This document shows, in pieces, positions 1-64,000 of a stretch of DNA of 64,000 nucleotides. Within the stretch, counting starts at the first letter, position 1; every line of letters starts with the position of its first letter. The notes beneath the pieces are model-generated. The model saw nothing but the letters and a program-made list of their open reading frames with translations. It had not been told where the DNA came from and searched no databases. A program made the translations under genes and the position numbers. This DNA comes from an uncultured delta proteobacterium (GTDB lineage: Bacteria > Desulfobacterota > Desulfobacteria > Desulfobacterales > JAHEIW01), in contig CAVPNL010000008.1 in the NCBI GenBank assembly GCA_963706575.1, positions 32,001 through 96,000 of the forward strand. The letters run 5' to 3'.

Positions 1-3000
1 TCCCAGACCGCAGATGCGGGGGCCGGAAGTCTTTCCTGGTCGCACACGGTGGGCGCCGGCAGCGAGCGTCTGCTGGTGGTGGGGGTGTCGATCCGCAACA
101 ACACCGGCCAGACGGTCTCAAGTGTGACTTACAACAGTATCGGCCTGACATATTTAAACTCTCAGAGCAACGGCACCAATGCCCGGGTGGAGATGTGGTA
201 TCTAAAGGAGTCCAATTTTCCGGGAACCCCGGGCGCCTACACTGTGGAAGTAACGTTGTCGGCCAGCGCCCGGTGTCGTGGCAGCGGCCACCTCCTTTTT
301 CAACGTGGATCAGACCACCCCCTTTGGCACCTTTGCCTCCAATACCGGGACCAGCAATCCTTTTCCAAATCCAGGCGTGACGGTCACCAATGCATCCGGG
401 AGGTAGTTGTGGCGGTTTTTGCCAAAACCCATTCTTACGGTGCGACCAAAGGCGTTTCGAACCATCAGGTCGAGCGCTGGAACCAGGCTACCGCTGACGC
501 CACCGCGGCCAACAACATCATGGGTGCAGGGGCACTGGCGACCGGATCCGGGCCGAGCGTTGGCGTCTCCTGGCAGTTGGACGATTCTACCACCCAGTAC
601 TGGGCAATCGGTGGTGTGGCAATCAAGCCCACCTCGAATGCACCGCCGCAGATCACCACCTTAACTGATTTTCCGCTGCTTTACAGCGTGACCGATACGG
701 ATTTGAGAGACAATGTCACCAGCGCCAACGGCTGGGACATTATCTTTCGCGCTTTAGATGACACAACCTGCGGCGGCGCCGGTTTGGCTCCGTGCACCCT
801 GGATCATGAAATCGAAAAATACGATTCAGGCACCGGACAAGCTGGTGGCCTGGGTCAGACTGCCTTCGGTCAACGGGGCGGCAGCCGGTTCAGATACGGT
901 CATCTATATCTATTATGGCAACAGCTGCATCACCGCTTCGCCGGAAAACAAAAACGGCGTGTGGGACTCTGATTTTATGGAAGTGTGGCACCTGGGCGAA
1001 AGTTCGGGTGCACCGGGTGACTCAACGTCAAACAATTACACGGGCACGATCGAAACGCCGGGCAACGTCACCCAGGATGCCACGGGCAAAAACACGCCCG
1101 CCTATCATTTTGCCGGCGGCTCAGGCACACCCTCATGGCTGACGCTTGACCGACGGAACCATGACCGCCAATGCCCCTTACGCTATCGAGGGCTGGTTTT
1201 ACATCGACACCACCGTGCCCACCTGGTGGGTGGGGTTTGTGACCAAGGACCGCGACACCGCCAATCCGGAGGCCACCGCCAACTGGGGAGGGCTTTGGAC
1301 CGACAGCACTGAAGCTGATTTCTTTTGGCAGCATCTACAACAAGGGCAACAATCTTGACGGCTCAACGCTTGTCGGCCGGCCAGTGGTATCATGGCGTGG
1401 CGGTCTTTGACGGCGGGCTTGCGAACCCTTTATTTGAACGGGCAACGGGATCCGGCTGCGCTGGTATCTTCTCCGACGGTCTATCTTGCCGACATGACCA
1501 TGCCTCTGCGGGTCAACCAGGACGATAGCGACGACGACAGCATGACCGGCGTGTATGATGAGGTGCGCGTCTCCACCACAGCGCGCTCACCGGGCTGGAT
1601 TTTAAGTACCTACAACAACATGAACGACCCGGGCGACATTGGCAGCCCCGGATTTTATATCTGTGGGTTCAGAGGAGGCCGATCCGCCCACGGCAATATC
1701 GTTGATCTCCTTTACCGCCAAAGGCGCAGGCGCAGCGGTGCAGGTCAACTGGCAAACGGCCCAGGAAGTGTCCAACGTGGGCTTTAACCTGTACCGGGCA
1801 GACAGCGCCGCCGGCCGTTTGTACAAGATCAACGCCAGCCTGATCCCGGCGCTGAGCTTTTCAGCTACGGGCCGAAGCTACGGCTTTGTCGACAGCAACG
1901 TGGTGTTAGGCAACCTTTATTATTACAAGCTTGAAGACATCGATGTGTACGGCAAGCGCACCTTGCACGGGCCCATCTGCGTGGACTGGGACGGCGACGG
2001 TCTGCCCGATGACTGGGAGATCAGATACGGGCTTAACCCGTGGGCAAACGATGCCAATCTCGATTCTGACGGTGATGGGCTGACCAACCTGCAAGAATAT
2101 GAGCTGGGCACAGACCCGTTTAACCCCGATACCGACGGCGATGGGATCTTAGATGGTGATGAAAGCCGCAAAGTGAGAACGCCAAGACAGCGATGGCACC
2201 CGCCAGCTTAGCCGCGGGGTGGAGGTTGTGGCCGAAGATGAATATGGCATTACCCTTGAGCTTTACACCGACACCTTTTTTACCGAAAGCGTTTATGCGG
2301 ACGGCATGGAATATGAGCGGCTTACGATCGACGATTACGTGCACGGTTACACCAGCGAGGTGGGCAAACCCGAGCTGCCGTTAAAAGGCATCCTGGTTAA
2401 TATCCCCGAAGGCCAGATCGGTGCGCTTTCCATTTTACGACCACAGTTGAGACCTATAGCGGTTATCAGATCTTTCCGGTACCGGCAAACAGCGTCGATG
2501 ATCAGGAGGGCGGCCGCGGCTGTGGCAGAAAGCTTTGTCATCGATGAAGCCGCCTATCAGCAAGATGCCTTTTACCCGCAAGCAGTCGCGCAATTAGGGG
2601 ATCTGTTTGCCTTCCGCGATCAAAACAAACAGCAGCTGCTGTTTTACCCGTTTGCCTTTAACCCGGTCACCGGCGAGCTTAACCATTACAAACGCATTCA
2701 GGTACGAATTGACTATGTCGATGATCTGTATGCCAGAGTTGAAGATCACAGCTGTTAGCCCCTGGACGGTGCCGCTGCCCGCACCATCTTCAGGCGACTT
2801 ATCCGAGCAGCTGGCATCGATGGGCACTATGGCCATGGCCTTTGGGGCATCGCCTTTGATCGTAAACCCGCTGTCGCCGGCGCTCACATCTTTGGGTGTG
2901 ATCATGGGCGCGGTGTGGTCACCGCCGGCTGATGGAGCTGCCAGCGCCTATAAGATTATGGTCGCTGAAGATGGCCTCTATCGGCTTGACAGTGCCTTTT

Positions 3001-5556
3001 TTACCAACAACGGCATTGATCCCGCCGACATCGATTTAGATACCGTGCGCATCTATCATATGGGTGAAGAAGTCGCTGTTTTGGTCAACGATGCCGACAG
3101 CCCCGGTGCCTTTGATGCCAATGATTATATCGAGTTTTACGGGCAACCGGTAGCGGATCAATATAACAAATACGCGGCCCAAAACATCTACTGGCTGGTG
3201 ACCGGTGGCGGCATTGGATCCCCCAAACGCATGGTTGCAGTCGACGGTACCCCGGCTGCCGGGCCTGTGGCTACCGAGCACAGCGCTTCTGTGCGCTTAG
3301 AAGACGATGAATACTATGTGGGGCTTGGCCCCGGGCACAAACGAGCGCGACCGCTGGTTTTTTGATGACTTTGTGCTGGGCACCGACTTTACCGGCGGGC
3401 CGACTCCGGTGCAGGTGCCCTTTGACCTCACCTTGCCGGGCGTTATCGGCTCCGGGTAATCTTACCATCTCATTGTGGGGCTATTATGACACCGGCCATG
3501 AGGTGGAAGTGTGGGTAAATGATGTGTCTCAGGGCACCTTTTAGCTGGAGCGGCGTTGCCTTTTATGAGGTGAACTTAAGCGGGCTTAATTTAACCGAAA
3601 ACACCACCGTCAAACTTGCCTGTAACACCGCCATGGACGGGTTGATCGTCGACTATATTGAGGCTACTTATCCGCAAAGCTTTGCCGCGGTCACTGACAC
3701 ACTCAACATTTAGCCACGACAGCGGCTACCGCTATATCATCGATGATTTTAGCACCGATGCGCTGCGTGTTTTTGACATCACCGACCCGGTTGATGTGGC
3801 TCAAGTGACCAACCTGCAAATTAGCGGCGCAGGTACTTTTAGCCTTGAGTTTGAACCCCCGCCCAGCGGGCTGACTGACCGCTTTGTTGTCATCGGCTCC
3901 AATGATTATAAGATCCCCGACGCCATTATCGAAGATGTACCCTCTGATCTGGCAGACACCGCCAACAGCGCCGATTACATCTTGATTACCCATCCGGATA
4001 TCGGCTGGGACGGCGGCGGTGCACAACAGGGCTGGTTAACCGATCTGGTTGCCCTGCGTGAAGATGGTGATCTTGAAGTCAAGGTGGTCGAATGTCACCG
4101 ACATCTATGATGAGTTTAGCTACGGCATCACCCACCCCGGTGGCGATCCGTGACTTTTCTGTCCTATGCCTATGAGCAACTGGCGCACGCCGGCACCCCA
4201 GTATGTGCTGTTGGTGGGTGACAGCACCTATGATTTTAAGGACAACTACAACCGGGGCACCGTAAACCATGTGCCCGCATATACGGTGTTTACCGATTAT
4301 ATGGGTGAGACCGTCACAGACGAATACTTTGTCACCATCAGCGGCGATGATGCGCTGGTCGATATGTACATCGGGCGGCTTCCGGCCCAAAGCGCAGCTG
4401 AAGCCGCAGCGATGGCTAAATAAGATCATTGCCTATGAAACCGGGCTAAACAACGGCAGCTGGGAGAAAAACATGGTGCTGGTCGCCGATGATCAGACCG
4501 AGGCCTATGAGGCGGTCTTTGAGACCATCAACGAGGATGCCGCCGCGCTGCTGCCGGCTAAGATGGTGGCCTTAAAGGGCTATTTAAACGATTATCTGCT
4601 CTCTGGTGATTTAAGCACCGACATCACCAACTGGATCAATGACGGGGCGTTAATTGTCAATTACAGCGGCCATGCCTCATTGCAGCAGTGGGCGGCAGAG
4701 GCGGTTTTTGTCAATGCCGATGCGGGCACTTTAACCAACAGCGGCAAATATCCGTTTGTGATCTCCATGAGCTGTTTGACCGGCTACTTCGGGTACCTGG
4801 ATGCCGTCGACGGCCCGGAGCCCTCGCTGGCCGAAGCGCTGCTTGCAGCCTGCCGACAAAGGGGCCGTCGCAGCGCTGATGCCAACGGGCATGACCACCA
4901 CCGCCGGTCAGCACATATTCAACAACGCGGTCTTTGAGGCTTTTTTTGTAAACGATATCAGACAAGTTGGGACCTGCGATCGCTTCAGCCAAACAAACCC
5001 TTTTAGCCAACGGCGATGCCTATTTTGAGCAGATCAGCGCAGACCTTTTTGCTCTTTGGCGATCCGGCGCAAACCTTAAAGATCCCGCTGCCGCAGAATG
5101 CCCAGCGGGGTAAAGGCCTATTGGGAAAACAACTCCGTGCGCATTCACTGGAATGCGGCCTTGGACAGCAACGGCAACGCGGTGGCCGGCTACAATATCT
5201 ATCGCGCAAGCTCCCCGGCAGGCCCCTACAGCAGGGTCAACACCGGGCTTGTCACCGGCACCGAGTTTGTCGACGCTGACGGGGCGGTGGGCATTGATGA
5301 GGGCGAAGGAAGCGGAAGTAGCTACTACGGGGTCACAGCGGTTGACAGCTTCGGTGATGAAAGTGCCCAGTCTTTAGGCATCAGCCCGGCTTCGGTTGCT
5401 TCAGCGGCACAGGCGCCGGTGGCAGCTTGTTTTGTCGGGTCTGTCAGTCAGTCTATGCCCAAACAGGGGATCTGGTTTGTCGTGCTGCTGGCCATAGCGG
5501 TGGTTATTGCCATCAGGCGCACGGTGCACGGCAAAAGAAGAAGGACTGAGGGCTGA
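1..5556 (+). CDS. Giant surface protein 1 (5' partial): SWSHT-type domain nested in DUF2341, LamG, then the C25 peptidase cassette and Cys-TM-basic tail
   Basis: ORF fragments 49-972, 758-1312, 1639-2211, 2219-2758, 2607-3365, 3658-4110, 4269-4937 and 5098-5556 join across single-base frameshifts into a product colinear with 58150-59790 (gene 4) and with the other cassette copies. Catalytic motifs are NYSGHA (His codon 4671) and SMSCLTG (Cys codon 4773). Stop is TGA at 5554-5556. Confidence 0.85.
1687..5556 (+). repeat. Conserved C-terminal cassette, copy 1 (PTA domain, DxDxDG repeats, C25 propeptide-like region, PorU/gingipain-like peptidase, FN3-like, CFV-TM tail)
   Basis: DNA is near-identical to 23634-27497, 40292-44142 and 61573-64000, for example 'caggtcaactggcaaac...gtgggctttaacctgtaccgggcagacag' and 'gactgggacggcgacgg'. 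Confidence 0.95.
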
Positions 5557-5573
5557 GTGCTGAGGACTGAGGA
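5546..5573 (+). repeat. Heptamer tandem repeat (CTGAGGR-like x4) across the gene 1 stop codon
   Basis: ctgaggg ctgagtg ctgagga ctgagga. Confidence 0.7.
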
Positions 5574-5878
5574 TCAAGGGAGTGATCCTGCGGACCTTGA
5601 TGAGCGCCTCGTTTGATGAGCGGTTCTTCGCACCTTGAGGTAGAATCCCTGAGCCCTGCTTGCGTGTCACGCCGAAGCTTTAACGAAGGGGGATGGGGTC
5701 GTCTTGTGGGGTCGAAGCCCGAAGGGTGAAGCCCCAAGCGCGGGGGCGCGAAGCCCCAAGCTTTGCGCCTTGGGCCTTCTGTATCCATTAAAATATTTTA
5801 AGAACCATTAAAGATTTTAATAGTTTCAGCAATAAAACTATAGAACAATAACAACCCTTCCTAACATAACTAAACCCC

Positions 5879-5905
5879 TCATTTTTTTCTGCAAAATACC
5901 GATAA
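5879..5905 (+). promoter_or_regulatory. sigma28/FliA-like motif upstream of gene 2
   Basis: TCAT-N15-ACCGATAA. Confidence 0.4.
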
Positions 5906-6099
5906 TCGTTATAGGCAAGTGAGTTTTTCAAGATGAAATTCTTCAATCTTTTAACATTATGAAATCATAACAAAAAATTGAGATACATTTTTCCAATTCG
6001 GATGGTTTCGGATGGGCAAATTGTGTCTTTTTGCACAACAATTTAGTTTGAATCTCATTGGATATTCAATCATTGCAGACTTGATTTGCCAGATTCTAA

Positions 6100-6115
6100 C
6101 GGCACAAATTTTGCA
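6100..6115 (+). promoter_or_regulatory. sigma54 (RpoN) -24/-12 promoter of gene 2
   Basis: CGGCACAAATTTTGCA has exact GG-N10-GC spacing, ~110 bp upstream of the start. Confidence 0.75.
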
Positions 6116-6222
6116 GATAAAACATTGAAATTTAATAAGAATTTTAAAAACTGCCGCCATGAGAGATCTGGCGAATAGGAATATTTGAAACACGGGAATA
6201 AGCAACCGGGGATTTTTGCCTG

Positions 6223-9200
6223 TTGATTTTAAACAATAAAATATGTCGGAGAGGGAATACGCGCCATTGTACCACCAGCGTGGGGTGGATCACCGCATCA
6301 CTGATTGCGGTGATGGTCGTTTTCGCCTCGAGCCCTGCTAACGCCGCGATCGGAGCTTCACTCGTAACCTCTATCGCTGACGGTACAGATACTTCCTCCT
6401 ATGACTTTCCTTCGGCCACTTACTCCAACAACGTTCTTTACATCGCCTTTACTTCCACTGCCTGCGGCAGCGGACAGAATTGCGGTCTTGGTGTAGACAT
6501 CGTCGCTGCAGTAGAGAGTGTCAGCGGGGCGGGATTGAATTTCACTGAGATCGGGACACCTGGCGGGGAGGTTTTCAGCACAAACGGTCGGCGCATCCAG
6601 GCCTGGCGGGCATTGGTCGCCAGCGGGGCCGGCACAGGGGCTGTCACGGTTACCATGCAAACCGGAACTATCTCTGCTTCAATGGGTGCGGCGATGATTG
6701 AGTTCACGGGCACTAAGACCAGCGGCACGAACGGCGCTGACGCTGTTGTGCAATGGCCCACGAACAGCGCCAGTGGAGTTAGCTCGCTTACCGTCAATAT
6801 GGCGGCTTTCGCCGATTCTAACAACAGGCCGGTCGCCTTCTTTTCGCACAGAGCCCAATCAGGCAGCGAGGCAACGACCCACGACACTGCGGAAGGATAC
6901 ACGGAACTGTATGACGGGCCTCATGACAGTGTTATGATGGCTGACATGGCCGAGTGGCATGCCACAGCGGCAAACACCACTCCCTCAGCTTCATGGACTA
7001 GCTCGGGTTCCACTGGCGGGTTTGCCCTGGAAATAGCAGAAGCAGGCGCTCCGGCGGCTGCCACCCTCACCCAGGCCCATGTTCGCTGGCGCAATGACGA
7101 TGGCGGGGAGTCGGGTGGTGGCTCGTGCGTTGCCGGGCCGACGGAGTATTCAACAGCTCAAGATTCAACGACGTACGTCGTTCCTACAGGGTGTGATGTG
7201 ATTACGGTAAAAGCCTGGGGTGCCGGCGGTGGCGGCGGAGAGTCGACCGGCAGCAATACCGGCGGATCCGGCGGTGGCAGCGGGTTTGCACAGACTGACC
7301 TATCGGTGACCCCCGGTGAAAATCTCACGGTCATTGTCGGCGGCGGCGGGCCCGGTGGAAGCAATGCCGGTGGTGACGGCGGTGGCGGCAACGGTGTTAC
7401 TGCTGCCGGTGGCGGTACCGGTGGCGATGCGGGAGATCCCGGTAGCGGCGATTCCGGCGGTGGTGGTGGCGGCGGAGGTTATGCAGCGGTCCTGCGCAGC
7501 GGCACCTATCTCGTGCAAGCCGGCGGCGGCGGCGGCGGCGGCGGCACCGGAAATAGCGCTGGGGATGGCGGCGCCGGGGGCGCTGGTGGTGGATCAAGCG
7601 GTCTTTCTGGCAGCACTGGTGGGGGCTCAGGTGGAGTCGGGGGTGGCGCGGGAACGGCCTCGGCCGGTGGCGCTGGCGGTGCCTTAAGCGGCTCCGCCGG
7701 CTCGGCAAACACCGGAGGCACAGGCGGCACCAATTCGGGTGACGATCCCGGCGGCGGCGGCGGTGGCGGCGCTGGACGTTACGGCGGCGGCGGCGGTGGC
7801 GCGGCTTCCCCTGAAACCGCCGGCGGCGGTGGCGGCGGTGGATCAGGTCTTGTCACCGGAACTAATACGTCACTGCAGCAAGGATCGGGTTCGACCGCGG
7901 CCAATACCGGCGATACAGACTACGCGGGCAATGCCGGGCAGGGGGGGGCTGCCGGAACAGATGGCAATCCCGGTCGAATTGTTATCATACCCAGCAGTTC
8001 CGGTGGTGGTGGCAGTATCAGTGAAACAGGAAGTGCAACAAATATAGGATCTAGTAGCGCTGCTTCAATTACACACGGCCTGACCATAAATGCCGATGAT
8101 GTGATCGTTGCCATGATTCATGTAAATACAGATAGCACTGATGTTTCTGACAACAATGGTGCTTACGCGTTTACAGAGCAAATCGACGAACCAAATGGAG
8201 GGACTTCAAGTCATTATGCAATTTATTCCAGGGTAGCCGGCGCTTCAGAACCCGCCAGCTATTCATGGAACCTTGGTGGTTCTTGGGCTTGGTCTATACA
8301 AATCCGTGTATTCTCCGGGGTAGATACTGCTACTGTCTGGGACGTAGCACCTTCCACGTCTACCAGATCTTTTGCAGGTTCAGGCACCACTGCAACCGCC
8401 CCAACCATGACCACGTCAACTGACGGTGCAATGGGAATCATTGCCTTCTTCTCCGATAGTTTGGAAACTTTTAGCAATCCCACCAATGGCTATGCAACGG
8501 AGGTTGAACCTGCCAGCAGCAGGGCTCAGGCGAGTTATATTCGCACATGGGCATCTGCGGGGGTAACAGGAACATCGAGTGCCACCCTCTCTGCTTCAAA
8601 TGACTGGCTGGCACATCAATTTGCATTAAAACCCGCGTCGGGCAGTGGTGCCACCTGGGCAGCCGACGAAGACACCAAGCTGACGGGCCTGGCTAAAAGC
8701 ACCACCAGGCGGCTGCGCTTCCTGGTGGACAATTCCGGCACCGCAAGCTCCGGGGCCGTTTCTTATGAATTGCAGGTACAGGAGACAGACACCTGTGGCT
8801 CGGGATCCTATACGGCGGTGGACTCCTCGACTCACTGGAACATCGTGGATTCCACCTACGTGACCGACGGCGCTGCTTCGGAAAATGTCAGCGGCGGTCT
8901 GACGGATCCGGGCGGCTCGTCCTGGGTAGCCGGTGAACTGGAAGACAGCGCAGATTCTCCCGACCCGATCACTCTAGCTGCCAGCGAATTCACTGAAATC
9001 GAGTTTGCCGTGCAGGCAACTGCCAGCGCCACAGACGGCGGGGACTATTGCTTTAAGCTGACCGACAGCGGGACCGATCTGGACAGTTATTCAAATTATG
9101 CCGAGGTTGCCCTTTCAGGGGGCAGCGGAGCAACGCTCAACCAGGCCCACGTCCGTTGGCGCAACGACGATGGTGCGGAGAGCGGTGGTTCGACCACTGC

Positions 9201-12200
9201 CGTTTCGGATTCGTTTACCGAGTCAGCCAACACGGTTCTTACATCCCATTCCCCGGATACAGGAACCGGCTGGACGGAGGTTTATGACAGTTCCCCGAGT
9301 GGTGATGATGCCACAGTAGTGGCCACGGAAGACATCGTAAGAGCAGGTTCGAGTGTAAACGACGTTGGGCAGGCTTATACGGCCCAACCTGCGCCGGCGG
9401 GTGTCGATCAGGATATCAGCATTGCTATAGATACTTTAATATCCGATACCGGAACCAAGCCTTTTGGACTCTTTGGAAGGCGCACGGATAACAGCAATTT
9501 CTACCACGTTCAGATTCTTCCAAATGAGCACAGTGAAGCCAGCGTTAAGCTCTGGAAGTTTGTAAGCAGCGTGGATACCGAACTGGGGTCCTATGATGCT
9601 ACGCTGGCAGTTGGTGATATCATTAAGCTCGAAATCAGGGACGCCACCAAAAAAGTTTATATTAATGGTGTCGAGCGAATTAGTTCCTCGGACAATTCCC
9701 TTACCAATGCGGGCACCTGGGGTCTCTATTTTGGAAATTATAATGGTGCCGGAGCAGGAGGCCACCTGCGGGTTGACTGGCGACTGGATAACTTTCTGGC
9801 CGAAGACCCTGGAGGAGGCTCAGGCGCTACCTTTAGCATAGACGAAGATACGGCGCTGACGGGTCTGGATAAAAACACCAACACCCGGGTCCGTTTCCTG
9901 GTGTCGAATAGCGGCGGTACGACCGCCAGCAACACCAGCTACCAGCTCGAGTTTGCCGAAGCAGCCACCTGCAGCTCCGGCTCCTACAGCGCGGTGCCTG
10001 CCACCGCCGGCGCAGGTGATAAATGGCAGATTGTGGATTCAACTCATTATACCGACCCAACGGCCACGGCAGATATTACCGACGGGGTCGACGACGCGCT
10101 GCCCAACCCGGGCGGTATGAGCTTTGTGGCCGGTGAGCTGAGGGATGACAACAGCAACAGCACCGGGGGAATTACCCTGGATCCGAACGAGTTTAGCGAA
10201 ATCGAGTTTACCATTCAGGCGACCAATGACGCCCTGGACGGCACCCATTATTGCTTTAAACTGACCGAAAGCGGAACGGATCTGGATAGTTATTCATATT
10301 ATGCAGAGGTTACCCTTTCAGGGACTCCTCCCAATTCAGCTCCAACCTTAACCGTCGATGAACCCGACGGGGCTGGCGATACGGTAACCGTCGGTGACAA
10401 CTACAACATCCAGTATGACCTGGCCGATACCGATGATGTTGTCACCGTTGCATTTTTACTATGATACCGACAACAGCGGACTCGACGGCACCGCCATAAC
10501 CGGCGCCTGTGCAGGCTGCAGCCGAAGGCACCGATGTCACCTGCAGCTGGGATACCACCGGCGTGACGCCCGGCAACTATTACGTTTACGGCATCACCGA
10601 TGACGGAACCAATCCCGCAGGTGAGTGCTTACTCGTCGGGACAAATTACCATTAATGCTGCTTCGGCCGCCACCCTCGATCAGCTCCACTACCGCTGGCG
10701 CAATGATGATGCGGGGGAGTCTGTTATCCCCCTGGATACGGGATCCGGAGCCGATGGCTCTGTGACGATTTCAGCATCTGAAAATATCAATACGGCTGTC
10801 CTGGGTTCCAGTCGTTCGACTTATGCGGACGGAATCCTAACCACGGTTACGGCAAATCCGACCGCAACCTCCATTAGCGTTACCGATACGACCGGTTTTG
10901 CGGCCGGCGATGAGATTTTATTGATCAACCTCCAGGGTGCCTCGGGCGATGTGGCAGATGTCGGTAACTATGAATTCCTTACCGTCGATACCGTCCCCAA
11001 CGGCACGACGATCAATGTAACATCGACGATTACCAAATCATACGACGGAACGACTTTTGCCAACCAAAGCATTATTGTCCAAAGGGTACCTCAATGGACG
11101 TCGGTGACCATCAATTCCGGCGGGACATTAACAGCCAATGCCTGGGATGGGACCAGCGGCGGGGTCATTGTCTTCAGGGCCACGGGGTCCGTTACTGTCA
11201 ACACGGGCGGGAAGATTGACGCCACCGGCATAGGCTACAGGGGTGGTGCCGGCGGTACGAGTGACGGCGGAAACAACGGCGAGTCTTACGACGGTCAGAA
11301 TGGGAAAGGCGGTGCCGATGACTCACGGGGCACGCTGGGCGGAGGCTCAGGTGAGAACTACCCAACCCAAGATAACACTACCGGCACCCGCGGCGGTGGT
11401 GGCGGTGGTGGTGAAACCGGTAGTATAGGCCAGGGTGGCGCAGGCGGAGGTGGTGGCGGCTACGGCGGCGGCGGCGGCGGTGGCGGCGGAGGTACAGATA
11501 CAGACAACTATATTTCAGGCGGCGGTGGAGCCGGCGGAACCACCGGCGATAGCGCAGGCGGCGGCGGCCACGGTGAAAACAGTGGCACCTCCGGCGATGG
11601 AGGATCTGCCGGTAACCCGGGCAACGATGGAGGCGTAAGCGTGGCCGTGGGCGGCGGTTTGGCCGGTAGCGGTACAACCACCGGCCAGGGCGGTCATTCT
11701 GAGGACGCCTCAGATTCCCCGGGCGGTGGCGGCGGTGGCGGTGGGAGCTACGGTATTGCGAACCTAACTCAGATTTTTTGTGGCTCAGGCGGTGGCGGTG
11801 GCGGCGATTCCGGTGCGGTTACGGGAGACGGGGAAACCGGAGGCGCCGGCGGGGGCATCATTTTCATCATTGCCGACACGGTTGATAATAACGCGACTAT
11901 CCAATTGCAGGGCGCGGACGGGGTAGACGCTACGGACGGGGACGGCGCGAGCGGTGGCGGTGCCGGCGGCAGTCTCTTGATCCAGGCGAACACGGTTGAC
12001 AATACTGGCGGCACGATTACCGCTGCCGGAGGCACTGGTGGAGCTGTGGATACGAATGATGACGCCGGCGGTGGCGGCGGCGGCGGCGTCGGTCGCATCC
12101 GTATCGAAGCCGATACGATCATTGGCACCAGCACCCCGGCTGCATCAACGAGCGGCACTCCTACTTCGGGAAGTAGCGCAAGCTGGGCAGCCGACGAAGA

Positions 12201-15200
12201 CACCAAACTGAACGGCCTGGCCAAAAGCGCCAACAAGCGGTTGCGTTTTCTGGTTGATAATACCGGTACCGGGAGTTCCGATGCGGTATCCTATGAGCTT
12301 CAGGTAGCCGAAAGTGCAACATGTGGCTCAGGATCTTATTCAGCGGTGGATTCTTCCACTCACTGGAACATTGTGGACTCCACTTATGTTACCGACGGTA
12401 GTGCCTCTGAAAATGTCAGTGGCGGACTGACGGATCCAGGAGGGTCCTCCTGGATGGACGGTGAGTTAGAGGACAGCGCTGATTCTACCGATGCGATCAC
12501 TCTCGGTGCTAGCGAATTCACCGAAATAGAGTTTGCCGTGCAAGCCACGGCCAGCGCGACCGATGGCGGGGATTATTGTTTTAAATTGGTTAATGCTGCC
12601 GGCGGTGCCCTGGACTCTTATACGGCGTATGCTCAGGTACGCATCGCGGGCGCGCATCTTACCCAGGACCATTACCGCTGGAGAAATGACAATGGTGGAG
12701 AGACCGCATCATCAACCGTGACCTACCAGAAAGGCGACGGTAAAGGCAGTGTTTCTGAGACGGATGATGCGACGTTGCATTCGACTAATTCTACTACAAA
12801 TTATGGCTCTGACGCTGCCCTCCTGATAGATGACACTCCTGATTTACACGCAGTTATCAAATTTCCCAATATTTTTGGTGGGGGCGCGAACCAGATTCCC
12901 CTGGGTTCAACGATCACCAGTGCCACATTGACCGTTGAAGTATTTGACCCGGGTACAGAAATAGCCGTTTACCAGGTTACTGAGAGTTGGATTGAAGATC
13001 AGGTGAGTTGGACCAACCGAGTTACCGGTACCCCCTGGTCCAATGCAGGTGCTGATGGAACCCTCTCCCATAAAGCAACAGCGGACGACACTTTTACAAA
13101 CGGCAGTAATGGTTCCAGGGATATCGATGTCATCACCAGTGTTCAGAACTGGTCCGCCGGAGAAGCGAATGAAGGATGGGTTTTTATCAACACGACTACC
13201 GGTGGTGTGGATGTAAGATCCAGCGAATATGGGACATTAGCCCAGCGTCCAAAGCTCTCAGTAACCTATGGTAGTGGTTCCGGTGCCACCTTTGCCGCCG
13301 ATGAAGACACCGCAATTACCGGTCTTGCTAAAAACACCAATAAACGGGTTCGCTTTCTGGTGTCCAATAGCGGCGATACGACCGCCAGCAACACCAGCTA
13401 CCAGCTCGAGTTTGCCGAAACCGACACTTGCAGCTCCGGCTCTTACAGCGCGGTGCCTGCCTCCGCCGGCGCCGGCGATAAATGGGAGATCGTGGATTCA
13501 ACTTATATCAGCGACGGAGAAACGACTTCAGATATCGATGACGGAGTCGACGATGCGCTGCCCAATCCGGGCGGCATGAGCTTTGTGGCCGGCGAGCTGC
13601 GCGATGACAACAGCAACAGCACCGGCGGAATTACCCTGGATCAGGATGAGTTTAGCGAAATCGAGTTTACCATCCAGGCGACCGATGACGCCCTTGACGG
13701 CACCCATTATTGCTTCAGGCTGACCGACAGCGGAACCGATCTGAACAGTTATTCATATTATGCCGAGGTTACCCTTGCGGGGGCTTCCAATTCAGCTCCG
13801 ACTGCCCCGACAACCCCTTACAGCAACGACACCAGCGCCCAGAGCGGACAGACCAATCCCAGCGGCATCACCGATCCCACCCCGGCCTTCAGCGCGATTT
13901 ACAATGACCCCGATTCAGCGGGGATATCGCCAACAAATACCGGGTGGAGGTCAACACCGCCAGCGATTTTAACGGCACGGTGATGTGGGATTCCGGCGCC
14001 TCGGGTACGAGCATGCCAGACACCACCGCAGGCAACCGCTGCCCGGACATCATCTATGCGGGCTCGGCGCTGGCCGACAGCACCACCTATTACTGGCGCA
14101 TTACCTTCTGGGACGATGGCGGCAGCCGAAGGCACGGTAAGCGCCACCCAGAATTTTACCACCGGGACGATCGCCACCACGACCCTGAGCTGGGGGGAAA
14201 ACAGCAGCCGGGACGACTTTAACGCTGTAACCGAGGATACGTATTTAGATCAGGATCAGCCCAGTTACGACATGGGCACCAACCCGCTTATTCGTGTTGG
14301 AGACGACGGCAGTCGCATCAACAGAACCCTGATAAAATATGATCTTACTGCCCTTGACGGCCTCGTCACAAGCTCCAGTCAAATCGTTTCCGCCACCCTC
14401 AAGATGAAAACCTATAATGACGACGCTGACCCTGGAAACATCGATGTTGATGCATTCAGAGTTAAAAAAGATTGGTTTGAAGGAACCAAAAGTTATGATC
14501 CGGCAGATGATGTGGATGATGCTGCCACCTGGCAATATCAGGTTTTTAACGAGACCTCGTGGACCGGCGCCGGCTGTGATGATTCAGCCGATAGAGAAAC
14601 GACTTCAGACGATGTTGAAACATTTGCTGCAGATTATACGTGGTACTCCTGGGATGTAACCGATTCGGTCAAATATTTCTTCGATACCCCATCCAGTAAT
14701 TTTGGATGGCTTTTAAAAGCGCAGAGTGAGGGGATAACCAAATATTGGCGAATATACAGCAGTGAAGCGGCTGAGGCAAACCGGCCCTATCTGGAAATCA
14801 CGATTAACGATGATCCGGCTTGCGGCTATGCTTACAAGCGGGCCATTACCATCGATCACAACGATGTCATCGGCGACAGCGGAGATACCGTGGATCTGGT
14901 TGATTTTCCGGTTGTGATAAAAGAATCCGGCACCTGGCTCAGAAACAGCGGCTACACCGACGGGCGCATCGAAAATGTTAACGGCTATGACATCATCTTC
15001 AAAGATTCCACCGAAACGCTGACCCTGGCGCACGAAATCGAGTATTATAACGAAGGTTCCGAGGCCGCCAACGGGGAAGCTGATGGCCTGGGTAAAAATT
15101 CCCACCCTCGATGCGGATGCCAATACCGTCATTTACATGTATTACGGCAACAGCTGTATTACGGCTGAGACTCAAAATAAAAACGCGGTTTGGAACGCCA

Positions 15201-18200
15201 ACTACAAGGGTGTCTGGCACATGTCTGAAGAGGTTGCCGGCACCGGGACCGCGGATCTGTACCAGGATTCCACCTCGAATGCACAGCCACGGAGATGACA
15301 ATGTGGACGCAACGGATCAGACAGGCCAGATCGATGGTGGACAGCAATTTGATGGCGTCGATGATCACGCCCTTGTTTCGGATCCAGGCGGGAGCTGGGA
15401 ATTTAGTGAAGGTGGTCTGGATGGCGGTACGAGCGATTTCAGCATTTCAGCCTGGGTGAGGCTGGATGCTTCGGGAACTGAGATTTTTCCAACCATCGTT
15501 AAGAAAGGTGGCGGTTCGGATACCGCCGGGGGGTACTGGTTCAACTATTATCTGACTGACGACACTCTGGATCTCAGGGTGTCGGATGGTACCAATCGGT
15601 TCATTGCAAATTCAAACACGGGCCTTGGCCTGGAAGGTGCCGGCTGGCACCACGTCTACTGCCGTTTTCGACCGTGAGGCCGGTACGGATACCGCCTACT
15701 TCTATCTGGATGGAAGCCCGGTGGGATCGGAGGGCTCCAGCCTGATTGCCGACAATTCAATCAATGAAGATAACGATCTTAGTATCGGTGCAAATAGAGC
15801 AAGCACCTGGAGGCCCTGGAAAGGGGAGATTGACGAAGTCCGCATAACCAACGTCGCGCGCACCGCCGGCTGGATTAGAGACTTCATTCAACAACCAGGA
15901 CGATCCTTCTATTTTTTACGGGCTGGGCGGTGAACAGTCCAGCGGCAATCAAACCCCCGCCGATCCGACGATCAACGACCACAATGACGGCAGCACGACC
16001 TCGGACAACACCCCCACGCTAGGCTTTACCCAGTCGGACCCGGATGCCTCCGAGCAGGTCAAATATCGCATCCAGATCGATGACGACGGACAACACCTTC
16101 AGTAATCTGGTGGTGGATTACACATCGGCTCTGATGGCCGAAGGGGCCGCCAGCTTCACCGTGGGTCAGGCGGCAGGATCAGGCACTTACACTGTCGGCA
16201 GCGAAAGCCAGACGCTGACAGACGGTGACTATTTTTGGCGGGTGATGACCACCGATGATGAAGCGGCTGCCAGCGGCTGGACCCAGGCGACTGCGGGCAG
16301 CAATGTCGCTTTTACGGTGGATACTAGCAGCGGGGGCGGGGCAGATGATGACTACACTCAGGACGCCGACATTGTCTCCTGGTGGTATCTGGATGAATCC
16401 TCCGGCACCCGCTATGACGGTTCGGCAGCAGCAACAATGATCTGAGCTGATACCAATTCCAACGTCAGCGCTCTACAGCACCACCGGCGCCGTCCGTCAA
16501 AGAAGGCGCTGCCGCCGCCAGATTTTGAAAACTCAGCCAGCGAAGATGCCCATCTGTAGGATTGCGACGACTCCCAGACCGGTCTTGAGCATCACCGGCA
16601 AGTCTCACCCTTGTGGCCTGGTTAGACTGGAGTCAACCGGGGATACCAGGACATTGTCGCCAAAGACGATGCTACCGGTAACAGAGGGCTATCACCTTCG
16701 TTATCAATGGGACCGGCGGGCTGAGATTTTATTCTTTCCAGACGATGGCACCAACATTACCGCTCGAGTGCATGGATCGACCACAGTGTCTGCCGGAACG
16801 TGGTATCATGCGGCCTGGCGTATAACGGCACCGATGTTCGGCTGTATCTCAATGACAGCTTTACATCAACGGGATCCGACGCAACCCCTGTATCTTACAG
16901 CGGCGGAATATATCAGCAACACGCACCGTTTACCATCGGATGCCGCAAGGGCAATGTTCAGATTTTTCGACGGGCAGATCGACGAAGTGGCGGTCTTTAG
17001 CCGGGCGCTTAACGCTGATGAGGTCAAATCCATTTACGAAAAAGGTCTTAACGGCGTCACCCGCATGCGGCCGGATGCCGCCCAGCCGCCGGTTCCCTAC
17101 TTTGGCCGCTCCATCGGCGAAAATACCGGAACGGTTTACGGCACCGGTACGGTGACGCTCAATCAGGGATCTCGGCGGGCCAGCTTCTCGGGGGCGACAC
17201 TGCCGACAAACATCGGCGAAGGTGATGTGCTCACCATTGGCGGCTCCACCTATTATATTGCCAGCCGGGAGTCGGCCACGGAAGTCATCGTCCAGGAAGC
17301 CAACATCAGCGGGGGTGATCATTCCGGTGCCGGCTATACGATTACCCGTGCTTACAGCGGCTCCAACCATACGCCTTTCACGAGCTGGGAGGATGCTCGG
17401 GATGGAGATCTGGTGACCGATGATTCCATTCAAAGGGGAATTTGCTACAAAGATAGCGATGGCGTCTTTGATTTTAGCAATGGGATAATCTTCGACGATT
17501 CTACGACCGACAGCAGCCATTTCATGTGGCTTACCGCCCATTCCAGCGCCCGCCACAGCGGGACGGCAGGGACCGGGGTTATCGTCGATGGCAGTGGTAT
17601 TGCAGCCGGCCACGGATTCAAAGTGATGAATCCCTATATGAGAATGGAGTGGCTGGAGATCAGAAACTATCCCGGTGACACATCTTCCGCCCAGCCAATC
17701 AACATGGGGTACCTTGGGGACGCCTCGAACAGCCTCCTCTCACATCTGATCATTCATGACTTTACATCGGATGATCAGAATAGGGGTGGAATCAATATCT
17801 ACAGCAGCGTCACCATTCGCAATAGCATCCTTTACAACGGGGACAGGGGAATTCGTGTTTACGAAGATGGTATTACCGTCACTTTGGATAACAACACCAT
17901 TTATAATATGACCGATGACGGAATTTACTTTACACAGCTGAGTACCGCCATTCTGAGAAACAATATTTCAGTGGGTAACGGAACGACGAGTGGCCAGGAT
18001 TTTGACATCGATGACTGCGGATGTGACGATTCATGCGAGTTCCGGAAACAATCTCTATTCCACTGTTGACGGTGGTGTCCATCCGGGCAGCAACAACCAG
18101 TCCCCGCCGGCCAGCCTTGATGATCTTTTTGTTACCATTACCGGCGGATCGGAAAACCTGCACCTGGAAGCCAGCGGCCACAATGCCCTGAATAACGGTG

Positions 18201-21200
18201 CAGGATTTATCGTCTTCATTTACCGATGACATCGATGCCGAGACCCGTCCCACCGGTGTCGGCACCTGGGACATCGGGGCTGATGAAAATTTAGGTGCCG
18301 GTAATTCAGCACCCACAGCACCAACCACACCCTATGCTAATGACGATTCGGCGCAGAGCGGACAGACCAATCCGAGCGGGATCATTGATGCCACCCCGGC
18401 CTTTAGCGCAATATACAACGACCCTGATTCAGGGGATATCGCCAACAAATACCGCGTGGAAGTGAACACCCAGAGCGATTTTGGCGGAACAGTAATGTGG
18501 AATTCCGGCTCTTCGGGTACGAGTATGTCTGACATCACAGAAGGAAACCGCTGCCCGGATATCACCTATGCTGGCACAGTCTTGGCCAACAGCACCACCT
18601 ACTACTGGCGCATTACATTCTGGGACGACGGCGGCACCGAAGGAACGGCAAGCGCCACACAGAATTTTACGACGGGCACCCTTACCTTGCCTTTTGCAGA
18701 TGGTTTCGAAAGTGGTGATCTGAGTGCATGGAGTGGCAATAACACCGAGCCGGGCGATACGATCGCAGCATCTACCGAACAGGTCAATTCAGGAACCTAC
18801 TCTGCCAAGTCTGTTGTTGATAACGATGGGGCTGCCAATCAGGCAATGGTTTGGAGAAATTTTGCCGGTGAAACTGTGGTTTATGCCAGAATACACATCT
18901 ACGTGCCTTCCAGTTTCTCGACCACCGACAATGTCACTGTAATGCAATTCCTCAATAACTGGTCCAATATCATCGCAACGACCATTGATGATGACATGAC
19001 CCTTTATATGTGGAATGCTGTGGCAGGCGAAGCTTACGGATTTGGCATCGGTTCAACCCTGTCAAAAGATGAGTGGCATTGCCTGGAGATGATGGCGATT
19101 ATTTCTCCGACGATCGGTGAGGCGCGGCTCTGGCTGGATGGTAGCTTAGAAATTGAGGCCACCGGTAAAAATCTGGGATCAAACGATATTGATAAATTTG
19201 CGGCGGGCTATTACTGGGCCATTCCGTATGATGAGAGTAACACTTTATACATCGATGATGCTGTTGTTGATACCTCAGCAAACGGTTGTGTAGTCGATGA
19301 ACTCTATCGCTCGGTGGGCACCACTGCTACCGATCTAAATACCGGCTCACATACGGTCGAGATCTCGGGCTCCACAGCGACTTTTTCCGGTTCCATGCCG
19401 GACAATATCGGGGTGGGTGATGTGTTGGCGTACAATAACGGCAGCGCCCAGCTGGCATTTATTCACGGCCGCAGTTCTGCTACGGCCTTTACGGTCAAAG
19501 ACAAAAACGGCGAAACCCCGGCGGCAGCGTCAGCGGGAACATCGGTCGGAGTTTATCGCGCCTATACCTCGTTGAGCAATTGGGAATCGCAGACTGAAAA
19601 TGCCAACATCACCGAGCCCGCCGAAGACGATGTCAACCCTTCAACGGATCTGGTTACGGCCAATACCATAATGATGGTGGCCTGCTATGGCGATGGCGAA
19701 GACGCGGCTTCAGTTTACATTGATAGCTGGACCACGGATCCGGACAACTATATCAAGATCTACACCCCCACTTCATTGAGCGAGGTTGGCACCAGCCAGC
19801 GGCACAATGGGGCCTGGGATACCTCGGCCTATCGCATATCAATGGACGGGACTTATTTCGCTCCGATAGGAATACGAGAGCGCTACGTCCGTATCGATGG
19901 GCTGCAAATAGATAGTAATCTTGAGTATAATAATGAGTCGAACGGGATTCATGTCAGTGATGATAATGCTGATGCCGCAGTAGAGATTCATATTTCCAAT
20001 TCAATTTTTCGGATGACGAGCGCCCCTCCAACTACCGCGGCATTTGGTATTGGCGCTTTGAATCAGTTTGGTGGAGCTAACAGCCTTTACGTTGCCAAAG
20101 TATGGAATAACATCATCTATGGCTATGCGGTTAGCGGCGGTGGCGGTAACTGTATATACGCTCAAAATAATGGCACCGTTTATGCCTACAACAACACCTG
20201 TGTCGGCGGCAGTGGGGCTGGAAACGGAATAGCGGCATGGGATAATATAGATTTCTATGCCAAGAATAACATCTCTATCGATTTTACGGATCCATACAAA
20301 AATACGTTTCACGCGGACAGTACCAATAACGTCTCCGATACCGGAGATGCACCGGGGAGCAACCCGATCAATGGAGAGCCCACTTTTGCGAATAAAGCCG
20401 GCAATGATTACCACCTGGCCGTCAGTGATACCGTGGCCCGGGGGGCGGGCGCGGACCTCGATGGGGATGCCATTCTTCCCGTCACCGACGACATCGACGG
20501 CAACGGCAGGGATGCCTCTGCCCCTGACATCGGTGCCGATGAGTACCTTGCGGCTTCCACATCCACGCTTTATCGCTCGGTGGGCATCACGGCCACCGAC
20601 CTTAATACCGGATCGCGTACGGTAGAGATCTCCGGTTCCACAGCAACTTTTTCCGGTGACATGCCGACCCATGTCGGGGTGGGTGATGTGCTGGCTTACA
20701 ACAATGGCAGCAGCCGGATCGCTTTTATCCATGGTCGCAGTTCAGCCACTGTTTTTACCGTAAAAGATAAAGACGGCGAAACCCCGGCGGCAGCATCAGC
20801 GGGGACATCGGTGGGTGTCTATCGCGCTTACACCTCATTGAGCAACTGGGAATCGCAGACTGAAAATGCGAACATCACCGAACCCGCCGAAGATGATGTC
20901 AACCCCTCAATTAATCTGGTTGCTGCGAATACCATTATAATGGTGGCCTGCTATAACGACGGGGTGATGGACGACGGCAGCATCAGCATCGATGGGTACA
21001 CCACCGGAGCCGGTAATTACATCCGGATCTTTACCCCGACTGACACCAGTGAGGTGGGCACGAGCCAGCGGAACGACGGCACGGCCGGAACAGGATTCGT
21101 CCTGAAGCCACAGACCTCGTCTCCGGGTCAATATTACTCTGTTATTCGAATCGAGGAAGATTATGTCCGGATCGAGGGGGTCGAGATCGACGGCCTCCTT

Positions 21201-24200
21201 GTGACCAACGCAGAGTATAACAGGGGCATTCTCACCACGAATACCGCAGCGGCCAGCGACATCCGGATTGACAGGTGTCTCATTCACGATCTTACGAGTT
21301 CGAAGGTGGCGGCCACTACGCATGCTGCCATGGGAATAGCGCTCACCAGCGGGTCGGCCCGAATAACCAATACGATTATCTACAATATCCACAATACCAG
21401 CACCGACCCAAATTCTTTCGCGAGGGGAATACGAATCGAAACCGGCAGCACCACAAATTATCTTTACAACAACACCATCTATAATGTCACGAACACGGGA
21501 AGTTCATACAACCAGTATGGTATTTTGGTTGATACCGGCACGGTGATAGCAACGAACAACTACGTGGGCGGCACAAGCGGTTTGGGTACGGTGGCTGATT
21601 TTAATGGCACGATGACGCAGAGCTACAACATCTCCTCTGACGGCACGGCCAGCGGCAGCGGCTCGCTGACAAACCGCACGGCCACCGAAAATTCCGATCC
21701 GGGCGCCGGTGACTGGGTGGTATTTTCGGATCTGAGCACCGGCGGTGAAGATTTTCACCTGCAGTATGTGGCTGAAAACGATGCGCTCAATGCCGGGGCA
21801 GATCTATCCGGTACTTTCAGCGATGACATCGACGGGGAAACGCGCCCGACCGGTGCCAATACCTGGGACATCGGGGCCGATGAAATCAACGAGTCCTGCA
21901 ACGATAAATTTGCCTACCGACGTCTGATTACCATCGATCATAACCAGGTGGGCCTGGATAATAATCCGGGCACCCTTCCAAATTTCCCGGCCCTTGTAAG
22001 TTTATCTGGCAAATGGCTTAACACCACCAGCGCAGATCCTACTAATGGACGAATTGAGCATTACAAAGGCTGGGACGTTGTTTTCAGGGCCTCCGACGAA
22101 GTCACCCATTTGGACCATGAGATCGAATACTATGACGGTTCGGCATCCGGTGGTGATGTTACCAAAAGCGACGGCTGGTACACAGGATTAGGAGCCTATA
22201 CGGTGCCGGCCGGCAGCGATCGGCTGCTGATTTTTGTGACTGGTTTAGAAGATGCCTCTGACAACCAGACCACCATCACCAGTGTGACCTATGGCGGCGT
22301 GAGTATGACCCCGGCTGTTGAGCACTTTTCATACAGCAGCCCGCTGACCGTGCGAACCGGAATCTGGTATTTGAGGGATGCCGACATCCCGGCCGGCAGC
22401 AACAGCTTTGTGGTTACCTACAGTCCTTCTGACCCGGGCCGCAACCGTCACGCTTACGCTCTTTTTACCAACGTCAGTCAAATAAATCCCATTGTTGATT
22501 CGGATTCGGGTGCAGTAACGAGCTCAACAACCATCACGACGGACAATCCCATTGATGTGGTTGCAGGCGGAATGTCGGTTTCGGCTGTAGTCTCCAATAA
22601 CGTTGGAAACTATGACGACAATTCATGGGGAACCGGCTGGACGGAGGGCACCGATCAAGCCTCGGGCTGGCATACGGTGGGTTCGGCCAACAGCGGCGCA
22701 TATGGATCAGACACAACAGACAGCGGCTCTGCCACGTTTAATATAGCCGCCAGACAGGTTATCGTTGCTGCCTGTCTGCGGCCCTCGTCGGATGGGGATT
22801 TGGTGGCCTGGGTGCGCATCCCCAGTCTTGCCAAGGATACCGATAGCCAGATTTACATGTACTACGGCAACAGCTGTGTCGCTAATAACCCGGAAAATTC
22901 GGCAGGTGTCTGGGTTGACTACGCCGGTGTCTGGCACTTAACAGAAGACGGCAATGGAACTGCCGATGAATTCAAAGACAGCGCCCAATACGGCAATCAC
23001 GGGCAAGGCGGTGAGGGTACCGTTGAGTTTGTGCCCAGCCAGGTGACCGGTCAGATTGCCAACGGGCAGGATTTTGATAATTCAGATGGCAAATGGGAGC
23101 TGATTGATTGCGGCAATGATTCGAGCCTGGACATCACCGGAAATCAAATAACGCTGCAGGCCTGGGTGAAGTACGATAGTGCTACTCACAGCCACATGGG
23201 TCCGTTAAACCACAAAGGCTGGAACAATGGCTACCGTCTGCTCATGGGGGAAAATGCCACCACAGTCAATTTCCAGATAACGGGGTCAAGCTATGACCTG
23301 GAGTCCAGCGGAACCCTTTCCACCGGTGCCTGGCATCATCTTGTGGCAACCTATGACGGTTCCAAAATGAAGATTTATATCGATGGTGCCAAGGATGCCA
23401 ATGAGCTCGATAAAACCGACAACATCCTTTCCGTGCCACCGACCGAAAATGAAGTCTGGATCGGGCACGCTGATCAGCCAAAGGACGTGGCGTGGAGTTA
23501 TCCATGGGACGGCCAGATTGACGAAGTCCGTATTTCTGCGACCGCCCAATCTGCGGACTGGATCGCCACCGAATACAACAACCAGAGCTCACCGGTCACG
23601 TTTTTAAGTGCAGGTGCCGAGGGAGCCGGCGGGCCCACCGCCATCAGCCTGGTCGAATTTACGGCCACCGGCGCAGGCAACGCGGTGCAGGTCAACTGGC
23701 AAACCGCCCAGGAGGTGTCCAACGTGGGCTTTAACCTGTACCGGGCAGACAGCCGCACAGGGCAGCTTTGAAAAAATCAACAACAGCCCTGATCCCGGCA
23801 CTGAGCTTTTCAGTCACCGGCAGAAGCTACGGTTTTATCGACACCGACGTGGTGTTGGGCCAGCTTGTACTATTACAAGCTTGAAGACATCGATGTCTAC
23901 GGCAAGCGCACCATGCACGGGCCCATCTGCGTGGACTGGGACGGCGACGGGCTGCCCGATGACTGGGAGATCAGATACGGGCTTAACCCGTGGTTAAATG
24001 ATGCCAATCTCGATTCTGACGGTGACGGGCTGACCAACCTGCAGGAATATGAGCTGGGCACCGACCCGTTTAACCCCGATACCGACGGAGATGGGATTCC
24101 AGATGGCCAGGAAGCCAGGAAGCGAGAAAGCCAGGAAGCTGAAGGCACGCATCAGCTTAGCCGCGGGGTGGAGGTTGTCGCTGAAGATGAAAATGGCATT

Positions 24201-27200
24201 ACCTTAGCGCTTTACACCGACACATTTTTTACCGAGAGCGTTTATGCCGACGGTATGGAATACGAACGGCTAAAGATCGATGATTACGTGCACGGTTTTA
24301 GCAGCGAGGTGGGCAAACCAGAGCTTCCGCTAAAAGGCATCCTGGTTAATATCCCCGAAGGGCAGATAGGCGAGCTGTCCATTTTACAAACCGTTGTTGA
24401 GACCCATAGCGGTTATCAGATCTTTCCGGTACCGGCAAACAGCGTTGATGATCAGGGTGTGGCAGCGGCTGTGGCAGAGAGCTTTGTAAAAGACGAAGCC
24501 GCCTATCAACAAGATGCCTTTTACCCGCAAGCAGTCGCGCAGTTAGGTGATCTGTTTGTCTTCCGTGATCAAAACAAACAGCAGCTGCTGTTTTACCCGT
24601 TTGCCTTTAACGCGGTAACCGGCGAACTTAACCATTACAAACGCATTCAGGTGCGTATTGACTATGTCAATGATCTGTATGCCAAAGTTGAAGATCACAG
24701 CGTTAGCCCCTGGTCGGTACCGCTGCCCGCACCATCTTCAGGCGATCTGTCAGAGACACTGGCCTCGATGGGCTCTTATGCCATGGCCTTTGGGGCATCG
24801 CCTTTGATCGTAAACCCGCTCTCCCCGGCGCTTACCTCTGTGGGTGTGATCATGGGCGCGGTGTGGTCACCGCCAGCTGATGGGGCTGCCGGCGCCTATA
24901 AGATCATGGTCTCAGAAGATGGCCTCTACCGGCTTGACAGCGCCTTTTTTAGCCAACAACGGCATTAATCCCGCCGACATCGATTTAGATACCGTGCGCC
25001 TCTATCATATGGGTGAAGAAGTCGCTGTTTTGGTCAACGATGCCGACACCCCCGGTGCCTTTGACGCCAACGATTATATCGAGTTTTACGGCCAGCCGGT
25101 AGCGGATCAATATGCCAAATACGCGGCCCAAAACATCTACTGGCTGGTGACCGCTGGCGGCATCGGAACCCCCAAACGCATGGTGGCAGTCGATGGCACC
25201 CCGGCGGCCGGGCCTTTGGCCACCGAGCACAGCGCTTCTGGTGCGCTTAGAAGACGATGAATACTATGTGGGGCTGGCCCCGGGGGCAAACGAACGCGAC
25301 CGCTGGTTTTTTGATGACTTTGTGCTGGGCACTGACTTTACCGGCGGAGCCGGATCCGGTTGAGGTGCCCTTTGACCTCACCTTGCCGGGGGTTATCGGT
25401 CAGGGCAATCTTACCATCTCCTTGTGGGGCTATTATGACACCGGCCATGAAGTGGAGGTGTGGGTAAATGATGTGTCCCAGGGCACTTTTAGCTGGTCCG
25501 GCATTGCCTTTTATGAGGTGAACCTGAGCGGGCTTAATTTAACCGAAAACACCACCGTAAAACTTGCCTGCCACACCGCTATGGACGGGCTCGATTGTTG
25601 ATTATATCGAGGCCACTTACCCGCAAAGCTTTGCCGCGGTCACTGACAGCCTTCACCTTTAGCCACGACAGCGGCTACCGCTATATCATCGATGATTTTA
25701 GCACCGATGCCCTGCGTGTTTTTGACATCACCGAACCAGTTGATGTGGCACAGGTCACCGACCTACAAATTAACGGCACAGGTCCGTTTAGCCTTGAGTT
25801 TGAACCGCCGCCAAGCGGGCTGACCGACACCTTTCTTATCATCGGCACCGATGATTATAAGATCCCTGATGCGATTGTTGAAGATACGCCCTCTGATCTG
25901 GCCGACACCGCCAACAGCGCCGATTATATCTTAATTACCCACCAAGACATCGGCTGGGACGGTGGCGGTGCTCCAATATGGCTGGTTAACCGATCTGGTT
26001 GCCCTGCGTGAAGATGGTGATCTTAGAAGTCAAGGTGGTTAATGTCACCGACATCTACGATGAGTTTAGTTACGGGATACCCACCCCGGTGGCGATCCGT
26101 GATTTTCTGTCCTATGCCTACAGCAACTGGCGTACGCCCGCACCGCAGTATGTGCTTTTGGTGGGCGATAGCACCTATGATTTTAAGGACAACTACAACC
26201 GGGGCACCGTAAACCATGTGCCCGCATATACGGTGTTTACCGATTATATGGGGGAGACGGTCACAGACGAATACTTTGTCACCATCAGCGGCGATGATGC
26301 GCATGGTTGACATGTACATCGGGCGGCTTCCGGCCCAAAGCGCAGCTGAAGCGCACGGCGATGGCTAAATAAGATTATCGCCTATGAGACCGGGCTTAAC
26401 ACCGGCAGCTGGGAGAAAAACGTGGTACTGGTCGCCGATGATCAAACCGAGGCCTATGAGGCGGTCTTTGAGACCATCAATGAGGATGCCGCAGCGCTTC
26501 TGCCCTCAAAGATGGTGGCGCTTAAAGGGCTATTTAAACGATTATCTGCTGTCTGGTGATTTAAGCACTGACATCACCAACTGGATCAATGACGGGGCGC
26601 TAATTGTCAATTACAGCGGTCATGCCTCACTGCAGCAGTGGGCCGCCGAGGCGGTGTTTGTAAATGCCGATGTAAACACCCTGACCAACACAGGCAAATA
26701 TCCGTTTTTTATCTCCATGAGCTGTTTGACCGGCTACTTCGGGTACCTGGATGCAGCCCTGGGCCCGCAGCCTTCATTGGCCGAAGCACTTGTTGCAGGC
26801 CGCCGACAAAGGGGCCGTAGCTGCGCTAATGCCCACGGGCATGACCACCACAGCAGGCCAGCACATATTCAACAACGCGGTCTTTGAGGCCATTTTTGTA
26901 AACGATATCAGACAATTGGGCCCTGCGATCGCCGCTGCCAAACAAACCCTTTTAGCTAACGGCGATGCCTATTTTGAACAGATATCGCAAACCTTTTTGC
27001 TCTTTGGCGACCCGGCTCAAACTTTAAAGATCCCGCTGCCCAGGATGCCCAGCGGGGTAAAGGCCTATTGGGAAAACAACTCCGTGCGCATTCACTGGAA
27101 TGCGGCCTTAGATAGCAACGGCAACGCGGTGGCGGGCTACAACATCTACCGCGCCAGTGCCCCGGCAGGCCCTTACAGCAGGGTCAACACCGAGCTTGTC

Positions 27201-27497
27201 AGCGGCACCGAGTTTGTCGACACTGACGGCACAGTGGGAATTAATGAGGGCGGTGGAGCCGGCGGCAGTTATTACGGGGTCACTGCGGTTGACAGCTTCG
27301 GGGATGAAAGTGCCCAGTCTTTAGGCATCAGCCCGGCTTCAGTCGCCTCATCGGCCGAAGCCGCGGTGGCGGCCTGTTTTGTCGGTGCTGTCAATGGGTC
27401 AATACCCGCGGGGCTGTTCTGGATTTTGGCGGTCTTTGCCATCGCGGTGGTCGTTGCCCATTGGCGCTCCCGCAATATGCGGGATTTCACTTCTTGA
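6223..27497 (+). CDS. Giant surface protein 2 (~7,100 aa after frameshift correction): signal peptide, four RWRNDD scaffold domains with passengers (Gly-rich, lectin-like, DNRLRE), DUF2341/LamG, beta-helix modules, C25 peptidase cassette, TM tail
   Basis: N-terminus [10 protein letters not shown]...[16 protein letters not shown] is a Sec-type signal. Long ORFs 6223-10464, 10600-13983, 14056-15168, 16525-18069, 18198-23771, 23865-24968 and 26751-27497 link through frameshifts, with no new signal peptide or intergenic gap. His codon 26621, Cys codon 26723. Confidence 0.85.
13790..14165 (+). repeat. Intragenic module '[10 protein letters not shown]...[10 protein letters not shown]' (FN3/Ig-like spacer); four copies at 13790, 18300, 52685 and 57650
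   Basis: Near-identical DNA and protein: [38 protein letters not shown]...RCPDI.YAG...[11 protein letters not shown]. Confidence 0.9.
14821..15220 (+). repeat. DUF2341 module '[23 protein letters not shown]'; three copies at 14821, 53718 and 56542
   Basis: Near-identical DNA encoding [32 protein letters not shown]...LAHEIEYY...[24 protein letters not shown]. Confidence 0.9.
15945..16325 (+). repeat. Intragenic module '[14 protein letters not shown]...AFTVDT' (Ig-like spacer); four copies at 15945, 32990, 34062 and 35703
   Basis: 'acgatcaacgaccacaatgacggcagcacgacctcgga' and the following ~370 bp recur. Confidence 0.9.
19305..20510 (+). repeat. YRSVG domain plus right-handed beta-helix module, near-identical to 51410-52670 in gene 4
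   Basis: Shared long identical peptide [60 protein letters not shown]... Confidence 0.92.
23634..27497 (+). repeat. Conserved C-terminal cassette, copy 2
   Basis: Starts [28 protein letters not shown] and ends [40 protein letters not shown]. Confidence 0.95.
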
Positions 27498-27549
27498 TTA
27501 GATATATTCAGGTGTTCAAACGGCCTACGGCACAAGGAGTACGGCAAAA

Positions 27550-27757
27550 GTAGGGCGACCCTCCGCGGTCGCCAATCGATGGCGGCGAGGGGCCCGCCCT
27601 ACATTTGACTCCGTTGCCCCTTTGCATGCCGGCAGTGAGTGATTCGTGGCTGGAAGCCACTCCCACCATATTTAAGTTGATGCGATAACCCTCTAATCTA
27701 TTTCCACAAAATGTGTGATCTTTCCAAAAAATGTGGGATGCGGCATCTTGCCGGCGA
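27550..27757. repeat. Cluster of REP-like palindromes downstream of gene 2
   Basis: GTAGGGCGACCCTCCGCGGTCGCC...GGCCCGCCCTAC doublet (27550-27602); TCGTGGCTGGAAGCCACTCCCAC (27644-27666); GTGGGATGCGGCATCTTGCCGGCGA (27733-27757). Confidence 0.65.
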
Positions 27758-27839
27758 TACAAAATAGGGCGGCCCTGCGTAGCCGCGGCGAAGTCAGCGC
27801 CTTTTGCGTGACGCAGACGGGCGTACCGCTTATTATCTT

Positions 27840-27975
27840 CTTCTTAACGCTTGGCGAATCGTACCTGCTTTTCTGTGACAACAACGAATTTAAAATATCT
27901 TTATAAACTTTTTCGGCTGTAATCATGGCTAAACACCTTCCTTGATAACTTATTCTATCATTTTGTCAATCAATT
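27840..27975 (-). pseudogene. Relic of the same toxin-antitoxin module: promoter fused to the antitoxin start, with the toxin deleted
   Basis: The minus strand reads MITAEKVYKDIL (ATG 27926), identical to the antitoxin start at 44698. 'caccttcctt' (27934-43, = 44706-15) is joined directly to 'gataacttattctatcattttgtcaatca' (= 44998-45026). Confidence 0.85.
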
Positions 27976-28178
27976 TTCAGCGGAGTGGGCGGCCGAAATG
28001 GGCGGCAAAGATAAGCTCTAAAAAACTCTGATTTTAGGGCTGAGTGCTGAAGGTAAAGGGAGCGGTCCTTGGGACCTCTAAGAGCGCTGCGCTTCAAGAG
28101 CACTACGTTTTAGGAGCGGCTCTTTGAGCCTTGAATCAGAAACCCAGAACCTGTCGGATGCTTTCTGTCATCTGTTTG

Positions 28179-28210
28179 CTGACACCTGACACCTGAACAC
28201 TGAAACCTGA
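28179..28210 (+). repeat. Heptamer tandem repeat (CTGACAC-like)
   Basis: ctgacac ctgacac ctgaaca ctgaaac ctga. Confidence 0.7.
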
Positions 28211-28407
28211 TACTACTTGAACCAATCAAACCAATAAAACGGTTTTTGAGTAAATCAGATCGAACATCGAAAAACCTTATTTCCCTCCAAAACTTAATTC
28301 TTTCCCTGAAAAATTCTTATAAAAAAATTTAATGAGCTATTAATTTTTTTTAGAGCTGAAAGCTTTCTTTCCTTTGCGAATAAAGTCATTCATACCGCTG
28401 TTTTTAC

Positions 28408-28434
28408 TCAAGATTTCATCATAATTGCCGATAA
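28408..28434 (+). promoter_or_regulatory. sigma28/FliA-like promoter upstream of gene 3
   Basis: TCAA-N15-GCCGATAA, a close match to the FliA consensus TAAA-N15-GCCGATAA. Confidence 0.6.
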
Positions 28435-28634
28435 TTAATTCAGGTAGGCCTGTGTTCTGAGCGTACGGGAAATGCAGATATGATGCAATATCCTGAAAAA
28501 ATTGAATAAAAATCCAAATCCTTGATGCCGAATATTTTTATTTTGGATGGCAAATTTTGCCTCAAATGGGATGATAAGGAACTCGTAAGTATTTGAAAAA
28601 AAAACAAAAAAAATATTTATTGTCTTGGATGCAT

Positions 28635-28650
28635 TGGTATATTTTTTGCA
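28635..28650 (+). promoter_or_regulatory. sigma54 -24/-12 promoter of gene 3
   Basis: TGGTATATTTTTTGCA (GG-N10-GC), followed by 'gataa...attgaaat' as at gene 2. Confidence 0.75.
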
Positions 28651-28761
28651 GATAATGATTGAAATCAATAAATTTTTTAAAAACCATCGTCATAAAAAAT
28701 CTGACGATCAAAAACACATATGACCCAGAAACTCTCAAATGGAAATGTGTTGCTGCTGCCA

Positions 28762-31700
28762 ATGAACAATAGAATATGTCAGCAGGGCAGAAAGGGCCGC
28801 AGCCGCGGCAGCGCAAGATGGACAGCCGCGGCACTGGTTCTGGTCCTTTTCCTGTTTGGCGTTGCGACCTCAGCCCAGGCTGCGTGGTATGACTCGAACT
28901 GGCAGTACCGCAAGAAGCTTACCATCGACTACAAAAAGTTGGGGCGACACTGATCAACTTCCCCGTTTTAGTCTCTCTTTCTTCCGATGCCGACCTTGCT
29001 GCCGATGCTCAGGATGACAATGACGATATCCTCTTCACCAGTTCTAATGGCACCACCAAACTGGACCACGAGATCGAATATTTCAACGGCACCACCGGCC
29101 AGCTCGTCGCCTGGGTGAAGATTCCCAGCCTCTCCAACACGGTGGACACCGAAATCTACATGTACTATGGGAATGGTTCTGCAACCAGCCAGCAGAATGC
29201 CGACAGGGGTGTGGGATGATGGCGGCTTAAATTACTACAAGGGTGTCTGGCATCTCAATCAGAGTTTTGCAGACAGCACCACATACGGCAACAATGGAAC
29301 CAACAACGGTACTACTGATACCAGCGGAAAGATTGCCAATGGGCGGGATTTCGAGAACAACCCGACCCCCTCCAACCAATACATCTCGGTGGCAGACAAT
29401 GCCAGCCTTCATATCTCGGACTACATCACCGTTGAAGCCTGGGTGAATCCGGAAACCGTTGGTGTTTGGGAGACAATTGTCTCCAAAATGAGGACGGGCG
29501 CGCAGGAAGACCTCTACTTTGTTTTAGACGACAGTACTTCTTCGCTATTTGTAGGTTTGAGTGGCGCTTATCTAAATTGGGACTCAGGTGTCGATATTAC
29601 TGACGGAAGTTGGCAACATGTCGCTATGACCTATAATGGGTCTAACCTTCGTGTTTACAGAAATGGGGCCCAGACGTCGGTGGGAGCCACTGGGACGCTC
29701 GACCTCGCTACGAACACAGATCCCCTTTATATGGGGTATAACACTGGATGGACTAACGAGCTCTGGGACGGACAGCTCGATGAAGTCCGGATCTCTAATT
29801 ACGCCCGTCCCGGCACCTGGATCAGCACCGAGTTCAACAACCAGGACGACCCCGGGCCCGGCGCCGGGTCGTTTTTCAAAAGCCTGGGAAGTGAAGAACA
29901 AGCGACGCCACCTCCATTTACCGCTCGGTGGGCACCACGGCTACCGCGCTGGCTAGTGGTGGCGCCGGTAGTACACAGGCAATTAAGATTCAGAGAGGCA
30001 CCGCTGACGTGCCCAATACCGGCACGACGCAGACTGCCCCCAGCAACTTTACGGCCTTTGGTTCATTAACCTCAGCATTTGTATTGAATAAGAATAACAG
30101 ATTTGGCTCAGCGGGTGCTTCTGCTCTCGACGCGACAAACAGACTTGTTGCTGATTTGTCTTTGAGAATTGAGCTTACGGCGACCGATACTATCACCTTT
30201 ACCAGATTAGCGACTGGCGATGCAGCTAATTATCGAGCTGATTGGGAATCCTGGGAATATGTCGGCGCACCCGGCGGTCCGAATGAATTTATTGTCCGTT
30301 CAAGAGATACGGTTACGATTACCGCCGGCAGTAGAACCAACGCCGCAACTCTTACCAATACGCCAACTGATATTAACAAATGTATTCCATTCATTACGGG
30401 CATTTCCAATACAAATACCGGGACAGCATCGCAAGGCCTGACTGCGCTTGCCTGGATATCCGGAGCCAATACGCTCAATATCGAACGTGGCGGTGACGCA
30501 AGGAGACACCGTTGTTCAGGTAGTCACCGTTGAGTTCACCGGTTCAAACTGGAGAGTCGGCCATGGTAGGACCAGCTGATTTTGATGGTGTTACTGGCGA
30601 TACCGGAACTGTAACTCTATATGAAGATGCTGATGGTCAAACGACTCCTTTCACCTTAAACAGTGTGAACAACGCAATCATTGGCTTCCGCCCAATTCAA
30701 AGGCGACGATACGGGTAACAATTATGCTATCGAAGATACCTACCCGGCAATGTATATCAGCAGCTACAACCCAGGTTTCCTGGGTATTTGATGTTGGCCA
30801 CGGCGGCACAGACAACCAGATCTTTGTTCATGTCCTTGAAAACTGCCGACATGTCTGTCACTCCGTTATCCACTAACTACCGGAAATGTGGCAGGTGATA
30901 GCGATGTCGACATTACTTCTGCCGGGGTTACAGACTTAACGAATACGGCTATCTTTGGGACTCGAGAATCATCAGGCGGAGGAACCGCCTTGCCTAGAGG
31001 ATGGATGAACTATCGGCTGACAAGTACGACAAACGCAGCTCTGTGGTGTACCCGTTTAGGGAATACAATTGAATCCAGAATTGAAATTGCCATTATGCCC
31101 AGGATCCAGGATCGGCACCAACGAATTGGTTATTTCCGGGTCAACCGCCACCTTTGGCACCGCCCTGGATGATAATATCGGCGTCGGCGACGTGATTCAG
31201 TATGATTCCGATGGCAACGGCAGCATCGATGCGCTGGCATTTGTTCACGGGCGAACCGACTCTCAGACCTATACGGTCAAAGACAAAGACGGTAATCCGC
31301 CCACAGCGGTGACGTCAGACTATGACTGGGAGATCTTATCGCGCCTATACCTCACTGGCCAACTGGGAATCTCAAACCGAAAATTCAAACATCACCGAAC
31401 CTGTCGAAAATGATGTCAATCCGTCAACGGATCTGGTCAGCGCCAATGCGATTATGATGGCGGCCTGTTATGCAGACGGGGCGGATACGACTGCAGTCAC
31501 CATCGACGGCTGGACCACCGGAGACAATAACTATATTAAAATTTATACACCGGTTTCTTCATCCGAGGTCGGCGCATCCCAGCGGCATAATGGTACCTGG
31601 GATGACAGCAAATATCGAATCGAATCCACCAGCGCTCCGATTAACATCGGCGCAGGCAGGTACCGGAGCTGCAAACGTGTGGATCGACGGGTTACAGATC

Positions 31701-34700
31701 TATTTGTCATCCGTAACCGGCAATGGCAATTCCGGTATCCTCTCTTATCAGACGGCCCAGGCAAATCATAGAATCAGCAACAATATCATCCGCAGCGTGA
31801 CAAACAATACTTACTCTTATGTTGGAATATATCTTTATGACGCTGCGGCGAGCAGTGAGGCGCGGATCTGGAATAACATCGTATACGGTTTCGATGGTAC
31901 GAATGCATCCGGCATCGGCAATTCCGATTCAGATTATACAGCCTACGTCTATAATAACACCGTCTATGATTGTACGACCGGTTATGGGACATCTGGGACA
32001 TCTATAGCCAAGAACAATATTGCTTTCAATAATGGTGATGACTATGCCGGCACCTTTAACTCTGCCTCTGATTATAATCTGGGTGAAGATGCGGCGTTCA
32101 GTGGAGACGACAATTATGTCCAGACGACCCAAACCGCAGCGCAGATGTTTGTTGACCCAACCGGTTCACCTCCTGATTTCCACGTCTTAGCCACTTCGGA
32201 TGCGCGCGACGCCGGCATAGCCCTTTCTGCTGATGCTAATCTGGCCTTTACAGACGACATCGACGGCAACACCCGCTCAGGGACCTGGGAGATCGGAGCT
32301 GATGAGTATATGTGTAGCCCAATCAGCTTTGATGCGGCTTCGGTCTCCTCAGGAGATGGCGAAGCGGCTTCCATTAGTTGGTCTCACACGGTTACTAGCA
32401 GCGGATCCGATCGCATTCTTGTGGTTGGTGTGAGCTGGCGAAATGGTGGTGCTGGAACACAGACCGTAAGCAGCGTGACATACAATTCTCAGCCGCTGAC
32501 CGAAATTCGGAAAGATGAGAAGTTTGACAGTGAATCCAGATCCAGCGCACTGTACTATCTCACCGACCCTCCCACGGGTAGTGCCTATACGATTCAAGTA
32601 AACTTTAGTGGAGCCGTCTACCGATCCGTTGGAGGCGCGGTTTCTCTCACCGGCGTTGACCAATCCGATCCCGTGGATGCCGAAAACGGTGTTGCCGGTG
32701 CGCTCCCCGACACTAACCCCAGTGTGACGGTCACCACCAATACGGATGGTGCCTGGGTTGTTGATGCCCTGTGTATTCGTGAACCAAGTGGAACGACAAG
32801 TGTTAGTCGGTGGACAGACAGAGAGATGGAACCGTCGAACGTCAATGCCCAATGGCATAGATGGTACAGGGTCGACCATGGGACCCAAGTCGCCGGCTGG
32901 TGACGTTACCATGAGCTGGACCACGGGGACCAATGAGGGTTACTCGATAAGTGCCGTAGCACTCAAACCGGTTTGCAGTTCTTCCAGCAATCAAACCCCC
33001 AGCGATCCGACGATCAACGATCACAATGACGGCAGCACGACCTCGGACAACACGCCTACCCTGGGTTTCACCCAGTCGGATCCCGACGACGCAGAGCAGG
33101 TCCAATACCGCATCCAGATCGATGATACGGACAACACATTCAGTAGCCTGGTGGTGGATTATACCTCGGCCCTGATGGCCGAGGGGGCCGCAAGTTTTAC
33201 GGTCGGCCAGGCTGAAGGATCGGGCACTTACACCGTGGGCAGCGCCAGCCAGACCCTGGCGGACGGCGACTATTTCTGGCGGGTGATGACCACTGATGAC
33301 GAGTCGGCTGCCAGCGGCTGGACCCAGGCGACTACGGGCAGCAGTGTCGCTTTTACGGTGGATACCTCCGGGTCCGTTGTCTCCTTTATTGGTAGCGGAG
33401 GTATTACGGGAACTTCCTTCTTTTTTGATATTGGTACTGCCGGTACAGATAGATTGGTTGTTATTATCGCAGATGATGAAAGCCAGAATATTGATTTAAC
33501 GGGAGTGAGCGTTGATGGGAAATCCTGCAACTACGTCGCTACGGCAAACAATACCCAGGATGCTACTGGAAACCACCAGGAAATGTGGTACTGCGATGAA
33601 GATGATCTCGGTGCTTCCAGTGGTTCGGTTAATGTAGCAATAACGGGGGGTGATGCGGGTTGGGCAATTCATGCGCATCTTTACACCGGCGTCAATCAGG
33701 GCGGGCCGACTGATTCACAGATAGATGAGACCTCGCTCACCCAAAACGAGATTCTGCCAGCTGCTGTTGATATCCCGGCAAATGGACTTCTCGTCTTTGG
33801 TGCAGCAAATGGACAATCAGGAAGCTACAACGATGCGGATTGGGATACCAATCCCACCGAGGGAAGTGACGACGGGCTGAGTCCTGAAATTGAATTGACA
33901 GAGGTCACTGATGGGCCCCATCCGTCTTCTGCCATATTGGCAACAGCGTATTGGATTTCAGATGTTGGTGCTCAAACAAATAGATTATTCCGAGCAAGAG
34001 GCGACGTCGCTAACAACCGCGGTACAGGTATCATCGCATCATGGGGCGAAGCAGCCGCAGGTAATCAAACGCCAGACAATCCGACGATCAACGACCACAA
34101 TGACGGCAGCACGACCTCGGATAACACGCCAACGTTGGGCTTTACTCAATCGGATCCCGACACCTCGGAGCAGGTCCAGTACCGGATTCAGATCGACGAT
34201 ACAGACAACACCTTCAGCAGTCTGGTGGTGGATTACACCTCGGATTTTATGGCAGAAGGGGCGGCCAGCTTCACCGTAGGTCAGGCGGCAGGATCGGGCA
34301 CATACACTGTGGGCAGTGCTGGGCAGATCCTGGCAGACGGCGGCTATTTCTGGCAGGTGATGACCACAGATGACGAATCGGCTGCCAGCGGCTGGACCCA
34401 GGCCACCACCGGCAGCAATATCGCCTTTACAGTGGATACTTCGCCAACTGCTCTATACCGCTCGGTGGGCATTACGGGCACCGCCCTTACAAACGGCAGC
34501 GGCAATGCACTCACCATTTCGGGTTCTACCGCGACATTCGGAAGTGCACTTGCGAACAACATCGGGGTAGGCGATGTCATTGAGTACGACTCGGACGGCA
34601 ACAGCTCCATCGATGCGCTGGCATTTATCCACGGCCGCACTGACTTTCAGACCTATACGGTCAAAGACAAAGACGGGAATACACCCACAGCAGTGACCGG

Positions 34701-37700
34701 AGACAACGATTGGGCCATTTATCGGGCTTACACCTCGCTGGCCAATTGGGAGTCTCAAACCGAAAATGCCAACATTACCGAGCCCACCGAAGATGACGTC
34801 AACCCCTCAAAAGATCTGATCACTGCCAATACGATAATGATGGTGGCCTGCTACGGGGATGGGGCTGATTCAAGTTCGACAGTGGCGATTTTAAGTACCG
34901 ACTGGACCACCGGTGCGGACAACTATATCAAGATCTATACACCGACTTCTTTGGCCGAGGTCGGCACCAGTCAACGTCATAATGGCGTTTACAGCACGTC
35001 TGCATACAGATTTGAACCAGCGCCGTCAGCTGATTATGAGCCCCAATTGGAAGTAAAAGTGGATTGCTGGATTGAGGGACTGCAGTTTTCGCGTCCCTCA
35101 GGCTATAAAGGCGTATCTGTATTATTGGATACCGACGGCGCTGCGGATACATTTAGCTTTAGCCACAACATTCTAAAGGCGGCGGATCAGCTGACCGATA
35201 CTGACGACTGGGGCGGCCTGCAAATATATGATTCGGGTACCAGTATTGTCAAAGTTTGGAATAACATCGTCTACGATTATAATATTCCTGCAACCGCCTA
35301 TTGGCAATTTGGTCTTAATAACACTTCCGCAGATGTTACCGGTTACTTTTACAACAATACGGCAATTAACTGTTATGTTGGCATCATTGGATACTTAGAT
35401 GGTATCGAAGTAATTAACAATATTGCTCAGGACGGCGTCTATGGCTATGGTAACTGGGAATCCGACCATGCTAACACGGGCTATAACATTTCAGACCTCT
35501 CCGATGCTCCGGGCAGCAACTCCCAGAATTCCATCACCCTGACCTTTGCCGATAAAGACGGTGACGACTTTCACTTGGACAGCACGGATACCACCGCCAT
35601 CGGTGACGGACTGGACCTTTCGTCGACCTTCAGCGACGACATCGATGGCGATTTGCGCAGCAGCTGGGACATCGGAGCGGACGAATATACAGCCGGCGGC
35701 GGCAATCAGACGCCCGATGATCCAACGATAAACGACCACAATGACGGCAGCACGACATCGGACAACACACCCACCCTGGGCTTTACCCAGTCGGATCCGG
35801 ATGCCTCCGAGCAGGTCAAATACCGCATTCAGATCGATGCGACCGACAACACCTTTTCCAACCTGGTGGTGGATTACACCTCGGATTTTATGGCCGAAGG
35901 GGCTACCAGCTTCACCGTGGGCCAGGCGGAAGGGTCTGGCACTTACACCGTGGGCAGCGAGAGCCAGACACTGACAGACGGCGACTACTTCTGGCGGGTG
36001 ATGACCACCGATGACGAGTCGGCTGCCAGCGGCTGGGCCCAGGCCACCTCCGGCGCCAGTGTCGCTTTTACAGTGGATACTGCTGCCGCCTGTTCCGGTG
36101 TGGTGTTCAATGCCCTATATGAAGGTACAACCCAGATTGCGGCGAGCGGATATATAGCAACGGTTGACATCAACGATGTGGATATGTCCAAATCCTTTCT
36201 GGTGTTCAGCGCCGCTGTTGACGACAATAATCCTCAGTGCACTCAGATTCGGGGTAATCTATACGATGCCGGTTCCGGCGACATTAAAATCGATTTCGAA
36301 CGCTACGAATCTACCTGCCCGATAGCCGATATCCGCTATTACGTGGCGGAATTTTCCAGCGGGGTGAGCGTGCAGCGCGGCACTAAGACCACTATGAGTT
36401 CAGACACCATAAATGTTCCCCTGAGCCCCACGGTGGATACCAGTAAAAGCTTTCCGCTGATCAGCGGCTTTGTAAGTAGCACGACACACAACGGTAATGA
36501 TTTTATCGAAGCTGAAATTACCGCCAACAATAATCTGCAGCTGAGGAAAAATACCGCTGACGGGACCGCCAAGGTTGACTGGCAAGTCATCGAGTATGCG
36601 TGCAGTACGGTTCAAAAAAATACCATCTCGAGCTGGGCAACCGGGTCGACAACCGACACACTCAGCCCCACGGTGGACCTGTCCAAATCATGGCTGATTT
36701 ACAGCTATAAAACCGATAATGGCGGTGATGCCACCATGTCGGAAAACATGGTGCGCGGGCGAATCACCGCTTCCAATGAGCTTACCTTTGACAGAGATGA
36801 TACCGGTTCCAACATCGATCTGACCTGGTATCTCGTTGAGTTTACCGATGCCACCACAGTTAAACACGGCACAGAAGATTTTGCGGCTGGTGACAGCCAG
36901 GAAAATGTCACCTTGTCACCGTCGGTTAACCTGGCGAGTACCATGGCGCTTGGTGGCATGTATATGCGGGGAGGAAAGAGCACGCATGACAGTGATGACA
37001 ACCCCGGCTACGGCTGGTTTACCTTTGATTTAACGGCCGACAACAACCTGCAGATTACCCGAAACGCAAATGCGGGTGCGGCTGCTGATGTGGGCTGGTT
37101 TGTGATCGAGTTTGATGCCCCTGCAACTGCCCCCTGGTATAATACCGACTGGCAGTACCGAAAACACCTCCGAATTGACTCATCCCGTGTTGCCGGTAAC
37201 CTTAGCAACTTTCCGGTGCTGATCAGCACAACCGATGCGGACTGGATAGAAGACAGCCAGGGTACTCCCGGTCATGTGGCTCAGACAGACGGCGGTGATA
37301 TCGTTTTCACAGCCTCGAACGGCACCACCAAACTGGATCACGAGATAGAGACTTACAATCCTGTCACCGGCGAGCTGGTTGCATGGGTAAAAGTGCCTTC
37401 GCTTTCAGCTTCGACGGACACCAACCTTTACATTTACTACGGCAACACCTCCCTGGCCGAGGCCTCAAACCAGTGGAATACTGCCGGGGTGTGGAGTAAC
37501 AATTTTAGAGAGGTGTTCCATTTAGATGAACCTTCCGGAACGCTAAACGATTCAAGTGCCAGCGGTTACACCGGTGCGGCCGGGGGCAGTGTGGCACAGG
37601 GCGTTTCCGGAAAAATATCAAAAGCGGTCGAATTCGATGGCTCGATAAACTCTCATGTGACTCTGTCTGACGGGAGCATGGCGGCTGACCAGACCTGGAC

Positions 37701-40700
37701 CTTCTCTGCCTGGGTCAGGGCAGACACAATCGCGGGCGAATGGGATGCGATTGTCCACAAGGGCAGGGATTCGAATGATGACTGGCAGGGTTTGTGGATA
37801 AATGGCAGCAATCGTCTGTCCCTCGGCTGGGAGGCGGATGGCGGCGGCGGTAACGTTGACGGCAGTGTGCTTTCGGCGGGCAACTGGTACTATGTTGCCG
37901 GGACCTATGATGGCACCAATCGAAGGCTTTATCTGAATGGTGGATTAGACGGCGGCCCGGATCCATCAGGACCTCACGACACGAGCATCGACGAAGGAAC
38001 CCAAATTGGCGAGGATTATCCCAATGGCAGCGCATTGGATGGCATCGTTGATGAAGTTCGCATTTCTACGATTGCGCGGCCTGCAGAGTGGCTCGCCACC
38101 GAGTACAACAATCAGCGGGCGCCTGCGGCCTTTTACACCGTGGGGATCGAGGAAACCGATGGCACCGACGCCGACCCCTTAAACAACGGCTGGCAATACA
38201 GCAAGAAAATTACCATTCTGGCCTCGGAAGTGGCAGCTGACCTGACAAACTTCCCGGTGCTCATCAGGACCACCCACGCCGACTGGAAGGAGACCTCAAA
38301 CGGCGGCAACGTGGCCCAATCCGACGGCGGGGATATCCTTTTTATGGCAGGTAACCGGATCACCAAGCTCGATCACGAAATCGAGATTTACGATGAGATC
38401 ACCGGTGAACTGGTGGCCTGGGTGGAGGTTCTCTCACTTTCAACCTCTCAGGACACCGACATCTACATCTTCTACGGCAATGCAAATGCGGTTGACCAGT
38501 GGAACCCCACCGGCGCAGGCGTCTGGGAGCCGAATTACGCCGGTGTCTGGCATATGAAGGAAACGCCGACGGTTGATTCCTATTCCTATGATTCAACAGC
38601 AGAAGATAATGATGCAACTTTTATGACGATGGCCAGCGATGACCAGGTGCCCGGAAAGATTGACGGCAGCCTTGATTTTGACGGAGGAAGTGACTATCTC
38701 GATCTCCCGGATGCCAAGCTGCAGGCCATTGATTCCGCCATTACGGTTTCGTGTTGGGTTGAACCGGATGTAGATAATAGTGAAATGGCGATTTATAGTG
38801 CGGGGCTGAACAGCGGCAATAATCAAGGTGTATATATTCAAATGAACTCCGACGGTACCCTCGGTTTTGAAACGGGTAACGGAACTACTTGGAATTTCCT
38901 AGACTCCTCAACAACCATTTCTACCAGTGGGACGCATATTGCCGCAACCTGGAATGGCACGACAAAGAAAATCTACATTGATGGATCAAAGGAACTTACC
39001 GAGTCTGGCTTTACAGGGCCAATCGATTACAAAGGAAGCGATACATTCATTGGATTGGGATGGCTACCGTCGGAGAGACCTTTCGACGGTGTTATCGATG
39101 AATGCCGTGTTTCCAAGGTCGCCCGCTCCGCCGCCTGGATCGAGACCGAGCACAACAACCAAAAAACGGACTCTACCTTTTATGTGATCGATGATGATTG
39201 GGTGGGTCCATGCTGGGACGGCAATTATGCTTACCGGAAAAAATTGACGATTACGGCCGGCAGTGACGATATCCCCGCTGGCTACTCGGTATCGGTGACT
39301 CTGGATCACGCTGCGCTAGTTTCTGCCGGCAAGTCTCTGGCGAGCGGAGATGACCTGCGGGTGGTGCACTGGGATGGGTCGAATTGGACTGAGCTTGACC
39401 GTGTTCTTGAGCCGCTTTCCGCCTGGGACGACGCATCGACTCAGATCTGGTTTGCCCTGGTCGACCCAATCTCTGCCTCCAGCGCGGACAGCACTTACTA
39501 TCTGCACTACGGTTATCCCTCGGCCAGCAACCCGCCGGATGACTGGGCCAATGTCTTTATGGTGGGAGACGATTTCAATGACGGCACTCTGACGAGCGGA
39601 ATGACAACTTCGACTGCCGGCACCGCGAGCATAACCGAGACCGGAGGGGAGGCCTTTATCGACCTGGGTACCGATGAGAACAATGACGCAGGTATCATCG
39701 TAACAGCGGACCCCCTGCCGAGCGATAAAAAATTTGCCATCCGGCACAAGACCAAGCTTGTGAGCGGTGGTGGGGTAGCGTTCGCCCCCGCTGAGGCCAA
39801 AGCCCTCGGTATTCTCCAGTGGGATGAGCCCGGGCCAACGGTGGCAGATAGCTCCATCGAGGGCACCAGGCGCCGGATTGTAGCCTTGCATTTCGTTGAT
39901 GATCAAGCGTGGATTCAGTACAACCCTGACGCACATGGCGGATCACAGCAGGCCGCCTGGAACGGAACGAACTGGGTCGAAGGCTGGTGGAATAAGTGGG
40001 GGGATCTTTCCCTGGATACGTACTACATATACGACCTGATCAGCAACGGAACAAACTGGTACGTGCGAGTGAGTAACGCCAGCGGCACGGTGCTCACCGA
40101 AACAGACCCCGTTGCCTGGTCGGTTATAGAGGACTATGACCCGGGTGATCCCTTATGGTTCTACTGGGGCGAGGTATACACGAACGCCTACTATGCCGAT
40201 CAGAAGAGCGACTGGGTTTATGTGCGCCAATACGTCGATTCTGAGCCGACAAGCTCAGCTGGGCGGTGAGGAAAATGGCTGCGACGGAGAAGCCACCGCC
40301 GTCAGCCTGATTTCCTTTACGGCCAAAGGCGCGGGCGCTGCGGTTCAGGTCAACTGGCAAACCGCCCAGGAGGTGTCCAATGTGGGCTTTAACCTGTACC
40401 GGGCAGACAGCCGCACAGGGCCGTTTGAAAAGATCAACGCCAGTTTGATTCCGGCGCTGAGCTTCTCTGCTTCGGGCCGATCCTATGGCTTTACCGACAC
40501 AAACGTGGTGTTGGGCAACCTGTACTATTACAAACTTGAAGACATCGATGTATACGGCACACGCACCTTCCATGGGCCCATCTGTGTGGACTGGGATGGC
40601 GACGGGCTTCCCGATGACTGGGAGATCAGATACGGGCTAAATCCTTGGGCAAATGATGCCAACATCGACTCAGACGGTGATGGGCTGACCAACCTGCAAG

Positions 40701-43700
40701 AATATGAGCTGGGCACAGATCCGTTTAACCCCGATACCGATGGAGACGGGATTCCAGATGGCCAGGAAGCCAGGAAGCGAGAAAGCCAGGAAGCTGAAGG
40801 CACGCATCAGCTTAGCCGCGGGGTGGAGGTGATCGCAGAAGATGAAAATGGGATTACCTTAGCGCTTTACACCGGCTCATTTTTTACCGAGAGCGTTTAT
40901 GCCGACGGTATGGAATACGAACGGCTAAAGATTGACGATTACGTGCACGGTTTTAGCACAGATATGGGCAAACCCGAGCTGCCCCTTAAAGGCATCCTGG
41001 TTAATATCCCAGAAGGGCAGATCGGTGAGCTGTCCATATTACAGACCGTCGTTGAGACCCATAGCGGTTATCAGATCTTTCCGGTACCGGCAAACAGCGT
41101 TGATGATCAGGGTGTGGCAGCGGCAGTGGCAGAGAGCTTTGTAAAAGACGAAGCCGCCTATCAACAAGATGCCTTTTACCCGCAAGCAGTCGCGCAGTTA
41201 GGTGATCTGTTTGCCTTCCGTGATCAAAACAAACAGCAGCTGCTGTTTTACCCGTTTGCCTTTAACGCGGTAACCGGCGAACTTAACCATTACAAACGCA
41301 TTCAGGTGCGTATTGACTATGTCAATGATCTGTATGCCAAAGTTGAAGATCACAGCGTTAGCCCCTGGTCGGTGCCGGTCTCAGCGCCAGCGGATCTGTC
41401 AGAAACACTGGCCTCGATGGGCACGATGGCCATGGCCTTTGGTGCCTCACCGCTGATTATAAACCCGCTTTCACCGGCGCTAACCTCTATGGGTGTGATC
41501 ATGGGCGCTGTGTGGTCGCCGCCTGCTGACGGGGTCAGCACAGCCTACAAGATCATGATCTTAGAAGAGGGCATCTACCGGCTTGATGCCGATTTTTTTA
41601 CCGAACACGGCATCGATATCGGCAGCATCGATCTTGGCAGCGTGCGGCTCTATTACCTCGGAGAAGAGCAGGCCATTTTTGTCAACGATCAGGATAGCCC
41701 CGGTGTTTTTGATGCCAACGACTTTATCGAATTTTACGGCCAGCCGGCAGCTGATCAATATGCCAAATACAGTGCCCAAAACATCTACTGGATGGTGACC
41801 GCAGGCGGTGTCGGAGCCCCCAAACGCATGGTTGCCGTAGACGGCAATCCCGCAGCCGGGCCGGTGGCCACAACGCACAGCGCTTCTGTGCACTTAGAAG
41901 ACGATGAATACTATGTGGGGCTTGCGCCGGGGACAAACGATCGAGACCGCTGGTATTTTGATGACTTTGTGCTGGGAACTGATTTTACCGGCGGGCCTAA
42001 TCCGGTGCAGGTGCCCTTTGACCTCACCTTGCCGGGAGTTATCGGCCAGGGGAATCTTACCATCTCATTGTGGGGCTATTATGACACCGGCCATCAGGTG
42101 GAAGTATGGGTTAATGACATTTCCCAGGGCACTTTTAGCTGGAGCGGTGTTGCCTTTTATGAGGTGAGCCTGAGCGGGCTTACTTTAACCGAAAACACCA
42201 CCGTTAAGCTTGCCTGCCACACCGCTATGGACGGGTTGATTGTCGACTACCTTGAGGCCAGTTATCCGCAAAGCTTTGCCGCGGTCAATGACACACTCAA
42301 GTTTAGCCACGACAGCGGTTATCGCTATATCATTGATGATTTTAGCACCGATGCAGTTACGCGTTTTTGACATCACCGACACAGACGCAGTGGCCCAGGT
42401 GACGAACTTACAAATTAGCGGTGCAGGTCCCTTTAGCCTTGAGTTTGAACCGCCGCCAAGCGGTCTAATCGACACCTTTGTTGTCATCGGCACCGATGAT
42501 TATAAGATTCCAGACGGTATTGTCGAAGACACAGCCTCTGATCTGGCCGACACGGCCAATCAGGCCGATTACATCTTAATTACCTACCAAGACATCGGCT
42601 GGGACGGTGGTGGCAGCGCCTATGGCTGGTTAACGGATTTGGTTACCCTGCGGGAAGATGGTGATCTCAGTGTTAAAGTGGTTAATGTCAACGACATCTA
42701 TGATGAGTTCAGCTACGGGATAACCACCCCGGTGGCGATCCGTGACTTTTTGTCCTATGCTTACGACAACTGGCGCACGCCGGCCCCGCAGTATGTGCTG
42801 TTGGTGGGCGACAGCACCTATGATTTTAAGGACAACTACAACCGGGGCACCGTAAACCATGTGCCCGCTTATACGGTGTTTACCGATTATATGGGAGAGA
42901 CGGTCACAGACGAATACTTTGTGACCATCAGCGGCGATGATGCGCTGGCTCGATATGTACATCGGGCGGCTTCCGGCCCAAAACGCAGCCGAAGCCACGG
43001 CGATGGCTAATAAGATAATTGCCTATGAAACCGGGCTAAACAACGGCAGTTGGGAGAAAAACGTAGTATTGGTCGCCGATGATCAAACCGAGGCCTATGA
43101 GGCGGTCTTTGAGACCATCAATGAGGATGCCGCAGCGCTTCTGGCCTGCTAAGATGGTGGCGCTTAAAGGGCTATTTAGACGATTATCTGCTGTCTGGTG
43201 ATTTAAGCACTGACATCACCAACTGGATCAATGACGGGGCGTTGATTGTCAATTACAGCGGCCATGCCTCCTTGCAGCAGTGGGCCGCCGAGGCGGTTTT
43301 TGTAAATGCCGATGTAAACACCCTGACCAACACAGGCAAATATCCGTTTTTTATCTCCATGAGCTGTTTGACCGGCTACTTCGGGTACCTGGATGCAGCC
43401 CTGGGCCCGCAGCCCTCATTGGCCGAACAATTGTTGCAGGCCTGCCGACAAAGGGGCAGTGGCTGCGCTGATGCCCACGGGCATGACCACCACAGCGGGG
43501 CAGCACATATTAAACAACGCGGTCTTTGAGGCCTTTTTTGTAAACGATATCAGACAGTTGGGACCAGCGATCGCCGCTGCCAAACAAACCCTTTTAGCCA
43601 ACGGTGATGCCTATTTTGAGCAGATATCACAGACGTTTTTGCTCTTTGGTGATCCGGCACAAACATTGAAGATCCCGCTTCCCAGAATGCCAAGCGGGGT

Positions 43701-44142
43701 TGCGGCCTATTGGGAAGGTAACAATGTGCGCATCAGCTGGAATGCAGCCTTAGATAGCAACGGCAACGCGGTTGCGGGCTACAATATCTATCGCGCATCT
43801 GCCCCGGCTGGTCCTTACAGCAGGGTCAACACCGAGCTTGTCACCGGCACTGAGTTTGTCGACACAGACGGTGCTGTGGGCATCGATTCTGGCGGTGGCG
43901 GCAGCTCCGGCAGCTATTATGGGGTTACAGCGGTTGACAGCTTCGGTGATGAAAGTGCGCAGTCTTTAGGCATTAGCCCGGCTTCGGTTGCATCAGCGGC
44001 CGAGGCACCGGTGGCAGCCTGTTTTGTGGGTACGGTGACCGGGTCAATACCGGCGGGGCTGTTCTGGATTTTGGCAATCTTTACCAGCGCTGTGATTGTC
44101 GCCCATTGGCGCTCCCGCTATATGCGGGATTTCACTTCTTGA
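28762..44142 (+). CDS. Giant surface protein 3 (~5,100 aa): signal peptide, DUF2341/LamG modules, beta-helix modules, three Ig-like 'NQTP' spacers, SVQRG-repeat domains, C25 peptidase cassette, TM tail
   Basis: [56 protein letters not shown] is a signal peptide followed by a DUF2341 start. ORFs 29167-30069, 29928-30533, 31470-32903, 32746-40269, 40136-42370, 42240-43010 and 43393-44142 join. An alternative start lies at 28720. His codon 43263, Cys codon 43365. Confidence 0.85.
40292..44142 (+). repeat. Conserved C-terminal cassette, copy 3
   Basis: Starts [28 protein letters not shown] and ends [40 protein letters not shown]. Confidence 0.95.
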
Positions 44143-44200
44143 TTAGATATATTAAGGTGTTCAAACGGCACACGGCGCACGGTAAAGCGGAATGAATGAA

Positions 44201-44291
44201 TCGTGGCTGGAAGCCACTCCCACGATCTTTAAGTAATGCAATATTCCTCTAATCTATTTCCATAAAATGTGGGAGCGGCATCTTGCCGCGA
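44201..44291. repeat. REP-like palindrome pair downstream of gene 3
   Basis: TCGTGGCTGGAAGCCACTCCCAC (44201-44223, identical to 27644-27666) and the oppositely oriented GTGGGAGCGGCATCTTGCCGCGA (44269-44291). Confidence 0.65.
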
Positions 44292-44392
44292 AAAAAATAA
44301 GGTGGCCCTTCGTAGCCGCCAATCGATGGCCGGCGCCCATCTTCGCCCTATCGGGCTACGCAAGGGCACGTGGTGGTAGACTCTACGCTCCC

Positions 44393-44698
44393 TCAATTAG
44401 TTCCAATTTTTTTCTTTATGGCTTTGAGCTCGTCAGGATTAAAAGCAAAGTTCTTGCCTATCCGTGTGTAATCCAATTTGCCGGCTTTTACCCATCTTCT
44501 TATGGTAATTTCTGCAACCTCTAGATATTCAGCGGCTTCTTTAAGCGAGAATGGTGACTTTCTAATGTCGTCGAATACTTCACCGTGGGTATAGAGATTT
44601 TTTTCAAATCCTTGTCGTGCAATGGTAGCAAATAATTTTTCCCTTTCAGGTACGGGCATTTTTAAAATATCTTTATAAACTTTTTCTGCCGTGATCAT
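44393..44698 (-). CDS. Putative antitoxin with excisionase-like (HTH_17/MerR-type) DNA-binding domain
   Basis: C-terminal FSLKEAAEYLEVAEITIRRWVKAGKLDYTRIGKNFAF is an excisionase-type HTH. The gene is directly downstream of the toxin, with an AAGGAAGG SD-like stretch inside the toxin 3' end. Confidence 0.78.
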   Translation of the reverse strand: MITAEKVYKDILKMPVPEREKLFATIARQGFEKNLYTHGEVFDDIRKSPFSLKEAAEYLEVAEITIRRWVKAGKLDYTRIGKNFAFNPDELKAIKKKIGTN

Positions 44699-44700
44699 AG

Positions 44701-44991
44701 TCAATCACCTTCCTTTACGTATTTTTTAAGTTTGCGGTAAAAATTTTCATGAGATCCAACCATATAAAACAACATTTCATTTGGAGAAACCTTATAAGCA
44801 ATCAATAGCCTCTGTTTTTTGAATGAAAATTTGTGGACCCGAAATCCCAGTAAATCCCCCTTTTTTGATTCTCCTATCGATGGATTTTCGAGGATCTTTT
44901 CAATTTCATCTTCACTCGAAAGCTGCAACGGTCTTGTCTGTTTTTTAACAAATTTTCTAAACGGGGATTTGTAAAAAGTTTCCATGATCAA
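44701..44991 (-). CDS. Type II toxin, RelE/ParE-like family
   Basis: 96 aa basic protein with PFRKFVKK...IEKILENPSIGESKKGDLLGFRVHKF...LIAY...VGSHENFYRKLK, typical of ParE-like/RelE toxins. The start is TTG 44991 or ATG 44985. It abuts the downstream HTH gene. Confidence 0.85.
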   Translation of the reverse strand: MIMETFYKSPFRKFVKKQTRPLQLSSEDEIEKILENPSIGESKKGDLLGFRVHKFSFKKQRLLIAYKVSPNEMLFYMVGSHENFYRKLKKYVKEGD

Positions 44992-44994
44992 ATT

Positions 44995-45023
44995 AATGAT
45001 AACTTATTTTATCATTTTGTCAA
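44995..45023 (-). promoter_or_regulatory. sigma70-type promoter with an overlapping palindromic operator for the TA operon
   Basis: Minus strand TTGACA (45023-45018)-N16-TATCAT (45001-44996). The inverted repeat AATGATAA-N6-TTATCATT at 44995-45016 covers the spacer and the -10 box. Confidence 0.6.
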
Positions 45024-45333
45024 TCATTTTTAGAAAATCAAATTTAATTTTACATGATAATCTAAATTTCATATTTATATAATCATGTATAAACGAATAT
45101 TAACTTTACCTTTCAGTTAAACAGAAACCTGTTTTTATCAATAAAATCCTTCCTCGAAAAGCGAACCTTTGAACCCTGAACCTGGAAACTATGGACCCCA
45201 ATCTATTAAATCATTTAATAGCCTCTAAAAACACTTGCCATCCCGGCCTCAGTTTAATGGGCACTTTTGACGATTATTTTCCTTACCCCATGCCCCCCCG
45301 CAAAAATCAATATTTCTAACAATATTTTTAGCT

Positions 45334-45360
45334 TAAGTTAATTTAAGGAAATACCGATAA
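45334..45360 (+). promoter_or_regulatory. sigma28/FliA-like motif upstream of gene 4
   Basis: TAAG-N15-ACCGATAA. Confidence 0.45.
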
Positions 45361-45528
45361 CCAAAACAAGCAGTATTAAAAGAGGTGAATTGCGCCTTTT
45401 TTTGAAGGTGAGCGCTGAAAAAGTCAAGCCCGCTATAAAATAATTTTAAATTTTTGCCGAATAAGGCGGATTTCGCGGCAAAAATAAACCTAAAAATACA
45501 ATAATTACAGCTACTTATGATTGGAGCC

Positions 45529-45544
45529 TGGCATGTATTTTGCA
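45529..45544 (+). promoter_or_regulatory. sigma54 -24/-12 promoter of gene 4
   Basis: TGGCATGTATTTTGCA (GG-N10-GC). Confidence 0.78.
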
Positions 45545-45682
45545 GCTAAATATTTAAATTTATTTGAAATATTGTTAGTGGAAGCTTTGCAAGCTGCAAA
45601 TTGGGGGGCGAATGAAGCCAACATCATCAAAAAATGATTCAGAATCCATTTATTAGCAATATCAACCAGCCGCTTTTCAGCA

Positions 45683-48600
45683 GTGCAACGAGCAGTCTGG
45701 ATTTGCCTGATTGCGGCTGTTGCTGTTTTCGGCGCCATGAACCCGGTTCACGCGCTGATCTTTGAAGATGGTTTCGAAAGTGGTGATCTGAGTGCCTGGA
45801 GTGGAAGTAGCACCGAGCCGGGCGATACGATCGCTGCTTCCACCGAACAGGTCAATTCAGGAACCTACTCGGCTAAAGCCGTTGTTGACACCGATGTTGA
45901 TGCCAATCAGGCAATGGTCTGGATAAATTTTACCGGTCAAACCACCGTTTATGCCCGAATATATATCTACGTGCCTTCCAGTTTTTCGACCTCTGACTAT
46001 GTTACTGTGATGCAATTTCTCAATGGCTGGTCCAACATCCTCTCAGCTGCCATTGACGATGACATGACCCTCTATTTATACAATCAAGTGGGTGGCGAAG
46101 CTTACGGATTTGGTGTGGGTTCAACCCTCTCAAAAGATGAGTGGCACTGCCTGGAAATGATGGCGGTTATTTCTCCGACAGTGGGCGAGGCGCGGCTCTG
46201 GTTGGATGGTAACCTGGAAATCGAGGCCACCGGGAAAAATCTGGGGTCAAACACGATTGATAAATTTTCCGCCGGCTATTACTGGGGTGCTCCGTATACC
46301 GAGAGTAATACCTTATACATCGATGATGCTGCCGTGGACACCTCACCAATCGGTACTTTAGGTGAAGCAGCCCCCTGTGATGAATGGTGGGATGACACCT
46401 ATCTCAAGCGCAAGAAGATCACGATTACAGCCGGCACCGAGCAAATCCCCAGTGGCTATTCGGTTTCTGTGACCTTCGACCACGCCGATATGGTCAGCGA
46501 AGGCAGCGCCCAGGCTGGCGGAGATGACGTTCGTGTAGCCTATTGGAACGGCGACCACCTGGACGGAGCTGGACCGCGCCGTGGATCCGCTCTCCTCCTG
46601 GAACGATGCCGCCACCAAGATCTGGTTCAAGAGCCAGGCGGCCATCATGGCGAGTAGCTCTGATGACAGCTACTACATCTACTATGACAATCCCTCGGCC
46701 AGCAATCCCCCCGATGACTGGGCCAACGTCTTTATGGTGGGCGACGATTTCAATGACGGAACGTTGACGAGCGCAATGACAGCCTCGACTGCAGGTACTG
46801 CAAGCATAACCGAGACCGGAGGGGAAGCCTTCATCGATCTGGGAACCGATGAAAACGCCGATGCAGGCATGCTCGTAACGACCAGTGGGTTACCGGGCGA
46901 TAATAAATTTGTAATTCGGCACATGATGAAAGTCGTGAGCGGGGGCGGCGCCAGCAATCCCGAGGCCAAGGGGCTTGGCCTTTATCAGCTGGCTACTCAG
47001 CCCGGAGTGACCACTTCCGGCACCGAAAACTCGCGCCGGCGCATGACGATCTTCCAGCGCGTCGATACCGATGTCATGATCATGTACTTTGACAGCGGGG
47101 GACAGCACTACACCTGGGACGGCTCCACCTGGAATGCGGGTGTGTGGGGCGTGTGGGGATCCACGCTGCCGCTGAACACCTACCACATCTTCGAGCTGAT
47201 CAGCGATGGCACAAACTGGTATCTGCGCATCAGCAATGCCAGCGGTACGGTGTTGACGTCCACCACACCCGTCGCCTGGTCGAACACATTGGATAACAGC
47301 GATCCCTATTGGTTTTACTGGGGGGAGCCGTACACCGACTATTACTACGTTGATCAGCGGAGCGACTGGTTCTACGTGCGCAAATACTCAAGCCAGGAAC
47401 CAATCACCTCAGTGGGCGGGCAGGAGTGTTATCAGGGTTACTGCTACCGTCGTTCGATCACCATCGATGGGGATGAGGTAGGCGGGGCAAGCGGGTATCT
47501 GACCGATTTTCCCGTGCTTGTCAATCTCTCCGACACCTGGCTGAAGACTGCTCCGGACGGCGACATCCAACATGCCAGCGGCTGGGACATTAATTTCAGG
47601 GGGCTCGATAGCACGACCTGTAACGGAACAGCGCCCTGCGATCTGGATTTCGAGATAGAAACCTACGATGGCAGTGCCGGCAAGCTTGTCGCCTGGGTGC
47701 GGGTGCCCCAGGTGTATGCCGGGGACAGCGATCCCGGCAATGACAGCGTCATCTACATGTACTACGGGAGCGGCTGTGTGGCCGACGACCCCCAGAATGC
47801 AACCGCTGTCTGGGATTCGAACTACAAGGCTGTCTTGCACCTTGCCGAAAAGTATGACCTCGACTTTGACGGGGCGGCTTCCTATGTGGATACAGGCTAC
47901 AATACCCACCACACCCAGACCACCATCGAGGCATGGATCTTTCCTGAGACCTTTGGGCAGAGTAGCCTGGGGCGAGTGATTGACAAGCGCGAGGGCGGGG
48001 CTCAGGTCCTCGTCCTATATCTGTGGGATACAGGGCGGCTGGCTTTTGAGAGAATGTTCGATGGTAATGCCGGGATGTGGCAAACCCCGACAGGCACGAT
48101 AACCCTGAATACCTGGCAGCATATTGTCGTGACGTACGATGAGTCCGATCCTGCCAATGACCCCTCCATTTACATAAACGGGCAACTGCAAACCCTTAAT
48201 GAATCCAGTACACCATCAGGGACCGCCTTAACGAACACCGACGATTACATCATTGGTGCTCGGAACTGGGGATCGGGTTGGGACAGATTCTGGGACGGGG
48301 CCATGGATGAGCTGAGGATATATAACAGGATACTCAGTTCTCAGGAGATCAGCGACCGTTACCTCGGTAAGAAAGAACCTTCCAGAGAAGGGCTGGTCAT
48401 CGAGTATTTGATGGACGAGGGTTCCGGCAATACGGTCTCAGACTCCAGCGGCAACGGCCGTGACGGGGACATGACCGGACATGCGGCAGCATGGATCAGG
48501 CCCCGGGCCCATGACTCCACGGCCAACAGCAATTTCGGGAAAAGAAGCGTATCGATGGCGGCCCCGGTGGAGCGCATAAACGGTTGTGACCCATTCGATA

Positions 48601-51600
48601 ATGAAGGGGTCGGGATCCCTGATCCGGGCGGGAGCTGGGAGTTTGCCGATGGCGGGTTGGATGCGGGCACGAGTGATTTTACGATCTCGGCCTGGTTCTA
48701 CTGGTCGTCTTCGATGACTCAGCGGTATCCCACCATTGTGTACAACGGTGGCGGCGGGCCCGCTGAAGCAGGATATTGGTTCAACTTTGACAAGGATACC
48801 AACGGAATAGATGTTCGGGTTTCCAACGGCACGGAAAGGTTTGTCGCAAACTCGAACACCGGTCTCGGTATGGCTGCCGGCGAATGGAATTATGTGACCG
48901 TCGTCTTCGATCGGGAGCCGACCCTTGATACGGCTTATTTCTACCTCAACGGCGATCCGGTAGGATCGGAGTCCGACAATTTGATCGCGGGTGATTCGGC
49001 GTCGAGCACCATACCTACTGTGTGGATCGGCACAAACTCCTTCATAGGCAACCTCGATGAAGTGCGTATCTCCAGTGAGGTGCGGACAGCCGATTGGATT
49101 AAGACGGAATTCAACAACCAGACCTCTCCATCTACCTTTTCCGTGTTAGGCGGCGCAGCACCGATCGGGGTCGTACTTGATGAGCACAATTCCGGCCAAT
49201 TATCAGACCAGTTTGACACTTCGGTCAGCCATGACAATCTGGGCCTGTTCCGCTTTCAACTGGCCAACAACACCGACAGTGCGGTCACGGTAGACCAGAT
49301 CGTCTTCAACCTTTCCGCCATTTCCGGAATTGTGACCAGTGATCTGAGCGATCTTAGAATCTTCGATGGATCTATGGACGTGGCTACCGGCGGTACGCCA
49401 TCCATTGCCGGTGCAACCGGGACCATCACCTTCAGCGGCAATTTTGTTATTGCGGCCAACACAACGGTGAATTACACCTTGCGGGGCGATGCCGGCAATT
49501 TGGACGGAGAAATTGACGACACCCTGACCATCGCTCTGAGTGTCACCGACATTGATCTGCTGTCAGATACCGTAAGCGGCACAGCGCCCACCAACGTTAC
49601 GCATACCACCGACGATCCCACGGAATTCACGATCCAGATCGTCGGCAGTGCCGACGATTCCCATGCGGCTGATAATCTGGACGATGCATCCACTTACATT
49701 GCCTCTACCAATGTGGATATCACGGCGCATATGAACGGCCTGAGTTCGAAATATAACGGTGGTTTCAGATTCAACGGTGTCAACATTCCGCCCGGCGCCA
49801 CCATCGACAGCGCCACATTCTCCGGATATATCTATAATATTGGGAGCGATAACTTATATTGCACGATTTATGGCCATGATGTGGCCAACGCACCCGATTT
49901 TTCAACCAACACATACATCAAAACGACAGGCCAGCGCCCGCGCACCACGGCCAGCGTTACCTGGCAGTCGGACTTCGGTTCCACCGGGTGGAAGGACAAA
50001 GATGTCACCGGGATTGTGCAGGAAATTGTCGATCGGGGCGACTGGAGCAGCGGCAACGCCATTGCCCTGCTGTTCATATCCGATGATCGGGTATCTCCAT
50101 ACCCTGCCATGTTCCGTTCCTACGACGGCGCGGCTGCCGAGGCAGCCACATTAACCATCGATTACACCCCACCCAACATGCTTTATCGCTCGGTGGGCAA
50201 TACGGCCACCGCCCTGGCAAGCGGTACGAGTCCGAGTAACGCATTGACCATTGCGGGATCCACAGCCACCTTTGCCAGCCCCTTGTCTGAAAATGCGATC
50301 GGCGTCGGTGATGCCATTCAGTACGATTCGGATGACGATGGCACCATCGATGCCATTGCCTTTATTCATGGGCGTACGTCGCAATCAGCATATACGGTCA
50401 AGGACAAGGACGGCAATCCGCCGACGCAACCCAGGCCGCAGATACCGACTGGGCAATTTACCGCTGCTTTCTCGAGCTCGATGACTGGCAGGATCATATC
50501 GTCTCAACGGTCAACTCGGGCATTGGGGAGGAGCGCATCGAAGTTGGGGTTGCCTACAAGGACGGGGTCTTTGCGCCAACGGTCGAAACCTGGTTCGATG
50601 ATTATACCACCGACGCCACTCACTACTTGCAGTTGACCGTAGCCCCGGGTCAGCGACACAACGGCACGGCCGGGAGCGGGGTAATCGTTGATGGCGGTAG
50701 TATGCCGGCATCGAGTGGTCACCTGTTCCGTGTCAGGGACCCCTATTTCAGAATGGAGTGGCTGGAGATCAGAAACTACCCGGGTGACACAGCCAACGGA
50801 CAGCCCATCTACCTGGACGAAGTCGACGCCGCGGACAATTTCTTCTCACACCTGATCATTCATGATTACACCAGCACCGCGCGAGGGGGATTCAGCGTTT
50901 ACGAAAACGCCACCGTTCGCAATTGCATCATTTACAACGGTGACGTGGGGGTCCGGACATACAGCAGCGAGGCCGTACTCGTCCCCACCCTAACGCTCGA
51001 GAACGTAACGGTTTACGGGATGACAGCCGACGGTGTGTATCATAGAGCCGGAACGCTCGTTGCCAAGAATACAATTTCTGTGGGCAATGGCGGCCAGGAC
51101 TTTGACCTGGACAGTGGCAATAGCGCCAATGGTGCGCCGGTTGTGGTTGACGGGAGCTCGGGTTACAATCTTTACAGTACGGTGGATGCCGGCGTTCACC
51201 CCGGGAGTAACAACCAGTCCCCGCCTGCAAGCCTGGAAGACCTGTTTGTCTCCATTGTCGCCTCCTCAGAAAATCTGCATCTTGAATCCAGCGGCCACAA
51301 CGCTCTCAATACCGGTGTAAATTTGTCGTGCTTCTTTCACCGACGACATCGACGGCAACACCCGTACGGGAACCTGGGACATCGGAGCGGACGAGGTCGT
51401 TGCAATGGAACTCTACCGCTCGGTGGGCACCACTGCTACCGATCTGAATACCAGCTCGCGCACGGTGGAGATCTCCGGTACCACGGCTACTTTTTCCGGT
51501 TCCATGCCGGACAATGTTGGGGTGGGTGATGTGCTGGTGTACAACAACGGCAGCGCCCAGCTGGCATTTATCCACGGCCGTACTTCCGCTACGGTCTTTA

Positions 51601-54600
51601 CGGTCACAAACAAAGACGGCGGTACACCCGCAGCAGCTTCAGCGGGAACATCGGTGGGTGTTTATCGGGCCTACACCTCGCTAAGCAACTGGGAATCACA
51701 GACCGAAAATGCAAACATCACCGAACCCACCGAAGATGATGTCAACCCTTCAGTGGACCTGACTGCAGCCACCGGCGATAATACCATCATGATGGTGGCC
51801 TGCTACGGCGATGGAGAAGACACGGCTTCTACTTTTATTGATAGCTGGACCACGGGGCCGGACAACTATATCAAGATCTATACGCCGGTTTCTTTGAGCG
51901 AGGTTGGCACGAGCCAGCGGCACAATGGAATCTGGGATACCTCGGCCTACCGCATATCAATGGACGGGACTTATTTCGCTCCGATAGGGATACGGGAGCG
52001 TTACGTCCGTATCGATGGGCTGCAAATAGATAGTAATCTTGAGTATAATAATGAATCGAACGGAATTCATGTCAGTGATGATAATGCTGATGCCGCGGTG
52101 GAGATTCATATTTCCAATTCAATTTTTCGGATGACGAGCGCCCCCCCAACTACCGCGGCATTTGGTATTGGCGCCTTGAATCAGTTTGGTGGAGCGAACA
52201 GCCTTTACGTTGCCAAAGTATGGAATAACATCATCTATGGCTATGCTGTTAGCGGCGGTGGCGGTAACTGTATATACGCTCAAAATAACGGCACCGTTTA
52301 TGCTTACAACAACACGTGTGTCGGCGGCAGTGGGGCTGGAAACGGGATAGCGGCATGGGATAATATAGATTTCTATGCCAAAAATAACATCTCTGTTGAT
52401 TTTACGGATCCATACAAAAATACTTTTCACGCGGACAGTACCAATAATGTCTCCGATATCGGGGATGCACCGGGCAGCAACCCGATCAATGGAGAGCCCA
52501 CTTTTGCCAATAAGGCCGGAAATGATTATCACTTAGACAGCAGTGATACAGTGGCGCAGGGGGCAGGCGCGAACCTCGAGTGGGACGCCATTCTCCCCAT
52601 CACCGACGACATCGACGGGGATGCCCGCCCGACCGGCGCCAATACCTGGGACATCGGTGCGGATGAGTATCCAGTCAATCCGAACTCATCGCCCAGCGCT
52701 CCCACAACGCCTTACTGCGACGATAACACTTCCCAGAGCGGGCAGACGAATCCGAGCGGTATTACCGACCCCACCCCGGCTTTCAGCGCGATTTACAATG
52801 ACCCAGATTCAGGGGACATTGCAAACAAGTACCGGGTGGAAGTCAACACCGCCAGCGATTTTGGCGGCACGGAGATGTGGGATTCGGGCGCCGGCGGCAC
52901 CAGCATGACCAACACCACCGCAGGCGATCGCTGCCCGGATATCACCTATGCGGGCACGGCCCTGGCCAGCGACACCACCTATTACTGGCGCATTACCTTC
53001 TGGGACGATGATGACACAGTAGGTACGGTAAGCGTCACCCAAAATTTTACCACCGGGACGATTCCCACCAGCACCAAAAGCTGGGGTGAAAATAGCAGCA
53101 GTAATGATTATACCAGTGTTACCGAAGACACCTTTATGGACTCGGGCAGCAATGACCAGGAGGAAGGTTCATGTACCGGCAATGATGCCGTTCGAATCGG
53201 CTACAGAACCGATGCCGGCACACGCGCCATGCGGTCTTTGATAAAATTTGACCTTACTCAACTTGGCAACCTCATTTCCAGCACCAGCGATATTGTCTCA
53301 GCGACACTAAATGTAAAGATAGGCCAGAAAAACGGCAATGATATCGATGTGGATGCCTTCCGGGTATTGAAAAGCTGGAGTCAGGGCGACGAATGCCATA
53401 ACGTGGCCGAATCCGGTGAAACCACCTGGCGTTATCAGTCTTACAACGGCACGGAGTGGACATCATGGGGCGCGGATAGTGCCGGTAACGACCGGGCCAG
53501 CAGTGCTGATGATACCACCACAATAACTGCATCAGGCTGGGTTTCTTGGGATGTCACCCAGTCCGTTAAAGATATGGTCGTCGACGGTAACTACGACGGC
53601 TGGGTACTTAAGTCCCAGAGCGAAAGTGGAACCAATTGGTCCGCCTTTTATAGCAGCGAACACAGCACTGAAGCCGACCGGCCCTATCTGGAAATCACGT
53701 ATAACAATGATACAGCCTGCGGCTATGCTTACAAGCGGGCCATCACCATCTGATCACAACGATGTCATCGGCGACAGCGGTGATACGGTGGATCTGATCG
53801 ATTTTCCGGTCGTGATAAAAGAGTCCGGCACCTGGCTCAGAAACAGCGGCTACACCGACGGGCGCATCGAAAATGGGAATGGCTATGACATCATCTTCAA
53901 AGATTCCACCGAAACGCTGACCCTGGCGCACGAAATCGAGTATTATTATGAAGGATCGGAGGCCGCCAATGGAGAACTGGTGGCCTGGGTGAAAATCCCC
54001 ACCCTGGATGCGGATGCCAATACCGTCATTTACATGTACTACGGCAACAGCTGTGTTACGGCAGAAACTCAAGATAAAACCGCGGTGTGGGATACCGCTA
54101 ACGGCTGGCGGGGGGTCTGGCATTTGAAAGAAAGCACCGGGACGCAATGCAATGACAGCACCTCAAATGCCAACAATGGAACACCCAGTTCACCGGAACC
54201 ACCGGAGCAGGTATCAGGAAAGTTCGATGGGAGCCTTTACTTCGATGATGACGGTGATGCCAATGAGCGCAACATTTTGGTTTCGGACGACGACAACAGC
54301 CTCGACCTGCCCTCCGCCATGACAGTCTCTGCCTGGGTGAAGACCGCCGATACGGATCCGGATGTCGGTGTCATCCTGATGAAATGGTCTGACACCGCAT
54401 CACAGAAAAATTACTGGCTCGGCAAACTGAATGACACCAGCATTGCTTTTTATGTGGACGATTCGGAGAATGTGACGGCCTCATTGAGCCTCATCAATGA
54501 TGGAACCGACTTCCACCACGTCGTGGCTGTCGCCGATCCGACCGGCGGCTCCGAAGAGTTGCGGATTTATGTTGATGGTATTGAGAGAAATTTCGTTGTC

Positions 54601-57600
54601 TGGGACGGAACTTCCAGGACCGAGGATGCAGATTTTCGAATTGGAAATAGTACGACGGTCTTGCAGGAATTTGGAGGTACGATTGACGAGGTCCGCGTTT
54701 CCAGCGTCGTGCGCACCGACGGCTGGATTCAAACTTCATTCAATAACCAGGACGATCCCTCTGCTTTTTATGGAATTGGCGGTGAAGGTCCTGTCGGCGG
54801 CACAGCCGACCTTGATCAAATTCACTACCGCTGGCGCGACGATAATGGCGGCGAGACAGGCGGGTTTGATACCGGCACGGGTGTTGATGGATCGGTTACC
54901 ATCGCGACTTCAAAAAATCTCAATACCGATGTGCTTGGATCCCTTCGCTCCACCAACCCTGATGGCATCGCTACTGCAGTTTCTTCATTTGGCAGCGCCA
55001 CCGGCGGCACAACGCTTACAGTAGCATCGGCAAGCGGCTTTGCAGCTGATGATGAAATTTTGCTGATAAATCTTCAGGGGGACGCCACCAACTACGGAAA
55101 TGTCGGCAATTATGAGTTTCTTGAGATCCAGTCCATATCGACCAATACCTTTACGTTTAAGACCGCGATCCAGAAGATATACGGCGCGACGACTTCAAAT
55201 TTAGATTTGACGGGTCAAAAAGTGTTCGTCCAGCGTGTTCCGCAATGGACCGATGTGACCATCGAAGACGGCGGAATCTTAATGTCTGATTACTGGATCG
55301 CTTCAAAAGGCGGTGTCGTCGCTTTTAGAGCCACCGGTGCGGTTACCGTAAATACCAATGGCAGGATCTGGGCTGAAGGTAACGGATACAGGGGAGGGCC
55401 TCAGAACACAGATGCGTCCGTGGACTCGTGGCGCTATAAAGGCGAGGGTTTTATCGGCGGTTTCAGCACTGCAGGATCAGACGGGTCGGCCAACTCAGAA
55501 GGCGGGGGACCGGGCCATTCGGACGGAGATAATGACGTTGGCACGGGTATCGGTGGTGGTGGCGGCGGCGGTTACGGATCGACGGGATCTGACGGAACAA
55601 TTACCCAGGGAACCGGTTTTGAAGGTTTAGGCGGAAGCACCTATGGCGCTCTGGAGCTCACCAAATTATACCTGGGCTCGGCCGGCGGCAGCGGCGGACA
55701 CGATACCGATGCTGCCGGCAGAAACGGCGGGGCTGGCGGCGACGGCGGCGGTATCATTTTTATTGCAGCCGATACCATAATCGTCAACGGTACGATTACC
55801 GGTGACGGTGAAGACGGAAATGCGAGTACCGACGCCGGGTGCGGCGGCGGCGGGGGTAGCGGCGGATCAATCCTTCTTCAGGCGAACACGGCAACATTGG
55901 GCACGAATAAAGTCACCGCTGTCGGGGGTTCCGGGGCAGCTGGATTAAGATCCTGTGATGGCGGCGCTGGCGGGGTCGGGCGCATCCGGGTTGAAGTGGA
56001 TGCCGCCAACCTGTCCGGTACGACCAATCCAACGGCCTCTGAGGCGGACACGCCAGATTCAGGGACGGGTGCCGACTTCCTGGAAGATCAAGACACTCCC
56101 CATACGGGGCTTGACAAATCCACGACGATTCGTCTGAGACTGGAAGTTTCCAATGAAGGCGATGTATTCGCGGATTCTGTTCAATACCGTCTCGAGTATG
56201 CCACATCCACCGGCGGGCCCTGGACAGCGGTGCCCGACACGGCCACAACCGAACACTGGCAGATGTCTGCTTCCGACTATATCAGCGACACCGGAGAAGC
56301 GACGACGGATATTACCGGCGGACTGACCAATGAAAATACCACATTTATGCCCGGAGAGCTCAGAGACAACACCGCCATAACTAACGGCATTACTCTGTCG
56401 GCGATTCAATTCACAGAAATTGAATATTCCATCGAAGCTACCTTCAATGCCACCAATAGCGGGACCTATTACTTCCGTGTAACCAATAGTGGTTCATCGA
56501 CCGACTTTAGCTATTCGGTTTATCCAGAGGTGACACTTAGTTGCGGGTATGCTTACAGACGGGCCATCACCATCGATCACACCAAGGTCATCGGCGACAG
56601 CGGCGATACGGTTGATCAGATCGATTTTCCCGTAGTGATAAATGAATCTGGAACCTGGCTCAGAAACAGCGGCTACAGCGACGGACGCATCGAAAATGTT
56701 AACGGCTATGACATTATCTTCAAAGATGCCACCGAAACAACTACCCTGGCGCACGAAATCGAATATTACAACGCCGGCTCCGAGGCTGCCAACGGGGAGC
56801 TGGTGGCCTGGGTAAGGATCCCCACTCTTGATGCGGATGCAAATACCGTCATTTATATGTATTACGGCAATAGCTGCATTGTAAGCACAACAGAAAATCC
56901 GGCCGGGGTTTGGGCCAATGGGTATGTGGGGGTATGGCATCTTCATGATGATTACAACGACAGTACCTCAAATGCTAATCATATGACTGCTTCTGGAACG
57001 CCGTCTTATACGTCCTCCAAGATTGCCGGCGGCGTCGATTTTGATCAGAGTGGGGCTAACCAGTATCTGAGTCGCACAGACGCCAATTGTGTGGAAATTC
57101 CGGGAAAAAGCGACGGCAGCGGCGCCGATGATTTTACCTTCAGTCTCTGGATGAACCTAGATGATGAAACGACAAGGCATCCGTTTATGTCAAAGCAGTC
57201 ATCTGCCGCCGGGCGCGGTTACGTCTTTTCGAGAGAGGATTCTAACGATACCTATAAAGGGTATATGGAGGTTTACAACTCCAGCTTTGCCCAACACAAT
57301 ATTTATTCAGATTCGCTCAACCAGGACAAATGGTACTACGTGGTGGGAATTTACGATGGTGTCGACGATCTGACGCTCTATATTGCTGACGAAACCGGTT
57401 GGCTAACCAACTCCCCCTGGACTGCAAACCAGCCCAGCCATGGCGCTCCTCGCGACAACACCGCAGATTTTCACATCGGCCGCTATTACTGGGATGCAGG
57501 TAACAATTATCATTTAGACGGAACGCTGGATGAAGCCCGAATTTCCAATACAGTTCGAAGCCAGGGGTGGATTGAGACCGAATACAACAACCAGACCGCT

Positions 57601-60600
57601 CCATCTACTTTTTACGGAATGGGCGGTGAAGGGCCTGTCGGCGGCAACTTTGCACCCACGGCACCAACGACACCTTACAGTAACAATAATACCGCCCAGA
57701 GCGGTGCGACCAACCCGAGCGGGATTACCGATACCACCCCGGCATTCAGCGCCATATACAACGATCCGGATTCAGGAGACATTGCAAACAAGTACCGCGT
57801 GGAGGTCAACACCGCCAGCAATTTTGGCGGCACGGTGATGTGGGATTCGGGCGCATCGGCGGCACGAGCATGGCAAACACCACTGCGGGCAACCGCTGCC
57901 CGGACATCATCTATGCGGGCTCGGCGCTGGAGGATAGCACCACCTATTACTGGCGCATTACTTTCTGGGACGATGAGGGCACCGAAGGGACGGTAAGCGC
58001 CACCCAGAATTTTACCACCGGTGCGATTTCATGCTATGAGCTTTTTGACTACCGCAAGTCAATCACCATTGATCGGAGCAAGATTGCCAACCCGGCCCTG
58101 TTGGCGATCGCCTTTGATGCGGTTTCCAGCGCCGAGACGGTTCCGGCCGGCGGGGCCACCAGCCTGACCTGGTCGCACACCCTCGGCTCCGGACAGGACC
58201 CGATCCTGGTTGTGGGGGTGTCCATTAGAAACAACAGCAGCCAGCAGGTGAGCTCTGTCACCTACAATGGAACCGCTCTGACCAAAATAGACGTCGTGGA
58301 CAACGCCACCTACGTTCGCGCAGAGCTGTGGTATTTGCCAAAGGCGAGCTTGCCGGCTCCGGGGACCTACGATGTTGTGGTCAACATGACGGCGACCGCC
58401 AGGTTTGTTGCCGGCGCGTTTTCTTTGTTCAACGTGGACCCGACCACGCCTCTGGGCACCTTTGCCTCCAATACCGGAAGCGGGAATCCCACCTGGGCCG
58501 CTTCTGTGGATGTTCCCAGCGCGAGCGGCGAGATCGTGGTTGGAACCCTTGCCAAGCAATACGACGATCCGGTCAAGCCGGAGCAGGGTCAGCACCAGGC
58601 TGATCGCTGGAATCACACGACCAACGACGCTTCCGCCAACAACGTGCTGGGAGTCGGGACCCTGAGAGGCGGCGAAGCTCCCAATGCATCACCATACTGG
58701 GCGCTGGGTGGGACGACCAACGGTCAGCAGTGGGCGATCGCCGGGGTGTCGGTCAAACCGACGACAGAAGCTGCGCCCCAGATCACAACCCTCACGGATT
58801 ATCCGCTGCTTTACAGCGTCACCGATTCCGACATGCAAGCGAATGTAATCAACGCCAACGGGTGGGACATTATCTTTCACGCTTCAGATGATACCACCTG
58901 CGGTGGCGCCGGGCTGGCCCCGTGCATCCTGGATCATGAAATCGAAAAATACGATCCGGCTACCGGCAAGCTGGTGGCCTGGGTTCGGCTGCCTTCGGTC
59001 AATGGGGTGGGGGCGACTTCAGATACGGTTATTGATATCTCCTACGGCAACACCTGTATCAGCGCACCGACGGCCAACAAAACCGGGGTGTGGGATTCTA
59101 ATTATATGGAAGTGTGGCACCTTAGCGAAAGCTCCGGCGACGCCAGCGACTCGACTTCCAACGGTTACGTCGCTGCGGTGCAGGCCGACCCGGGGACACC
59201 GACCCATCCGGATGCCAAGATCGGCGGCGGCTACCAATTTGCCGGCGACTCCTGGCTTTTGACCAACGACGGCCAGTTTGCCGTGGCCAACGCACCGCTG
59301 ACCATAGAAGGCTGGTTTCACATCGACAGCGGAACCCCGAGCTGGGTGGGGATCGCCACCAAAAACCGTGATGTGAGCTGCTCCGACAACCCGCCCTATT
59401 GCGACTGGGCCGGGGTCTGGATCGGCGGCTCCGGTGAGCTGACCTACGCGTGGGACTGGCACAACCAGGCCAACATTGAAGGCGGTGCCGCGCTTTCCAC
59501 AGGTACCTGGTACTACGGTGCCATCACCTTCGATGGCGGGATTCGCACCGGCTTTCGAAACGGTCTGCGCGACACCGTCGTGACTTCGCCCAACCCCAGT
59601 CCCGGCACCTATACCGATATGACCATGCCCACCCGCATGAACAAAGACCTGGACGGCGGCGGCATGATGAGCGGCATCATCGACGAGGTGCGCATCTCCA
59701 CCGCAGCGCGCACACCGGGCTGGATCTTAAGCTCCTACAATAACATGAACAACCCGGGCGACATTGGAAGCCCCGGCTTTTATACGGTGGGGCCTCAAAT
59801 CGATGAGAGCTGCAATGACCCATTTGCCTACCGGCGGCTGATCACCATCGATCATAACGAGGTGGGATTGGACAACAATCCGGGCAGCCTTACGAATTTC
59901 CCGGCGCTGGTCAGCCTGTCGGGAAGCTGGTTGCGGACCACTATCGCAGACCCTACCAAGGGACGGATAGAACATTACAAGGGCTGGGACATCGTATTCA
60001 GAGCTTCCGACGAAGTCACCCATCTGGATCATGAGATCGAATACTACGACGGCTCGGCATCCGGCGGTGATGTCACCCGGATTGACAGCTGGAGCACCGG
60101 CACCGGGGATCCCACCGGTCCATACACGGTGCCGGCCGGCAGCAATCGGCTGCTGGTTCTTGTCACCGCCTTAGAGTGCAGCGCCACTCTCCGCACCATT
60201 GACGGGGTAACTTTCGGCACCACGCCCATGACGCGGGCCGAAACAACATACCTGGAAGGATCTCCGGGAAATTACATCAAAGTGGAGATCTGGTACCTGA
60301 AAGATGCCGACATTCCGGCGGGCAGCCAAAGCTTTGACATCAGTTACAGTTCAGCCCCGACAGCTGCACTGCACGCCTGGGCAACATTTGAAAATGTCGA
60401 TCAGATCAACCCGCTGGTGCACAAAAACACAGGCTCCGATGCCAATCCTGTTGAGGCTGCAGTCGATGTAGTCGACGGTGGAATGTCGGTTGCAGGCGTC
60501 ATATGCGGTATTGGGCAACAGATCTTATACCTGGGGAAACGGCTGGTCTGAGACCACGGACGAGGACGATACGCTCCGGGTTGTGTCGACGGCGGAGCAC

Positions 60601-63600
60601 GCCGCAGCGGCAGACGGTACCGATACCGCCAGTGCGACTGTTAGTGTCACCGTCCCATGGCAGACGCTTGTCGTTGCCAGTCTGCGGCCGTCATCGGCCG
60701 GCGATCTGGTGGCCTGGGTGCGTATCCCCAGCCTTGCCAAGAATGCCGATACCCAGATTTACATGTACTACGGCAACAGCTGCATTGCCAACAACACCGA
60801 AAATCCGGCAGGCGTCTGGGTCAACTACGCCGGTGTGTGGCACTTAACGGAAAACGGCAGCGGAGCTGCCGGTGAATTCAAAGACAGCACCCAATACGGC
60901 AATCACGGACAGGGGGGTGAAGGGGTTTCTCAATTTATTCCCACCCGGGTAGCCGGCAGGATAGTTACGGGCAGGATTTTGTCATTACACCGTGATAGTA
61001 ATGCAAATGGGAGCGGACGAAGGACAATTAATTGATTGTGGAAATGATGCCAGCCTGGATATCAGCGGTAATGAAATTACGCTTGAGGCCTGGGTTAAGC
61101 ATTCGATCGTTCCTGACTTTGGTGATTGGTACGGGATTCTGAATCACAAGGGTTGGGACTACGGTTATCGCATATTTATTCCTGACAATAGTCTTAAGCT
61201 CAAGTTTTCAGCTTCCCGGAGATACGGATAGCCTTATCTAGCGCCGGGGATATTACTTGCCGGGGGCTGGCATCATGTTGTCGCCACTTATGATGGCGCC
61301 AATATGAGGATTTATATCGATGGCGTAAAAGACGCAAATGAAAGGTCTAAACCGAGGTAATATTGAATCCGTGCCGCCGGACGGAAAATGAAGTCTGGAT
61401 CGGGCACGGTGATCAGCCAAAGGACGTGGCATGGAGTTATCCATGGGAGGGCCAGATCGACGAAGTCCGCATTTCTGCGACTGCCCGATCGGCGGACTGG
61501 ATTGCCACCGAATACAACAACCAGAGCTCATCGCTTACGTTTTTGAGTGTGGGTGCCGAGGATGCTGGCGCGCCCACCGCGTTAGTCTGATTTCCTTTAC
61601 GGCCAAAGGCGCGGGGCAACGCGGTGCAGGTCAACTGGCAAACCGCCCAGGAAGTGGCCAACGTGGGCTTTAACCTGTACCGGGCAGACAGCCCCAGCAG
61701 GTCAGTTTAAAAAGATCAACAACAGCCTGATTCCGGCGCTGAGCTTTTCAGCTTCAGGCAGATCCTACGGCTTTACCGACACCAACGTGGTGTTAGGCAA
61801 CCTTTATTATTACAAGCTTGAAGACATCGACATTTACGGCAAGCGCACCATGCACGGGCCCATCTGCGTGGACTGGGACGGCGACGGGCTTCCCGATGAC
61901 TGGGAGATCAGACACGGGCTCAACCCCTGGTTAAATGATGCCAATCTTGATTCTGACGGCGACGGGCTGACCAACCTGCAAGAATATGAGCTGGGCACCG
62001 ACCCGTTTAACCCCGATACCGACGGCGACGGGATATTAGATGGCCAGGAAGCCAGGAAGCGAGAAAGCCAGGAAGCTGATGGAACGCGCCAGCTTAGCCG
62101 CGGGGTGGAGGTTGTGGCTGAAGATGAAAATGGGATTACCCTTGAGCTTTACACCGACTCCTTTTTTACCGAAAGCGTTTATGCCGACGGTATGGAATAT
62201 GAGCGGCTTAAGATCGATGATTACGTGCACGGTTTTAGCAGCAGAAGTGGGCAAACCCGAGCTGCCGCTAAAAGGCATCCTGGTCAATATCCCCGAAGGG
62301 CAGATCGGTGAGCTGTCCATTTTACAGACCGTCGTTGAGACCCATAGCGGTTATCAGATCTTTCCGGTGCCGGCAAACAGCGTTGATGATCAGGGTGACT
62401 GCAGCCGCTGTGGCAGAAAGCTTTGTTATCGATTCTGAGGCCTACGCCACAGATGCCTTTTACCCGCAAGCAGTCGCGCAGTTAGGTGATCTGTTTGCCT
62501 TCCGTGATCAAAACAAACAGCAGCTGATCTTTTACCCGTTTGCCTTTAACCCGGTCACCGGCGAGCTTAACCATTACAAACGCATTCAGGTAAGAATCGA
62601 CTATGTCGATGACCTGTTTGCCAAAGTTGAAGATCAAAGTGTTAGCCCCTGGACGGTGCCGCTGCCCGCACCATCTTCAGGGGATCTGTCCGAGACACTG
62701 GCCTCGATGGGCTCTTATGCCATGGCCTTTGGGGCATCTCCGTTGATTGTAAACCCGCTGTCACCGGCGCTGACCTCTTTGGGTGTGATCATGGGCGCGG
62801 TGTGGTCACCGCCTGCTGATGGGGCAGCCAGCGCCTATAAGATTATGGTCGCAGAAGATGGCCTTTATCGGCTTGACAGCGCCTTTTTTGCCAACAACGG
62901 CATTGATCCCGCCGACATCGATTTAGATACCGTGCGCCTCTATCATATGGGTGAAGAAATCGCTGTTTTGGTCAACGATGCCGACACCCCCGGTGCCTTT
63001 GATGCCAACGATTATATCGAGTTTTATGGCAGCAGCCGGTAGCGGCTCAATATGCCAAATACGCGGCCCAAAACATCTACTGGCTGGTGACCGCTGGCGG
63101 CATCGGATCGCCCAAACGCATGGTCACAGTCGATGGTAGCCCCGGCAGCCGGGCCGGTGGCCACCGAGCACAGCGCTTCTGTGCGCTTAGAAGACGATGA
63201 ATACTATGTGGGGCTGGCCCCGGGCACAAACGAGCGCGACCGCTGGTTTTTTGATGACTTTGTGCTGGGCACTGACTTTACCGGCGGGCCAAATCCGGTG
63301 CAGGTGCCCTTTGACCTCACGCTTGCCGGGAGTTATCGGCTCGGGTAATCTGACCATCTCGTTGTGGGGCTATTATGACACCGGCCATGAGGTGGAAGTG
63401 TGGGTCAATGATGTGTCCCAGGGCACTTTTAGCTGGAGCGGCGTTGCCTTTTATGAGGTGAACTTGAGCGGGCTTAATTTGACTGAAAACACCACCGTAA
63501 AACTAGCCTGTAACACCGCCATGGACGGGCTGATTGTCGATTATATCGAGGCCACTTACCCGCAAAGCTTTGCTGCGGTCGCTGACAGCCTCACATTTAG

Positions 63601-64000
63601 CCACGACAGCGGCTACCGCTATGTCATCGATGATTTTAGCACCGATGCCCTGCGTGTTTTTGACATCACCGACCCAACTGATGTGGCCACAGGTCACCAA
63701 CATGCAAATTAGCGGCGCAGGTCCTTTTAGCCTTGAGTTTGAACCGCCGCCAAGCGGGCTGACCGACACGCTTTCTTGTCATCGGCACCGATGATTATAA
63801 GATCCCTGAGGCGATCATCGAAGATGTACCCTCTGATCTGGCCGACACCGCCAACAGCGTCGATTACATCTTAATTACCCACCAAGACATCGGCTGGGAC
63901 GGTGGTGGTGCGCAATATGGCTGGTTAACCGATCTGGTGGCCCTGCGTGAAGATGGTGATCTTAGAAGTTAAGGTGGTTAATGTCACCGACATCTATGAT
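45683..64000 (+). CDS. Giant surface protein 4 (3' partial, >6,100 aa): signal peptide, mosaic of modules shared with genes 1-3, C25 cassette starting at ~61573 and running off the window
   Basis: [34 protein letters not shown] is a signal peptide; the true start may be slightly upstream (ATG 45634) if frameshifted. ORFs 45683-46657, 46581-50636, 50627-51529, 51405-53753, 53551-57996, 57840-60551, 61787-62311 and 62308-63042 join. Confidence 0.83.
61573..64000 (+). repeat. Conserved C-terminal cassette, copy 4 (truncated by the window end before the catalytic His/Cys)
   Basis: Starts [15 protein letters not shown] and is colinear with the other copies up to 'gttaatgtcaccgacatctatgat'. Confidence 0.93.

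Follow-up and report, generated by a model that had tools for sequence, protein, structure and literature searches.

A tandem array of giant Desulfobacterales genes with a PorU-like C25 peptidase cassette and a candidate Thr|Ala cleavage site

The window, that is, the whole stretch of DNA analysed here (64,000 nt from a sulfate-reducer-type bacterium; G000:C8:32001-96000), carries four giant genes in tandem. All of them lie on the + strand, and so do the long open reading frames of the window. When the genes are read through with a codon model that puts an X at each frame break, they measure 15.3-21.3 kb and encode about 5,100-7,100 aa; the lengths of genes 1 to 4 are 15.9, 21.2, 15.3 and 19.8 kb, with no stop in any. 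Genes 1 and 4 run past the window edges (to -10374 and 65424). The features are as follows, with a vertical bar for the bond that would be cut.

1..5556, + strand: giant gene 1, 3' part; start at about -10374, upstream of the window; about 5,300 aa
1690..5556, + strand: cassette 1; His 4671, Cys 4773; Cys-Phe-Val motif 5425-5439; transmembrane helix and basic tail
1690..1995, + strand: candidate T|A-I cleavage site and uncatalogued FN3 domain of cassette 1; equivalents at 23637, 40295 and 61576
6223..27497, + strand: giant gene 2; about 7,100 aa, start codon uncertain; passenger with DNRLRE/CBM96, LamG, beta-helix, Ig_Rha78A_N, DUF2341 and AgmC-like segments
23637..27497, + strand: cassette 2; His 26621, Cys 26723; Cys-Phe-Val motif 27372-27386
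28762..44142, + strand: giant gene 3; about 5,100 aa; passenger with LamG, DUF2341 and Ig_Rha78A_N
40295..44142, + strand: cassette 3; His 43263, Cys 43365; Cys-Phe-Val motif 44017-44031
45634..64000, + strand: giant gene 4; about 6,600 aa, start uncertain, end at 65424 beyond the window; passenger with a Polysacc_lyase-like N-terminus, LamG, DUF2341, DNRLRE and AgmC-like segments
61576..64000, + strand: cassette 4, 5' part; runs to about 65424, with the catalytic motifs outside the window

Comparison of the window with itself gives four repeats of 3.3-3.9 kb and many shuffled shorter repeats. The cassettes are 1,284-1,297 aa long where this can be measured. The initial annotation had called them near-identical, which is too strong for copies with 82-88% protein and 86-90% DNA identity; its tandem array of four genes is confirmed, with four C25 cassettes on the + strand. 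The order within the cassette is FN3, TSP3 repeats, Propeptide_C25, a PorU-type N-terminal segment, the C25 catalytic domain, a further FN3, the Cys-Phe-Val motif and a transmembrane helix. The motifs of the catalytic His and Cys (NYSGHA/SMSCLTG), said earlier to be intact, are present in all four copies, at 4659/4764, 26609/26714 and 43251/43356 in the window and at 64544/64649 just past it. In Pfam searches, Propeptide_C25 and TSP3 are found in all four copies, and Peptidase_C25 in the three within the window and, for the fourth, just beyond. Propeptide_C25 scores 46-62 bits in all four (cut-off 22), and PF01364 scores 31-98 bits in the window pieces (cut-off 23) compared with 251-300 bits in intact relatives; pieces of every copy are thus above the cut-off for Peptidase_C25 and/or Propeptide_C25, as the C25 assignment predicted.

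The passengers of the genes are mosaic. Their lectin-type domains suggest that they bind glycans, and the name adhesin would have the same basis; Pfam matches nothing in the first 1,400 aa of gene 2. One open reading frame (18198-23771) spans the passenger of gene 2 and the start of cassette 2, and the proposal of a variable passenger and a constant cassette in one chain is supported. Each read-through has exactly two hydrophobic segments, a signal-like one at the N-terminus and the transmembrane tail at the C-terminus. The named close homologs are Desulfobacterales proteins, and such proteins are annotated in the databases as "C25 family cysteine peptidase". Three features had no place in the initial annotation: a CFI-box-like tail, a leading FN3 that in other phyla stands at the C-terminus of separate proteins, and a flanking RiPP-like cassette.

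Are these genes real? The largest open reading frame in the window is only 2,507 aa, far short of a giant gene; of the complete genes of 15-21 kb described before, the sizes stand by read-through, but none is open in this assembly. The single-frame breaks in genes 1 to 4 number 25, 25, 17 and 23, in total 90 in 72 kb, and 70 of the 90 are single extra bases. So many breaks could mean that the genes are pseudogenes or the array an assembly artefact, and the best-matching read set shares 0.21 of words with this strain. However, the read-through needs no nonsense codon. In short-read contigs, which come from related strains and are not polished reads of this strain, the base is absent at 9 of the 10 modelled breaks of cassette 2, besides 35 further indels, and there is no extra base at any of the 5 breaks in region 39500-44500, including the break just before the cassette start. 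The adjoining upstream genes (glycosyltransferase, PilY1-like genes) are frame-broken alike, and a duplication artefact is unlikely because the copies differ by 10-14% in DNA, which is too much. The frameshifts look like assembly errors, and we give hardly any credence to pseudogenes or an artefactual array. Among relatives, C25 is present in 26 of 61 genomes, several times in stop-free frames of 2,300-4,500 aa (4500, 3428, 2999, 2987, 2454, 2371 and 2332 aa), and 69 of the 120 listed homologs have at least 2,000 aa. For example, the syntenic contig G007:C74 has one gene of 2,999 aa with a different passenger. The cassette as a separate gene, which would have spoken against the initial reading, is not what is seen: relatives encode the fusion in open frames.

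What kind of enzyme is encoded? One intact cassette is similar to PorU (6ZA2, E 2e-16), to RgpB and to the prodomain of RgpB, and its His/Cys pair aligns with 6ZA2, 4IEF and 1CVR. The catalytic His is kept in 70 of 71 rows and the Cys in 68, with Ser in its place in three stand-alone C25s. The PorU model NF033707 scores 216-303 bits in the cassettes of four relatives, below its cut-off of 420, and covers about positions 4-739 of 1095; even below the cut-off, this match over some 740 N-terminal positions supports the PorU-type C25 proposed earlier. Judged by sequence comparison, the enzyme is a hybrid, with a gingipain propeptide followed by a PorU N-terminal segment and catalytic domain. It is a member of the C25 family that would work like PorU, yet is neither PorU nor a gingipain by the features compared. 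Arg722 of PorU has been proposed to favour amines (PMC4560394); its column holds Gly in 47, Ser in 19 and Ala in 5 of 71 rows and Arg in none, and self-transpeptidation is weakened by this replacement.

The gingipain propeptide also suits another role, that of a tethered nutritional protease, in which the passenger, never released, works as a long arm for binding particles or matrix, and external protein is digested by the C25 domain in the manner of gingipains. The passengers are indeed rich in binding modules, and in sediment studies C25 genes have been taken for exoenzymes that degrade protein (PMC6752024). Such a role does not agree with the PorU-type N-terminal segment. Nor does it agree with the position of RgpB D163, presumably the acidic S1 residue for Arg/Lys, which aligns to Val in a column of V/A/D/I/T or gap (a pairwise alignment in a gapped stretch, of moderate confidence). 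Because it further leaves unexplained the invariant junction Thr and the cargo genes beside stand-alone C25s, both given below, we regard a nutritional protease as unlikely.

In the alignment of the 120 listed homologs, conservation rises abruptly at a Thr that opens the cassette. The P1 residue is Thr in 118 of the 118 listed homologs with the region, and P1' is Ala in 106, Val in 9, Ser in 2 and Thr in 1, where V/I after P1' was required by the search pattern. It is known that PorU cuts T/E/D/N|G/A/S (PMC10202324), that V/L/I comes next (PMC4560394), and that the cut lies in a linker before the folded beta-sandwich CTD (PMC11969387; CTD fold PMC11285876). The invariant T|A-[VI] junction matches this consensus and is a candidate cleavage site. 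Then what is behind the Thr? The next 100 aa have no Pfam or NCBIfam match of note, TIGR04183/PF18962 included, and are predicted to form an FN3 sandwich (pLDDT 85). In the model, the Thr (residue 28) is in coil after a low-confidence linker and just before strand 1 (30-40). The best fold matches are FN3 domains (3MPC: Z 11.6, rmsd 2.1, 92 aligned), and a T9SS CTD is absent among the 50 fold-match rows listed. Solved FN3 domains align from model residues 24-28, which makes a structural N-cap role possible for the Thr. A complex prediction for the FN3 domain and the C25 region scored 0.01. From 40293 on, five contigs match gene 3; upstream of it they diverge, as expected of a passenger swap point.

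The domain also occurs outside the array. Among proteins of 311-991 aa, a length window that shuts out fusions, it lies within 70 aa of the C-terminus in all of the best 120 of 354 matches, behind unrelated domains; in these 120 P1 is Thr in 107, Asp in 4 and Asn in 3, and the C25 motif is in none. The named carriers belong to Chloroflexota, Brocadia and Thermodesulfobacteriota. The domain matches 2,036 representatives at E 1e-30 or better, a count that includes FN3 repeat proteins. As for the enzyme, 79 metagenome C25 loci were divided into 20 fused, 21 cut off and 38 stand-alone by script, 5 of the last looking like broken fusions, and a separate C-terminal-FN3 protein is nearby in only 7 of the 38. 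In L121 and L122, which are near-copies, the stand-alone C25 directly follows three separate cargo genes. In L096 the cargo beside the stand-alone C25 ends in the first strand only plus a transmembrane segment, and strand-less partners are found beside the stand-alone C25s of L099, L116, L117, L119 and L120. In 121 Acidobacteriota genomes, C25 is present in 35 of the 36 with the domain versus 19 of the 85 without, a co-occurrence that is much due to the fusion itself and counts kin that are not independent. In 19 chosen non-fused Acidobacteriota proteins, the junction position is Thr in 5 and Leu in 12, and the domain is at most 31 aa from the end in 10. In Bacteroidota/Ignavibacteria the junction takes the form LPVEL, and a Herpetosiphon plasmid protein with the domain adjoins a classical sortase, and no annotated C25 lies within 15 kb of it.

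The tails reduced to one strand, and the partners that lack it, raise the question whether the FN3 strand serves for non-covalent docking of the donor-strand type, the C25 maturing its own propeptide only and no passenger being released. That P1 is often Leu outside Desulfobacterales, and that three stand-alone C25s have Ser for Cys, would fit with this. In the fused form, however, the Thr is invariant (it is kept in 4 of 4 fused Acidobacteriota copies examined) and the complete domain makes docking needless, and we think this role very unlikely. Sorting in trans within the present group is not supported either, since no free FN3-tailed cargo was found in G000 or in 20 stretches of relatives; all 12 strong matches in those searches lay in or ran into cassettes, most of them cut by contig ends. 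A search of genome contigs with a frameshifted piece gave 6 distant loci only. The Desulfobacterales-type copies group together in a FastTree tree; the order of events is not drawn from it because some truncated rows were labelled by assumption.

How would such a chain be secreted and held? The T9SS CTD (TIGR04183) is found in 0 of 7 Desulfobacterales genomes and in 3 of 3 control genomes, which bears out its reported lack in these proteins. The T9SS core proteins SprA and GldN are found in 0 of 5 genomes, in a search without a working positive control and with G000 92% complete, while GspD is above cut-off in 5 of 5. At the end of all four copies, ACFVG is followed by a short linker, then a hydrophobic helix, then basic residues. 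In relatives the tail is often GGGGCFI, and the Cys motif is in 115 of the 120 listed homologs; 39 of the 120 end at most 25 aa from it, some being truncated, so up to 39 are without a helix, and 8 have a long tail after the motif, such as a receiver domain. The CFI-box model NF041763 scores 15.2 and 13.4 in intact same-genus relatives (cut-off 15.9) and gives no score in the window tails. A Cys motif, a transmembrane helix and a basic tail make the layout of sorting signals cut by CPBP proteases (10.1101/2023.06.07.544157, PMC11980579). A neighbouring CPBP gene reaches 39-44 bits versus the MrtJ cut-off of 75, and such a gene was seen in 2 of the 79 metagenome C25 loci. Other CFI-tailed proteins in G000 amount to one clear case (C18), in a search limited by frameshifts.

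The array lies within a polysaccharide locus, between ABC/rSAM/S26 genes and RRE (PqqD)/peptide/kinase/NTase genes; pilin genes are also present. The co-encoded peptide has three Cys and its family is conserved. RiPP-like genes occur in 35 of the 79 C25 loci and in 17 of the 26 loci of at least 12 kb. This neighbourhood suggests that the C25 may act in trans on the RiPP-like product, as a trimming or ligating enzyme for the modified three-Cys peptide, with the passengers serving only to position it. But an S26 leader peptidase already belongs to the flanking cassette, as it does to the clusters for linear polyphosphorylated peptide (LPP), for which the available text mentions neither C25 nor radical SAM (PMC13381572); moreover, the second-locus copies (G000 C6, G007 C8 and G015 C80) stand among two-component genes without any RiPP-like cassette. 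Action on the peptide as the main task is therefore distinctly unlikely in our view, and it could be compatible with the main explanation if the peptide were the acceptor.

That main explanation, to which we give slightly better than an even chance, is one secreted chain of a glycan-binding passenger and a PorU-like peptidase, which likely cuts at Thr|Ala before the first FN3 and may join the passenger to a surface amine; the ligation deserves perhaps half of this confidence. The chain would be exported by its N-terminal signal and retained by its C-terminal helix; the two hydrophobic segments are plain to see, and the route is our reading of them. By analogy, the Cys-Phe-Val motif probably receives a lipid and is cut back by a CPBP protease, and type II secretion, whose GspD is present, might deliver the protein to the surface as for MYXO-CTERM proteins. 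The propeptide and the PorU-type N-terminal segment may hold the enzyme latent until then. His and Cys would next cleave T|A, with the FN3 acting like a T9SS CTD as the signal behind the scissile bond. The acyl-enzyme might be resolved by water, so that the passenger is shed, or by an amine carried on a surface glycan or on the co-encoded peptide; this step is the least supported. Finally, recombination would reshuffle the passengers ahead of the constant cassette; the mosaicism is observed, and selection for it is presumed. A wider scenario, which we find possible but rather doubtful, is a T9SS-independent C25 sortase system in Desulfobacterota, Acidobacteriota, Chloroflexota and Brocadia with the signal T|A-[VI]-x-L-x-x-F plus FN3. 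It would come in three layouts: separate cargoes with a free enzyme; cargoes whose tails supply the strand that a partner lacks; and self-sorting giants (cargo, signal, enzyme, anchor), which ligate their passenger to an acceptor at the surface, perhaps the modified peptide encoded beside them.

What appears new here is a cassette that opens at an invariant Thr matching the PorU consensus, before an uncatalogued FN3 domain. A literature search over the main texts of open-access papers found no description of this architecture or of a T|A-FN3 signal. As the presumably self-acting form is fused and has a candidate site, PorU-type chemistry would become testable in one soluble fragment of 1,150 aa, with no secretion machine. 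If the scenario is true, the sorting signal is a new one, in neither Pfam nor NCBIfam, and a self-contained Thr|Ala ligase would be a tool for protein engineering. In one sediment study, C25 genes made up more than 40% of the predicted exported peptidases and were interpreted as digestive (PMC6752024); should many C25s turn out to serve sorting, counts of this kind would exaggerate protein degradation.

How does the system compare with known ones? With MYXO-CTERM/MrtX, JDVT-CTERM/MrtJ and the CFI-box (NF041763) it has in common the Cys motif, transmembrane helix, basic tail, nearby CPBP gene and GspD; it differs from Cys-CTERM signals in that no MYXO-, JDVT- or Synerg-CTERM model matches and the CFI model is sub-threshold. 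The flanking genes resemble LPP clusters, as far as the available text describes these, in the RRE, HprK-like kinase, NTP transferase, S26 peptidase, ABC transporter, YxxPxL precursor and polysaccharide locus (PMC13381572), while the radical SAM/SPASM enzyme, the three-Cys peptide and the giant C25 genes are extra here. The gingipains RgpA/RgpB/Kgp share Propeptide_C25, the C25 domain, adhesin-type modules and presumed autoprocessing. However, their protease is N-terminal to the adhesins and followed by a CTD, whereas here the order is reversed without a CTD, a PorU-type segment of 350 aa stands between propeptide and catalytic domain, and the S1 acid is not conserved. To our knowledge, PorU is known only within type IX secretion. 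PorU (PG0026) is alike in its N-terminal segment, catalytic domain and aligned His/Cys pair; the candidate site fits T/E/D/N|G/A/S-[VLI], and the candidate bond, like the one cut by PorU, is before a beta-sandwich. The cargoes of PorU carry a T9SS CTD, while the signal domain here is an FN3 unscored by TIGR04183/PF18962. The T9SS CTD and Arg722 are lacking, no T9SS marker was found in 5 genomes, a gingipain propeptide and a Cys-TM tail are present, and the enzyme is fused behind its cargo and signal, with one enzyme for each cargo.

The array of giant C25 genes splits a RiPP-like cassette in two, with one part upstream and the other downstream. The genes concerned in the flanking stretches L001 and L003, together with a further pair lying in L003, are as follows (window positions above 64000 or below zero are outside the window):

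L001:7565-11936, upstream of the array: ABC transporter, rSAM/SPASM and S26 peptidase
L003:1713-4875 (window 65713-68875): PqqD-like RRE, 54-aa peptide, HprK-like kinase and NTP_transf_5
L003:6550-8673, minus strand: CPBP intramembrane protease and adjoining HEAT-repeat membrane protein

The 54-aa peptide carries YxKPxL, three Cys and Ser as its last residue, and its family was found again in more than 12 C25 loci. Gene 1 of the array is directly preceded by genes for minor pilins of the type IV pilus, along with one that is PilY1-like (L001:12589-20000 and the start of L002; window -19400 to -11600). The syntenic place in a relative (G007:C74) holds one 2,999-aa gene only, with FG-GAP as passenger.

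Which genes might process the CF[IV] tail? The CPBP gene matches MrtJ/MrtS weakly and its HEAT-repeat neighbor gives a weak CFI_box_CTERM match; the two are candidate processing genes for this tail. The linker ahead of CFV is AVAA/PVAA at window 5425, 27372 and 44017 and GGGG in relatives; AVAA/PVAA, which is the same GGC-GGT DNA read in a shifted frame, is seen in short-read relatives too. Short intergenic repeats at window 28160-28210 and 44120-44270, which show up as depth peaks and loose ends, recur in many contigs from related organisms.

A fifth gene copy lies in the same genome on the minus strand (C6:185945-193904), surrounded by two-component genes, and has a CheY-like receiver-type tail after the TM helix; relatives have two copies at the matching locus. 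PF00072 is present in some homologs. The same contig has a 1,894-aa open frame with two secretin-like units (C6:389207-393280).

In metagenomic C25 loci, cargo and enzyme are also found as separate genes:

L121:787-10011: three polymorphic secreted cargo genes, then stand-alone C25
L122:1883-11113: the same arrangement

These cargoes end in a T|A-FN3 domain (the one opening the cassette) and an R/P-rich tail; between the two loci the enzyme is nearly identical while the cargoes differ. Strand-only cargo and strand-less partners also stand beside stand-alone C25s (L096:11236-11871; L099:11234-11725; L116, L117, L119 and L120): one cargo has the first FN3 strand alone at its end, followed by TM; the partners are small FN3 proteins with a TM anchor that lack this strand. 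Two Acidobacteriota genomes, G114 and G123 (L168, L169), have many fused passenger-FN3-C25 genes, with 14 C25 matches in G114, and these end at the catalytic domain, without an anchor.

Follow-up and report, generated by a model that had tools for sequence, protein, structure and literature searches.

A split scaffold domain of predicted Ig-like fold with probably interchangeable passenger domains in giant, predicted secreted proteins of an uncultured delta proteobacterium

The window, the whole stretch of 64,000 nucleotides analysed here from contig CAVPNL010000008.1, contains two paralogous giant genes on the plus strand that house five copies of one scaffold domain. Copies 1-4 lie in a single gene (approximately 6223 to 27497), and copy 5, listed with them by the initial annotation, lies in the paralogue, which starts near 45683. 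The first gene is broken by approximately 24 predicted frame switches, among them breaks at 10455-10625, and an unresolved stretch (16426-16961), and two of its frame breaks are missing in contigs of related organisms. Its predicted product begins with a Sec-type signal peptide, carries numerous modules of the LamG, DUF2341, Ig and CBM96 types, and ends in a block of TSP3, C25 propeptide, C25/PorU-like and membrane-tail segments. Host products of 5,000-7,000 residues are predicted from genes that are frameshifted in this assembly, with a signal peptide at the N-terminus and a membrane tail at the C-terminus, and the scaffold domain makes up a minor share of these mosaics within the window. The CFI-box-CTERM sorting signal (NF041770) gave no match at the host tails and one sub-threshold match elsewhere on contig C8. 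The features are as follows.

6223..27497, plus strand, host gene of copies 1-4, predicted secreted mosaic protein of ~7,000 amino acids
7066..7113, plus strand, scaffold copy 1, first strand and neck (residues 1-16)
7114..8649, plus strand, insert 1, 512 amino acids, two passengers in tandem, Gly linker joint near 7990-8010
8650..9120, plus strand, scaffold copy 1, downstream half
9136..9183, plus strand, scaffold copy 2, first strand and neck
9184..9825, plus strand, insert 2, 214 amino acids, unnamed domain
9826..10323, plus strand, scaffold copy 2, downstream half, sharing 85% identity with copy 4
10675..10722, plus strand, scaffold copy 3, first strand and neck
10723..12177, plus strand, insert 3, 485 amino acids, Gly-rich, AgmC_N-like, homologous to insert 5
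12178..12651, plus strand, scaffold copy 3, downstream half, sharing 82% identity with copy 1
12658..12705, plus strand, scaffold copy 4, first strand and neck, residues 1-10 modelled in the sandwich (pLDDT 96)
12706..13284, plus strand, insert 4, 193 amino acids, CBM96/DNRLRE domain
13285..13782, plus strand, scaffold copy 4, downstream half
45683..64000 (window end), plus strand, giant paralogue that houses copy 5, ending in the block described above and extending to ~65,400
54811..54858, plus strand, scaffold copy 5, first strand and neck
54859..56070, plus strand, insert 5, 404 amino acids, Gly-rich, AgmC_N-like
56071..56544, plus strand, scaffold copy 5, downstream half

The scaffold domain is approximately 175 residues long, and each copy is split after residue 15-16 by an insert of 193-512 residues. 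All five interrupted copies proposed by the initial annotation were located, the N-segments (L.Q.H.RWR.D) starting at 7066, 9136, 10675, 12658 and 54811, and in each copy the N-segment, insert and downstream half share one open frame. Chance matches of the N-segment are excluded, because the best score of its 15-column profile over 285,096 positions of reversed sequence was 5.4, far below the working threshold of 18. The downstream halves show pairwise identities of 42-85%. Their proposed opening, A(T/S)(W/F)AADEDT, needs correction for copy 2 (ATFSIDEDT) and copy 5 (ADFLEDQDT).

A different insert had been claimed for each copy. Four kinds were found rather than five, because inserts 3 and 5 are homologous (51% identity over 169 amino acids, E 1e-44). 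Both are related to the AgmC N-terminal domain (NF047640; E 9.5e-24 and 6e-31) while standing outside its membership as judged from scores of 84 and 108 bits against a 275-bit cut-off; insert 5 is Gly-rich and starts at 54859 as proposed, its end being 56070 instead of 56069. Insert 1 was correctly described as a Gly-rich part plus a second domain: residues 1-293 share 62% identity with the complete insert of L035, and residues 298-512 share 78% identity with that of P0101, each part occurring as a lone passenger in another socket. Its match to Gly_rich_2 of Pfam (E 0.009) stays below the cut-off. The DNRLRE-like nature of insert 4 was confirmed above both curated cut-offs, PF24517 (44.6 against 26 bits, Pfam) and NF033679 (71.1 against 34 bits, NCBIfam). 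In contrast, the lectin-like label of insert 2 found no support: no Pfam match was obtained at E<0.04, its best Atlas look-alikes are unnamed, and no relative was found among the inserts or the proteins fetched. Among the window passengers, CBM96 is thus the name for one of five inserts, and Gly-rich domains of unassigned role occur in three. Of the Gly/Ser linkers said to flank the inserts, those at the end were present in all five (GSG, GSS or GTG), but GG starts just three. An intein (Hint) reading was rejected, as all five inserts end in such linkers and none in HN, and no Hint family matched at E<=1.

The initial annotation had called for a search for uninterrupted homologues and a catalogue of inserts across genomes, and both were obtained. 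Intact copies with two residues at the insertion spot were found in tandem (3-4 copies) on contig C6 of the same genome, and in 3 of 21 same-genus genomes (G306, G314 and G319), with best identities of 52-60% to the window halves. After de-duplication, and with the window's own ORFs (P0004 and P0006) omitted, the survey of fetched homologues yielded 262 intact copies, 131 copies split at this loop and 10 split at other loops, two further loops being used in other subfamilies of the domain. In split copies the passenger takes the place of a two-residue link from the motif DDGxE to the motif ATW, and MAFFT alignment without guidance opened a single gap of ~193 columns directly after RNDDG. The 131 split copies carry 23 passenger groups, and the socket accepts inserts of 161-859 residues. 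In a first survey (n=420), 14 N-motifs lacked the downstream half and 23 halves lacked a scoring N-motif; these look like mostly cut fragments or diverged intact copies. Pfam gave no match for 25 of 34 inserts scanned, and the named passengers are CBM96, LamG, and BNR or FG-GAP propellers. The proposal that the scaffold forms stalks agrees with tandem intact arrays in homologues (~20 copies in P0003, besides those on C6), whereas in the window it is a minor part of mosaics.

By HMM search, relatives of the scaffold form 1,758 clusters (50% identity). Records in which the domain was found bear the labels Patescibacteria, Desulfobacterota-type, Acidobacteriota, Nitrospirae, Binatia and Gammaproteobacteria. 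Its distribution is patchy, with 7 positives among 60 closer relatives and none among 300 other genomes drawn across the phylum, many genomes of both sets being incomplete. No named family for the scaffold was found in Pfam above cut-off, NCBIfam, PHROGs (best E 0.016) or PDB sequences, and a full-text literature search found no paper describing it. Atlas neighbours of the intact domain are unnamed clusters, mostly viral (0.93-0.94, low recognition score). Phage linkage is a weak lead: none of 92 pattern matches was confirmed in viral contigs, and annotated phages, PHROGs and BFVD lent no support.

For the intact domain, AlphaFold2 predicted an Ig/CARDB-like sandwich (pLDDT 97.8, pTM 0.92) with the first strand at E2-10. 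Its top fold matches are all sandwiches of the Ig type and of middling strength, the best reaching Z 8.5, with alignments over ~100-125 of 177 residues. About 70 residues fall beyond the Ig core shared with solved structures, and Foldseek gave no match in PDB or BFVD at E<=0.001. In the model of split copy 4, residues 1-10 (pLDDT 96) and residues 211-375 (mostly 90-98) repeat the strand pattern of the intact domain; the overall pTM is 0.66 and the insert pLDDT 31-79. Ig-like matches to the split model cover residues 1..375 over the target range matched by the intact model, as for residues 42-140 of 3wnk (99 aligned; Z 7.8 for split, 8.0 for intact), and residues 17-207 separately match the CBM structures 8wab (Z 7.8) and 7vbo (Z 7.6). 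The first strand of copy 4 is thus predicted to rejoin the downstream half with the insert folding apart, a prediction not independent of the alignment, because the alignment of the split model consists mostly of intact homologues. On the question posed by the initial annotation, whether the RWRNDD strand completes the fold with the downstream half, both the models and the separate fold matches point to the downstream half and not to the insert.

Covariation was analysed in 127 split and 161 intact copies, rows of poor coverage or score being dropped. The pair H5-D25 ranked second of all covarying pairs in the split set alone and likewise in the intact set alone. In split copies, 121 carry H/D and all six that lack H carry N; the signal in this set comes from these six variant sequences, which may be kin. 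High ranks in both the intact and the pooled set also went to R7-W20, N10-A21 and D12-A18, hairpin couplings that do not stand out when split copies are taken alone.

We consider it probable that this unnamed ~175-residue domain of predicted Ig-like fold, whole or split after its first strand by a passenger, acts as a socket within the stalks of giant surface proteins and holds probable binding modules sideways. The first strand would fold back into the downstream half, and residues ~7-22 would form a short hairpin, from the tip of which the passenger buds. The passenger ends would lie adjacent on Gly/Ser linkers, leaving the path of the stalk chain unchanged. Most passengers may be glycan- or surface-binding heads, as suggested by one named passenger (CBM96/DNRLRE) and by the precedent of RTX adhesins, and several specificities would therefore be arranged along one protein. 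Passengers are presumably exchanged, gained and lost through ordinary recombination in the conserved flanks and G-rich linkers.

An opposing reading attaches the RWRNDD strand to the insert or to the domain before it, and takes the downstream half (alone or with the next strand) as the true repeat and the inserts as ordinary in-line neighbours. The next N-strand does follow 5-15 bases after the previous half in tandem copies, and HMM searches find the half well by itself. This reading is nevertheless extremely improbable, since N-strands 1, 3 and 5 come after three unrelated domains, halves 2, 4 and 5 have no N-strand behind them, strand and half lie two residues apart in the 262 intact copies, and both the models and the fold matches assign this strand to the sandwich of the downstream half. 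It is also quite improbable that the scaffold itself is active, with R7, R38, R40, E135, H5 and D25 as a binding, metal or assembly site and the passengers as optional extras. Polar residues are unusually conserved in both classes (R38 99%, R40 100%, E135 98-100%), two thirds of the copies lack a passenger, and the ~70 residues beyond the Ig core could be counted in its favour. However, these residues appear to alternate on neighbouring strands, as those of an internal salt-bridge network would; intact copies form long tandem arrays like extender domains; and for RTX split domains no ligand is known (PMC10865825). A purely structural role of the passengers in a surface coat (spacing, shielding or Gly-rich stiffening) would suit the Gly-rich inserts of the window, three of five, for which no ligand is known, and the predominance of unnamed passenger groups. 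We hold this distinctly unlikely, because the nameable passengers (CBM96, LamG, BNR/FG-GAP propellers) are typical recognition folds and the diversity of 23 groups better fits varied targets.

Whether passengers are exchanged was judged from the scaffold tree, built with 127 of the 131 split and 148 of the 262 intact copies after removal of rows with poor coverage or score. In line with the interchangeable modules proposed by the initial annotation, unrelated passengers sit on near-identical scaffolds: copies 2 and 4 share 85% identity and carry unrelated inserts, and of 151 scaffold pairs with at least 70% identity, 49 have different passengers and 25 pair an intact with a split copy. The passenger label changes 57 times on the tree (minimum 21; shuffles 80-90) and the intact/split state 27 times (shuffles 79-100). 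Passenger labels track the tree far better than shuffles, and exchange must therefore be slow. This strong tree signal also suits the alternative that passengers are old, fixed insertions, never swapped, on scaffolds kept alike by duplication or by gene conversion, which could give the same pattern. In many look-alike pairs both members indeed come from a single protein or locus (e.g. P0048, 95%), the N-strand DNA of the five window copies is identical at just 29-38 of 48 positions, and no site-specific recombination signal is evident at their N-flanks. Fixed insertion is still unlikely, because pairs on different contigs with 78-85% identity carry different passengers (L035, L038, L039, L041, L049/P0095), the same passenger groups recur in records with different phylum labels, and insert 1 consists of two passengers known singly elsewhere. 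Among the matches listed from contigs of four other sediment runs, none has a joint at a socket border, nor does any single piece span the region.

Beyond a socket whose passengers are presumably exchanged, if slowly, a cross-phylum plug-in standard may be imagined, in which the conserved flanks are landing sites and whole binding heads are traded as cassettes among unrelated sediment and groundwater bacteria including Patescibacteria, at up to three loops, stacked or nested. We regard this extension as rather doubtful. If true, the motif would be a bait for a large library of undescribed candidate ligand-binding domains, and the scaffold a natural insertion-tolerant display scaffold. RTX split display domains are hard to spot by sequence, and the present family offers a sequence-definable socket in Sec-exported giants of uncultured bacteria. 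The sequence between two socket motifs is a candidate for a complete, independently folding domain with exact borders, and because most passengers are unnamed, the socket yields a list of candidate adhesion domains, those of host-attached Patescibacteria included. The tolerated range of insert lengths is also of interest for protein engineering.

As to known domains, the predicted sandwich topology resembles that of CARDB, DUF11 (CLIPPER) and the GH66 N-terminal Ig-like domain (3idu, 2l0d, 9ifr, 3wnk, 7wrk), with Z 7.0-8.0, rmsd 2.9-3.7 A and 96-124 residues aligned for the whole model, such Z values being common among unrelated sandwiches. Unlike these, the scaffold has ~60-70 extra residues. 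Membership in CARDB (PF07705) or CLIPPER-DUF11 (PF01345) was rejected, as none of the five halves reached the Pfam cut-off (CARDB 13.2 against 22.7 bits); among 19 intact members, three gave weak CARDB matches (best E 6e-4) and none a DUF11 match. DUF11 and the scaffold share host proteins (P0007 and P0080, in a Pfam scan excluding P0003). In CLIPPER domains, a first-strand Lys bonds to Asn as an isopeptide (PMC12617251). The scaffold has no such conserved Lys: in intact and in split copies alike, Lys is not one of the two most frequent residues anywhere in positions 1-15, and this assignment was rejected too. Split domains of non-RTX proteins may be covered by Graham et al. (2024, Proteins 92:933). 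The likeness to CBM96/DNRLRE (PF24517, NF033679; 8wab, 7vbo) concerns passenger 4 only, in scores and model match; it differs in being nested in a socket, the family also occurring in-line in the same genes (tblastn match C8:85229).

The closest parallel is the split Ig-like (BIg) domains of RTX adhesins, published for AhLap (PMC12077191) and FrhA (PMC10865825) and in a survey (bioRxiv 10.1101/2025.09.30.679566). Both systems have a sequence-discontinuous Ig-like sandwich (predicted here), in which one first strand (12 residues before the inserted domain in FrhA, 15-16 here) is followed by a whole domain and then by the bulk. In both, the passenger ends lie side by side, the passenger here standing for the two-residue link of intact copies, and several passenger types, nested insertions and more than one usable loop occur. 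Three scaffold profiles matched no PDB chain at E<0.04, and no RTX split-domain structure was among the 50 fold matches listed, though fold lists cannot exclude a family. Unlike RTX adhesins, which are marked by beta-roll nonapeptides, a type I secretion signal and a retention module, the predicted host products here carry Sec-type signal peptides and end in a C25-like block that includes a membrane tail; the nonapeptide GGxG[ND]Dx[LIF] had no match in the three plus frames, and no RTX family was among the Pfam matches of 16 ORFs. The scaffold is also larger than RTX split domains, with a sharp motif at the socket and at least 23 passenger groups, and this motif makes it possible to list whole copies, interrupted copies and passengers from sequence. 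The principle of split display is already published for RTX adhesins, and the domain described here is another, widespread, non-RTX family that follows it.

The motif L.Q.H.RWR.D was found five times on the forward strand of the window, each occurrence continuing in one open frame to a downstream half of 157-166 residues, and the five halves are 42-85% identical in pairwise comparison.

Split scaffold copies in the window (motif position; start of downstream half; strand; insert)
7066; 8650; forward; copy 1, insert of 512 residues, two passengers
9136; 9826; forward; copy 2, insert of 214 residues, without named family
10675; 12178; forward; copy 3, insert of 485 residues, AgmC N-terminal model matched below cut-off
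12658; 13285; forward; copy 4, insert of 193 residues, CBM96/DNRLRE
54811; 56071; forward; copy 5, insert of 404 residues, AgmC N-terminal model matched below cut-off

The initial annotation had described one scaffold domain split at the same loop by unrelated passengers, and this overall reading was judged correct: the five split copies are real. Its DNRLRE-like assignment of insert 4 was borne out by scores above the cut-off. A different insert in each copy was found for most, the exception being inserts 3 and 5, the only two alike within the window (51% identity over 169 residues). The two passengers of insert 1 meet at a glycine run, and each is the sole occupant of a socket elsewhere (62% identical to that of locus L035 and 78% to that of protein P0101).

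At E<=0.001, a profile of the five halves detected 1,758 clusters; 150 of them were retrieved. The first survey, covering 148 of these, 32 genome loci (two labelled Desulfosarcinaceae and Desulfobacteraceae) and the ORFs of the source genome, gave 420 instances: 233 intact, 116 interrupted, 48 cut N-terminally and 23 in which no strand motif scored. It also gave 14 strand motifs without a downstream half. Another 111 instances came from 78 metagenome loci (44 intact, 41 split at the socket, 1 split elsewhere, 23 cut, 2 without motif). After de-duplication, 262 intact copies, 131 copies split at the socket loop, including the five of the window, and 10 split elsewhere were counted; the split share is probably overstated, because the query profile was built from split copies. 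The uninterrupted homologues sought are present in the source genome itself, where contig C6 carries a tandem array of four copies, three whole and the fourth broken, with two residues joining the strand motif to ATW. Closer intact copies occur in 3 of 21 same-genus genomes (best identity 52-60%), and protein P0003 carries about 20 intact copies in tandem.

Passengers of the 131 split copies range from 161 to 859 residues (median 344) and fall into 23 BLAST groups. Gly and Ser make up 37% of their first five residues and 39% of the last six, against 24% overall. Pfam matched 9 of 34 inserts scanned and left 25 unmatched; the matches were DUF2341 with or without LamG, BNR/Reelin, FG-GAP, CBM96 and one weak DUF1953. 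Other subfamilies use two further insertion loops, which follow the second (7 cases) and the third main strand (6, and 1 possible).

Copies split at the two other loops
proteins P0039, P0054, P0080, P0109
loci L010, L041 and proteins P0003, P0047, P0051, P0067
contig C74 of the related genome G307

DUF2341 is the commonest passenger of the studied socket. In the window, it is followed by LamG and a closing W..TEYNN(Q) motif in about 11 cases, and by a different GDDFNDG domain closing in W(V/F)YVR(K/Q)Y in 2. DUF2341 may itself act as another host, with passengers of alternative kinds; if so, there would be three tiers of nesting.

DUF2341 modules in the window (among others)
28900-29850
37150-40230
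46600-49130
53750-54750
56548-57600

Identity is 85% between copies 2 and 4 and 82% between copies 1 and 3, and the inserts within each pair are unrelated. This pattern would be explained if a unit of two sockets had been duplicated and its passengers then replaced, as we infer for copies 1-4. On an unrooted FastTree tree of 275 downstream halves, the 127 split copies require 57 or more changes of passenger group (minimum 21, shuffles 80-90), and the intact or split state requires at least 27 (shuffles 79-100); since the tree is unrooted and kin share labels, passenger gain is indistinguishable from loss. Pairs with >=70% identity numbered 151: 77 in the same state, 49 with different passengers and 25 that paired intact with split. 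The simplest cause of exchange would be recombination within conserved flanks and glycine-rich linkers. Gene conversion among scaffolds, rather than exchange of passengers, would also give look-alike sockets and is a live rival.

An intact copy (L019:5932-6462) was modelled by AlphaFold2 from 48 intact sequences. The model is all beta (pLDDT 97.8), with residues 2-10 as the first strand, and matched Ig-like sandwiches along its full length, all with middling Z scores: TRAPPII (8.5), 3wnk (8.0; 99 residues aligned, rmsd 2.9), TTHA1873 (7.7), CARDB (7.4) and CLIPPER (7.0). Its nearest Atlas clusters are unnamed proteins of 180-235 residues, mostly viral; a search of phage libraries with the intact domain gave no sequence or fold support for a viral link. 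For window copy 4, modelled from 37 sequences, confidence was 96 for residues 1-10, mostly 90-98 for the downstream half and 31-79 for the insert. Ig-like matches covered residues 1 to 375 with target ranges as for the intact model. The RWRNDD strand had been proposed to fold with the downstream half, not the insert, and the model places it in that sandwich, with the caveat that 32 of the 37 aligned sequences were intact homologues. The insert (12706-13284; model residues 17-207), a low-confidence model, matched separately, best to TGF-beta family prodomains (Z 7.7-9.2) and also to the carbohydrate-binding modules 8wab (Z 7.8) and 7vbo (Z 7.6); the prodomain match probably reflects merely a common jelly-roll.

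A partly independent check on the strand-half pairing came from covariation. H5-D25, flanking the insert, is the second-strongest pair in the 127 split copies alone, where the signal depends on 6 sequences with both residues changed, and likewise in 161 intact copies. The couplings R7-W20, N10-A21 and D12-A18, seen in the intact and pooled sets, suggest a short hairpin whose tip is the insertion point.

Codon usage traced along contig C8 of the source genome predicted four giant genes, paralogous and arranged in tandem; within the window lie the end of the first, two complete genes and most of the fourth.

Giant genes
1-5556; first
6223-27497; second, with copies 1-4
about 28700-44142; third
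45683-65400; fourth, with copy 5
G000:C6 about 186000-193300; reverse strand; fifth giant gene in the source genome, with the same terminal block

The three that start inside the window each carry a Sec-type signal peptide, and the four share a C-terminal order of TSP3, C25 propeptide, C25/PorU-like region and short CFV-membrane-basic tail. The terminal block, common to these and the C6 giant, opens with an Ig domain that starts PTA(I/V)xL..F.A, and continues through TSP3 repeats, C25 propeptide, C25/PorU-like region, FN3-like domain, CFV motif, membrane helix and basic tail. The tail gave no match to CFI-box-CTERM. The C25/PorU-like region carries SMSC, with a putative catalytic Cys; possibly each giant bears a fused sortase-like or maturation protease. 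About 83 frame switches were predicted in the window, none inside any strand-insert-half unit, and they are densest in the repeated terminal blocks. Among the matches listed, contigs of related organisms from other sediment runs covered two breaks: at 13914-15, 3 of the 4 runs lack 2 bases, and at 14125 one run of the 4 lacks 1 base. A switch is predicted at both places, suggesting that the frame switches are probably uncorrected assembly indels. Directly upstream of the array (G000:C8 about 12600-20300, 12-19 kb ahead of the window) lie ORFs that we take, by eye from their translated ends, to be prepilin-like (GFSLIEVMIAM), PilX-like and PilY1-like. On both sides of it, outside the window (G000:C8 about 7600-10500 and 97700-100700), are ORFs that by eye are presumably ABC transporter-, radical SAM-, PqqD- and nucleotidyltransferase-like, which are perhaps parts of a modification cassette tied to the giants.

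By sequence, the insertion point is fixed, the domain occurs both intact and split, and the passengers vary. The first strand is predicted to reach across the insert and complete the Ig-like sandwich; in our view the anatomy is nearly certain. As the tandem array of P0003 suggests, the scaffold would be an extender-type stalk domain in a secreted, membrane-tethered giant protein; the hairpin tip would present a recognition domain to the side of that protein's axis, and one molecule could carry several specificities. We consider this whole account, a stalk socket displaying passengers from giant secreted proteins, likely.

The scaffold scored below cut-off for both CARDB and CLIPPER, and lacks the conserved first-strand lysine of CLIPPER chemistry (PMC12617251). 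By analogy, it would operate as the split domains of RTX adhesins do, a principle already known. A 12-residue strand opens an Ig-like domain of FrhA, followed by a sugar-binding domain, after which the bulk rejoins (PMC10865825); AhLap has three split units, one with a solved structure (PMC12077191); and a survey of RTX adhesins places the projection either behind the first strand or ahead of the final two, with nested cases (bioRxiv 10.1101/2025.09.30.679566). The split layout is alike, whereas the window giants lack RTX repeats in the three forward frames and have Sec-type export, which rules out membership of the RTX adhesins. A full-text literature search, whose coverage excluded Graham et al. 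2024, found no description of the scaffold domain. The scaffold family, the exact socket motif, the three usable loops and the mostly unnamed passenger library appear to be undescribed additions to this known principle.
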